This document shows, in pieces, positions 1-46,498 of a stretch of 46,498 nucleotides of DNA. The stretch lies in assembly GCA_001724265.1 (NCBI GenBank), contig MEDY01000238.1, forward strand, positions 1-46,498. Direction: 5' to 3'. Each line of letters begins with the position of its first letter. Positions within the stretch are counted from its first letter, which is position 1. The translations under genes were made by a program, and so were the position numbers. The notes beneath the pieces were generated by a model. That model did no database searches, was not told the DNA's origin, and saw only the letters and a list, made by a program, of their open reading frames with translations. The stretch is from Rhizaria sp. SCN 62-66. Its lineage: Eukaryota.

Positions 1-702
1 ACCGACGTCAGCAGCCTTGGTGTAGATACCGCCACCGACACGGCCGAAGAGGGCCATGGCGGAGCCACCGAGACCGTAGCCGGCAACGGCCTCGAAGAGG
101 AGGTGCGCCTGCTCGGAGCCGAGGACGGTCCACTCAGTGTAGTAAGCCGCGACGATGTTGATGAGGACGTAGAGGACAATGAGGCCGAGGCCGACAAGAC
201 CGTAGCCCATGACCATGCCGGCCTTGAAGGCGGTGTTGAAGGCAATCTCGTAGCCGTAGCGGGCGTTGATGGCAGTGCGAGAGTTGGCAGTGACAGCAAT
301 GCGCATGCCGATGAAGCCGGCAACAATGGAAGTGACGGCACCAAGGATGAACGAGAGAGCAGCGAAGCCGGCCATGGACCAAGACTTGGTGCCGAAACCG
401 AGGATGAGGAAAAGAGCAATGACGAAGAAGACGGCGAAGACGGCCATGTAGACATACTCCGCAAAGAGGAAGGCATCAGCGCCAGTGGCAATGAAACCAG
501 AGATGGACTTAATGCGCTCGTACATGTCAGCGGGCTCCTCATCGGAGCGGAGGCCGTCAGAGTTGACGAGGGACGAGTTGACGTTGTCCTGGGCAGGGGG
601 GGCAATGGGGATAGCCGCGATCTTCATAGCGTGGTAGAGGGCCACCGCGCACGAAATCGCGCAGGTGACGAGAATCACGACAGTTACGACGTAATCCTTC
701 AT
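1..702 (-). CDS. Vacuolar-type H+-translocating pyrophosphatase, N-terminal part (runs off the window start)
   Basis: Minus-strand frame is open from ATG at 702: MKDYVVTVVILVTCAISC...ATGADAFLFAEY...GFIGMRIAVTANSRTA...LFEAVAGYGLGGSAMALFGRVGGGIYTKAADVG. The last part is the H+-PPase signature. A TTGCAG acceptor-like site ending at 710 suggests an upstream intron, so the true start may lie further upstream. Confidence 0.96.
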   Translation of the reverse strand, partial: MKDYVVTVVILVTCAISCAVALYHAMKIAAIPIAPPAQDNVNSSLVNSDGLRSDEEPADMYERIKSISGFIATGADAFLFAEYVYMAVFAVFFVIALFLILGFGTKSWSMAGFAALSFILGAVTSIVAGFIGMRIAVTANSRTAINARYGYEIAFNTAFKAGMVMGYGLVGLGLIVLYVLINIVAAYYTEWTVLGSEQAHLLFEAVAGYGLGGSAMALFGRVGGGIYTKAADVG

Positions 703-3401
703 GTCAGGCCTGCAAAGCACAAGTAGAAAAGGAGCAAAAGAAAGACACAAGCAAAGAAACAAGAAATGAAAGGTGAGTCGGAGGAGACTTGAGTCGGGGG
801 CGCGGGAAAAGTCGGCTCAGTCGGCCGACGGAAAACCTCTTAAAGACATGCAAAACGTGGCTTGCAACGAATGATAGTTTTTGCAGAGAAAACACCACGA
901 CCTGAACAAACTCTTTTCGACCGATCATCTTCCAACAAGTTCTATGGAGAGAGAATGGATCCGTTTTGAAGCAGAGATCGGCGACGTGGACACCTCGGGC
1001 GGGGACGGATCCCCGCGCAGGCCATAGATTCAAAACGTGAAGACGTTGTTGCTCACAAACAAATAGAAATGAACAAATGCAACACTGACTAATCTCCTCA
1101 CAATGCAATATCGCCGACACGCAATGCTTGAGTTCACAATCGAGGAAAACGCCGGCGCGGTCATCTTCTCGCAGTGTAGGAAGCGACCCCTTAGTCCCGC
1201 GCTAAGGGGCCACAGTCACCTCGCTCGCACCGAGACGACCGCGGTCACCACACCGCGTGTGTCGAAACCAAGCACCTTATATATCAAACTTTGTGAACCA
1301 CATAAAGCGCTTTGATTTTAAAAAATGCTAATTGAAGACATAAAAAGATGTGAGTTTGTGATTATGCTTGTGATTCAACTTCGATCTCAAGATGTATCAT
1401 TGTATTCAACTTGATGGTGATGCAAGACCGACATCTCTGCCTTGCTTTGACATCGTATCACTCCGCACTTGCTCGAACTCACGATTGATGATGAAAAAAT
1501 GTTCGCCCATGCTGGCTCGCAGCATCTACATACACTGACCGGGTCAGTGAGTCCACTGCAGTATGTGCTGTGGAGAAACGTCATGTTTGCAAGAAGGCCT
1601 ACCAACACACCTGTGGGCAGTGATAGCAGTGACTGCTCTGGCCATTTCTTTATGTAAGCGCATCAATTGGATGGGGACATACGACTAAAGCTGGTAAAAA
1701 GAGCGCTTATGCGGGTTGGCTCGATGCCATCGTACATTTGGGCATGAAGCCGCTGCTCGTGTTCTGACTGGAGTAGTGACCACTTATGGTAGCTAAGTGA
1801 CAGGTCGGGGTGGCAGCAGCGGTGAAAATAACGGCGCCAACAAAAGCTCACAATACGGTCGCTTTGTGTCCGCGTTCCAGCAGTTGCCGTCCTGGTTGAT
1901 GATGAGCACACATTGACCCAATGAATGCTTGATTCTGCCGAGCGCATGATGTCAAGCTAACCTATATATAACAAGAAAAGGCATTCATATGCGAGAAAAC
2001 CCTAAGATGTTGACATAATGCTATGAAGTTAGAATAAAACATATCCAAGTGTCTTAAACATGAAAGCACTCTATGACTAGGATCGCGCTGCAATATACGA
2101 TGGATTATCATGCTACAGTCAAAAATGCTAGATATTTTGCTTCATATTGTCGGCATATCTCTTCAAGCTATTGCTTGCTGTCGCCCCTTAATAATAAACA
2201 GCAGTTTACATTGTATAATATAATGCTGGAAATAATAAAGGCTTCACTGGCAAAGATCTTAAGCTCAACTGAACAATAGTGAATAGTTAAATTGCGAAAA
2301 ACCTTCATTATTCCGACAGCATGCACATCTGTTAATACATCAATTATAACATTGGCGAAACCAAACTCGATTTGCTCATAACGATTTTTGATAGTATTAA
2401 AACATATTGCCGAAAGGTTTTATCAATTACTGCCTGTTCAACCCCACTTTCATAACATTAAGTGTTTTACACATCTCAGTTACACAGTGACGCTTAATCG
2501 CTTCTATAACACCTATAGCCATGAAATTTATGCCTGGACAAGTGGGAAAAACTAGTGTATTAAAAACATTTGTATTTTCTTAAATATACAAATTGGATAA
2601 TTGACATAAGCAACTCTTACCCCGTGCTATATACCTAAAAATAGATACAAGTGATTAGTCATTCCGTACACATTCCCAAAGCGTAATAGAAGGGTATTTT
2701 TGGTTAAGCACTTACGATCTTAACATGATGGCAACGTGTAACATACCTTAGCTGGATTAAATGTAAGTAAAGTTTTATACAGTCAAATATCAAGAGGAAA
2801 TAAGACATAAAAATAGCATCTTCAATCGAGTAACTAAAGTTGACAAGCTTTTAGGGCGCAACATTTAAAGGAGCGATCGCATGTTTGTTGAGTAACATTG
2901 TGAGTGAATAAAAATGTGCTAAATAATGCAACATAGTGATGTTGCCTTGTCTCTCGAATGTTCACGTTGTGTATGCGCTACTTCTTATACTGTTAACAAG
3001 TCTTGCTGATACGTATGCAAAGCTGGATCCTCGAAGGACTATATAAAACGTGTATCGCATACTCTCACACAGATCGGTTGCTCTACAAATGTGTTAAAAC
3101 GCGGATAATGTTTTATAAATAAAATCGTCGTGTGTTTCTGTATTAAGACAGCCCAATAGCGTCTTTAATGACATGTGTCAGACACGATAACAAAATTCAT
3201 GCACTTTCATATATAACAAAAACAAAACTGCGCTAAATTGATATATCACAAGCAATTGCTATAATAATATATTGACACAAAAATGTTAGCACTATTTACT
3301 GGGACTATACTGAGATAATCAGGAAATAAGGTTTGAAGAACAAAATGTATTATATTTAAAATTTTCCACTTTTGCACATCGTTCAGTCCAGAACAAAATA
3401 A

Positions 3402-3474
3402 GTCTACGTAGCCCAATGGTTAAGGTGTCTGCCTACGAAGCAGGAGATTGTGGGTTCGATCCCCACCGCGGACT
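3402..3474 (+). tRNA. tRNA-Arg(ACG), isodecoder A
   Basis: Cloverleaf GTCTACG TA GCCC AATGGTTA AGGT G TCTGC CT-ACG-AA GCAGG AGATT GTGGG TTCGATC CCCAC CGCGGAC T, followed by a T-run. Confidence 0.95.
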
Positions 3475-3530
3475 TTCTCTTTTTTTGCCTAATCCCGCGA
3501 TGCTCAACCGCCGCGGACGCTTTTATTTTT
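3474..3530 (+). terminator. Tandem Pol III T-run terminators after tRNA-Arg
   Basis: TTTCTCTTTTTTTGCC followed about 35 nt later by TTTTATTTTTGCC. The same pattern follows other tRNA genes in the window. Confidence 0.6.
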
Positions 3531-3790
3531 GCCAGTTCGAGCTACCACGCGGACCTATTTTGAACACGGGACGAGAACCAGCAACAGAAAACGCAACGCA
3601 AGATACAAATCACGATCACCGCTGGGTAACGTAGGTGAGCTTGCGACATGAATAAATAACAAACATGTGAATTGAAATAACGGTTCTTTATTAAATATAA
3701 GCAAGCTTTAAGATAGTATGCCGGGTTTTACGGTTCATAATGTGCTAGATAATGATGGGTGGGAATTCAGCGATGTCGTGACTGTCATCT

Positions 3791-6700
3791 TTACCGCCGC
3801 TGCTGCGCACGCGGATCGCCCTGTGGTCCAAACCCCGGTGGCTGTTGTTGCGCGGGTGGCGCATGCAGTTGACCCTGATGAAGTGGATATTGTTGTTGTT
3901 GATGCTGCTGCGGATACTGTTGGTACTGGCCTTGATTGTGGTTGGGACCTCCGTATCCTTGGCCCGAACCCGGCGGCCCATGCAGCGGTTGCGACTGTTG
4001 GTACTGATGATACTGCATCGTTGACGGCGCCTGGGGCGAGTGCGACTGCGCGCTTGGGTGCGGCTGGAACTGCAGAGGGCGAGACTGAGGCTGTAGATGT
4101 TGTGACTGTTGGTATGACACCAAATGCGCCTGAGGGTGATGTTGAGACTGGAGACGATACTGCTGTGCCTGCTGATACTGTTGGCCACTACTGTTGCTGT
4201 GAGGAACACTCGAACTACACCCACCCGGCGCCGAGTAACCCTGAGCACCGTATTGCTGCTGCTGTTGGTGGTAGCCTGCATGTTGATAACCCTGCTGTTG
4301 TCCTGCATGTTGTTGTTGGTGATGCTGTTGATGCTGCTGTGGAGGACGCTGCTCCTATCCCTGTTGCTGCGGCCATGGCTGATGTTGCGGTGGGTACTGT
4401 TGTTGTTGTGGTGAATACTGTTGCTGCTGCCGCAGCTGTTGCTGTTGCTGCGGATGCGGATGCTGCTGCTGCGGATGCTGCTGCTGCGGATGCGGATGTT
4501 GCTGCTGCTGATTAGGTGGTGGCTGTCCCTGTTGTTGCTGCGGTGGGAGTTGCGGGCGCTGCTGTTGCGGCTGCGGCGTCACATCAGCAGTGCCGTCACC
4601 GCTGTTACCTCCATTGCCCCCATCAGCATCAGCAGACGGCGGCGGTGGCGGCGGTGGTGAAGCCCGCCAGTGTAAAACAGTTGGCGCAACAATGGGCAGC
4701 GCAGAAGCCGGCGCCATTGGTAACGCTGCAACACTATCAACAGCAACAGACTGCGCAGAAGGCGCTGGTGCGGCTGTTGGAGCCGCAGACTGCGTTGTAG
4801 AAGTGACAGACGCAGCGGCAATGTCGCTAACAACTAAGGCAGGAGCGTTTACAGATGCTAAACCAACGGTCCCAGCATGGCTAGCCGCAGGGTTTGTCTG
4901 TTGTTGCTGCTGTTGCTGCTGTTGTTGCTGCTTCTCTTGTTGTTGCTTCTGTAGCGCCTTCTGCTGATCCTGCTGTTCCTGAATACGTTGTTGCACCTGC
5001 GCAATCTGCGCGCTCTGCTGCTGGCGCTGCGCCTGTTCCTGTTGCGCCTGCCAGTCGCGCTCGCTCTGCTTGCGGCGTCGCGCCTCTGCGAACGCAGCCT
5101 CAGTGCCAAGCGGCGCAACAACCGCGGCCACGTTCTCGATCGAGAGGCGCCGCGCGGTCGCCTGGGCAACGGCCTCGGCAGGCGACCAGCAGTGGCGGTA
5201 AAAGCCCCGCGCGACGGCGGAGGCGATGACGCCGCGCCACACGCTGTGCCCGTCGCGGGCGGCGCGCGCGCCGAGCAACTCGTGCTCCGGCGCCGGCTCC
5301 TGTGCGTCGCCAGTAGCTGCGTCGCTGTCATCAGTCATCTGGCTTGACTTGGCGGACACACTCTTTGCGTTGGCACTCGCTCTGTGAGTGCTCGTCGCGG
5401 TTGTGCCAGTGGTGAGCAGCGGCAACGCGAGCGCGGGAAGCGACGCGGCATCGACTGCGGGGCCCGCTGCTGTCGCGGCGCCGTGGCGACGGTGACGGCG
5501 CTGAGCCGCAGCCCCAGCCGCAGCCAATACGTCGTCTTCGTCAGCAGGGGTGACGTCACTGTCACCGGCGTCGTCGTCATCACTGTCATCTGCATTGACG
5601 CCATCAACCTCTTCTTCTTCGTCGTCATCAGCTGCGTCATCCTCATTGTCATCACCAGCGTGGCCCGCACCGCCTGCAGTGGCAGCCGCGTTAAAAAGCG
5701 TGAAAACGTCACATACAACAAAGCATCCCACACGCGCACGCGTCAACGCAACATTCACGCGCCGCCTGTCGGCCAAGAAACCAATGGGGAAAGTGACAGC
5801 GCGCTTGTGCGCCTGAGAGCCACTCTGACTGGATCCATGACTAAAAGCGCGACTATGAGCAGAGTTGTTGTCGTCTTCAGTCCCACCCTCGTTACCGTTA
5901 TGACTGTTAACGTCAACGACGTTTGTGCTTTTCGTGTCCGCGACAAGGGATACTTTGCCCCAGCCGGCCTTCGCATCCGCGGCAATAATACGGCCTGCAT
6001 TCGTGTTCCCGTCGTATTTGCCAGCGATTGATGACGGGGGACGGTACCAGGTCGACCCCAACAACAGTCGCAACAGCGATGGCGCGATGTTCCCAGGACC
6101 TGCGGCGATCGCAGCCATCAGCGCGGGCGCAAGTGCAAGCGCAGAGGCCAGTGGGAAGCACATCGGCGGCCGCACCAGCGTCGTCGAGTGTGCCAGCGCC
6201 GTCGCAAGGACCGCGGGCGGCAGGTGCGGAGGCGCGGCGGGCGGCGGCTGGCCCGAAAGCACGGACAACTGAGCAAGCGTGGCAGACGCAGCGGGCGCCA
6301 ACTCGCGCGCGGCCAGGTGTCGGGGCAGCGGACACGAGCGCACGCAGGAAAGGATCACGACGTCATTCTCCTGACCCTGCATACCGTCGACTGTGGACAC
6401 GTGTACGTCCAAAAAGCTGCCAGCAAAGGAGAAGAGCGCACCCTGCTGCACATAGCGTCCGGAACCACCGGCACCACCACTAGACTGTTGGTGATGCTGC
6501 TTCTGTGATTGTAGCTGTTGTTGCTGTTGCGCAAGGACAAGGTCAGGTACACCGTAGTGGAGATAAAAACAGTGCGGGCACCACGGGAACTCAACTGGCG
6601 CCGGTGCCGCAACGATTAGAGACGGCGGCGGCGGCGGCGGCGGAGCGCCGTGACTCTGAGAGTGACTGTGCGCGTGACTGTGAGGAGCAGGAGCAGATGT

Positions 6701-9700
6701 TGAAGGGAAAGCCGGAGGCGGGTGACATGGGCAGTCGCAAGTCTCGGGCTTCAGGTAAAATTGTCGGCGCAATCGATTGCGCTCCATGAGTGCAAACCGA
6801 TGTGCCTCGGTCAACAACTGCAGCAACACGCGGCGCTGATTCTGATAGAAAGTGACAATCGTGATCCTTGAGAGTCCGAGCGCAAAATAACGCCCCAGCG
6901 TATGCGCCAGCGCAAGCACGGCGCGCGCCTCGCGAAGGTTGCTCATCGACCGCAGAGACAGCGCGACAGCGGCCGCGGCGGATCGGCCACGTCCGCGCCC
7001 ACCGCCTGCAGCTGCAGCTGCGGCAGCGGCGGCGGCATCCTCGCTGTCATCCACACCGTCAAGTGTAAGATCTACTGCATCAGCGTCAACTTCAACGTCA
7101 GCGCCGCCGTTCTTGGAGAGAATCGCGGAGCGGAAGGCAGCGTCCACGGAATCACCGTCGCTCACGCGCATCTTGCTCGGGTCTAAGGGCGGATCCGAAT
7201 TTGCGTTATCGCTAACAGCAGCGGCAGCGCCTCGACCGTTCCAACCTCGAGCCGCAGCCTTCGCGGCGCGCTTAGCCGCCTTCTTATCCACGTCTGTCGC
7301 CACGTCCTCAGCGACGGAGTCGGAGACGGAACTTGAGGCACCGGCAGCAGCGGAAGCAAGCGCCGCGGGGAACTCGGCCCTGTCGCGCGGGTCCGTGAAA
7401 GGCACGTTGATGATTGTGAGGGGTGAGATATACCCGGTCAACAGCCGGCGTGACCGCGCCACATTGCCGGCAGCAGCGACGACTGCACTCGCGCCGCCTG
7501 CAATGTTAGCGCCGGCGTCTGCGCTGGCGGGCGCGGTAGGCGAAGCGAGTCCCGGTGCAAGGCCCAAACACGCCCCAATAGCACTGGTCGCCTGGCGCGC
7601 GTCGAGCGGCGCGATGAGGGTGCGGAACAAGTCCAGCGGCGGCAGGGTCGGGGCGGGCGCGCTCTGCGGCTGGGCCGGCTGATGGGCGTGAGGCGGAGGA
7701 CCGTGGGGGTGGTTGTTGCCGCTCTGATCCGGTTGTTGCTGTTGCTGTTGTTGCACAGATTGTTGTTGCGGTACGTGCGCACCGTGCTGAGCGTGCTGCG
7801 CCTTGTACTGTTGCTGTTGCTGCTGTCCTTGTTGAAGCAATGCTGACGTCGCGGGCGCGAACACGCGCAGCAACCCGCGCCAGATGTGCGGCGACGTTTG
7901 TGACACCTCACGGCACGCGTTCGGTACCGTCAACGCACCGCTCTGTCCGCGATTTGCACAGGCCTTAGACTGATGAACTGCGGCAAATGCAACTGCAGCG
8001 ACGGCGGCAACGCCTGTCATGCGGTCGGAAGCGTCAAGCGCAGCGCGCGCAGTGTCAGCGCCCGTTGTGACACGCCCAGCGTAAAAGGCACGCGAAGACA
8101 GCGACGCCACTACGGGGTCCATACGGTACTGCACAGTCAACATGCGACGCGGCGACAACTGGCGCGCCAGGAATAACATAAATGGAGGAGCTAACGACGA
8201 CGCCGGTGTGGTTGATGTCGCAGCAGCGCCAGGAGAGAGGAAACGGCGCGCAGCCAGCGCAAGGCGGCGTGGCGCAAAGGAAGTCGACAGTTGCGTCGAT
8301 ACTGACAGTGGGCACAGCGCGCAGTGCTCCTTCGCATCACGAACAACAAGTGCAGAGCTGAATTTACTGCTGGCGTTGTTGCCAGTGGCATCCTTCATAT
8401 TTTTGATATCGTCACTGCTCTTGTCGTCCGCTAAGGTTGCTGTGGCAACGGTGCGCTCAAGCGCGGACAACGCAGCATCCTGCAGCGCAACTGCGCGGGA
8501 CAGTGCAGCACCTGTTGCGAGCCCCGCAGCCGCAGCAGTTGACGCTGCCGAGAGCGCGCGCTGCAGACGCTCAAACAGAGACGTCTCAAACACTTGTGGC
8601 AGGCCGGTGGGCAGCAGCGAGGACGACGCGGGCAAGAACGAAGGCCAATAAGCAGGCAGCAGCGAGCGCGTAAAACTACTCGTGCTGCCCAAGCTGGATG
8701 TAGTACTGATGCTAGTGCTGACGCCGCTAACTGTTGCGCCAAGCGCTGCAGCAGTAGCCGCAGCGGCGGACGCAGCGGCAACAGCGGCAGCCGAAGCAGA
8801 TGCAGTCGCCGACGACTGCTTAACATCATCATCAGCGTCGACATCAATCGCGATCACAGATTCAGAGTCAGAATCGGAGTTAGAGTCCGAGTCCGAACTG
8901 GAAGAGTCAATCGTAATGATATTGATGTCGTTGTCGTCGTCATCGTTGTCACTGCTGCTGCTAACACTGCTGTCGCCGTCGCTGTCACTGTCACCAACAC
9001 TGCTGGTGTCGCTGCTACTGCTGCTACTGCTGCTGCAACTACTGCTGCTACCACTGCTGATGGTGAACGCCACGACGCCGCTGCCGTTCTCGCTGCGCGC
9101 GCGCGCCGCCTGTTCACGCACACGCTCGCGACGCTTGGCAGCAGCCGTCTCAGCTTCAGCGCGGCGCCGGCGCCTGCTTTCTTCCACTTCCGCAGCCTCT
9201 GCAGCCTCTGCGGCAACCGCGACTTCCGCGGCACGGGCCGCCGCAGCAGCAACAGCCGTAGCGGCTTCGATGCCGCGCACCACGATGGCGATCGCGGCCT
9301 CGATAGCGCCTTCGCCGCCCGACCGCGTCACGTGCACTGAGCTGCTACTGACTGTGCCTACAGTGGATACATCCCTATCCTTGTCCTTGACCTTATCACG
9401 GCTCTTGGACTCGTGACGCACACCTGCTGCGGCGGCAGCCGCAGTAACCGCAGCTGCAGCGCCTTCTGCGGCAGGATCATCCTGCAAGAATACCGTGGCG
9501 GGGAGCTGTTTGTGGTCGCCAACAAGCACGCAGTGCTGTGCAGCGCGCGCGAGCGCGACGAGGACCGTGAGCTCGGAGCACTGGCCAGCCTCATCAATGA
9601 TCACGTCGTCGAATACAAGAGGCGCGGGCCGCAGGCCGGCGTTCATTCTCAGGCCACCACCGCTGCCTGCGGCGGCGCCCGGTGCAGCGGCAACGGCGCC

Positions 9701-12700
9701 GATCGCGGGCGCGGGACGCGGGGAGAAGAGCGAAGGGAAACGGACCGAGACTGGAGCGCCGAATGCGTTGTATAGGTCACGCCCGCTAACAGCTGACTTT
9801 GCCGCAGACCCAGAAACAACACGGAAGGGATTCGCAGGGGCAAGCGCCAGCTCGGCGTCAACTTCGGCGCCGGCCGCAGCGAACTCTTTAGGCTCATAAT
9901 CGTCATCGGCGTCGACGTTGCACTCAATGTCGAAGGGCGAGGCCCAGTCTGACGACGGCCATTCATCGACTGAGAAGCCGTTCCACGAGTCGAACCCTGC
10001 GTCGGCCTGCGCGTCTGGACCACCGCTACCGCCGGGAGCGCCACCAGACCTGCTGCCAGCAGCTCCACCAGCAGCAGCGGCAGCGGCGGCGGCAGCGGCA
10101 GCGGGCGCGGCGGGCGCAGCGGCCCCAAGCGCGACAGCAGCCGAAGCAGCGCCAAGATGCGATGCCGCAGTGTTTGTGCGCGGCAGCTCGTCCGCACCAG
10201 AGCACGTGCAGAACACGATCGACGCCTCTTCCAGGATCGCGTCCTTGAGCACGCGCACACCGGGCGAATGCACAATCTGCGGGTTGCGCGAGAGCAGACT
10301 CTGTGCGTGCAAAGCTGCGTGCTGCTGTTGAGCATTCTGCTGCTGCGCCCGCTGAAGCTGCGCTGACTGCTGCGAATTCTGCCGTCCGCTATTGTTGTTG
10401 TACGCGTGAGTGACAGTGACGGGAAGTCCCAGCGACCGACACGCGCGGGGGTTGCCGCGCTCCACAGCGGCGTGCATTTCAAGCACAAGCGAGCACCGAC
10501 GCACTTCCTCGCGCAACGCATCGCGCCGCTCGGAGATGTCGACGAGCTTACCAACGACAACGGAAGCGGGCCGCGAGCGCAGTGTAAACGCCGGTGAAGC
10601 GAGCACTTCGGCAGCAGAGGCGACTGTGCCGCCCGCAAAGAGCGCGAGCGCTGACGGCGGCAGCGCAGACGCGGCTGTAACAGGCGGGATAATCGAAGAA
10701 GAGCTGCCAGACTCAACAGCGCCACGCGCGAGCGCGAGCTGCATGTAGGGTGGCAACGCACGGAGGAAAGAAATCGCGTCAGCAATGCACGTGACACGAC
10801 GGCCGAGCCCAGCGGGGGACCAGCGCAAATGCGGCGCAAGTGCAAAGAAGGCTTTGATGTGCTCAGAAGCGGTGCGCGTGATTTCGTTGTTGATGTTGCG
10901 CAGTTCGCGGTCAAACTCGTCCAGCGTGCGGCGCGCTTCGTCGACCGTCTGCCGCAGCTGCGCGGGCGTCTTGCGCAGGTACTCAGACACGCGAGTCACC
11001 ATCGCGATCTGCTCGCGCACAGCACCCTTGCGCAGCATACCCTGATTGTTGCCCAGACGCACAATCGACGGTGAGTAGGTCCTCAGTGCGCCGTCCAGCA
11101 ACAAGTCCACAGTCAGACGCTGCACAACTTCGTCGACGGCCGCGTTTGACGGCGCACACACCAGGATGCGCGGTTTGCGTCCAGCGGCGGGCGCCCAGGC
11201 CGAGCGCGCAGGCGGCGTTGGCGCGCGAGAAAGGTCGGCAGACTCGCGCCAGCGCTGCAGCGCGCCAGTGGAGACGGGCGCCTCGCTGAGCTCAAGTCCC
11301 AGTGCCGCGTAAAGCGTGAGCGCGTCGTTGTCGCTCACGTCGAGTCCAGCACCAAGCGCGCCGGGCGCTAGTCCAGACGCTGCAGCTGCGGCAGCTTCAG
11401 CGCGCGCCGCAGACGCAGTCGCGAGTGACCACTCGGGCGCAGCCGAAGTGTTCACGCGGCGCTGGACCCCAGCGCTGTTGTTGAGCTGGTTCGCAATCGC
11501 GGAAAGCGCGGAAGCCGTGTCAGAGCCAACGCCCGCAACGGTGCGCGCACGTGCGCTGGCGGCAGCTGCGGCTGAACTAGCCGTGGCGGCGGCAGCAGCA
11601 GAAGCCGCAGCGGACGCTGACGCGCGCGCGTTCTCAGCAAGCTTGACAAAGAAAGAACGAAGACGGCGCATCAGCACGCGCTGGCAAACGGCGCCAACGC
11701 GGACTTCGTATCCTGCAAGCGCACGGCCGAGGTGCAACGTGTTGAGCAGCGAGATAACGGTTTTGGTCTTGCCCGTGCCGGGCGGGCCTTGCAGCAACGT
11801 TACACCGCGCGAGAAGGACGACAGCGCCTCAAGTGCAGACGCACGCGCTCCCGGCGGCAGCAGCACGCGCGGCGGCGGCGCCAGTGCGGGTGGTAGCGAG
11901 CCCGGCGCTGGCAAAAGCGAGGACGCGGGACCGGGCACCTGCGTGCCAACAGCCGCGTGCAGCCTGGACAAGTATCCCTCAACACCGCTGTCCTTCTGCT
12001 CGTTCGACGACGATATGAATGATAATGGTGACGACTCAGACGATGACGACACAGCACTGCCACTGACAGCGCCAGATTGCGCGCTGTTAGCGTCAGCAAG
12101 CGGCCATGAGGGTGCTGAGCGGACGCGTTCAATTGTGTGCAGCACAGCGTCGATGGCGCGCAGCTGCGACGCGTTCAGGCGCTCTGCGAAGCGGAACTGC
12201 AGCGGCGCAGGCAGCCCCGCCCACAGCAACGACGGGGCGGGCAGCACGGACGCGGGCAGCGGCGTCGGCCGCAGCTGCACTGGAGGCTCCGCCGTCGCAC
12301 TCTGTGTCGTGGCTGCGGCGGCCGCAGCAGTTGCAACGGCTGGAACCCGGGCCGGAACAGGAGGGCGGTCACCGCAAAGACAAGCAAGAGTGCGTGAACT
12401 GGCGCTCTTGCTTCCTTGTTTCTTGCGAGCGCTCGCGTCAGCGGCGTTGTCTTTAGTCTCGTCGTCGTTCATATGAACATTAGTGTTCTTGGTGGTGGAA
12501 ATTACATCATCGTCGGTCATGGCAGCGCCGACATTACTGTTGATCTTGGTGTCGGTGTTCTCCTCAACCAGCGTCACGCGCGCTCCGCTACTGCTCCTGC
12601 CGCTGTCATTGGAAGTAAGAGTGTTCACAGTTGCGGGAGGAAGGCCACAGAGCGCACGCAGCACTGCTTGCGCGCCCGCAAGCGCAGCCACAGCACCAGC

Positions 12701-15700
12701 CGGATCCGCCGTCAACCGCGCCCATACGTTGTTTCCGGTGCCGCCGGAAACTGTGAGTGCTGTTGCAGTTGAGGCGGGCGCAGTTGAGAGGAGCGTACGC
12801 ACACGCTCAATGGCAACGCGCTCACGCACTGCAAGCCGCCGGACAAGCGCACGGTTCGTGACGTCAAGCAGCGCCTGGATCGCGCCGCGCCCCGCAGCCA
12901 ATCCGCCAACAAGTTTAGCACCTGATGCAACAGCAGGTGTGAGCGCCGAAGCGGGTGCCGATGCAACTGAAAGCGGGAGAAAAGCAGAGGCAGGGAGACA
13001 TCCGCCCGCAGGTTCCGAGAGCGTGCGGAAGAGCGGGAACGCGGGCATGGCAAGCACGGCGGCAAACTCGCGGCGCGCGGGGATCAGTGACGTCAGCGGC
13101 CACACGCGCAGCCGCAGCCGCTGCCACGCGGGCGCGGACGTAACTGACGCGTAGCACAATCCTGAAACTGCGGAAGTGACAAGATCCGACGTCACATTAG
13201 GGCTCGTGCGCAGCGACAGCGCGTGTCGTGGCGCCGCCTCGCCGCTTGCGGCACTGCTCGACGACTGGGCGAGCGACGCCGCACCAGTCAGCGGCCCAAG
13301 CTGGCCTGCGCCAAGCGTGGTCAGCGTACTGCCTTCAACGGTGTCTGTGTTGAGGACGTCGAAACCGGCGATGAAAGCCTCCTTCGCCAAGCCAGTGCGC
13401 ACGAGTGCGTGACCCATGTTCTGTCCCCTACCCTGAGGCGGTGTTGCCGCCGGCGTCGTCGCAGTTTCAGTCGGGTCGTCGCTCCAGAGCCCCCAGCGGC
13501 TGCGCGCGGCGTGGTACAGTGTCGCCAGCAGATCCTCCGCCGTGCGCGGCGTCGTCGACACGCACTCGGGCGGCGTCGCGCGCGCGGCGGCCACGGCGGC
13601 AGCCGTAACTGTGAGCTCAAGGAGAACGGTGGAGCCAGCGCAGTAAGAAAACGCGGGCACAAAGGTCTCCCCAGTGCGCGTGGGGTGCGGTACAACGGCG
13701 CGCGACGGCAAACTGCTGTTGATCGCTGGGCCGCGAGTCTGTCGCGCGCGCGAAGGGGTCGCCAACACGTGAACAGCGGGCACGCGCGCGCCGTCGTCGC
13801 CGCCCAGCGCCACAGCCGCCAGCACGTCGGCCGAAGGCCGGCACAGAACAGAAGCCGTCGCAGTAAGGTCCGCTGTCATGCTGCTCAGCGCCGCAATTGC
13901 GGCATTGCCTCCATCTGAGGTCCTCTGATTGCCACGCTGGTTGGGATTATTGCTATTATTGCCGTTGTTGCTCTTGTCGGGTGCGTTGGGGCGCGCTTCG
14001 CGCGACTGCCGGTGCGGCGCAGTTGGCGCAGCGTAAGCCGTACGCTCCGGCGCAATCATGAACACCGTAGAGTCATCGGCCTGCGCCACACGCTGCGCCA
14101 GCTCAGCCTTGTAGTCGCCGCCGTTGGAACGCTGCTGCTGCGCGAGCGTCAGAGCGAGGGACGGCGCGATGAGCGATGGCGTGAGTGTGACCAAATGACG
14201 CTCTGACCCCGTGTTAGTGGGCATATGTGGGTCAGAGCCCGCAGGCAGCATGTTCTGCGCCAGAGTCTCCGCCGCGGCCTCGCACTCGCCACGGAGCCCG
14301 ACCAGTCCCAGGGCGGGCACGTTTGAGGTATCAATGGCGAGGCACGAGGAAACCGAGGCTGGCGCGTGGTCCCAATAGTCGAAGCGCACGGAGATCTGGT
14401 ACGTGCGCGGCGCACGCGCAATCGCGTCAGTGCTGCTGTTGGTGCGTGCGTTTGCGTTGGCAAGAACGCCGCCGCCCGGCTGCGCCTGCCGGATCATAAA
14501 GCGGTGCGGGCCGCCTTCATCATCCCACGCAATGACGTCGTCGTCGTTGTTCTCCTCAACATCATCGTCATCATCATCGTCGATATCGTAGACAATCGCC
14601 ATGTCGTCATCGTCGTCAAGCGCGACGTAGTTGTCATTGTCATGCATCGAACGGCCGCGTGCCGCACCCGCAACAGCACCGCCACGCGCGCCAGGCGCAC
14701 CAACGGGCTTTTTGCCCTTGTTCGCATCGGCGGCAGCAGCGTTGTTGTTGGTCGTCTTCGCAGAAAGGATGGCGGCGGGGTCAACGGTGAGCACGCCCAG
14801 CGGGTCGTGGATGCTGAACACGTGCGCATAACGACCGGGCGCGTACCACTCGCTGCCAGCCGCGGCGTCAGTGTCGCCCACAGCGGCCGCCGCTGGGGGA
14901 GCGCCGAAAGAGCCGTTGACCAGCGCTGCCGCGGCAGAGGGCGCGAGGCCACCGAGCAGCGCCAGAACTGCCGGGTCTGTCTCAGACGCGTACTGAGTAC
15001 CCTGAGGCGCCGGACGCGCGCTATTGCTGTTGGTCGGAATCGAGCTGTACGAAAAACTCGAACCTGAGTTAGGGGTCGGCTTTGTGGGCTCGAGCTTCAT
15101 TGTAGCACCATCGACATTATTGTTGTTGTTACCTTGCTGCATCTGTTGCTTAAATCCCTGCTGCAGCTGTTGCGAAACGGCGCTCATGTTGGCAATAGCG
15201 CCAGCGCTCGCAGTGCCCATGTGCGGTGTCGTGGCAGCAAAGACCTTAGCCTCGTTGAGCTGCGAGTAGAGCCAGCGCCCCTGCGGCGTGACCGCAGACC
15301 GGAGCTCGCGCCGCGCGAGGCGCACTGCGCGCGCCGACGCCGCGTGCACGACGCGCAGCGCGCGGAAGCACGACACGCGGAAGTGCGCGTACTGCCGGCC
15401 CTGGCTCAGCCTCTCAATGTCGCTCGCGTCCACTGCAACAGGGGCGGTCTCAGTCGAGCCCGACACTGCGCCTCCAGACACAGCGTCCGCAACAGCACCT
15501 GAAACATTAGCAATGCCAGAAAATGACAGCGAGCTTGACAGCGCATTAAGCTGCGACTGCGGCGAAAAAAGACTGCTGCCAACAGGTTGTTGGTGCTCCT
15601 GCTGTTGCTGCACGGCAACGTGCTGCGCGACACGCATCGGGACGGCGGCCGGGTCGAACGCGATTTCGTACACAGCAGACGCGGCAGCCACGGTCATCGC

Positions 15701-18700
15701 GCTGCGCAGTGGCGGCAACGGAGCTGCGCTCGCTCCCTGCTCCGTGGCAGCCGCGGCAGCGTTGGCAGCGGCAGCCGCGGCGGAGGCGGTAAGGAACGGG
15801 CGCGCAGGCTGCACGGCAGAGGGCACGAGCGCAGTGACAGTGCGCATGCTGCTGATGGTGAGCCTGTGCGCGACGAGGTTCACGACGCCTGAGGCGCGCA
15901 TGTTCGCGCGCGACGCAGTGGCGCACGTCTCGCCGCGCGGGTGCGCCGTCACGTGCGCCCACAGCCAGTCGAACACGGTCGCGGCGTCGGCGCGCGCGCT
16001 CGCTGTCAGCGCGACCGCGTCGCCGGTGCCGCTGGAGCCCGCGGTGGCGGTCCCGGTGCCCATCATGGGGGAGGCAGCGGGGCGGCGCGCGCGGGCCGCG
16101 GCTGAGCTACTCGTGCCGGTGCTGCCACCGGCGCTGCCCGTGGCAGTGCCGCCGGTGCACGCGCCCGAGGCAGTAAGTGCGGAGACAGCGGGTGTGCCCA
16201 TGACGACAGCGGTGGCGAGCATGCGCACCAGAGGACGCAGCACCGCGAACAGAACGGTGTTCTTCGCCTGCTGCCGCGCCGAGGCGGATGAATCTTCTGC
16301 CGCCGACGCAGCTGCCGCGGGGCCAAACGCAGCGGCGGCAGCGGAACCAAACGCTCCACCTTCAGCAAAACCAAAAACATAGGAAGGATTTGCAGATGCA
16401 GCGGTGCATTGCTTAGCTATCTCAGCAGTGACGAGCGTGTCTGCAAGCTCAGCAACGGCCGAAAGCGCAACGAGTGCAAACGCGAGCCTCTGCGCGCGCG
16501 TGGCGACTGCTGCGGCCGCGCCCAGAGCTGCAAAGGGCATAACAAAGGTTGCTTGTCGCACGAAGCCCAGCTTGGCTGCCCCGTCGTCGGACTTGGCGCG
16601 CGCGTAAAACCACCAGTGGTGGCGCGCAGCAATGGCGGCCGCCGCCAGCACGGGGCTCGCGCCGTTCGCGGGGCTCGAGCTCGGCAGCCGTTTGTTCGTG
16701 ACCGAGTTCCACGGGTCGTTGGAGAACCAACGCAGAGTCTTGATGAGCGGGGGCGCAGCCAGAGTCGCTGCGTGGTGCACTGTGCAGTACAGCATCGCGC
16801 GCGCGAGCGACATCACGAGCCAGTTCGCAGGGGACGCCGCCGCAGCCGTGCCGAGGGACAACGCACGCAAATTCATCACACCGTCGGCAGCGCCGCCAGC
16901 GTTGTAATTTTGGTTATAATTCATCTGTGCACCATTTTTCCCCTTCTTATCACGTTTCGCATTGTGGGCATTGTTCGCAGCGTTCGTGTTGCCAGCGCCG
17001 TGATTGTTGACCGTGAACGTAGCTCCCAACCCGAGGGCATTGAGACACCAAGTGACCGCGCCCACGGCGCTCACCGGCCGCCCGGTGCCTGTCTTGGACG
17101 CGGGCCCCAACGCCTGGTGCACGGACTCGTACTCGCTCAGCAGCGACGCGTGGATGTCGAGGAAGAACGGCGGCAGGAAGTAGCTCAGGTACTCGAGCGG
17201 GGACGAGAACGAGTGCAGGCGCCGCACACGCGGCCGCAGCAGCGCCTCAAGCGCGCTCTGGCACGTCGCCGGGGACGAAAACGACAGCAGCAGCTCGCGC
17301 TGCGAGTCGCGCTGCGCCGCAGCAGCAGCCGCAGCCGCAGACTCGGCGCTCTCCGGCACGCTCTCGGCCGCGCTCTTGTTCGGAGCCATGGGCACAGCTC
17401 CAGAGCCAGAGCCAGAGCCAAAAGCGGAAGCAGAGGCAGAGGTGGCGGCAGTGCCGGGAGCCGGCGGCCGGGAGCGGGGCTTCGCGGCCGCAACGGCGCC
17501 GTGCGCTGCCGCGGCAGTAAGCAGCGCGACCACGCTCGCGGCCGCGGGCGGCAGCGGCGGCGGCGGCGGCAGCGCGCTGAGCCCGCCGCGGCCGCTCGCG
17601 CGGAGAAGCTCGAGCAGGAACGGGTCCGTGCGGCCCGCAGCACCGCCCGCGGCGCCACTGGCAGCACCCGCGCCCGCGCCCGCGCTGCCAGCGATGCTGG
17701 TGCTGGCACTGTTGTTGTTGGCGCTCATGGGCAGACGCAGCAGCCCGTCTTTGGAGACGAGCAGCGGCGTGAGCCCGCGCGCGCCGACGCCTCCCATGCC
17801 CTTCTCCTCGCCGGCTCTGCCTCTGCCCGCGCGCGCGCCGCCGCCCACAGCCGCGCCGCAGGCCGCTGCGGCCGCACCGGCGGAGGAGACCGCGACTGAG
17901 GCGGAGGCGGAGGCGGCGGTGAGGCCGAGGTGCACGCGCTGCATGAGCGCGGTGACTCCCTCGTACCACTCGCGCCACTTGGCGCCCGCCGCGGCGGACG
18001 CGGCGGCAGCGCGCGCGGCGGCCGCGGAGCCTGGCGCGGCGGAGACGTCGAAGAAGAACGGCTCGAAGACGAGCGGCGGCAGTAGGTGCTGCGGCGCGAA
18101 GCGGCCCTCGAGCGGCGCGGCAAGCAGCGACCAGCTGCTGACGCGGGCGCGAAAGGCCGCGCGCGCGCGCCGCGTGTGCAGCGCGGGCGCGTTGTTGCCG
18201 CCCTGCAGGACGCCATCGCCGCCGCCCCTGGCGCCGCCCTTACCGTCGGCGTCGGCGTCAACGTGCGTGATGGATGTGTAGGACAGCGGCACGGGGGCGA
18301 GGCCCGGGGACGTAAGCGTCGCGGCCAGGCGCGCAGAGCCCGAGAAGGCGGCCGCCACGGCCTGTGCGTGCGAGCGCACGGGCGGCGCGTAGGACGTCGC
18401 GGCCACCGCGGCGGCAGTCAGCATAGCCGCGGCGGCGATGGAAGGGACGCGGGACTTGGCCGGACGCGCCGCCTGGGCCTGCGGCTGAGGTTGAGAGGGG
18501 GCTTTCGCAGCGGCAGACGGGGCGTCGACAACCTCGAGTCCAGGGGACGTAGAGACCTGCGGGCGCGCCTGCGCCTGCGACTGCGCTAGCGTCTTCTGCT
18601 GTGCTTGTAGCTGTTGCTGTTGCTGTTGCAGTTGTTGTTGTTGTAGTTGCTGCTGCGCGCCGGCGGGAGAGCGCGAGCGCGAGCGCTTTACGCCCCGACC

Positions 18701-18891
18701 CACGGCGACCGACACAGCGATAGGGTCCGCGAAGGACGCCCCCGCAGACAACGGGGCACTGGCACCAGCGCCTGCAGAAGACGCAGACGCAAGAGCAGGA
18801 GCCACAGGAGGCACAGCTCCAGACGCGGTCGCAGCTGGGACAGAAGGACGCTTGGGCGCTGCAGCAGCACTACTCCCACCAGACGCGTTCC

Positions 18892-18922
<31 letters not shown>

Positions 18923-20233
18923 ACTGCTACTCGTCGGGGCGAGCGCGCTCACCGCGAGCGCGGGCACGGACGCGGGCGCGCCGGCGGCGGGCGCGGGGGG
19001 GCCGAAGAGCGTGTGCGCGAGCGACGGCGTCGACGGCGGCAGCGGCCGCCACTGCGACCCCGCGCTCGCGCTCGCGCTCGCGCTGGAGGTGCCACTGACG
19101 CTAGAGCTGGCGGCGGAGCCCGCACTCTGACTCTGGCTGTGGGTCTGACTGGAGCTGTGATGGCTCTGGCTCTGAGGGTGCACTGGCTGCGCCTGTATCG
19201 CCGTCGGAACAGTCGCATTCGATGCCGCTGCAGTCGCAGTCGCCGTCGTGGCCGAGTCGGCGGCTGCCGTCCCAGCAGGCGCAGGGGCCGGCGCGGGCGC
19301 AGCCACCGCGCCCGCGGCCGCAGTGGGGGGCGCGGCGGAAGGAGAGGCCGAGGCGGTGGCCGCGCTGATCGTGGCGGCCACCTGGCGCGCGCGCTGATAC
19401 AATGACATCAGCGACTGCGGCTGCTGAGACTGAGACTGTGAGCGCGACAGAGACTATTGCTGCTGCGGCTGTGGAGCGGCAGCGACTGCGAGCGCTTGCG
19501 CCGTCGCTGGCGCTGCTGCTGCTGCAACGGCAATGTTCGGGTTTGCAGCAGCAACAGCAGCGGCGGTCGCGGGCAACGAGCCGTGGACGATCTCAAGCTG
19601 ATACTCCTCCTCGTCCTCGTCGTCGCCGCTGCTGGTGCAGCTGCTGTCGCCGTCGTCGTCGAGCTCGCTGTCGGCCCCGCAGTCCAGGTCGCGGTCTTCG
19701 TCCAGCGCCGCACGGCCATGCAAGTGACCGTGGGCAGCGGAGTGACCGTGGGCAGCGGGGTTCGCGCTCGCGGTGCGGCTGCGCTTCGCCTGCGGCTGCA
19801 TCTGCGCCTGCAACGGAGACTGCGACTGCTGCGGAAACTGGGACTGCAGCTGGGGAAACGCAGCCGCTACTGGCGCTGATACTGCTGATGATGATGATGA
19901 TGACGCTGGAGCTGATGCTGTCGATAGCACGGGCGCGGGCGCAGGCGCGGGCGCTGCGGCGGCGGCGGCGGCAGCGGCAGCGGCGGCCTCACGCGCGGCG
20001 GCTGCGGCAGCTGCGGCAGCAACGGCCTTTGCAGCGGCGGCGGCCTCCGCAGCTGCTGCAGCCTCCGCCGCGGCGGCAGCGGCGGCAGCCTCGGCGGCGG
20101 CGGCAGCGGCGGCAGCGGCGGAGGCAGCAGCGGAGAGGCCCTGGTACACCTTGCCGGGGACGTCCTCGAGCGGCGGCGGCACGTCGTCGCCCTGGTCCAG
20201 CTCGGCCTCAAACAGGGCCAGCGGGTCAGACAT
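3791..20233 (-). CDS. SEN1: Giant Sen1/senataxin-like (Upf1-family SF1B) RNA/DNA helicase, ~5,480 aa, single exon, two in-frame TAG codons (19454-19456, 4355-4357)
   Basis: Ordered motifs: LLQGPPGTGKT, ILVCAPSNAAVDE, IIDEAGQ, VLVGDHKQLPATV, SLFERL, LTVQYRM, STVDGMQGQENDVVILSCVRS, GFLADRRRVNVALTRAR. ORFs 19454..20254, 4355..19408 and 3791..4123 share one frame and are separated only by single TAGs. ATG at 20233 (MSDPLALFE), TAA at 3791-3793, and minus-strand AATAAA at 3687-3692. Orthology to Sen1 rather than another Upf1-like subfamily is an inference. Confidence 0.85.
4355..4357 (-). other. In-frame TAG, probable sense codon (Sen1-like, C-terminal region)
   Basis: Context WPQQQG*EQRPPQQHQQHHQQQ. 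The frame stays open for 187 more codons to TAA. Confidence 0.8.
19454..19456 (-). other. In-frame TAG, probable sense codon (Sen1-like, N-terminal region)
   Basis: Context PQPQQQ*SLSRSQSQSQQPQSLMSLYQ. Confidence 0.75.
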
Positions 20234-22019
20234 GGGAGAGTCGCGCGCTCGCACGGGACGGGGCTGCGGTGGAGGGGGGAGCCGGCGCGCGAGGGACTGG
20301 GGGCGCGGGACAAGTCCCAGAAAGATTGACAGGTTAAGTGGAAGTGCGCTAGAAGGGTGAGAAAGACTGGCTCTAAAATGTTAAAGAGAACGTGGGTGAG
20401 ATCGGCAAGAGTGGGAAACAGGTTTAGAGAGGTGGGAGTGAGTTACGCGAGTCAAGGTATTACAAGCGTAGAGTAAAGCCTAAATCAGGTATACACAAGC
20501 GCAATAGTATCTATAGGAAATGTTTTATGATATATATCATGAGATACATTTGAAAGCAGGAAGAGGCAGAGGTACAAACTGCACTGATTATGAGTGTCGA
20601 GAAGACCAGACAATGCGAGACTTGCTTGCGGGAAACAGATTGTTATAGAATCCAGAACTATTGATTGCAAACACTACAAAAACTTCAAATAGATCTTTAT
20701 GGTTTTAGCCCTGATCCGCTGTCTTTTTCCTTGTTGTCGGTCAACTGGACGATATATTTGTACTCAGATTATCCAGAACCGCTCACATCTCTGAAGCGGC
20801 GCTCCACCACAGTCGTCTGCCTGCAAAGCAAAGTGTGAGAAAATCATGTATAACGGTCATAACGAGTCTTATCTCGCTTAGAAGCACAGGCCTATGCAAA
20901 TAAATTGTACTTCCTATATTGCTTTGAAATGAAGTCACTTGATCTAGCTAAGGATGTCTCTCTAAAGGACTTCATAACTGATCTTATGGTACTCTGAACA
21001 GTGACCTGTGAAATGGATAGTGTTTAAAGATGGCAAAACGTCATCATATCGTTAGGTTAACTTTTATGACAGGCTGTATCCTGTGTATCTGCTACTTGTA
21101 AGTGTCTCGTCGAAAGGAGCATGCGTATATTACACGTCACATTCGTGTGCAGTCACAATGCCGTGCGCACTTTCTCTATCTGCAAGTTCTGACAATATCA
21201 TCAAAACCTGTCGTAGAAGTTCTGAATAAGATTGATAAGAAAAAAATTGGCTGCTCATTATGCAATAACAGCTTTAGAATCTGTGTTTAAAAGGTTATTG
21301 TGATCTGATAACATATATTGAATGTAAATGTTCTGGATAAGCAAAAGTGTTGTTGTGTCGTAAGTTTTTTGTGGTGCGTGCGCATTCTGCGTTGTTAAAC
21401 TCTTAACGTGCGCCGAGGTTACTCTCAATGACATTGATAGCATATTTATGTGTTTTTTATCCTGTAACAAACGTTAAATATGCCAGATGCGACGTCTCAT
21501 GAAGCATCACATGGTGCAAAGCTACGATCATCACGCATTACTCAAGTATACATGTCCAGGTATGCGAATACAGTCGCCCCTAAAAGCTCTTTGTGCACGA
21601 TTCATTCAATATTTCCCTCGCATGCAGGCTCTCATGCCCCACTGCTCGCTAGTATTTTCATCTGTTCACAGACGTTGTAGGACAGAATGAGTGTATGCTG
21701 CCATAGCAGTTAAGGGCAACTTGTCGCTGCTGAGAATGGTCTTTTAATAACACACATGACTGTCTCCTTGCCCGTTCATACTGCGCTAAGGGTGTATATG
21801 TGGTGTTTATGTTTTTTATTTGTCAATCAAGTTTTCGTTGTAAGAGTTCGAGTCATTTATATATTGCACAATTTTTTATCTGTAATATAATTTAATTAAC
21901 ATTTTATAATCTAAATTTTTCCCCTCTGACATCAAAAAGTTCTGACAGCGGATTGCATCACAATCCCAAACCTATCTTTTTGCTTCACTTTTCTCTTCTC
22001 TTATCAAGTGTATACGATT

Positions 22020-22092
22020 GCCGTCGTAACTCAGTCGGTAGAGTGTTCGGCTCTTAACCGATTAGCCGCGGGTTCGAGCCCCGCCGGTGGCT
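22020..22092 (+). tRNA. tRNA-Lys(CTT)
   Basis: GCCGTCG TA ACTC AGTCGGTA GAGT G TTCGG CT-CTT-AA CCGAT TAGCC GCGGG TTCGAGC CCCGC CGGTGGC T, followed by a T-run. Confidence 0.95.
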
Positions 22093-22157
22093 TTCTTTTT
22101 TTGTTCGCTTTTCTCAAGCGTAAGCATGTTGCACGAGCAAGTACAGCAAGCACTCAG

Positions 22158-22230
22158 GTGGCTTTAGCTCAGATGGTAGAGTATGCGCTTAGCATGCGCG
22201 GGGCAGGGGGATCAATGCCCCCAAGCTACA
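22158..22230 (+). tRNA. tRNA-Ala(AGC)
   Basis: GTGGCTT TA GCTC AGATGGTA GAGT A TGCGC TT-AGC-AT GCGCG GGGCA GGGGG ATCAATG CCCCC AAGCTAC A. Has the G3:U70 Ala identity pair and the eukaryotic Ala-type ATC T-loop. Confidence 0.93.
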
Positions 22231-22284
22231 CACTTCTTTTTTTGTCCAAGGCCTTTGGCGTACTTAAGTGTACAGATGTAAGCA

Positions 22285-22357
22285 GCCGTCGTAACTCAGT
22301 CGGTAGAGTGTTCGGCTCTTAACCGATTAGCCGCGGGTTCGAGCCCCGCCGGTGGCT
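22285..22357 (+). tRNA. tRNA-Lys(CTT), identical copy of 22020-22092
   Basis: Same 73-nt sequence as the first Lys gene, followed by a T-run. Confidence 0.95.
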
Positions 22358-23605
22358 CTCTTTTTGCCCGGCTCGTCCAAGCGCTAATTATTTTTGTTTC
22401 AGCGCCCTGCTCAAGTCACGCCCCAAAGCATCATCTGTTATCAACGCCGCTTAAGTGTTGTGCACTAGCAGTGCGCTTGGTTGAACCCCATTGTATTGAT
22501 TAAGCCTCACTCTCGGCTGTTACGTTCACGTCCTCACCCAGGCGATGGGAGCGGGACTTTCTGTCAAGCTTATCGATCGCTGTATTAATACACTTTCCTC
22601 ATGTACGAAAATGTTATAGTATTAATATAACACATTATGAGGTGTTGCTGGAGGTCGCGAGGTACTGCAGGAGCTTTTGCAGATGCACACGCTGCTTGTG
22701 GGTATGGCCATAATCCCACCTGGCACAGTTGCAACAATGTCGTCTGACGCACCAACTCTGCGGAAAAACTTGTGAAAAACATTTGACGCGCACATTGCCA
22801 GCGTTTTAGAGAAGAGCGGCTACCCACAGCGAGTCAAATCCGGCCTCCGCACTGCCACATCATCATCCATCGGGCCCTCGCCCGTTGCGGCACCCAAATC
22901 GGGAGCAAAACACAACATGCGCACCGTCAGCCGCTGTGCGCACGCAGAGAATTGACGCGCCAGGTGAGTTATCTGCTGCTACTCTGACTTTGATGCAGAA
23001 AATGGCAATCGAGAGTCTTCTTTTGAGCGCCAAGAGGAGGTTGGCTGGCTTTGCGTTTCACAATAGTCTTACAATGACACTGTGTCTTAACAAGACAGAT
23101 GAGTACTAGATTCAGATTGAGACGCATGAGCATCTGTTTCCTTGCCGTGTTTTGCACTTTCTCATTTCAGTAATTGAGTCGGGCATTGGATTTTAGTCTT
23201 ATATGTATTAATATGTACAGTACCTATTACGCACTTCGGTCATGCGAGTCCCCAAGTGCCGCGTAACTCATGTCTCATAGTTACGGACTTAGCAATGGCG
23301 GTTCAAAGTGCAGCTCGAGTAATATGATCCTGTGTTACGAGCACTATTGTTATTAGCAGCACCCACAGCAGGACTACAGTCAAGCCTCGTTGAGTTTGCT
23401 CACCATCTACATCGGCTTTGATAAGGCTTCATTAGTTGCCTGGAGGTACTTGCAAGGCGTTAATAAGAGGATTGTTAATATGCTGACAAAAGAAGTGATG
23501 GCGGTGGCAGAGTGATGGAGGGAGCTGTGAGTGCGTCAGAATGTGCAAAATAAAAGCAAAATAAAAGCATCTTGGCGGAGTGCGGCCGACACGGGCAAAA
23601 AATAG

Positions 23606-23678
23606 AGTCCATGGTGGGAATCGAACCCACGATCTTCTGCTTCGTAGGCAGACACCTTAACCGCTCGGCTACACGGAC
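23606..23678 (-). tRNA. tRNA-Arg(ACG), isodecoder B
   Basis: Reverse complement reads GTCCGTG TA GCCG AGCGGTTA AGGT G TCTGC CT-ACG-AA GCAGA AGATC GTGGG TTCGATT CCCAC CATGGAC T. Confidence 0.95.
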
Positions 23679-25009
23679 ATTTGATGTACACATGACCAAA
23701 ATTATTAATATAAATACTTTATTCAAACATATTCTATAATGGTCTAAGTCTTTATTAAACCTATGCAACATTTTATACTTACATTCGTTAAACTAAAATC
23801 TTGAAAATTAACATTTAAAAAAAATCATATTTTTGTTGTTGCTGCGTTAATCAAGTCAATGTATGATCATCTAATCATTGCCAGCGATAACTCGAGACGA
23901 TGCTGGTGGGCTTGATCGTTACAACAGCTTTGGGGAAAGACAAATGACGAAAGTTCCACGCGCTACAATGCACGTACATTTATTATACATGAGCCCGCAC
24001 GCGCTCACTGTCGAACGGTTTTTGTGATTGAAATCGCATCTGTGTCCGATGCGTCGGATTATCAGGGATGATGTGAATTTGAGATCAAAATCAAAGCTAA
24101 TAAGCTCTTTTGGGGGTTTATAGCATGTATTGAACAAGACAACTCTGAATTCTTTTATTTTTTTAAACAACAGCCAACATCCAAGTGACCTATCGAGTCA
24201 AATTTAAGTATTTCGTGTCGTCTTCACTTGAAAATCCATTACTTTGTAGCGTTTCCTCGGTCTGTAAAGCAATCACAAGGGAAGATACTTTGACTTTTAA
24301 TTAACATAATTTTGTTTGCTTTATGACATTATTTATACAAATTATATAGACAAATGAGCTTGTTATAAGTAAGTTTAAATGTTATCTTACACGATTTTTT
24401 TTCTCATTTAGTCATTTCAGACTTTATACAAAAGCAATTAGTCAACATAAAAGCACTTGAACTCAATATTATATCACATATTAAACTTTTAAAAGCTCAC
24501 GGTACACGCATCATTGTTCTTCATGATAATTTGAAGACTGTGATGACTCAATTCTAACATAATGGGTGCATGTGTCACGCTCTACCTCTGACTGAGAATA
24601 GCGTTCACTTGCTCGAGGGCTGGCGCATGCAAACTCAATCGTACAATGGACTTTTGCGGAGACCTACATTATGACTATATCCATGTACAAAATATAAAAC
24701 TGCTGATGAGCTCGAGATGACCGTTCAGAACCATCAATCGATATGGGAGGTATGAGAGGCCTAACAGGCTTGATCAAGTTATAAGGATGTTGATTGATTG
24801 ATTTATCTTCTTGAAATCCTTAAATAGAGAATCCTGATAATTATGTATATATTTTTGTATATTTTATCATTAACATTATATAAAGCCATAGGCATTTGCG
24901 TGTGAAATGACCGTGCTCGAATCTCCTATTTTAATTTGGTAGACAACAGTTTGTATAAAAAATTTTGTTGTCTGCATCATCGAATTGAGAGTAAGAACTC
25001 GCTTCGTTA

Positions 25010-25082
25010 GTCCGTGTAGCCGAGCGGTTAAGGTGTCTGCCTACGAAGCAGAAGATCGTGGGTTCGATTCCCACCATGGACT
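25010..25082 (+). tRNA. tRNA-Arg(ACG), isodecoder B (identical to 23606-23678, inverted)
   Basis: Same cloverleaf on the plus strand, followed by a T-run. Confidence 0.95.
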
Positions 25083-25437
25083 CTCTTTTTTGGCCGTTCC
25101 GGTAATACGTTACCTGCGCACATTTTATTTTTGCTCGCCCACACGCAACCTCGCTTGACACGAACGTTTCCCACCATGCATGCAGGCATGCACCTCCCTT
25201 TTTGTCTGCTTGCATGAGCTTGCTGCTCCCCCACACCTGTCATAGTGCTCTCGATGACCTTTTCGTGCTTTATTACATTTGATGCTACCTGCAGGCGAAC
25301 GGCGTAACCAGTGGGAAAGTGCGCGTGAGCAAAAAAGAGGTTCGGCGTGTCTGTGGTCACGGATTGCTCACAAGCAGGGCAAAAAAGAGATTTTTGTCAA
25401 CCGCTGGCTGCGCAGTGTGGATTTCGGCAAAAGAGAA

Positions 25438-25510
25438 AGTCCGCGGTGGGGATCGAACCCACAATCTCCTGCTTCGTAGGCAGACACCTTAACCATTGGG
25501 CTACGTAGAC
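25438..25510 (-). tRNA. tRNA-Arg(ACG), isodecoder A (identical to 3402-3474, inverted)
   Basis: Exact reverse complement of 3402-3474. The upstream 26 nt are also 23/26 identical. Confidence 0.95.
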
Positions 25511-26611
25511 CTATTTTGTTCTGAGCTGAACGATGTTGGAGAGCTAAATTATAGTTATATTAGCATTCTTAGACATTTTTCTTTTGTTGTTTTATCTCAA
25601 TATATCCTTATTAATTGCTGTAAAATTACATCTAAGTATTTTTTTGCGTCTTATTTGTATATGATACTTCATTTTTGCATGTTCCACTAACATTTTATCC
25701 ACCAAGTTACAGATTTTGTGATCGCGTGAATCAGCCTTAAGCACACAAGAAAGATGAACCCCAAATCCGATTAGAAAAGTAACGACTTGCATTTTGTTTG
25801 ACGAACACATTCAAAACATGGATTTATATCTCCTCCCGGACTGCTTTGAGAACGGAAGACGATCTCAAACGGCGCAATACGCCTGTATGTGACCAGCAAT
25901 CTTCAGACTCAATATTAATCAAAACATTAACGCAAAAAACAAAAATAAATCACAAAATCAAATACAAATCGTATCATATTAAGTAAATGTACATTTGTTT
26001 TTCCATTAAATGCGAAGTACATATCGAAAGCATCAAAATACCGCACGGCTCCGTGACTTGTGGTTGACGGGTCGCTGATCGCCGAGACGGGACTGTGACC
26101 CTCAAAGCGATGTAAGGGCTTGCTGACCGACTGGGTGGGGATGGTCCGACGTGGACTGGCGGGCCTGGGCGACGCACGGAGTCTCTTCTGACGGCGTGGG
26201 GTTTCGTTGTTTAGGCGCAAAATGCTTGTTTCAGAGTATTTGAGGCCGTGTTGTATTTGTGACGCTCTGTTTAAACGCTTCCTAAGATAATGAAACACGG
26301 GTTTCGCGCCTTCTTAAGTTGCGCTCAAACCACCGTGGCCGCGGTGTGATGCGAACACTTTCGAATCAAGCTCTTGCATGGCTGGCCATGCGATTTCTTT
26401 GAAATGAAAGTGTGATAATTTACTACAAAGCCCTATGGGATAATTACTGCTTTGCACCTTATTTCAAGGAGCTGCTTTTGTGCCCGTCTATTGCCTCGGT
26501 GTGTTGTTCATCGTCTTGGTCACACACACTCGGCTCACTCCACACTCTTTTTGTCTTGCCCGCCCCTTTCTTCTTCTGTTTGTCACTCCTGTATTCGGCA
26601 TATGTAGAACC

Positions 26612-28066
26612 ATGGATTCGTCGACTATCGCGACCATTGCTGGTGTCGCCATCATTGGTGGCGCCATTTACTACGCCATGACCCCTAAGAAGGTCTCCAC
26701 CACTGCTGCCCCGCTCAACCTCGACGACTTCGCCGAGTCTGGCAAGAAGTCCAACAAGGCCTCCAAGGCCAAGAAGGCTTCCGCGCCTGCCGCCGGCTCC
26801 AAGAAGGAGGAGAAGAAGCCCGAGCCTGCGGCTGCCGTGGAGTCTGAGCCCGAGTCCGACGACGACAACATCGGCGCTATCCTCAAGAACGATAAGGGCG
26901 CTGCCCCCGCTGCCAAGGCCGCCCCCGCCGCCAAGAAGCCCGAGGCCGCCCCCGTCAAGAAGGCCCCCGAGCCCGTCAAGAAGGCCCCCGAGCCCGTCAA
27001 GAAGGCTCCTGAGCCGGTCAAGAAGGAGCAGCCCAAGCCAAAGACCGCCGAGGAGCTCGAGATGGAGCGCCTTAAGGCCGAGCTGGCCGCTCTTAAGGCC
27101 CAGGCCCAGGCCGCCGAGCAGAAGGCCGCCCCCAAGGCCGCCGCGAAGAAGGCCGACTCCGCCGCGCCGCAGATGTCCGAGGCGGAGCTGGCGGAGCAGC
27201 GCGCGTACCTCGCCGAGCTCGACTCGGAGTGGACCGTCGTCGACAAGCCCAAGTACAAGAAGAAGTCCACCAAGGCCGAGTCCGGCGCCGACGCCGACGC
27301 GCCCAAGGTGCCCGAGGGCCCCGCCAAGGTCGTCCTCGAGGTCAAGGTCGCGCCCGAGCACCGCGGCGTGGTGCTGGGCAAGGGCGCCGAGACGCTCAAG
27401 AAGATCATCGAGCTCACTGGCGCCAACATCGACCTCCCTAAGTCCGACTCGCAGTCGACCAAGGTGACGATCGAGGGCACCAAGGAGCAGGCCGAGGCCG
27501 CCAAGCAGGCGATCCAGGAGCTCGTCACCAAGGGCTTCTCCACCCTGCTCGAGCCCGGCACCAGCGAGTCCAAGGTCGTCGTGCCCGCCTCGCGCCGCCT
27601 CGCTGTCATCGGCAGCGCGGGCGCCAACATCAAGAAGATCCAGGAGATCACCGGCGTCAAGATCAACTTCCCCGAGCGCGGCTCGACGTCCGAGACTGTG
27701 CAGCTCGTCGGCGACGCCGCGGCCGTCAAGATCGCCAAGACGGCCATCCTGGCCCTCGTTGAGGACGGCTTCTCCACGCTCACGCACGAGGACTTCGTCA
27801 AGGTTGACGTCGACTTCCCCTTCAAGTACCGCAACCGCCTCATCGGTCCCAACGGCAGCTACATCAAGGACCTCGAGCGCAACACGCACTGCAAGTTCCG
27901 CTTCCCCAAGGACGAGGCCTCGATCGTCACCATCGTTGGTCCCGCCGAGAACATCTCGCAGGCCGAGCGTGCCGTGCGCCGCCTGCAGGACAAGATCGAA
28001 ACCCCTGTCGTGGACGTCTACGAGGAGGGCTTCGACGACGACAACGTCGAGGAGGAGGCCTGGTAA
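26612..28066 (+). CDS. KH-domain RNA-binding protein (3 KH) with an N-terminal transmembrane anchor
   Basis: ATG at 26612 (MDSSTIATIAGVAIIGGAIYYAM, hydrophobic helix), then a Lys/Ala/Pro linker and three GxxG KH loops: VVLGKGAETLKKI, VIGSAGANIKKI, LIGPNGSYIKDL. Strong GC3 codon bias. Ends in TAA. Confidence 0.88.
   Translation: MDSSTIATIAGVAIIGGAIYYAMTPKKVSTTAAPLNLDDFAESGKKSNKASKAKKASAPAAGSKKEEKKPEPAAAVESEPESDDDNIGAILKNDKGAAPAAKAAPAAKKPEAAPVKKAPEPVKKAPEPVKKAPEPVKKEQPKPKTAEELEMERLKAELAALKAQAQAAEQKAAPKAAAKKADSAAPQMSEAELAEQRAYLAELDSEWTVVDKPKYKKKSTKAESGADADAPKVPEGPAKVVLEVKVAPEHRGVVLGKGAETLKKIIELTGANIDLPKSDSQSTKVTIEGTKEQAEAAKQAIQELVTKGFSTLLEPGTSESKVVVPASRRLAVIGSAGANIKKIQEITGVKINFPERGSTSETVQLVGDAAAVKIAKTAILALVEDGFSTLTHEDFVKVDVDFPFKYRNRLIGPNGSYIKDLERNTHCKFRFPKDEASIVTIVGPAENISQAERAVRRLQDKIETPVVDVYEEGFDDDNVEEEAW
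26951..27025 (+). repeat. 21-bp coding tandem repeat (PVKKAPE), about 3.5 copies
   Basis: cccgtcaagaaggcccccgag units inside the KH-protein linker. Confidence 0.85.
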
Positions 28067-29291
28067 ATGCAACACAGCTACACTCTAGGTTTGATCTGCC
28101 ATGTACCATCCCTATTCTAGACGCTCTACTCAAGGCTCTGTTTCACACGCATCATTCAATCGCACTCGTTTTAGCCACCACTACACGTTTTCTCTCTTTT
28201 TAAGTGTGTGAGTGTGAAGTGTGTGAGCGGAGTTCTCTTGAACTTGAAATGATATGCAAATGTGCTCTCTTCGCGACACTACTTGCCCGTTGGTTTTCCT
28301 GTTTCTGTTTTCTTTCTCTCTTCTCTCTACTCTCTTGTTCTCAATCTCTATACTGAGATCACAGCTTCACTCTTCTCGTCTCTCTTTTCTCTCTCCTCAA
28401 GTCCTCTCAGCGCCACCCACACACAGCGTTTACAACACGTTTGATACCCCCCCACGCACGCACTCGCGACGCACCCGGCTCTTCCAGACGACTGTCTCGC
28501 GCCCGCGGTCCCGCTCCTCCCCCACTCGGCACAACGCATTGCAGAAGCACAGCAGCACCCCGCTGCCGCCGCTGCTGCTACGTCGTCGCAGTGGGCGGAG
28601 CGCGGCCGCTCGCGGAATGTCGTTCCTGCCGCCGTGTGCGCGCGCGTGCGGTGTGCGTGCGCTGAGAACCCCTGAGCAGAGCAGAGACCAGACCGAGCGA
28701 GTGATCCCTAGCAGTGCGAGCGGAAGTGGCGAGCAAAGTGAAGGAGCGGAGCAGGGACCGACAGCGCCGCCCCGCTGAGCGAAATCGGGACTGCGCTGGC
28801 TCCATGACTGGCTTTGTATTAATAATATATTAAAAACTAATAAACGAACAGTTTATTGAACACATTACTCCAACAATGTCTCTTTTGCATGTCGTTTATG
28901 ATGATCTTAATGTGATTTTTTTTTATTTGCTGCGTATTAAGGTGATTTTCACTTCAAATGCGTTGACGCTGTAAGATAATACTTGTAATTATATTATATG
29001 TGCAATATAGTTATGTTTTATAACATTTCATATCAATCATGTTGATATATAGACAATACACAGTAAACCTATGTTGTGGCCCGAACAAAGCCATAAATAA
29101 AAATGACTTACAGTGAGTATTGCAAGTCAAAGTTTACTACAACTATATAATGACACAAGATTAAAAAATAACGCACATATCGTTTCCAACCCATCTCTTG
29201 ATGATTTAGCACGATTTCAGCTCTGAGGCCATCTCGACCTTGTTTCGACTGTGATACCCGTGTGATACCCATACTCGTACGTACTAGCTGC

Positions 29292-30472
29292 TCAGTACTT
29301 GAGCCAGGGCTCCGCGGGCCAGGTGAGGTCCGAGTCCATCTCGACCTCGATGGGCGTCTCGAAGATGGCGACCCACTCGGCCGGGCTGGGCATGTCGGCG
29401 CAGGCGCCGAACGCGGCCAGCTTGTCGGCGGCGGGCACGTGGTTAAGCAGTTGCCGCGCCTGCGACCGCTCCAAGTACTCGGCCTGCTTGTCCGCCGGCT
29501 GCGCCGCGCTCTCGCGGCCCAGCTCGAGCAGGTGGCGGTACGTGTCGAAGGCGATCTTGGTCATGTTAACCGAGGCGGCGGCGGCGAAGTCCTCCGAGGT
29601 CGCTTTGACCGCGCGCACGGCGAAGACGGGGAACTCGCGCGGCACTTCCTCCGAGAAGGCGCACACCTTGCAGTTGGCCAGGAATGCCGCCGACGCCGCC
29701 GCCGCGCTCAGCGCCGCCGCGGACACGCCCGCTGCAGCCGCGCCGGCCGGTGTGGCGGCGGCGGGGACGGAAGCGGTGAGGTTGGCGAGCGAGAGGATGA
29801 GGGCGCGCAACACGTCGGCGGGGGCCTCGAGTACGCACGTGATGGCGGATCCGTTGACGACGAGCAACAGGCCCGTCACTGCCTCGGGCGTCTCCTGCAG
29901 GCTCGCAGCCGCGGCGGCGGGCGAGGCGGACGCGGCGCCAGCGTCGGGGGAGCCCGCGGTCGGCGAGGCAGCGCCGTTGTTGTTGCCGTTGTGGCCAGAG
30001 TTGTGAACGTTGTTGGTGTTGTTGTTGGTGTTGTTGTTGTGGGAGGGGGCGGCGACTTGGTGCGCGGCGACAAAGTCGGTAAACCACTGGGAAATCTCGC
30101 TCTCGCGGTGCTTGTTGCCGGCCTCGAATGTACCGGTAATCCTATCCAAAAACGTCAGACACAAACAGACAGTACAGTAGAAGATTGTTCAAAGTGTAAG
30201 AAAAGACAACAGATAAAACACAAGATCGGGGGGAAAGAGCAATAAAATAAGAGATTTAATAACGAAAAAGCGTGGTAAAAGGGAGCAGTGCAGCAGAAAC
30301 AGGAAGTATACAGTCAGTACGCCAGTGTTGAGCTGACAAGGAAGAGAGGAACATACATGACACGGGCGGTGCGGCGGTGGCGCTCTTCCTCGTACTCCTG
30401 GGTCACGACATCGAGTAGGGAGACGCGACGGTCCTCCTCGAAGTCGTTTAGAGACGCGGCGTGAGCACTCAT
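29292..30472 (-). CDS. TEX47: TEX47 (C7orf62)-like protein; exons 30472-30357 and 30141-29292
   Basis: MSAHAASLNDFEEDRRVSLLDVV... spliced at GTATGT...GATAG with the frame preserved. EAVTGLLLVV and C-terminal SPAEWVAIFETPIEVEMDSDLTWPA resemble TEX47 EAVTGLLLIY and [25 protein letters not shown] as recalled. Ends in TGA. Confidence 0.8.
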
Positions 30473-30954
30473 TGCGCGGACAGAAGAGCAAAGAGCTAAC
30501 GGGTGGACTGAGAGTAGGCGTGAAGGGAAGAAGGTGGGAGAGGAAGCAGGGGGCTGCAAGATGGGAAGACAGAATTAGGCCAGTGAGCGTGGTAGAAAAC
30601 GACTACAACAGTTTAATTAAAAAATAGTGACAATGCGTCAGGTTTATTTCAAGAAATCATAGTTTCAGAAGTGCTGACGGTATTTTGAGCGCTGTGGAGA
30701 TCGGCCCAGTTGCGTCTGTTTCCGTTTCCGCCGTTGCCGGTCGGCAGCCGCGAAAAAAGTTTGAACGCGGCTAGAAAAAAACGGCTAGGGACCAGCTGCG
30801 CTCTCGATCTATAGACCGTGCACAAGGAAATAAGAAGTGAATTCGATTCTTCTAAGCTGTTTTGAGTATTTAATCTAATTTATGACTTGACGCCTTGCTG
30901 AATATACCCTCCAATTCGCAACCACCTTGTCGCCTGGCCAGAACCCTTTCGCGA

Positions 30955-32736
30955 ATGAGCGCTGACTCCGAGGCCCCCGACGGCACCCTGCGTCTCACCG
31001 AGCGCTATCTCAAGAAGCTGTGCCGTGAGATGGACCTCTACTCCACTCCTTAGCTCAACGATAAGCTCTACCTCCATTATAAGGGTCCGTCCCCACATCC
31101 TTCATTGCTCGTTACTCCGCTCTGTCGTCGTTGATGCACTCCTCTTCTGTCGCACACTTTCTCACTCTACTTCTCCCAACCTGTACATAATTGCGCTCTT
31201 TCTTTTTATCTCGCGCACAGGCTTTAAGAAGATCGAGGCCCTAGAGCCCTACACGGGCCTCAAGGTGCTGTACCTCGAGGGCAATGGACTCGACACGATC
31301 GAAGGCCTCGCCGCCTGCACCGAGCTTAAGTGTCTCTACCTCCAGGAGAACCTCATCGAAAACGTCCGTTACGCCCGAAAATCTTTATATAACTTCAAAT
31401 ATAGCTTCATGACGTATATTTATATCTTCCCTCGCGACTTTGCCATGCTTTGCCTTGATTGTGTCTCGTATCATTTCTTTTCTTTCCTCTCCTGCTTTTG
31501 CTCACGTTCACTGATACTTTGCATTCTTTGGTGTGCTTCCTTTTTCTCATCTTTGTCACATAACTGCTGCTACAGATCACCGGTCTTGAGACGCTGACCG
31601 TGCTCGATTCCCTCAACCTCAGCAACAACTTGCTCCGCTCCCTCCCTCCCCCGAATCCTCAAAGTGCTGACGCCGCTACCGCTGCTGCTGCTGTTGCGTC
31701 GCCGCTGCCGCTGTCACTAACGTCCCTCATCCTGCAGCGCAACCGCCTGTCTTCGCTGGACTCGCTGTCGATTCTGCCGACCCTGCCGCAGCTGAGCGTG
31801 CTCGATCTGTCACAGAACAACATCTCCGCCTCCCCGGAAGCTCTGCTGGCCTTCCTGGCCTCGCTGCCCGCGCTCAAGGTGCTCTACCTCAAGGGCAACC
31901 CCGCCGTCGAGGGCGTCGAGCATTACCGCAAGCGCGTTGTTGCGGCGATCCCCTCCCTGAGCTACCTCGACGACCGACCCGTGTTCCCAGATGAGCGTCG
32001 TCTGGCCGCGGCCTGGGCGCGCGGCGGCGGCGATGCGGAGCAGGCGGAGCGAGCCGCCATCAAGGCCGAGGAGGCTGCGGCGGCGCGGAAGCAGAGCGAG
32101 GGCTTTGAGGCCATGGTTCGCGCGGCGCGGCGCGAGAAGGGGCTGCCCGAGGAGGAGGACGAGCTGCTGCAGCGGCTGCGCGGTGACGGCGAGGCGGAGG
32201 AGAAGGCTTGGGAAGAGCAGAACAAGACGGCCGCTGCGCAGTCCAAGGCTAAGGCCAAGGCTGAGAAGAAGGCCAAGAAGGCTGCGGGCGTCACGGGCGG
32301 CGGCGGCGGGGTGCTCATCGAGGAAGTGACAGACTCTGAGTCCGACGATGATAACGACGACGACGATGCTGCTGACGCCGCTGTTAACGCTGCCGATGCG
32401 GCTGAGATGCCGGAGCTGGAGGCCGTCGACCCCGAGACTCTGGCGAAGGCCGCCGCTTCCGCCGCGACTGCTACTGCTACTGCGAAGACTGAGACTGGCC
32501 GCAAGCAAGGAGGTCTGCTTGACTTTGGCTCCAGCTCTAGCTCTAGCTCTTCGAGCTCTAGCGCTGCGTCGAAGGCGAACAGTGGCTCCAAGAGCAAGAT
32601 GATCGAGATTGTCGACGATGACGAGGAGGAGGACAGCTCGAGTAACACCAACTCTAAGAATGGCAGTAAGAAGATGATTGAGATCGTCGAGGACGACGAC
32701 GACCAGCACGCGCGCGACGTCGAACTGCTCGATTGA
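30955..32736 (+). CDS. DNAAF1: Dynein axonemal assembly factor 1 (LRRC50/ODA7); exons 30955-31084, 31221-31363, 31576-32736; in-frame TAG at 31051-31053
   Basis: LRLTERYLKKLCREMDLYSTP*LNDKLYLHYKG|FKKIEALEPYTGLKVLYLEGNG, then LRRs and LRR cap YLKGNP..YRKRVVAAIPSLSYLDDRPVFPDERRLAAAWARGG. Splice phases are consistent. Ends in TGA. Confidence 0.93.
31051..31053 (+). other. In-frame TAG, probable sense codon (DNAAF1)
   Basis: Lies inside the conserved LY.TP.LND.LYLH.KG motif. Confidence 0.85.
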
Positions 32737-33302
32737 TTACAGTGCCACATGGAGTATAACGCACGAACTGGGAATAGTAACAGATGATATGCTTAATTGG
32801 CAACGACCACGACGTGAGTGCGCTTTGTTTCAGGCTTTGTGAGAGCCGGGAAAGGGCCATTATATGCTTAAGTGCACTTAAATAAATACGAAAAATAGAT
32901 TAAAAACATCTGGGTCTATCGAGATAATGATGTTATAACTGTATTTGGTGTTGTTTATGCTGAATTATCGTCAATTCATGTGTTTGTGGTCACAGCGTGA
33001 CTGTGGCGCGAGTGCAGGTCAGCGACGTATCGCTTGTTGGCTCCATTTAAACAAGCGTCAAATGCGATGAGGACTCGTTGTTTTCACAATTTGCGATGAA
33101 ATATGATAATATATAGAGTATATTATACTATACTGTTTTAATCTTGCTTAAATCGCGCATTCAGAATACTATACCTTACATTTTGAATACTGAACTGATC
33201 TACTTTGCCGTCACACGAATCTCCACGCTCTCACCCGCCGTCCTGCTCTCCCCTTATTTCCCTGTGCGCCATATTCACACCGCCCGCGTGCCGCAGCGCG
33301 TT

Positions 33303-36300
33303 ATGGGCAATAAACCCGGTGGCCCGATCGACGCAGACCCTACAGCGGAGCCTGCGGCGGCGCCCACGGCGGTGCACGTCGCGACCGCGGCCGCGGAGGG
33401 CAAGACGGCTGCCGCGGCCTCGCTCCACGCCGGCAGTACGCGCCGCGCGCTGTCCAACGAGGAGCTCAAGGCGCGCGGCATCAGTCGCGCCTCGCAGGAA
33501 GTTACCCGCAGGCTTGCCAGCGGCGAGACAGGCTGGTCAGGTACGTGTCGCAGTCGCATGGCGACACTCTCAATTCCATTTGACTATTTGCTTGTTTTGT
33601 GTCATCTGCCTCTTAATCTACGCATATCAATATATAGCGTTTTTATAAGTAATTTATGTTATTTATCTAACCGTTTGTCAACTTTCGTTTGATTTCTCTT
33701 TATTTTTGCGCTGTATATTTTCGTATTCGCAGTCAAGGTGATAATCCGGGGAGCGCCCCGGACCGGCAAGACCTCTCTGTTCCACGCGCTCCAGGGCCGC
33801 CTCTCGCCCGCCGCGCTGCAGTTTGCCTTCGCCTCTTCGGCCACGGCGGGCGGCGACAGCAGCGACGCCGAGGCGGCGATCTCTGCCTTCTACCACGCGT
33901 CGCCAAGCACGGTGGACGCGGCCGCCGAGCCGACGCCCGAGGTGCAGTCTGCCAAGGTCGGCTGGCGGCTCATCCCGCCCGAGGGCTACTTCGCCTCGGC
34001 CATCGGCTCCGCAAGCCCCTTTGGCCTCCTGGGCCCCGCCGTCACTGCCGCGCACTCAGGCTTCAGCTCAAGCTCTCACTCTAATAGTAACAACAGCGGC
34101 AGCGGGAGCGGCAGTGTCGGCCTGGGCGCGAGCGTGATGCTGCCGCCCGGCTCGGTCCCGCCCTCCTCGGTCACCGCGGCGGCAGCCCTCTACGCCACCG
34201 ACTACGTCACGCTGGACCTGATTGATTTGGTGGACTCTGGCCTCGCGCGCCTGCAGCCCGCGGCGTCGCTGCCGCCCGCGCAGCGCCACCTCGCCGCCGC
34301 GGCCGCCACCACGGTCGCGCCGACAGACCCGCGCCACCCCGCGCACGCGCGCTTCCAGCCTAGCCCCGCGCTTGCGTACGGGCCGTGGTACGTCCAGCTG
34401 CGCCAACAGGCCATGCTCGCCGCGCTCGTGACCGTCCCTGCCGAGGGTTCGGCGTCGGCCGTGGCTCGCGCAGTCGCCGCCGCCACCGCCGTGCGCACCG
34501 CCGCGACGCTGTCACTCGCCGCGGAGGCCGCGCTGGCGGCGGGCGCGTCCCCGGCGGCGGTGGCCGCGGTGACTGCGCCCGCGACGGCCTGGGAGCTGCT
34601 CGCTGGCTTCAACCCTGTGACGTCGTTCCAGTTTATCACGGACATCCCCGCCGTCCCACTCGCCGCGCTGCCCAGCGTTGACGCCAGCATGCTCAGCGAC
34701 CCCTACTCCGGCGCCGCCGCCATGGTACGTCCCGCTTCATTTCACATCGCGCGCGAGATGTCTTGTTATGGATTTATGGATTCGTGACTCTTGAATATGC
34801 TGTTTTTTTCTTTCTCCAATTTTGGGGTGTTTTCGTGAAAATTGACTTTAATTTTGTTTGTTTAATGTACCTTTTCTTTTTTCTCTTACTTACGCTCCCT
34901 TTTTCAACTTTTTTCTTGACTCTGTGACCACGTGACCTCAACTAACTCCCTCTGCGACCGTGACTGTGACTGTAACTGCGCGCAGGTGGTGACCGTTGAC
35001 CCCCGCCGTGCTGACTCGCTGCAGTACTGCGCGCAGGTCATCAACGCGGCGCCTAAGCACCTCGACGTCGTCGTCGTGCTGGGGTTCCGCGACTGCCGCG
35101 GCCCTGACGGCAGTGAGGCCTGCGGCATCACCGTCGAGCAGGTCGAGCAGGTATGCCCTACATGCGAGATATCTCACGTATAGAAAATGTATTCGGAGTA
35201 ATTTTAGTATCTCTATTTGAATATTTGCATCAAAGTTGTAATACCAGACATTTATTCTTTAAATCACTCATATATGCTTTCAAATCCTTTGTTTTAACTA
35301 TGACGACCAACCTAGGCCGTCGCCGCGCGCCCGCGCACGCGCGTGATCGAGCTGTCCCTGCGCACAGGCTTCGGGCTTCCCGCGCTGCACTCGTTCTTCT
35401 CGCTGCCGTTTCTGCGCGCGCGCCAGGCCGTGCAGCTGCAGCAGCTTTCCGCGCTGGTGGCCTCGCTGGCACACTCCGAGTCTGCTCTGGGCGGTTCTCT
35501 CACGGGCGGTGACCCGGCCTCCGTGCGCGCGGCCCTCGTGGCCGCCGGGCAGGACGGGCCCGCCGTGCCGCGCGCCGCCGCGGGCCCCGCCGGCAAGCTG
35601 TCGCTGCCCTACGCTGACTGGGTGCGGTTCGCGCGCCTCACCGCGGGGTCCTTCGGCGCGCCCCTCGCCGCCGCGCTCATGGCCCATCTGGCCGTCGACG
35701 CCGCGGCCGCAGAGAAGGCCCTCGTCGCCGCCGGCAAGGCCGCGCGCGGCGTCTTCAGCCGTCTGCTCGGCACCGGCAAGGGCGCCGGGTCCTCGTCGGC
35801 CGCTGCCGCCGCCGCCGCCGCCATCGCCGCCGCCGCCTCGCCCCCCGGCTCCCCCGCCGCGCCCAGCGCAGCAGCCGGCGCCGGCGTTGGCGGTGCGAGC
35901 GGCGCGGCGGCGGGCACGGTGCCGGCTGTGGCGCTGGCGCTCGCGGGCGGCCCCGCGGCGGCGCTCGCCGCCGAGGGCTTCAGCGACCCGGCGGCCGTGG
36001 TGGCGGCGCACGCCATGCTGGCCTCCCTTCCGCCCCCGCAGCTGCAGCGGCTGGCGCTGCTGCTCGCGCTCAACCCCTGGGCCGACGAGCGCGCCGCACT
36101 GGCCTCGGCGCTGGCGCAGGCGCGCGCGCTGGGCCCGCAACGGGCGGGCGAGCTGGGCTACCCCCTGTGGGCCGTCGACGTCGCCGCGGGGGGCGCGATG
36201 ACTGCCGCCGCCGTCGCCGCCGCCGCCGCCGCGGGCGTGCCTGGGGCCGCGGCGCTGCAGCCTAGCTCGGCCACCGGCGCCAGCTACGAGTTCCGCTCCT

Positions 36301-36847
36301 CCGCCGCCGCCGCCGCGGACAGCATCAGCAAGGCGCGCGCGGGGGGCAATGACGACGATGACGACGAGGCGGTGTTCAAGCCGGCGCGCTCGACCCGGGG
36401 CTTCTACGATGACGACGACGACGACAGCGACGCAGGTGGCAACAAAAACAAGTCGAAGCAGAGTGCCGCGAAGCAGAGCGCGAGCGTGTCGCCGCCGGGA
36501 CTCAAGACCGCGAGCTACGCCCCCGCGCCTGTACCGGTGACCGTGAGCCGCTCCCCCGCCCAGCCCGCCGCTGCCGCCAACACTGGCGCTAAGAAGGCGA
36601 CGAGTGGGTTTTACAGTGATAGTGATAGCGGTGGCGACGGACTGGTCGATCAGCGCTATGCACAGGGCAAGGGCAAGTCGAGCAAGAGCAAGAGCAAGGC
36701 TAAGAAGGGCGGGTTTTACGACTCGGACAGCGAGGCCAGCTCGAGCTCCAGCGACAGTGACAGTGACAGCGACGTCGAAGGGAACGATGAGGACGACGAT
36801 GACGACTTTCTCGAAGGCATGGCGTCACATACGGCCGCCAAGAAGGC

Positions 36848-36892
<45 letters not shown>

Positions 36893-38325
36893 TGCTGCTG
36901 CTGCTGCTGCAACCTCTGGCAAGAAGGACAAGAAGGACAAGAAAGACAAGAAGGAGAAGAAGGAGAAGAAAGACAAGAAGGCTGACAAGAAGGCTGCCGC
37001 CGCTGCCGCTGCGGAGAGTAGCGACGATGAGGTTTTTGGCTCTGCACTCGCGTCTACCGCCGCCCCTGTGACCGCTCCTGTTGCTGTCCCGGCTCCGGCG
37101 CCTGTAGTGCCTGCACCTGCTGTTGTTGTGGCCGCGCCTGCTGTGTCGTCGGGGGGCTTCTATGATGACGACGATGACGACGAGCTCGTTGCTCCTGTTG
37201 CTGTCCCTGTTGCTGTCCCTGTTGCTGTCCCTGTTGCTGCACCTGTTGCTGCGCCCGTCGCTGCTGCAGCTGAGATCGAGACTACGACTGCATTTGTTGC
37301 TGAGATCAAAAAGGACGACGCTGTTGACGAGGTCGCGGAGGATGACGATGACGAGCTCGAGGTCCCTGCCAGTGCCACTGCTCCTACCACCGCCACTGCT
37401 GCTGAGACCAAGGCTGAGGCCGAGGCTGAGGCTGAGACCGAGGCTGAGGCTGAGACCGAGGCTGAGGCTGAGACCGAGGCTGAGGCTGAGACTGAGACTG
37501 CTGCTTCTGAGCCTGAGACTGTTGTTGCTCAGAACGAGGCAGCTGTCGCCACTGAGAAGCCTACGGCCATCAATAGCGATAACGATAACGACACCGATAC
37601 AGACGTCGGCGTTGTGGTGACCGTCGCCTCTCCCGTCGCTGCTGACGCTGGCAGCGCTGACGCTGACGCTGATGCTGCTGAGGCTGAGGCTAAGTCCGAG
37701 GTTAAGGGTGAGGCTGAGGCTGAGAGCAATGATGACGACGACGATGACGATGACCTTGATCTCCCTGCATCTGCTGTCATTGCATCCTCCGCTGCCGAGA
37801 CCGCTGCCGAGCCCACGGTCACTGCCGCGGCACCCGAGGCCGTGGCTGAGGCCGAGGCTGAGACCGAGGCTGCCGAGGCCGAGGCCGACGCCGCTACCGT
37901 GACAGAGACTGGGATTGCGACGGCGACGGCGGACTCCGCTGACAATGAGGACGAGGATGAGCTTGATTTGCCCTCTGTTCCCGTCACTGCGGTCACTTCT
38001 GCTCCTGCTGAGGCCGAGGTTGAGGCTGAGGCTGCTGCTGCTGAGGCCGAGACCAACAAGGTCCCGACTGACGACGACGACGGCGACAACGACGAGCTTG
38101 AGCTCCCCACGACCACTGCTACTGCTGCCGCCGCTGCTGCTGCTCCTGTTGCCCCTGCTGTTGTTGAGACTCCTCCTGCTCCTGTTAGCAACAACAACAA
38201 CGCTGACGACGATGACGACGATGACGACGAGCTTGATGTTCCCGTTACTTCCACCCCTGTCGCTTCCGCAGCTCCCATTGCCGAGGCTGCCGCTGCCGCT
38301 GCGCCCGCGCCCGCCGCTGCTACGT

Positions 38326-38356
<31 letters not shown>

Positions 38357-38702
38357 CGCGCCCGCTACCGGCGGCTTCTACGACGATGATGATGACGACG
38401 ACCTCGACCTCCCCACGACCGCTGCCACTGCTGCCGCGGTGGCTGTGAGTGCATCTGCAGGCGGTCTCTTCTCGTCCCTCAACGCCCCCTCCGCCGGGTT
38501 TGATCTTTCCGGCCTCAACAGCGGCCTCAGAGGCGGCCTTGGCTTCGGCGGCGGCTTCGCTGGCGGCGTTGTCGTCCCCAGCACTGAGAGATACGAGTAC
38601 GACGAGGCCGCTGAGCTCGCAGCCTTCGACGATGACGGCGACGGCGACGGTGGCGCGGCCAACGCGGCGGGCGGCGCCGATGACGGATACGAACGCTTCG
38701 GC

Positions 38703-38738
<36 letters not shown>

Positions 38739-38903
38739 CGCGCGGGCGCTGAGGCCGACGCCAGTGAGGGCAAGAAGGAGAAGAAGGAGAAGAAGGACAA
38801 GAAGGAGAAGAAAGAGAAGAAGGAGAAGAAGAGCAAGAAGGCTGTGTACAGTGACGACGACGATGACAACGGCGCTGCTTTGGGCGGATTCTATGACGAT
38901 TGA
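33303..38903 (+). CDS. RABL6: Rab-like protein 6 (RBEL1/Parf) with a long low-complexity tail; exons 33303-33540, 33733-34724, 34986-35150, 35316-38903
   Basis: VKVIIRGAPRTGKTSLFHALQG, PTPEVQSAKVGW, DYVTLDLIDLVDSG, VVVVLGFRD and ELSLRTGFGLPALHSFFSLPFL parallel RABL6 [21 protein letters not shown] ... SSMKNSFGLKYLHKFFNIPFL. Tail is acidic and KKEK-rich. Ends in TGA. Confidence 0.85.
37401..37500 (+). repeat. 18-bp coding tandem repeat (AEAETE)
   Basis: gaggctgaggctgagacc units in the RABL6 tail. Confidence 0.8.
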
Positions 38904-39285
38904 GCTCTTTGATTTAAGTTCAGCTCCTGCAATGTGTTAACAAATGTTGTCTGACGCTTGTTTTCTCGTGAACTTTCTTGAGTTCATGTTGTAATTTAAC
39001 GTGCCAATTTAAAGTCAATTGTTTTTTGTTTCTGAATCATTAACATCAACAATTTCTACGAATAGATACATACTTAACACTCATGTGTGTACAAAATAAG
39101 ACTTTGTATGTAAACAAACGTTCCACTGCAAATTTATAATTGTCGCAGAGAACAGGCTAAATAATAAGATCGTGGCTTAAAGTAACGATTGCCAATAAGG
39201 AGCACATCAAGGACTAGGTAACATGTAGGTTGAGTAACGCAACTCAGACAGCAATGCATGTTGCTGCTGGAACCACGACGCAGCA

Positions 39286-39862
39286 TCACTGCTGCGCCGC
39301 CGCAGCGGGCGTGCCGCCCGAGCTGAGGCAGAGATACGTCCCGAGCGAGATAAGCGCGGCGCCGAGCAGCAGGCGCCGCGAGGGCCGCGACTCGCCCAGT
39401 GCGGCGCCGGTGAGCGCGGTGGCCACGAAGGTCAGCGCGTTGCACAGCGGCTGCGCCAGCGACAGGTCCAGGCGGTACAGCGCGAGCAAAAAGAAAAAGG
39501 AGCCCAGTTGGTTTAGCGCGAAGGCCAGCCAGAACGAAGGCGTGCGCAGGCCGGCAGCCAGACCACCACCAGTGTTGCTGCTGCCCTTGATGCTGCTACC
39601 GCTCTTGCCGTCGCTGGGAACCGGGGACATGTCGTCACTGGGAGTAGAGTCACGCGAGTGCTTGCTCAGACTACACACAAGCAAAGACGCGTAAAAAGAG
39701 CGTGGTGAGATGTGATGTGCGAGCGGTGCGGGTAGCGGGCAGAGAGGCGCGAAAAGAGTGGTGGACGTACAATGGGTTTGTGCAGCCCCAGCAGACAGCG
39801 ACAAGCGCAACGTAGACAAGCGATGGTATGCTATCCAAATAAGGGCGAATAAATTCAGCCAT
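39286..39862 (-). CDS. TMEM234: TMEM234-family small membrane protein; exons 39862-39771 and 39670-39286
   Basis: LVAVCWGCTNPF|LSK ... FWLAFALNQLGSFFFLLALYRLDLSLAQPLCNALTFVATALTGAALGE. 100-nt GTACGT...TAG intron. Ends in TGA. Confidence 0.9.
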
Positions 39863-40147
39863 ATTCCTGATCGAAAAGTGTGCACCGGGCCTTCTTAACG
39901 ATCACAAACTGGAGATATCATTTGATGATGATAGGACTCTTCGTGGTCCTCCGACGATCAACAACGGCTCTCGTATCAAAGCCGTGGGTTGTCCCTTTTT
40001 CGCTAGCACTCTACACCTTATCTCATCATTGAATAAGACTTTAACTACTTCTACCAAACTGTACAGCCTCTTTTGTATACTATAATTTTGGCTTACACTT
40101 CCAAATTATGCACCGCTCTCACTATTTCACATCTCCTGAAGACCAAG

Positions 40148-41824
40148 ATGCTGCGCCGGTCGACACGGCTGACGCTGCGCAGCGCTGCCGAGGCCGAGGA
40201 GATTCTGAGTCCCGCCAAGCCCGCCGCTGCGCCGGAGACCAAGGCGGATGACTCGTACGTGCTCGACTATGACATGCCTCCGCAGGTGTCTCTGGGCGGC
40301 TACTCGCGTCACGTCACTCCGGGCGCCCAGCGCATCCGCAGCAGCTTCGCGCCTTCCCTCGCGTCGCTCGCTTCTCTCGCCACCGTGCCCACTGCGTCCG
40401 TCGCGCCGCACACACCCGCTCCGCCGACCACGCTCTCCACATCGTTCTCCGACTCGCTGGACTCGCCGCCGCCGCCCGTGGCCTCGCTGCGTACGCCGCG
40501 CTTCGCGCGCCCGATGAACCCCGTGACCAGTCTCTCGGGCCTCAACACGCCCGGCGCCGGCGCGGCCGGCCACGCCGGGCTTGGCGCGATTGCGAGTACG
40601 CCCTTCGCGGCGCGGGCCGGCGCGGGCGCGTTCCCCGCCACGCCCAGCGGCTTCTTCGGCCACAATAGCCACCACAACAACAATAACTACAACGCCAACG
40701 CCACTGCCGCTGCTGCTGGTGCTGGTGCTGGTGCTGGTGCTGGTGCTGGTGCTGGCGCTGGCGCTGGCGCTGCGGGTGCGAACACGCTGGCGACACCGCG
40801 GCCGTTTCCGGTGCACCCCGGGCACACGCCCGCGCCCGCGGTGGCCCCCACCTCGGCCTCTGCGTCTGCTATATCCAGCAGCAGTAGCTCCAGCGCTGCC
40901 CACTCCGCCTTCAGCCCTGCACCTCACACCGCCGCTGCCGCTGCTGCGTCGCCCGCGCACTCGCTCGTCCCGGCGGCCCCGATGACCGCTGTGTTTGTGG
41001 CGGCGTCGGCGGCGGCGCTGGTGTCGGCCCCCGACGCCCGCGCGACCGCGTCGCTGCTGCGGCACTGCGTGACCGTCTTCGGCTTCCCGCCCCACCGCGC
41101 CGCGCTCGTGCTCCCTGCGCTGCTGCGCGCCGCCGCCGCGGCCTCCGCGGGCGGCAGCGCGGGCGGCGCGGGCGCGCGCAGGGACCCCGCGGCTCCGGAC
41201 GCGGCCGTGGCCGTGCTGGCCCTCGGCTCGGCCTCCGCGGCCGAGGCCGTGCTGTCGCGCAACGGTGCGCTCGTCGGCGGGTACATGATCGGCGTCAAGC
41301 CCACGGAGCGGCACGAGGTGTCGGCCGCGTTTCTGCTTTCGCTCGCCGAGGAGGCCGCCGCCCAGGCGAACAATAGTCACGCCGCGGCTTATGTTAAGAG
41401 CAGCGACGTCCTGGGCTACGACGGCGATGACGACAACAACGGGGAGGACTACGCGGCGAAGCAGCTGCGTGCGGGCCACGACGGCAGCGATGACAGCAGC
41501 GACAGTGAGCAGCAGTTGGAGCAAGACCAGGCCGCTGCGGTCGCGGCGGCGGAGGCGGCCGCGGAGGCCGAGGCCGAGGAGGAGGCCGGGGACATCTTTG
41601 ATCTTGACGCGCACATGCAGCGCCAGGCCCGCGTTGCCGCCGCGCGCCGCTCGCGCTCGCGCTCCGCCGCGCCGGGCAAGAGCAACAGCAACTGCAGCGA
41701 GTCTGCATAGTCCGAGTCTGTGTTTGCGGGACGGGCTGGGGTGCAGCGGGCGCCGTGGGAGGACACTGTGCCGCGTCGTGTATCAGTCTGTGTGCGCATT
41801 TGCGAGTACTTTCGCGGATATTGA
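40148..41824 (+). CDS. NUP35: Nucleoporin Nup35/Nup53 (MPPN-type RRM); in-frame TAG at 41708-41710
   Basis: RRM ends CVTVFGFPP...AEAVLSRNGALVGGYMIGVKP (cf. WVTVFGFP...ALSKDG..IMIGVKPC). Reading through the TAG gives C-terminal SVCVRICEYFRGY-TGA, resembling the Nup35 terminal amphipathic helix SLVSKAMEYMFGW. Confidence 0.82.
41708..41710 (+). other. In-frame TAG, probable sense codon (Nup35)
   Basis: The frame stays open for 37 more codons to a Nup35-like C-terminus and TGA. Confidence 0.8.
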
Positions 41825-42509
41825 AACACGAGCTGCGAAGTAAGAAGCGCAAACGAATGGACGTGAGCAGAGAATAACGTTTATCATGTTCGGAGCGTGA
41901 TTATGTTCCACTCTCTTCGGGGCCAGATATAATGGCCTTTTGGCGGCTCGATGGAGACTGCACAACATAAAGTCCTATTTAATGTGATCAAATCTATGCA
42001 TTGTCGCTGTTTATAGTTTACCACAGCTGAATCTCACTCAAATATCGACTTGATTGTGATACCACCACAAGCTTCTCTATCACTTGACTGCTGCGCAGTG
42101 AGAGGCGACAGGTGGGACTTTAGGTAAACTTTGAGTCGCTGGATCTGTTGCTATTGAACGTCGATAATGACAGCGCCATATATTCATATTAAAATAAGAG
42201 CGATGTACTGCGTTTTAAATTTCGTATCTTTAACAATGCTCGTCTCGACCTTAATATCCACTTTTTTCTGTTCCATACCTCGATCCATCGTTCGAATTAA
42301 CTTCACTTCCTTCCCGTCCGTCTGCCCTTTGTTCGATTGCAGTCTTCCTTCTTCACGCGTGTGCTTTCGCACCACACGTCTAACTCACACACATCAACGC
42401 TCTCCAGCGTTTGAGAGTTGCGCTTTTAGCTTCCCTGTAGACCACTAAAGTCTCGTCTTGTTCTCGGTTCAAACGTCGCGCTCGCGTTTGTTTGCCCACC
42501 TTCCCTTCG

Positions 42510-45500
42510 ATGCGTCGCTTCCTGCTCCTGCTGGCGTCCCTGGCGTCACTGCTGGTGCTGCCTGCGCTTGCCAGTGACCCGCGCGTGGCTGAGGTCGCGT
42601 ACACGCGCGTGCTCAGCTCGCGCCCCGCGTTCCGCACCCTGACCCGCGATTCGGTGGCCGGCTCCGCCTCCGCGCGCGGCGGCACGCGCGGCGCGCTCTT
42701 CTACGTCAACGACACGGCCTCGTACGACGCGCTGCTCGCACTTGTGGGCGCCGGCGCGTCGGCCTCGGCCCCGCGCGTGGCCGTCGTGATGGAGACGACG
42801 TTCTTCACCGCGCCGATAATCCGCGCGCTCAACGCGTCGATCCCGACTGACCGGCTCGCTGCCGTGCTCGTGATCCCCGCGCCCGCGCCCGAGGACGGCT
42901 TTTCCCCCGCCGAGCCCGCGCCCAATGGGCCCGTGGACATCAACGCCGCGGCCGGGTACCAGTGGAACCCCCTGGGCACTTCCTTATCATTCGACTCGTT
43001 CCCTTTCCCGCTCACCTCGATCACAGGCAGCAATGCGGTCACGCTGCGGCGGCGCGCGCTGGCCAACGCGGCGCGCCGCGCGGAGGGCTCGCACCCGGGC
43101 TACACGGCGCACGCGCGGCAGTACATGTTCTCGACGCTTTCCTCGGAGAACTGCTTCGAGGTCAACAACTGCTATCCCATCGGAGGCTACTCTGTCTGGG
43201 CCACGCTAGGCAACCTCACGGCTACTAACGACACGCCTTCGCCGGCGACCAACAGCTCGAAGCGCGAGATCGTGCTGGTGGCGAGCCAGATGGACGCCGC
43301 GGCCTTCTTCCCCGGCCGCGCACACGGCGCCGACGCCGCCGTCTCCGGTACCGTCGTCACTCTGGCCGCCGCCCACGCGCTCAGCCAGGTCGAGGGCGTC
43401 ATGGCGCTGGAGCGCAACCTCATCTTTGCGCTCTTCAACGGCGAGAAGTTTGACTACGTCGGCTCCCGCAACTTTTTTGGCGATTTATATGGCAATTTCA
43501 CCTGCCCTGAAGGCAACGAACGGCTCGGCACCAGCCCCAACGGCACTGAGGGTGTGCCTGTCGGCTGCAACCAGCCCTTCCGCACCGAGTTGGCGTTCAA
43601 AAACGTACGCATATATCTTTATGTCGACGCATAATCAAACTATTTTCTTTTAAGACGTCGTTTTCCTGTCGCATTTTGTAAGTTTTGAGTTGCACTAATT
43701 TGTTGCTCTTGGCTCTTCTTTTTCGTTCGTGTTGTTTAGATTGACCCGAACCAGATTGTGTCTGCCATTGAGGTGAACCAAGCTGCGCTGTCGACTTTCC
43801 TTTACGCGCACATTGAGGTCCGTTGTAACTCTTAATCTACGCTATTATAGCATCGACACTCTCGCTCTTGCTGCGAGAGGGCGACTTTAAAGTTTGTTGC
43901 TTGCGAGCCATTTTTAGAGCACAAATCTTGCATGTATCGCACAATTCTATGCTAATTTACCTTTTCCTATTATGTTTTACGCAATTCACAGAAAAACTCG
44001 ACCTCTGCGCCCGACCTGGTGGCTGCGATCAAGGCCGCAGCCGCGACGACGCCGCTGCCGTACCCCCCGCCCGGCTACACTGAGGTCAAGGACGCTGCGG
44101 CCGAGACCCCCGGGCTGCCCCCGGCGTCGCTGCAGTCGCTCGTGGCCGCGCGCCGCCTTGCGCCGCTGCCGGCTGCGCTCGCTAACGGCAGCATTGCGGA
44201 CCAGGTACGTAGGCGAAACATCTTGTGACGACGATTATCTCAAGACTTTCTGTGCCATATCGCGGCTTTTTTAAAGCTTATTTGTGTGGATTTTTTTGTT
44301 TCTTTATGCTTCAGTTTCGAGCCAAAAGATGCGTGCTTCTATCACATCATACTTATTTGTGTATCTTTATTGTCGTGCTTTCACTTCCATCGTTCTTAGG
44401 ACGCGTGGCGCGACGTGCCCGCCGTCGTCCTGACTGACCATGAGGCCCAGTATGTCAACAAGTTCTACGGCTCGCGCCTTGACAACCTCGACAATATTAA
44501 CAAAGACCAAGGTACGTTTCATATCTACACACGGTGGCAAACTTGATTAGTGTCAACTCACTTTGAGTTCACTTTGCGTTCTTGGTGTTACTCTCACAGT
44601 ATCCAACTCTTGACTTATGTTTCACTGGTAACCGCTCTTGCTCATCATCTTCACTTTGCTTTGTTCCCCTTGCTATGTCCCCACCCCCAGGCTTTAACCA
44701 GCTGTGTGCGTCTGCGACGCTGCTGGCGCGCACGCTGCTCACGGTCGCGCAGCCCTCGTCCCCGCCCAACGCCACCGCGCTCGCCGCGGTCTCCGCCGAC
44801 TGCGCGCTCGTCGTCGACCTGGTTCACTGCCTTACCGTCAACCCAGGCTGCGAACTGCTCAACGCGGTTGCCCCGGGCGCGTTCGGCGCCTCTGTGGCCG
44901 CTGCGGCGACTGCCGTGGTCAACTCCGGCGGCACGGCGACGACCAATCTGTACGCGCAGAACCCACCGTCGCTGTACCCGTCCTCCTACATCCCCATGTT
45001 CCCCTCGTACGTCACTTAGTTCACTCTTAGATCCGCACCGTGCTAATTGAAAATGAAAATGCGATCTTCAACTCCACCCTAATTGTTTTTCCTTTGCTCG
45101 ACTCCCTTGGCTTTTTTGTTTTTTGTTTTTTGTTTGTGACTTTTAATCTTTCTCAGCCAAATCATGGGCATGCCGGCCGCGCTACGCGGCTTTCTGGACG
45201 CTGTGGCGCGCAACGCGACTCTGGCCGCGATCCCCGACGCTGACCCGGCCGACGCGGACGCCGCCGCCGCCGCCAAGGCCGCGGTGGCGAAGCAGTCGTT
45301 CGCCTTCTTCCACGACGCCCTGGACCCGGGGCTCGCGCTGGACCGCGCGCGGCGGCGCTTCGTGGTGCTGCCCGCGGTCAGCGACGACACGGCCGAGGAG
45401 CTGCTGCCCTGGACCGGGCTGGCGACGCCGTTGCCGTGGAGCGCGTCGCGACTGTGGGCGGAGAGCAACTGGGACAACGACATCGGGCTCGACCTGTACC

Positions 45501-45622
45501 GCACAGAGGACGGCGACGTCGTCATAATGACTGCGATTGGCGGCGCAATCACGGCCGTTGTTGGGTTCTTCGTCGTGGTCTGGGTGCGCCGGTGCGCACG
45601 CAGGATGTACAAGGAGACGTGA
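42510..45622 (+). CDS. NCSTN: Nicastrin (gamma-secretase subunit); exons 42510-43604, 43740-43817, 43992-44204, 44400-44511, 44691-45006, 45157-45622
   Basis: Signal peptide, WNPLGTSLSFDSFPFPL, CYPIGGYSVW, FNGEKFDYVGS (DYIGS motif), GLPPASLQS, VVLTDHEAQYVNKFYGSRLD, WAESNW and a C-terminal TM helix. All five introns keep the frame. Ends in TGA. Confidence 0.94.
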
Positions 45623-46123
45623 AGCATCGAGTCTGCGCGAGTTAGGTGACTCAAAAGTGCCGACTTCGTGCTTTTCAGGTGGATGTTCGGGTCTTGCGAG
45701 ATCTTGAGACACTCTACCGGGCCATTATGAGATAAATACACTGATTATTGCTTTATTATTTCAATCGATATGAAATTTCAAGCTTCTAGAGAACGATTTG
45801 TGATGCGTTTGAGAGGGGTCGGTTCCCTGAGAAACGAGAAGGGATATACACAGGGGAAATAAAGGTCTTTGGAAGCCGGAAAAAAGATGATCTTTTGAAA
45901 AGATATGTTAAATGAATCTTGTTTTGATTGTTTTAAGAAAGTGGAGAGATAGAGCGTGAATCTTGCAGGAATGTTTGATATGAGCGAGGTGGTTCCCAAA
46001 AATCTTGCGGGCAGCTGCTGGTCGCAAAAATGAATCCCCCGCCCCCTCATACTAGCTCCGAATGCGGGGCCCTCTCGAGACGACCTCCCGGTCGATTTCT
46101 TTCGTTCGGTTATCAAGGAAACC

Positions 46124-46498
46124 ATGTCTTCCAAGGTACGTGCTGATCCTTTTGCATATTTTTGAGACATTGATTTACGCTCCCGCGCATTCTGCATTGC
46201 TATTTCGGTTCATTTGTGCCTCTATATGGCTTGTGAAGGTTGGCCCTAGGGCTTAGTCCGGTCAGTGCAAACTCTGGTTGCCTGCGCTATGCTGGCTTGC
46301 GTCGCCCCGCCGTTGCCGCATACTTTAGCATTATCTCACATATACCCACACTTCTTCTATACCTTCATGTCGTACTCCTGCCTCGCTCCCGCTTCATTGT
46401 AGGTTGTCGTCATTGACTGCAAGGGTCACCTGCTCGGTCGCCTCGCTGCCGTTCTTGCCAAGGAGCTTCTCAATGGCAAGAAGGTTGTGTGCGTCCGT
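46124..46498 (+). CDS. RPL13A: 60S ribosomal protein L13a (uL13), 5' part; exons 46124-46135 and 46403->46498
   Basis: [36 protein letters not shown], with a GTACGT...TTGTAG intron. Confidence 0.95.

Follow-up and report, generated by a model that had tools for sequence, protein, structure and literature searches.

We found that UAG lies within translated sequence in at least two unrelated genes, one DNAAF1-like and the other Nup35-like, on a contig from an uncultured eukaryote (the window, meaning the whole 46,498-nt stretch of DNA analyzed; all coordinates refer to it). This much is shown, because homology crosses the TAG codons at 31051 and 41708. The wider conclusion is likely: this GC-rich organism appears to translate UAG as an amino acid, with UGA and most probably UAA still serving as stops. 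That UAG is a sense codon in the organism is inferred from the position of TAGs inside intact conserved genes together with the absence of any gene ending in TAG; as a statement about the organism it extends to a whole genome what four codons in 46 kb show. An earlier reading of the window, made from the sequence alone, had proposed UAG as a sense codon, and this is supported by homology over the codon, by recurrence of the codons in other assemblies, and by the lack of TAG at all eight complete gene ends; its wording that "this organism uses" a variant code was firmer than such a base allows.

The in-frame TAGs occur at 4355, 19454, 31051 and 41708, and a frame check of the genes found no internal TAA or TGA, confirming the coordinates and frames of that reading. 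Over 8,696 counted codons the internal in-frame stops number TAG 4, TAA 0 and TGA 0, so that UAG is used at about 1% of the frequency of CAA+CAG (CAG 309, CAA 99; Leu codons, for comparison, 649). Under a chance model of random in-frame stops, with a TAG share of 0.165 as found among out-of-frame stops of the Sen1 gene, the probability that 4/4 would be TAG is P ~7e-4. Three of the roughly nine genes in the window contain an internal TAG, and all four codons are set in tolerant, polar or disordered positions. Exons are 65% GC, and introns are spliceosomal and AT-rich. Composition steps coincide with TAA 3791, with TGA 41824 and with the ATG region at ~20233-20330, and none coincides with a TAG. 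The frame remains free of TAA and TGA for 187 codons past TAG 4355 and for 37 codons past TAG 41708; past the eight true stops, another stop follows in frame within 1-24 codons. Additional TAGs at 35313, ~43737, ~44400 and 45017 were considered as coding and rejected, as they are intron 3' ends or intronic despite open frames.

The DNAAF1-like (dynein assembly factor 1) gene occupies 30955..32736 on the plus strand, with exons 30955-31084, 31221-31363 and 31576-32736 and a TGA stop; a GTCCGT donor opens both introns, and the remainder of the gene is intact. It has Pfam LRR matches and 23 homologues at E<=1e-5, several of them named dynein assembly factor 1, and is under clear purifying selection. 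Its TAG (31051..31053, plus strand) is in exon 1, codon 33 of 477, at position x within the conserved LYSTP-x-LNDKLYLHYK. The 19 of 23 homologues that cover this column all have a sense residue there (E 9, S 3, Y 2, H 2, F 1, R 1, C 1); the column is variable, with Gln in 0/19 homologues and Leu or any other aliphatic residue likewise in 0/19. A close relative, P0145, has Ser at the column between flanks that are identical at 30/30 residues (15 per side), and over -20..+70 of the TAG the two proteins match at 77/89 positions.

The second gene crossed by homology (40148..41824, plus strand, 558 codons with TAG read through, stop TGA) is called Nup35-like, a label that was given in the sequence-only reading and that must be considered weak, its Pfam RRM_Nup35 match (E 0.005-0.03) falling under the curated cut-off. 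The standard code gives an ORF of 520 aa. TAG 41708..41710 (plus strand) is codon 521, in a polar linker, SESA@SESV (@ = TAG), and the 37 codons that follow (41711..41821, plus strand) encode the C-terminus APWEDTVPRRxSxCxRxCEYxRxY. The relative P0147 aligns through the TAG, keeps APWEDTVPRR..CEY..Y, and finishes at the same final residue, with the TAG column itself falling in a gapped, unalignable and variable stretch of the linker. GC past the TAG is 64% up to ~41800, then 46-48%. A gene-caller protein, P0146, is truncated, ending at the TAG.

Both of these codons recur elsewhere. A contig from another study (X4 record 11) spans 30011-31348, including TAG 31051, and differs from the window only at 30834. 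TAG 41708 is spanned with 0 differences by X3 record 8 and by a contig from a poly(A) RNA library (X7 record 32), and is also present in contig L001, which is identical over 2,700/2,700 nt, although its independence from the source sample of the window is not established. None of the aligned contigs has alternative letters at either codon. Since assemblies from other studies contain both TAGs, and an RNA-library contig contains 41708 as well, they are not assembly errors; assembly error had been named in advance as a refuting case, and for 31051 and 41708 it is not borne out, at the level of contigs rather than raw reads. The RNA library may contain DNA, no RNA contig spanning DNAAF1 exon 1 was found, and the recurrence comparison did not cover the other two TAGs. 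Sequence of the organism occurs in several publicly available metagenomes (bioreactor, wastewater) and in poly(A) metatranscriptomes.

Those other two TAGs are in a Sen1/Upf1-like SF1 helicase gene (3791..20233, minus strand; 5,480 codons if its TAGs are counted as sense; Pfam matches AAA_11, 5e-43, and AAA_12, 8e-23), whose standard-code ORF is only 4355..19408 (5,017 aa, ending in TAG). Frame 0 of this gene contains 2 TAGs and no internal TAA or TGA; the other two frames of the same strand contain 66 and 161 TAA+TGA. The TAG at 19454..19456 (minus strand, CTA on the forward strand) is codon 260 and closes a Gln run, PQPQQQ@SLS; GC is 58-90% from there to ~20330, so that the change in composition falls at the ATG upstream rather than at this codon. 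The TAG at 4355..4357 (minus strand, again CTA on the forward strand) is codon 5293, in PQQQG@EQRPP within a Q/P/H/Y-rich tail, and the frame continues from it to the stop TAA at 3791..3793 (minus strand), GC falling only below ~3800. This TAA is followed by AGA TGA, forming a tandem stop. The extensions are of low complexity and weak evidence alone: the N-terminal one is free of TAA and TGA in 3/6 frames and the one past TAG 4355 in 4/6 frames, and both rest on the composition steps only, with no homology support. TAG is probably translated at these two sites, but it remains possible that 4355 is a true stop and 19454 part of a 5' leader.

Eight complete genes in the window end in TGA (6), TAA (2) and TAG (0), a small sample in which the terminal codons assigned by the sequence-only reading held for all eight. 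TAA ends the Sen1-like and KH genes, and TGA ends the TEX47, DNAAF1, RABL6-like, TMEM234, Nup35-like and nicastrin genes. One end had been misplaced: the RABL6-like gene (33300..38903, plus strand; introns ~34725-34985 and ~35151-35315; long acidic tail) does not finish at 34787, as splicing carries it to 38903, where the stop is still TGA (38901-38903). No Pfam match was found for this gene, and its RABL6 label, inherited from that reading, is unconfirmed. The nicastrin gene (42510..45622, plus strand) has several exons and matches Pfam Ncstrn_small at 3e-22 and Nicastrin at 8.5e-21.

UGA still serves as a stop. This is shown by six of the eight gene ends, by the end shared between the Nup35-like protein and P0147, and by two ORFs whose Pfam profiles run out near the ORF end: TEX47-like (29292..30188, minus strand, 5.5e-8, profile positions 78-191 of 192) and TMEM234-like (39286..39894, minus strand, 3e-18, profile positions 40-112 of 113). 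Retention of UAA is likely, resting essentially on the KH-domain gene (26612..28066, plus strand; Pfam KH_1 at 1e-41), so the earlier statement that UAA remains a stop was stronger than its support. The KH TAA falls at a GC drop, and reading past it would add 61 codons of 44% GC, with 2 TAGs, before a TGA. The Sen1-like TAA is weak as evidence for a stop, because a TGA lies two codons on.

Glutamine is the most likely meaning of UAG, but is not established. Its support is sequence context only, two of the TAGs being in or just after Gln runs (CAG CAG CAA TAG; QQQG@EQ), and the "probably Gln" of the sequence-only reading is weaker than implied, both alignable sites being in variable columns. 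Mechanistically, a tRNA with anticodon CUA would read UAG and not UAA; the simplest source of such a tRNA would be a mutated copy of tRNA-Gln(CUG), and recognition of UAG by eRF1 would have been lost or weakened. These steps are inferred, not shown. Anticodon CUA was found in none of the seven tRNA genes in the window (Arg-ACG x4, Lys-CTT x2, Ala-AGC), and the eRF1 gene is not within these 46 kb; the sites of interest in its N-domain are GTS, NIKS, YxCxxxF and neighboring positions (PMC5304391). The rarity of UAG and the tolerance of its sites fit a reassignment that is recent or inefficiently decoded.

The alternative that survives best is that UAG is sense but not Gln, being read instead as Leu, as in the sainouroid exLh, or as one of the residues Glu and Ser, for which certain ciliates and Scotinosphaera give precedents; we rate this as less likely than glutamine but a real possibility. 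In its favor, the H+-pyrophosphatase of the window groups with that of the sainouroid Guttulinopsis, and exLh, of that group, has UAG = Leu (PMC5304391); the DNAAF1 column is mostly Glu (9/19), with Ser in the nearest relative; and a single substitution turns TAG into GAG or into TCG. Against Leu, 0/19 homologues have Leu or an aliphatic residue at that column (a tiny and weak sample), and exLh uses UAG often at conserved Leu (PMC5304391), unlike the window; 4/4 sites are polar or disordered, and two are in Gln runs. None of these points is decisive.

Ambiguous or leaky UAG is unlikely. Here UAG would still end genes across the genome, whether depending on context (the situation in Condylostoma, karyorelicts and Blastocrithidia) or as a weak stop, with readthrough by near-cognate tRNA in the genes seen here. 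This could accommodate the great rarity of in-frame TAG (4/8,696) and its restriction to tolerant positions, the absence of a CUA tRNA from the window, and the sampling of only 8 stops. However, TAG terminators are 0/8 (which does not exclude dual use genome-wide), and the TAGs include some far upstream, at codon 33/477 of DNAAF1 and 260/5,480 of the Sen1-like gene, where inefficient readthrough would abolish the protein; DNAAF1 is nonetheless under clear purifying selection. The 3/~9 genes hit are moreover far above what programmed readthrough would give.

Less likely still is reassignment of both UAA and UAG to Gln with UGA as sole stop (the NCBI table 6 type of Amoeboaphelidium, hexamitins and many ciliates). 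TGA does terminate 6/8 genes, and the Sen1-like TAA is backed by a nearby TGA. The absence of in-frame TAA is indecisive, only ~1.3 being expected under this code (from 99 CAA and TAG:CAG of 4:309) and 0 observed; the 0/8,696 codons therefore count against it with low power. The main objection is the KH gene, whose TAA stands at a GC drop and whose readthrough would add the 61 codons of 44% GC. The standard code, under which each TAG would be a genuine stop, a nonsense mutation in a decaying gene or a sequencing error, would still leave ORFs of 5,017 aa (Sen1-like) and 520 aa (Nup35-like) and agrees with the gene callers that yielded truncated P0146, but is all but excluded by conservation that spans and outlasts TAGs 31051 and 41708, by their recurrence in assemblies from other studies, one of them of a strain that has SNPs elsewhere, and, for 41708, in an RNA-library contig, and by the lack of any accompanying frameshift, TAA or TGA (4/4 TAG, P ~7e-4).

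The only taxonomic hint for the organism comes from the H+-pyrophosphatase (V-PPase) gene, of which the N-terminal 234 codons, with 0 in-frame TAG, are at 1..702 on the minus strand and run off the window. It falls in a clade whose sole named member is the rhizarian sainouroid Guttulinopsis; a placement toward Sainouroidea is possible on this single gene. The sequence-only reading had raised a possible independent origin of the code, which cannot be judged, the sole hint pointing to the group in which UAG = Leu is known (PMC5304391).

Nuclear codes that split UAG from UAA are very rare: outside the ciliates, the two studies consulted on this point (PMC5304391, PMC11687900) name just three, in Iotanema, in Scotinosphaera and in a rhizarian. 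The organism of the window is likely a further member of this type. The rhizarian exLh (Sainouroidea) has UAG = Leu with UAA and UGA stops, and 384 UAG in 71 genes (PMC5304391). It shares with the window a probable reassignment of UAG only and perhaps, by V-PPase, a broad lineage; yet a gene of exLh contains ~5 UAG, most of them where Leu is conserved, whereas the window has 4/8,696 codons with none at a Leu-like column, and exLh is insect-associated, whereas the organism studied here is known from bioreactor and wastewater metagenomes. Iotanema spirale (Fornicata) has UAG = Gln, at ~8% of Gln codons, with UAA and UGA stops (PMC5304391). There too UAG is translated and is a minority codon, UGA and (for the window, most probably) UAA are kept, and a CUA tRNA with altered eRF1 is the expected mechanism. 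Iotanema is, however, an unrelated anaerobic metamonad whose main stop is UAA, in contrast to the TGA-dominated window (6/8), where UAG is only ~1% of CAA+CAG and Gln is undemonstrated. Codes with UAR = Gln, including that of Amoeboaphelidium protococcarum (PMC6299283, PMC5304391, PMC11687900), resemble the present case in reassigning a stop outside ciliates, here probably to Gln, and in mostly TGA ends; they differ in that TAA is also sense, where the window has 0 in-frame TAA and a KH gene ending in TAA. The ciliates Protocruzia tuzeti and phyllopharyngeans likewise give UAG a meaning different from that of UAA, as does Scotinosphaera, a green alga in which UAG encodes Ser (PMC11687900). Unlike the ciliates, the window has no ciliate features, with AT-rich spliceosomal introns and 65% GC exons, and those V-PPase relatives that have names belong to Rhizaria rather than to the green algae.

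A new case would be of value in that it comes from a GC-rich, TGA-terminating, uncultured eukaryote, in that this organism is represented in several metagenomes and poly(A) metatranscriptomes, and in that its genomic DNA is already available. For exLh and Iotanema, the tRNA, eRF1 and stage of reassignment were not yet readable, by the account of the authors who studied them (PMC5304391); here the predicted CUA tRNA, the predicted eRF1 changes and the stage could be read directly from existing DNA. A practical consequence is that gene calling under the standard code shortens proteins of this organism, P0146 being an example. A bolder reading, less likely but possible, is that the organism is a rhizarian related to sainouroids in which UAG has become a glutamine codon only very recently, given its share of ~1% of Gln codons and its restriction to tolerant sites. 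If this were true, the clade of exLh would hold two meanings of UAG, Leu and Gln, and the organism would represent the earliest stage of nuclear stop-codon capture seen so far, and the genes for its tRNA and eRF1 could be retrieved from metagenomes that already exist.

Conserved coding sequence in this eukaryotic window runs on past in-frame UAG, which is present in DNA and also in a single contig of an RNA library, and which was seen to terminate no gene. The sequence-only reading had proposed a variant code in which UAG alone is sense, probably Gln, with UAA and UGA as stops, on the basis of TAGs at 4355 and 19454 (Sen1-like helicase gene), 31051 (DNAAF1-like) and 41708 (Nup35-like); all four are at these positions and all four are in frame. 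Its terminal codons also held: TAA for the Sen1-like and KH genes, and TGA for TEX47, DNAAF1, RABL6-like, TMEM234, Nup35-like and nicastrin, leaving no terminal TAG among the eight complete genes. One model required correction: the RABL6-like gene does not end at 34787, and splicing across two introns carries it on to the TGA at 38903. Overall the observation is confirmed, and UAG as a sense codon is supported, with Gln favoured and unproven.

TAG 31051 is codon 33 of the DNAAF1-like gene, within LYSTP-x-LNDKLYLHYK. Among 23 aligned homologues, the 19 that cover this column all have a sense residue (Glu in nine, Ser in three, Tyr and His in two each, and Phe, Arg and Cys in one each). P0145 (456 aa), a close relative known only from a metagenome, is 64.6% identical to the DNAAF1-like product overall, and 30/30 identical within 15 positions on each side of the TAG, with Ser at the TAG column. 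The gene is otherwise intact, and no intron is able to excise three bases at the TAG. We regard this as a strong case, very probably a genuine in-frame sense UAG. Searches of genome contigs with P0145 found no relatives, and likewise with the KH protein.

The Nup35-like open reading frame is 40148..41710 under the standard code and 40148..41824 (558 codons) with TAG 41708 read through; its RRM of Nup35 type is a sub-threshold match. All-against-all HMMER with its product found three proteins: P0146 from the window itself, the 218-aa relative P0147, and one irrelevant repeat protein. The alignment with P0147 spans the TAG through the last residue, both proteins terminating at the same position, and conserved segments include DIFDLDAHMQR, RSRSRSAAPG and, after the TAG, APWEDTVPRRxSxCxRxCEYxRxY. 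Because P0147 aligns across the TAG to a shared C-terminal end, the 37 codons past it are coding, making this a second strong case. P0147 begins at a Val mid-RRM, while the same RRM is uninterrupted in the window; an in-frame stop or intron just upstream in the relative is possible. A metagenome search with P0147 matched only L001, a contig of the window's own sequence, and did not find the relative's contig. A homologue search with the C-terminal half found none, self included, low-complexity words having probably crowded the candidates, and PDB sequences matched the Nup35-like protein at chance level only (best E 0.1).

L001 is identical to 41306-44005 at 2,700/2,700 nt, TAG 41708 included, with its independence from the window's source not established. 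Bioreactor, wastewater and activated-sludge metagenomes from several studies (2015 to 2025) contain the sequence; run X1 is possibly the source itself, and runs X8-X12, with shares under 0.2, were left out of the count. The region 26400-42000, which excludes both Sen1 TAGs, was compared with contigs (not reads) from four runs of three other studies, and no differing letter was listed at TAG 31051 or TAG 41708 in any of the four. Record 11 of X4 covers 30011-31348 with its sole difference at 30834; the single-base differences elsewhere in X4 (about 17 over 15.6 kb) mark it as a slightly different strain, which nonetheless retains TAG 31051. Record 8 of X3 covers 40784-42000 without differences, as does record 32 of the poly(A) RNA library X7 over 41578-41856, with TAG and TGA both inside, with the caveat that an RNA library may contain DNA. 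RNA contigs lack cover over 30047-31609, DNAAF1 exon 1 included, and this is uninformative. Intron removal was not seen in the RNA contigs among the joints examined, all of which were low-complexity artefacts.

The remaining two TAGs are in a giant Sen1/Upf1-like helicase gene (3791-20233, minus strand; AAA_11 5e-43, AAA_12 8e-23), whose two domains are broken up by very long inserts rich in Ala, Ser, Gln, Asn and Asp. The standard code gives a frame of 4355..19408 (5,017 aa, terminal TAG); reading TAG through gives 3791..20233, 5,480 codons with two TAGs and no internal TAA or TGA. The two other frames of the same strand have 5 and 37 TAA, 12 and 33 TAG, and 61 and 124 TGA. The sequence beyond TAGs 4355 and 19454 is low-complexity, being TAA/TGA-free in 4/6 and 3/6 frames respectively, and Pfam matched neither the N- nor the C-extension. 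GC steps fall at TAA 3791 and ~20330, not at the TAGs, and the Q/P/H/Y-rich tail does not change in character across TAG 4355. Either TAG is weak evidence alone, and these two observations favour read-through.

The next in-frame stop comes 1-24 codons past the eight true stops, while the frame stays clear of TAA and TGA for 187 codons beyond TAG 4355 and 37 beyond TAG 41708. If in-frame stops were random, with out-of-frame stop proportions as the model, the probability that all four would be TAG is ~7e-4. A true reassignment of UAG, with UGA and UAA as stops, is the likely reading. Six genes, one of them with a homologous C-terminus, give good support for UGA as a stop. That UAA also terminates is probable and rests mainly on the KH gene, where the frame past the TAA extends 61 codons to a TGA, at 44% GC and with two TAGs; the Sen1 TAA forms a tandem stop, with AGA TGA directly after it.

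One rival is a UAR-type code, in which UAA is also sense. The 8,696 codons counted include 99 CAA, 309 CAG, four TAG and no TAA in frame; since usage of TAA on a par with TAG would predict only ~1.3 in frame, this rival is unlikely yet not excluded. With UAG alone reassigned, the four contexts (@ marking the TAG) are PQPQQQ@SLS, PQQQG@EQRPP, LYSTP@LNDKLY and SESA@SESV, two in Gln runs and all four polar, and for this reason Gln is favoured and Leu disfavoured. In the one well-aligned column, that of DNAAF1, homologues carry Glu or Ser; Gln and Leu are absent. On this contextual evidence we lean toward Gln, without proof. Amoeboaphelidium was set aside as the source, since its reported code differs in reading TAA as well as TAG as Gln (PMC6299283) and since those V-PPase relatives that have names belong to Rhizaria, neither point being proof.

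GC is ~60-72% in exons vs ~30-47% in introns and intergenic DNA. The introns are short and AT-rich and start GT(C/A)CGT, their 5′ ends being near-invariantly GTCCGT or GTACGT (31085-31220, 31364-31575, 43591-43737, 45010-45156 and others). Several 3′ ends are TAG (ccTAG/G, ttTAG/A, cgTAG/G), and TAG is thus frequent outside coding sequence though rare in frame. A suspected fifth in-frame TAG upstream of 35679 (TAG 35313) was rejected as intronic or an intron 3′ end, as were nicastrin TAGs at ~43737, ~44400 and 45017. Pfam recognised the KH-domain, TEX47-like, DNAAF1-like LRR, TMEM234 and nicastrin proteins. No part of the RABL6-like gene (33300-38903, plus strand; named by the sequence-only reading) has a Pfam family, and Pfam likewise had no usable match for the nicastrin tail or for two further ORFs. 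Its two AT-rich introns have donors GTACGT and GTATGC and acceptors cgcAG and ccTAG, and its acidic, Ala/Asp/Glu/Lys-rich tail of ~1,200 codons extends to TGA 38903.

Rfam found seven tRNA genes in the window (four Arg-ACG, two Lys-CTT and one Ala-AGC), none with anticodon CUA, and no other RNA family. An AT-rich, gene-poor stretch of ~6 kb (20400-26400) carries a tRNA cluster, in which Ala-AGC (22158) lies between Lys-CTT at 22020 and 22285. The Arg-ACG genes form two pairs of equal Rfam score, 23605(-)/25010(+) and 3401-3475(+)/25437(-), a pattern suggestive of recent duplications or inversions.

The window begins with the N-terminus of an H+-pyrophosphatase (1-702, minus strand), whose 234 codons contain no in-frame TAG; with the standard code, the full 741-aa protein, P0025, was called without interruption. 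This is consistent with UAG being avoided where a gene is conserved and probably highly expressed. P0025 is 74% and 69% identical to two other proteins over the 234 window-encoded residues. A FastTree tree of sequences ≥600 aa among the 120 best matches placed it in a 16-member clade (support 1.0) whose only named member is the sainouroid rhizarian Guttulinopsis vulgaris; the next named matches include chlorarachniophytes. Sainouroid affinity is only a one-gene hint, and a tentative one; it matters because the sole known variant-code rhizarian, exLh, belongs to the sainouroids and translates UAG as Leu. Public metagenomes contain at least one fairly close relative (P0145, P0002 and P0147 from metagenomes; also P0026 and P0027), with identities of about 50% for Nup35-like, 64.6% for DNAAF1 and 69-74% for V-PPase.

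Nuclear codes that reassign UAG alone have been described for exLh (Leu), Iotanema (Gln), Scotinosphaera (Ser), Protocruzia and phyllopharyngean ciliates (PMC5304391; PMC11687900). exLh has 384 in-frame UAGs in 71 genes, with 56 UAA and 15 UGA stops, and the code of Guttulinopsis itself is apparently standard (PMC5304391). The literature searched contains no description of this organism, nor of a comparable code in any eukaryote that is GC-rich or from wastewater, though absence is not proven. By inference from PMC5304391, a tRNA with anticodon CUA would be needed to decode UAG without also reading UAA, arising most simply from tRNA-Gln(CUG), or from tRNA-Leu(CAA), and eRF1 would be expected to have weakened UAG recognition.

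The organism is likely a further case of this known, rare kind of code. Its rare UAGs, limited to tolerant positions, fit a recent or inefficiently decoded reassignment. The only form of the Nup35-like product in the public protein collection is P0146 (window 40982-41707), a 242-aa fragment cut at the TAG, which shows that standard-code gene calling shortens the proteins of this organism.

Follow-up and report, generated by a model that had tools for sequence, protein, structure and literature searches.

An in-frame TAG inside a conserved DNAAF1 motif suggests that UAG is translated in a wastewater rhizarian

Does a stop codon in the middle of a conserved protein motif end the gene, or is it read as an amino acid? 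The question is raised by a DNAAF1/ODA7-like gene on contig MEDY01000238.1 of Rhizaria sp. SCN 62-66 (assembly GCA_001724265.1), the full 46,498 nucleotides of which were analysed here and are called the window. A sequence-only reading had noticed a TAG at codon 33, inside the N-terminal motif of the family, and had seen in it evidence for a change of the genetic code. Our analysis bears out the structural part of that reading and makes the code change the best explanation; the base for the latter is three firm TAGs and an ambiguous one in a single 46-kb window, with the DNAAF1 TAG as the only one in a conserved column.

The gene starts with the ATG at 30955 and is composed of three exons (Table 1), which together encode 477 codons plus a stop, 478 in all. 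Exon 1 is translated as MSADSEAPDGTLRLTERYLKKLCREMDLYSTP-TAG-LNDKLYLHYK plus one G. The joint between exons 1 and 2 (GT donor at 31085, CAG acceptor ending at 31220) is in phase, as had been proposed, and gives (G)FKKIEALEPYTGL; the sequence read on from this joint is GFKKIEALEPYTGLKVLYLEGNG... and the conserved motif is present on both sides of the TAG. Besides the TAG at codon 33, the spliced model has no stop but its terminal TGA (codon 478), and upstream of the ATG in-frame stops are found at 30883 and farther 5'. A MAFFT alignment with 16 orthologues shows the window protein to be collinear over both exon junctions and places exactly one column at the TAG, so that the claim of a single residue holds. 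An intron that would use a GTGAG in exon 1 as donor and the AG of the TAG itself as acceptor was considered and rejected; it would be 29 bases long, break the frame and remove conserved residues.

Table 1. Features of the window that bear on the reading of TAG.
Feature	Position	Strand	Description
DNAAF1-like exon 1	30955..31084	+	43 codons plus 1 base, in-frame TAG included
In-frame TAG, codon 33	31051..31053	+	One column of the conserved N-terminal motif; context CCT TAG CTC
Intron 1	31085..31220	+	136 nt, GTCCGT...CAG, GC 0.50
DNAAF1-like exon 2	31221..31363	+	
Intron 2	31364..31575	+	212 nt, GTCCGT...CAG, GC 0.40
DNAAF1-like exon 3	31576..32736	+	LRRs, LRRcap, acidic tail; ..ELLD, then TGA 32734-32736
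SF1 helicase gene (AAA_11/AAA_12)	3791..20233	-	5,480 codons, ATG 20233 to TAA 3791-3793, two in-frame TAGs
Helicase first TAG	19454..19456	-	Codon 309 of the open frame (codon 260 from the ATG); Gln-rich tract; GC-rich, coding-like flanks
Helicase second TAG	4355..4357	-	Codon 5342 of the open frame; Gln-rich tract; 187 more codons to the TAA
Gene with weak Nup35-type RRM	40148..41824	+	End at TAG 41708-41710 or at TGA 41822-41824, 37 codons on
Fourth TAG	41708..41710	+	Sense or true stop, ambiguous
TGA gene ends			DNAAF1, TEX47-like gene, ORF 33693-34787, P0308
TAA gene ends			Helicase, KH gene

The family assignment is supported along the whole protein. In the last exon Pfam LRR_4 (E=4.6e-10) and LRR_8 (E=7.6e-9) score above their cut-offs, and LRR_9 falls just under its own (27.9 against 30.5 bits). 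The stretch LDDRPVF is invariant across an alignment of 15 orthologues and is matched in the window protein by YLDDRPVF at position 221, in the LRRcap. The C-terminus, ..ELLD, resembles those of most of 22 orthologues (15 end in LD and 3 in MD), and the terminal TGA is on this ground taken as a genuine stop. Among 27 database relatives, the names that describe a function are mainly 'Dynein assembly factor 1, axonemal' (Chlorella vulgaris via UniRef; Petromyzon marinus), with 'Leucine-rich repeat prot...' (Trypanosoma cruzi marinkellei via UniRef) as the other; these names are the sources' own, the remaining named relatives carry 'hypothetical protein' or transcript or record labels, and most of the 27 are unnamed. 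The closest relative (P0003) shares 66% identity and is without the N-terminus. No related loci for P0001 or alignment A1 were returned by the metagenome, genome and viral contig collections searched, and an exact 40-base search of genome contigs gave no match. With its N-terminal motif, LRRs and LRRcap, acidic tail ending in LD and named relatives, the gene resembles DNAAF1/LRRC50/ODA7. It differs from the orthologues in the in-frame TAG and in a segment rich in Ala and Pro that is inserted among the LRRs behind ..NNLLRSL and is missing from the 16 aligned sequences. Judged by sequence, it is a DNAAF1/ODA7 orthologue with a predicted role in the cytoplasmic pre-assembly of axonemal dynein arms.

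Some features of the surroundings may be added. Both introns open with the hexamer GTCCGT (31085-31090; 31364-31369) and close with CAG. GC content is 0.40-0.50 in introns and spacers versus 0.60-0.70 in exons, so that exon limits are marked by GC in this genome. A three-codon upstream ORF (ATG ACT TGA, 30882-30890, plus strand) lies 73 bases 5' of the DNAAF1 start codon. A TEX47-like gene (Pfam PF24787, E=5.5e-8; 29295-30188, minus strand) is arranged head-to-head with DNAAF1, at a distance of some 770 bases from the DNAAF1 start codon. This pair may be co-regulated and related to the cilium, the latter link being a predicted one.

The residue distribution at the TAG column was examined on a broad sample. 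A profile of 15 orthologues (A2) was compared with a set of 1.84 billion representatives; its 150 best matches together with the 27 earlier relatives gave 172 proteins; 19 of more than 1,300 residues, multi-stretch LRR giants, were left out, and 153 were examined. The flanking motif (..LY.TP-x-LND.LYLH.KGF..) is present in 139 of these DNAAF1-like proteins, directly before the LRRs, and the 14 others are mostly N-terminally truncated fragments. Given this prevalence, the match of the window on both flanks of the TAG is not a chance one. At the column itself the 139 orthologues have Glu (58), Tyr (31), Ser (20), His (11), Ala (9), Arg (5), Cys (3) and Asp (2); Gln, Leu, Trp and Lys occur in none of them. 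Mean BLOSUM62 scores against the column are 1.52 for Glu, 0.73 for His, 0.52 for Gln, 0.31 for Tyr, -0.18 for Lys, -1.80 for Trp and -2.22 for Leu. The residues that the sequence-only reading had named for this place (A/E/H/S) all occur, Tyr had been missed, and its preference for Gln over Trp agrees with the mean scores, although neither of the two is found and Glu is the commonest residue. The column thus accepts polar and aromatic residues, speaks against Leu and Trp and is mildly in favour of Glu; the DNAAF1 gene by itself gives no pointer to Gln.

Two further in-frame TAGs lie in a giant single-exon gene for an UPF1/SEN1-like helicase, whose motifs lie within very long low-complexity stretches rich in Ala, Ser and Gln. 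Apart from these two TAGs its frame is open for 5,529 codons. Codon-position GC is 0.81/0.63/0.72 over the 259 codons from the ATG to the first TAG; at the second TAG it is 0.77/0.51/0.61 just before and 0.79/0.42/0.53 over the 187 codons after, and beyond the TAA it drops to 0.39/0.39/0.44. The coding signal runs across both TAGs. Each has five Gln among its 12 neighbours, a level reached by only 5.6% of positions. This setting fits a Gln codon drifting from CAG and a plain CAG-to-TAG nonsense mutation equally well.

The fourth TAG lies in the gene at 40148. GC stays high there until about the TGA at 41822-41824, and the tail after the TAG closes in aromatic residues (..EYFRGY); in the part of PMC3474928 that concerns Xenopus Nup53, that protein is described as requiring its extreme, hydrophobic C-terminus. 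The Nup35 assignment itself is too weak, and the gene was rejected as a second conserved case: Pfam RRM_Nup35 reaches E=0.0035 and 17.7 bits, under its cut-off of 24, an Atlas score of 0.77 is a lead only, a PDB sequence search gave weak RRM matches for the part before the TAG and none for the tail, and a homologue search with this gene returned no relatives. Two other apparent cases were also set aside. The TAG at 42438-42440, 70 bases 5' of the nicastrin ATG, is placed in the 5' UTR, and minus-strand ORFs at 35.3-38.9 kb, one of them with a TAG end, are shadows of a plus-strand gene. The latter region (35316-38903, plus strand) holds a 1,195-codon acidic low-complexity ORF with a recurring GGFYDDDDDD-type unit and KEKK runs, which has no Pfam match.

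Over the 7,142 confidently coding codons of the window, in-frame TAG is found three times (about 0.4 per 1,000), and in-frame TAA or TGA not once. None of the six placeable gene ends is a TAG; four are TGA and two are TAA, placed by homology for DNAAF1 and by ORF end plus GC drop for the other five. A log-odds codon-usage scan for coding-flanked stops was too weak to be of use (coding mean 0.31 bits per codon, minimum -0.34, with an antisense TGA flagged), and an exact look-up of the guessed helicase, KH and 40148 ORFs in a protein collection found none of them present. The seven tRNA genes of the window (3401-3475; 22020-25511), which lie in AT-rich spacers, are Arg-ACG (four), Lys-CTT (two) and Ala-AGC; none has a CUA anticodon, and the window contains no eRF1 gene. 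Several of the tRNA genes form pairs with equal scores, on one strand or on opposite ones, a pattern suggestive of local duplication.

Our data are best explained if TAG is decoded as an amino acid throughout the organism, with TAA and TGA kept as stops, a reading that we consider probable on the sequence evidence. Several lines point to it: the DNAAF1 gene is otherwise undamaged, with the motif on both sides, canonical GT..AG introns and no further stop; past its TAG no in-frame ATG is met until codon 271, which lies behind the LRRs and the LRRcap, so that reinitiation cannot rescue the protein; the helicase TAGs are followed by continuing coding composition, and no TAG is found among the six gene ends; TAA and TGA are absent from the coding codons; the ORF that ends at the DNAAF1 TAG recurs on a separate Logan contig (see below); and the organism groups with Guttulinopsis in an H+-PPase tree (see below), while a sainouroid relative reads UAG as sense according to PMC5304391. 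The DNAAF1-like gene would then be intact and yield all 477 residues of its protein, with an ordinary amino acid in place 33. By analogy with other UAG-only code changes, decoding would involve a tRNA with anticodon CUA, alongside an eRF1 that has lost efficient recognition of UAG. The rarity of TAG fits a young reassignment or a strong GC bias.

The main alternative is that the TAGs are real nonsense mutations, as in a young pseudogene or a null allele in the population, or else sequencing or assembly errors; at 31051 this may be an error or a minority allele. The DNAAF1 copy would then give a 32-residue peptide ahead of a well-preserved gene, as the sequence-only reading had already remarked. 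Several observations suit this explanation. A stop created at random by a single-base change in these GC-rich genes would be TAG in 63-65% of cases, and three TAGs out of three stops are therefore not significant alone; the two helicase TAGs stand in Gln tracts rich in CAG, where CAG-to-TAG mutations would fall; and the CUA anticodon is missing among the tRNA genes of the window. That the gene at 40148 may truly end in TAG also weighs against a code change. The nonsense explanation nevertheless demands three nulls in two of about ten genes, without a frameshift or a TAA or TGA in all the coding codons, and three nulls in two neighbouring genes are unlikely for a free-living protist. It also leaves the perfect preservation of the rest of DNAAF1 and the coding composition through both TAGs of the long helicase frame without a reason. 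Moreover, a Logan contig of 4,555 bases, which belongs to another assembly, has yielded a recorded ORF identical to the 32 residues from ATG 30955 to the TAG. The TAG at codon 33 accordingly stands in a second assembly, although this contig and the window may derive from shared reads. We regard nonsense or error as an unlikely explanation.

Alternatively, TAG could be a stop in general and be read through at these sites, either by programmed or leaky decoding with a near-cognate tRNA or under an ambiguous, context-dependent code. TAG is indeed rare in the coding sequence and possibly terminates the gene at 40148, and ambiguous stop/sense codes exist in Condylostoma and karyorelict ciliates, as described in the relevant parts of bioRxiv 10.1101/2022.04.12.488043 and PMC4967479. 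The four contexts (CCT TAG CTC, CAA TAG TCT, GGA TAG GAG, GCA TAG TCC) have no common motif, however, and no stimulatory context is shared 3' of the four TAGs (CTC AAC, TCT CTG, GAG CAG, TCC GAG). With a stop as early as codon 33 (of 477) or 260 (of 5,480), nothing short of near-complete readthrough would give a useful protein, and the window has no demonstrable TAG gene end. Readthrough is improbable to much the same degree as nonsense or error. In some filamentous fungi, stage-specific genes are reported to undergo A-to-I editing that turns a stop UAG into UGG. Editing of the mRNA to UGG (Trp) in this way, or from U to C to give CAG, would reopen the frame and leave the genetic code as it is. 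Direct support for it from the window is nil; Trp is absent from the 139 orthologues at the DNAAF1 column and scores -1.80 there, and the nearest relatives of the organism are not fungal. Editing is by far the least probable of these explanations.

If TAG is translated, which residue does it specify? The helicase contexts, together with the fact that Gln is the commonest assignment in the literature as surveyed in the pertinent part of PMC11687900, make us lean to Gln, which is somewhat likelier than all other residues together. The DNAAF1 column favours Glu, which is nevertheless a rather unlikely choice, and Tyr is a poor candidate. Leu and Trp are disfavoured by the column.

What organism is concerned? 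The stretch 26400-36399 is present in 12 runs from seven studies, all of them bioreactor, wastewater or sludge metagenomes, RNA-type libraries included. The first gene of the window (4-816, minus strand) is the N-terminal part of a H+-translocating pyrophosphatase. The full H+-PPase (P0033), of 741 residues, is on record as a single uninterrupted ORF without in-frame TAG. Its unnamed relatives on record share 74%, 69% and 58% identity, the best named relative is that of Guttulinopsis vulgaris (55%), and the other named matches are mostly from Rhizaria (Lapot, Leptophrys, foraminifera, chlorarachniophytes). An ML tree of 39 rows puts the window protein into a 17-row clade (SH-aLRT 100) with Guttulinopsis as its sole named member; being a midpoint-rooted tree of one gene from a quick search, it gives a lead and not a placement. 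As a lead, then, the organism may be close to Guttulinopsis (Rhizaria, Sainouroidea).

Put together, these results would describe an uncultured, GC-rich, flagellated cercozoan of wastewater reactors near Sainouroidea in which UAG was reassigned independently of the sainouroid exLh, to another residue (Gln, possibly Glu or Tyr), and is at an early stage. We offer this fuller scenario tentatively, as one that may well fail in one of its parts. A full-text literature search found no report of a UAG-only reassignment for a wastewater protist or for a rhizarian besides exLh. If the scenario is true, two different meanings of UAG would exist within one small rhizarian group, and if UAA were kept as a stop and UAG meant Glu or Tyr, the code table would be one not yet described. 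Codes that split UAG from UAA are informative on the means by which eRF1 and suppressor tRNAs can tell these codons apart. One more case would be an additional independent event and would show a reassignment at low usage, possibly at an early stage; its source would be a protist that is abundant in wastewater and turns up in the metagenomes of several studies. In practical terms, standard-code gene calling will truncate or split the genes of this organism, and its DNAAF1 is already on record as a 32-residue 'protein'.

Nuclear codes in which UAG and UAA differ are rare and, in the passages of PMC5304391 and PMC11687900 on such codes, are described only from exLh, Iotanema and some phyllopharyngean ciliates. 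UAG is Gln with UAA kept as a stop in Iotanema spirale (Fornicata) and in the ciliates Hartmannula sinica and Trochilia petrani (same sources), and the account of phyllopharyngeans in PMC11687900 has the UAG-only change leading to Leu and, twice, to Gln. If TAG is Gln here, the code table would be identical to that of Iotanema, Hartmannula and Trochilia as far as those passages describe it, and the helicase and the KH gene likewise end in TAA. These are unrelated lineages, however, and the window is GC-rich (exons 60-70% GC) with introns of 136-212 nt. The peritrich ciliates and Blastocrithidia, for which the corresponding parts of PMC11687900 and PMC12153298 give UAR as Glu, recall the window in that Glu is the commonest residue at its DNAAF1 column (58/139). 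They differ in that UAA is reassigned too, whereas in the window two genes appear to end in TAA and in-frame TAA is not seen.

The closest parallel is exLh, a member of Sainouroidea and sister of Guttulinopsis. In the sections of Panek et al. 2017 (PMC5304391) on its code, UAG is Leu, with 384 in-frame UAGs in 71 genes and with UAA (56) and UGA (15) as terminators, and the code of Guttulinopsis seemed standard. As proposed for the window, UAG alone is sense while UAA and UGA are stops, and exLh is a probable rhizarian relative of the organism studied here. By contrast, UAG is abundant in exLh and stands at conserved Leu positions, as those sections report, whereas the window has three TAGs in 7,142 codons, two of them in Gln tracts, and a DNAAF1 column at which none of 139 orthologues has Leu.

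Follow-up and report, generated by a model that had tools for sequence, protein, structure and literature searches.

Reassignments of UAG from stop to sense are reportedly found in phyllopharyngean ciliates. Two eukaryotes have been described in which UAG carries a sense meaning while UAA and UGA were kept as stops, with UAG read as Gln in Iotanema spirale and as Leu in the rhizarian exLh (PMC5304391). For these two UAG-sense organisms, the same report gives counts of 384 UAG codons in 71 genes and of 204 in 126 genes (PMC5304391). The second system to which the present locus can be compared is Nup35/Nup53 (vertebrate Nup53, yeast Nup53p/Nup59p), a nucleoporin of the inner ring that has an RRM and, at its C-terminus, an amphipathic helix for membrane binding. 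For Xenopus Nup53, the last 8 residues with the terminal Trp have been described as a C-terminal membrane-binding and membrane-deforming site, and NDC1 binding was reported to need the same C-terminal region (PMC3474928). The Nup155 site of Nup53 is placed just upstream of the C-terminal membrane site (PMC8700311).

Here, we analysed a stretch of 46,498 nt from Rhizaria sp. SCN 62-66 (GCA_001724265.1 MEDY01000238.1:1-46498), referred to below as the window, in which a Nup35/Nup53-like ORF and a giant helicase gene both run into in-frame TAG codons. As in Iotanema spirale and exLh, TAG occurs in frame within genes, and in the sample of genes offered by the window the terminators are TGA and TAA only. 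The systems differ in the frequency and placement of the codon. Whereas UAG is reported to be frequent in the two described organisms and to occupy conserved positions that reveal its meaning (PMC5304391), the window contains only 3 TAGs in about 9,600 codons, all located in low-complexity sequence.

The window and its Nup35/Nup53-like reading frame

Base composition separates the coding stretches of the window, with a GC content of 60-74%, from its introns and intergenic DNA, with 34-50%. Among the genes around the Nup35/Nup53-like ORF, the following two were located:

42510-45622: nicastrin gene with five AT-rich introns, recognised by Pfam matches
1-702, minus strand: N-terminus of an H+-pyrophosphatase

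Six introns are visible, five in nicastrin and the first one of the uL13 gene, which lies at the end of the window. They are rich in AT and measure some 100-250 nt, and GTACG donors are found in five of them, four in nicastrin and the one in uL13. Because nicastrin and uL13 carry these AT-rich introns, the contig is nuclear DNA from an intron-bearing eukaryote. The H+-pyrophosphatase (V-PPase) fragment was placed by the Protein Atlas only as 'Eukaryota'. Also encoded in the window are a KH-domain protein, TMEM234, a TEX47-like protein and an LRR protein, and the TEX47-like and LRR genes suggest that the host is flagellated. For the segment 39900-46498, a fraction of 0.75-1.00 of the sampled words was found in 4 public runs from 3 studies, one of which is possibly the source of the window DNA. 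These runs are labelled as bioreactor or wastewater metagenomes, except for one without an organism label (X4), which belongs to the same study (P3) as an activated-sludge run.

The Nup35/Nup53-like ORF consists of one GC-rich exon, and the N-terminal half of its product is of low complexity. Its features are given below, together with those of the sequence beyond the TAG; P0002 denotes the database relative described in the next section.

40148..41707, plus strand: Nup35/Nup53-like ORF up to the TAG, 520 codons from the ATG at 40148
41066..41305, plus strand: RRM_Nup35-like domain, residues 307-386, broken by an Ala/Gly-rich insertion
41591..41623, plus strand: conserved motif DIFDLDAHMQR, identical in P0002
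41648..41677, plus strand: conserved motif RSRSRSAAPG, identical in P0002 and the last conserved block upstream of the TAG
41708..41710, plus strand: in-frame TAG, located within a variable linker; context GCA TAG TCC GAG
41711..41821, plus strand: in-frame extension SESVFAGRAGVQRAPWEDTVPRRVSVCVRICEYFRGY, 37 codons between TAG and TGA
41744..41821, plus strand: conserved C-terminal module QRAPWEDTVPRRVSVCVRICEYFRGY, 19 of 26 residues identical to the end of P0002
41780..41821, plus strand: last 14 residues, candidate terminal amphipathic helix
41822..41824, plus strand: TGA, proposed true terminator, with GC dropping downstream

Positions 41690-41710 read ...AAC TGC AGC GAG TCT GCA TAG, and the protein before the TAG ends in ...NCSESA. 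A reading of the locus from sequence only had described an ORF that stops at SESA-TAG and a frame that goes on to a TGA, and it was correct in both its coordinates and its translation. Read through the TAG, the protein comprises 558 aa. The GC content is 0.62 between TAG and TGA as compared to 0.47 in the 120 nt 3' of the TGA, and the codon-usage log-odds of the extension are neutral in frame (-0.002), compared with -0.46 and -0.68 in the other two frames. By themselves, 37 open codons are unremarkable, because the DNA is GC-rich and a second frame, 41391..41843, is also open across this stretch.

We next asked whether the TAG is real and likely to be retained in the mature mRNA. The codon is reproduced in a metagenome contig of 2700 nt from a second assembly (L001), which is identical to the window over 41306-42100. 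A database entry representing the window's own ORF (P0001), known from 2 contigs, likewise terminates at this TAG. The L001 and P0001 contigs may derive from related samples; together, they rule out a one-off assembly error at this position. This identical sequence weighs against a sequencing or assembly error, and a small intron is disfavoured by the surroundings of the TAG, which are GC-rich and lack a GTACG donor, unlike the AT-rich introns of the window. Taken as a group, explanations in which the TAG is unreal or is removed from the message, be it by error, by U-to-C editing or by splicing of a small intron, are thus given a very low probability. Two candidates were tried at this site and rejected. 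For a tiny intron over the TAG, the nearest GT-AG pairs, spanning 10, 16 and 46 nt, all break the frame, and the nearest in-frame pair would remove the conserved RSRSRSAAPG block. Furthermore, an 8-nt direct repeat, CGAGTCTG, flanks the TAG with a spacing of 15 nt. We considered whether it might be the scar of a duplication, but outside these 8 nt the unit does not match, and the repeat is probably due to chance.

Conservation of the C-terminal tail and probable relation of the protein to Nup35/Nup53

We used 41030-41821 as a query to search 1.84 billion representative proteins exhaustively with HMMER. At E<=0.001, 2 proteins were returned, namely P0001, the ORF itself ending at the TAG, and P0002, a protein of 218 aa with about 50% identity (E 7e-28) that is encoded on a JGI contig of 6439 nt. 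The alignment with P0002 begins in the middle of the RRM, passes through the position of the TAG and extends to the final residue, the linker of P0002 being free of stops. The C-termini read ...APWEDTVPRRASFCRRLCEYLRVY in P0002 and ...APWEDTVPRRVSVCVRICEYFRGY in the window, with Tyr as the final residue of both P0002 and the read-through protein. When the 37-residue extension alone was compared to the end of P0002, 19 of 26 positions were identical in a gapless alignment (BLASTP pairwise E 1e-12). In the P0002 alignment, this tail ranks with DIFDLDAHMQR and RSRSRSAAPG among the most strongly conserved segments. Word-based searches detected no relatives besides P0001 and P0002, contig scans of genome_contigs (with the two-orthologue profile and with nicastrin exon 1) and of viral_contigs yielded no relative, and a metagenome scan for relatives recovered the same strain only (L001).

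Because the extension matches P0002 end to end, and its GC content and codon usage agree, we consider it to be coding. Judged by its conservation, it is the C-terminus of the protein, either now or until very recently. The same tail match backs the proposal that the protein acquires a conserved C-terminus only through decoding of the TAG. Conversely, the idea that the extension is an open 3' UTR resembling a Nup35 tail by accident would be compatible with the abundance of open frames in the window's GC-rich DNA and with the lack of a significant match between the extension and solved Nup35 chains. As the extension corresponds to the P0002 C-terminus over its entire module (19/26, E 1e-12), this chance reading is effectively refuted at the sequence level and retains next to no probability.

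We then evaluated the assignment of the protein to the Nup35/Nup53 family. Both orthologues matched RRM_Nup35 and no other Pfam family, and the VTVFGFP and G.MiGVKP signatures are present. The Pfam model PF05172 (RRM_Nup35) matched the 558-aa read-through protein with an E-value of 0.027 (14.9 bits), whereas a 100-aa piece encoded by 41030-41330 reached 3.6e-4 (20.9 bits, below the cut-off of 24) and P0002 9.4e-4 (19.6 bits, likewise below 24). Searching all PDB sequences with the two-orthologue profile (E<=10), 6 of the 10 matches were RRMs of Nup35/Nup53, led by the NUP53/NUP35 chain 7tbj_Q1 (E 0.047), and the remaining 4 were RRMs of terminal uridylyltransferase/Star-PAP. AF2 models of the window protein and of P0002 had mean pLDDT values of 45 and 39, respectively, and were unusably poor because the alignment depth was insufficient. 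The Nup35 identity put forward in the sequence-only reading is thus favoured by the single Pfam family and by the majority of PDB matches, while all scores stay sub-threshold, with 0.047 as the best PDB E-value. Based on these sequence comparisons, the protein is probably a Nup35/Nup53-type nucleoporin.

The tail itself was less readily connected to this family. The last 13 residues had been likened to the tail of human Nup35. In our searches, the 37-aa extension gave no PDB matches at E<=10, and a 26-column profile of the tail gave 5 matches, all of them to MOZART1 at E about 1 and none to Nup35/Nup53, although full-length human NUP35 (7r5j_F0, 326 aa) was part of the PDB set. A motif of 26 residues hardly has the length to reach significance. 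As the tail matched no Nup35/Nup53 chain in the PDB, the proposed resemblance was not supported. The MOZART1 match, SICVRLCE, was taken as chance. With regard to a terminal amphipathic helix, the hydrophobic moment of the last 14 residues was high on the Fauchere-Pliska scale, amounting to 0.51 for the window and 0.58 for P0002, values that were equalled by 2.1% and 1.6% of 5000 shuffles, respectively. Judged on the Eisenberg scale, the moments were not significant, being equalled by 28% and 9% of the shuffles, so that the amphipathic character held on one scale and failed on the other. The AF2 model of P0002 contains a helix at residues 201-217, with a pLDDT of only about 42-52. The remaining likeness to the Nup35 tail is one of position and character, that is, an extreme C-terminus of hydrophobic and basic composition with an aromatic end, and it is by analogy in position and character that a function of the tail may be assigned.

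Compared to Nup35/Nup53, the window protein shares a disordered N-terminus, a central RRM, a disordered C-terminal region and a hydrophobic/basic terminus with an aromatic end, an arrangement in line with the one described for Xenopus Nup53 (PMC3474928). A conserved motif lies directly upstream of the tail, where Nup53 is reported to bind Nup155 (PMC8700311). In contrast to Nup35/Nup53, the RRM scores below the gathering threshold and carries an Ala/Gly-rich insertion, the tail lacks detectable sequence similarity to solved Nup35/Nup53 chains, and it is cut off from the rest of the ORF by the TAG. The tail also has two conserved Cys residues and ends in Tyr, as opposed to the final Trp described for Xenopus Nup53 (PMC3474928).

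In-frame TAGs of the helicase gene and the use of stop codons in the window

A second gene with in-frame TAGs is located on the opposite strand:

3791..20233, minus strand: giant SF1 helicase (AAA_11/AAA_12), 5480 codons if two TAGs are read
19454..19456, minus strand: helicase TAG no. 1, codon 260, context CAG CAA TAG TCT
4355..4357, minus strand: helicase TAG no. 2, context CAG GGA TAG GAG CAG, in a Gln/His/Pro-rich tail

The helicase frame starts with an ATG at 20233 and ends with a TAA at 3793-3791. Codon usage over the 259 codons upstream of TAG no. 1 amounts to +0.62 bits per codon in the frame shared with the downstream part vs -0.72 and -0.88 in the other two, and past this TAG the frame is open for 5,033 codons, with strongly coding usage on both sides and a GC content that remains high across the junction. 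Because codon usage is coding in the same frame and GC is high, TAG no. 1 is internal to one coding sequence. An in-frame ATG is present 15 codons downstream. Between TAG no. 2 and the TAA, 187 Gln-rich codons continue in phase, and the GC content falls to 0.37 beyond the TAA. This second continuation is statistically uninformative, since every frame is open and codon usage is ambiguous; accordingly, TAG no. 2 is the weaker case, because all frames are open in CAG/CAA-rich DNA. Based on sequence features, in-frame UAG followed by continuing coding sequence thus applies to the Nup35-like tail and to helicase TAG no. 1, and TAG no. 2 is suggestive only. The earlier claim of support from a second gene family was borne out insofar as the Nup35-like gene and the helicase show the same pattern within the window.

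We extended the analysis to all genes of the window with a visible 3' end. Six of these 9 genes stop directly at TGA and one at TAA, while the other two reach a TAG first. After the 7 TGA or TAA stops, the open run is 2-24 codons long and the GC content is 0.31-0.51, whereas in the two TAG-first genes the frame stays open longest (for 37 and 187 codons) and the post-stop GC is highest (0.62 and 0.53). In about 9,600 modelled codons, the in-frame stops comprise 3 TAG, 0 TAA and 0 TGA, and within this small sample TAG is required as a terminator in none of the 9 genes. Scanning the window for TAGs with coding-like flanks identified 20 sites. Just one of them, at 19456, belongs to the sense frame of a known gene; judging from their positions, the remaining 19 fall on the antisense strand or outside the reading frame.

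Explanations of the TAG codons

Because one assumption then covers all three sites, the most economical explanation of these TAGs is an organism-wide use of UAG as a sense codon, for which Iotanema spirale and exLh provide precedents and to which we assign a probability of about 0.5. The gene at 40148-41824 would then encode an inner-ring nucleoporin of the Nup35/Nup53 type, in which a disordered N-terminal half is followed by a central Nup35-type RRM, then by a disordered linker that turns from acidic to basic, and finally by a conserved 26-residue C-terminal module. The full-length protein would be made only if the ribosome places an amino acid at UAG. Its terminal module, consisting of the APWEDTVPRR motif and a 14-residue hydrophobic/basic segment that ends in Tyr, would, by analogy with Nup53, likely serve as a binding site for the pore membrane and Ndc1/Nup155. 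Genome-wide, UAG would be a rare sense codon, perhaps for Gln, with UGA and UAA as terminators; the guess of Gln is based on two of the three TAGs being located within Gln-rich runs. The TAG, the open frame and the match of the tail to the stop-free P0002 are observed directly, and the decoding of UAG, the inserted residue and the function of the Nup35-like tail are inferred. In a fuller version, held to be slightly less probable, this uncultured, GC-rich and flagellated protist from wastewater and bioreactor samples would have an independently evolved nuclear code at an early stage. UGA and UAA would terminate, and UAG would be rarely used as a sense codon, probably for Gln, and still restricted to disordered parts of proteins under low constraint, such as the linker ahead of the putative membrane-binding module of Nup35.

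Several observations speak against sense UAG. All three TAGs are found where truncation or re-initiation might be tolerated, and under the standard code one would expect about as many TAG-first genes as the two among nine seen here. Codon usage in the Nup35-like extension is no better than neutral. None of the 7 tRNA genes detected, which were also the only features returned by Rfam for the window, has a CUA anticodon, and no eRF1 gene is seen in the window. Moreover, the prior for a new code is low, and the window was chosen among many for its odd look. Each of the three TAGs is placed in a low-complexity linker that cannot be aligned, away from conserved positions, so that none of them reveals the encoded residue. 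Rare UAG in disordered linkers fits an early or weak reassignment and nonsense alleles equally. A literature search on stop-codon reassignment in activated-sludge eukaryotes and on Nup35 readthrough retrieved nothing relevant by title or abstract.

The main rival to sense UAG is a set of recent nonsense mutations, in which the standard code applies, the TAG alleles are fixed and the extension is a relic that has not yet decayed. Under such a scenario, the Nup35-like protein would lose its tail and the helicase its Gln-rich tail, whereas the N-terminal break in the helicase would be rescued by re-initiation at the downstream ATG. The location of all three TAGs in disordered, low-complexity and possibly dispensable regions is in line with this, as is the fact that TAG is one transition away from CAG, the dominant codon near two of them. 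In addition, the conservation in P0002 proves only that the tail was coding until recently, yeast is reported to survive the loss of both Nup53 and Nup59 (PMC8700311), and two TAG-first genes in nine represent a normal share for TAG. On the other hand, three fixed alleles in about 9,600 codons, affecting 2 of 9 genes within 46 kb, would be a very high density for a functional genome, and all three are TAG, none TAA or TGA. The downstream stretches of 37 and 187 codons have remained without frameshift or further stop, and the identical sequence is present in more than one assembly. We therefore regard nonsense alleles as unlikely, though as a serious competitor to a sense meaning of UAG.

Programmed readthrough under the standard code would leave most ribosomes stopping at 41710, with a regulated fraction adding the membrane/Ndc1 module. 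In animals and fungi, functional readthrough is known to append C-terminal targeting signals, as in peroxisomal enzyme isoforms. The Nup35-like gene resembles these cases in having a conserved and presumably functional C-terminal module immediately behind the stop. It differs from them in lacking a stimulatory context or structure, in the stop-free P0002 and in the position of a helicase TAG far from the 3' end. Specifically, the contexts TAG TCC GAG, TAG TCT CTG and TAG GAG CAG have no common motif and, to our knowledge, do not fit readthrough contexts. The 123 nt from the TAG onward, examined for a stimulatory RNA structure, fold with a z-score of -1.10, and 26 of 200 shuffles fold as well. 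Since P0002 has no stop, a two-isoform design is not conserved, and to make a helicase of 5480 codons by low-level passage at its codon 260 would be a great waste. Regulated readthrough is accordingly considered quite improbable, clearly more so than nonsense alleles.

The biological meaning of the locus depends on which of these explanations holds. If the TAGs are nonsense alleles, the finding is an ordinary one. If UAG is decoded, the organism would add another independent case of a nuclear code in which UAG and UAA are uncoupled, of which few are known. It would place this event in a free-living lineage of high GC content that uses UAG very sparingly, the kind of intermediate that codon capture models predict but for which observations are rare. 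In practical terms, standard gene callers truncate the proteins of such a genome: the database ORF P0001 is missing the best conserved module of the protein, and the helicase is broken up. For the nucleoporin family, the tail and the APWEDTVPRR motif represent candidate anchors to the membrane and to Nup155/Ndc1 in a divergent eukaryote. The wider implication is that an uncultured protist from wastewater may use UAG as a sense codon.

Repeats and tail motif of the Nup35-like gene

40705-40770, (+), GCTGGT/GCTGGC microsatellite
41698-41720, (+), 8-nt direct repeat CGAGTCTG
41783-41806, (+), tail motif SVCVRICE

Within the Nup35-like ORF, the microsatellite codes for an (Ala-Gly)n run. The two copies of CGAGTCTG, which lie 15 nt apart and flank the in-frame TAG, read SES-A-TAG-SES-V in the frame of the gene. 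This arrangement is probably due to chance, though it could be the remnant of a small in-frame duplication. In the tail, the conserved C-terminal part downstream of the TAG, the motif SVCVRICE has the counterpart SFCRRLCE in P0002, a 218-residue relative of the Nup35-like protein, with two cysteines conserved between them. The same motif resembles SICVRLCE in MOZART1 chains (PDB, E about 1), a likeness that we take as chance.

The giant helicase and the tRNA genes

3791-20233, (-), giant SF1 helicase (AAA_11/AAA_12)
3401-3475 and 22020-25511, seven tRNA genes in AT-rich surrounding DNA

The helicase gene carries Ala-, Ser- and Gln-rich low-complexity inserts of great length, and its frame contains TAG twice, at 19456-19454 and at 4357-4355; from a standard gene caller, a split or truncated product would be expected. 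The tRNA set of the window comprises Arg-ACG (four), Lys-CTT (two) and Ala-AGC, and none of the seven genes has a CUA anticodon. Because two pairs (23606-23678 with 25010-25082, and 3402-3474 with 25438-25510) have identical Rfam scores on opposite strands, the data suggest that the paired genes are duplicated and inverted copies.

Further protein-coding genes

1-702, (-), H+-translocating pyrophosphatase, N-terminal 234 residues
29292-30188, (-), TEX47-like protein (Pfam E 5.5e-8)
30959-32736, (+), LRR protein
42510-45622, (+), nicastrin gene with five AT-rich introns

Four of the five nicastrin intron donors read GTACG and one starts with GTCCG; the uL13 gene (46126 onward) likewise has GTACG as the donor of its first intron. 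Codons of the pyrophosphatase fragment are strongly C-ending, and its closest Atlas clusters are all H_PPase, mostly eukaryotic. The LRR protein may resemble a dynein assembly factor. It and the TEX47-like protein jointly point to a flagellated or ciliated source organism.
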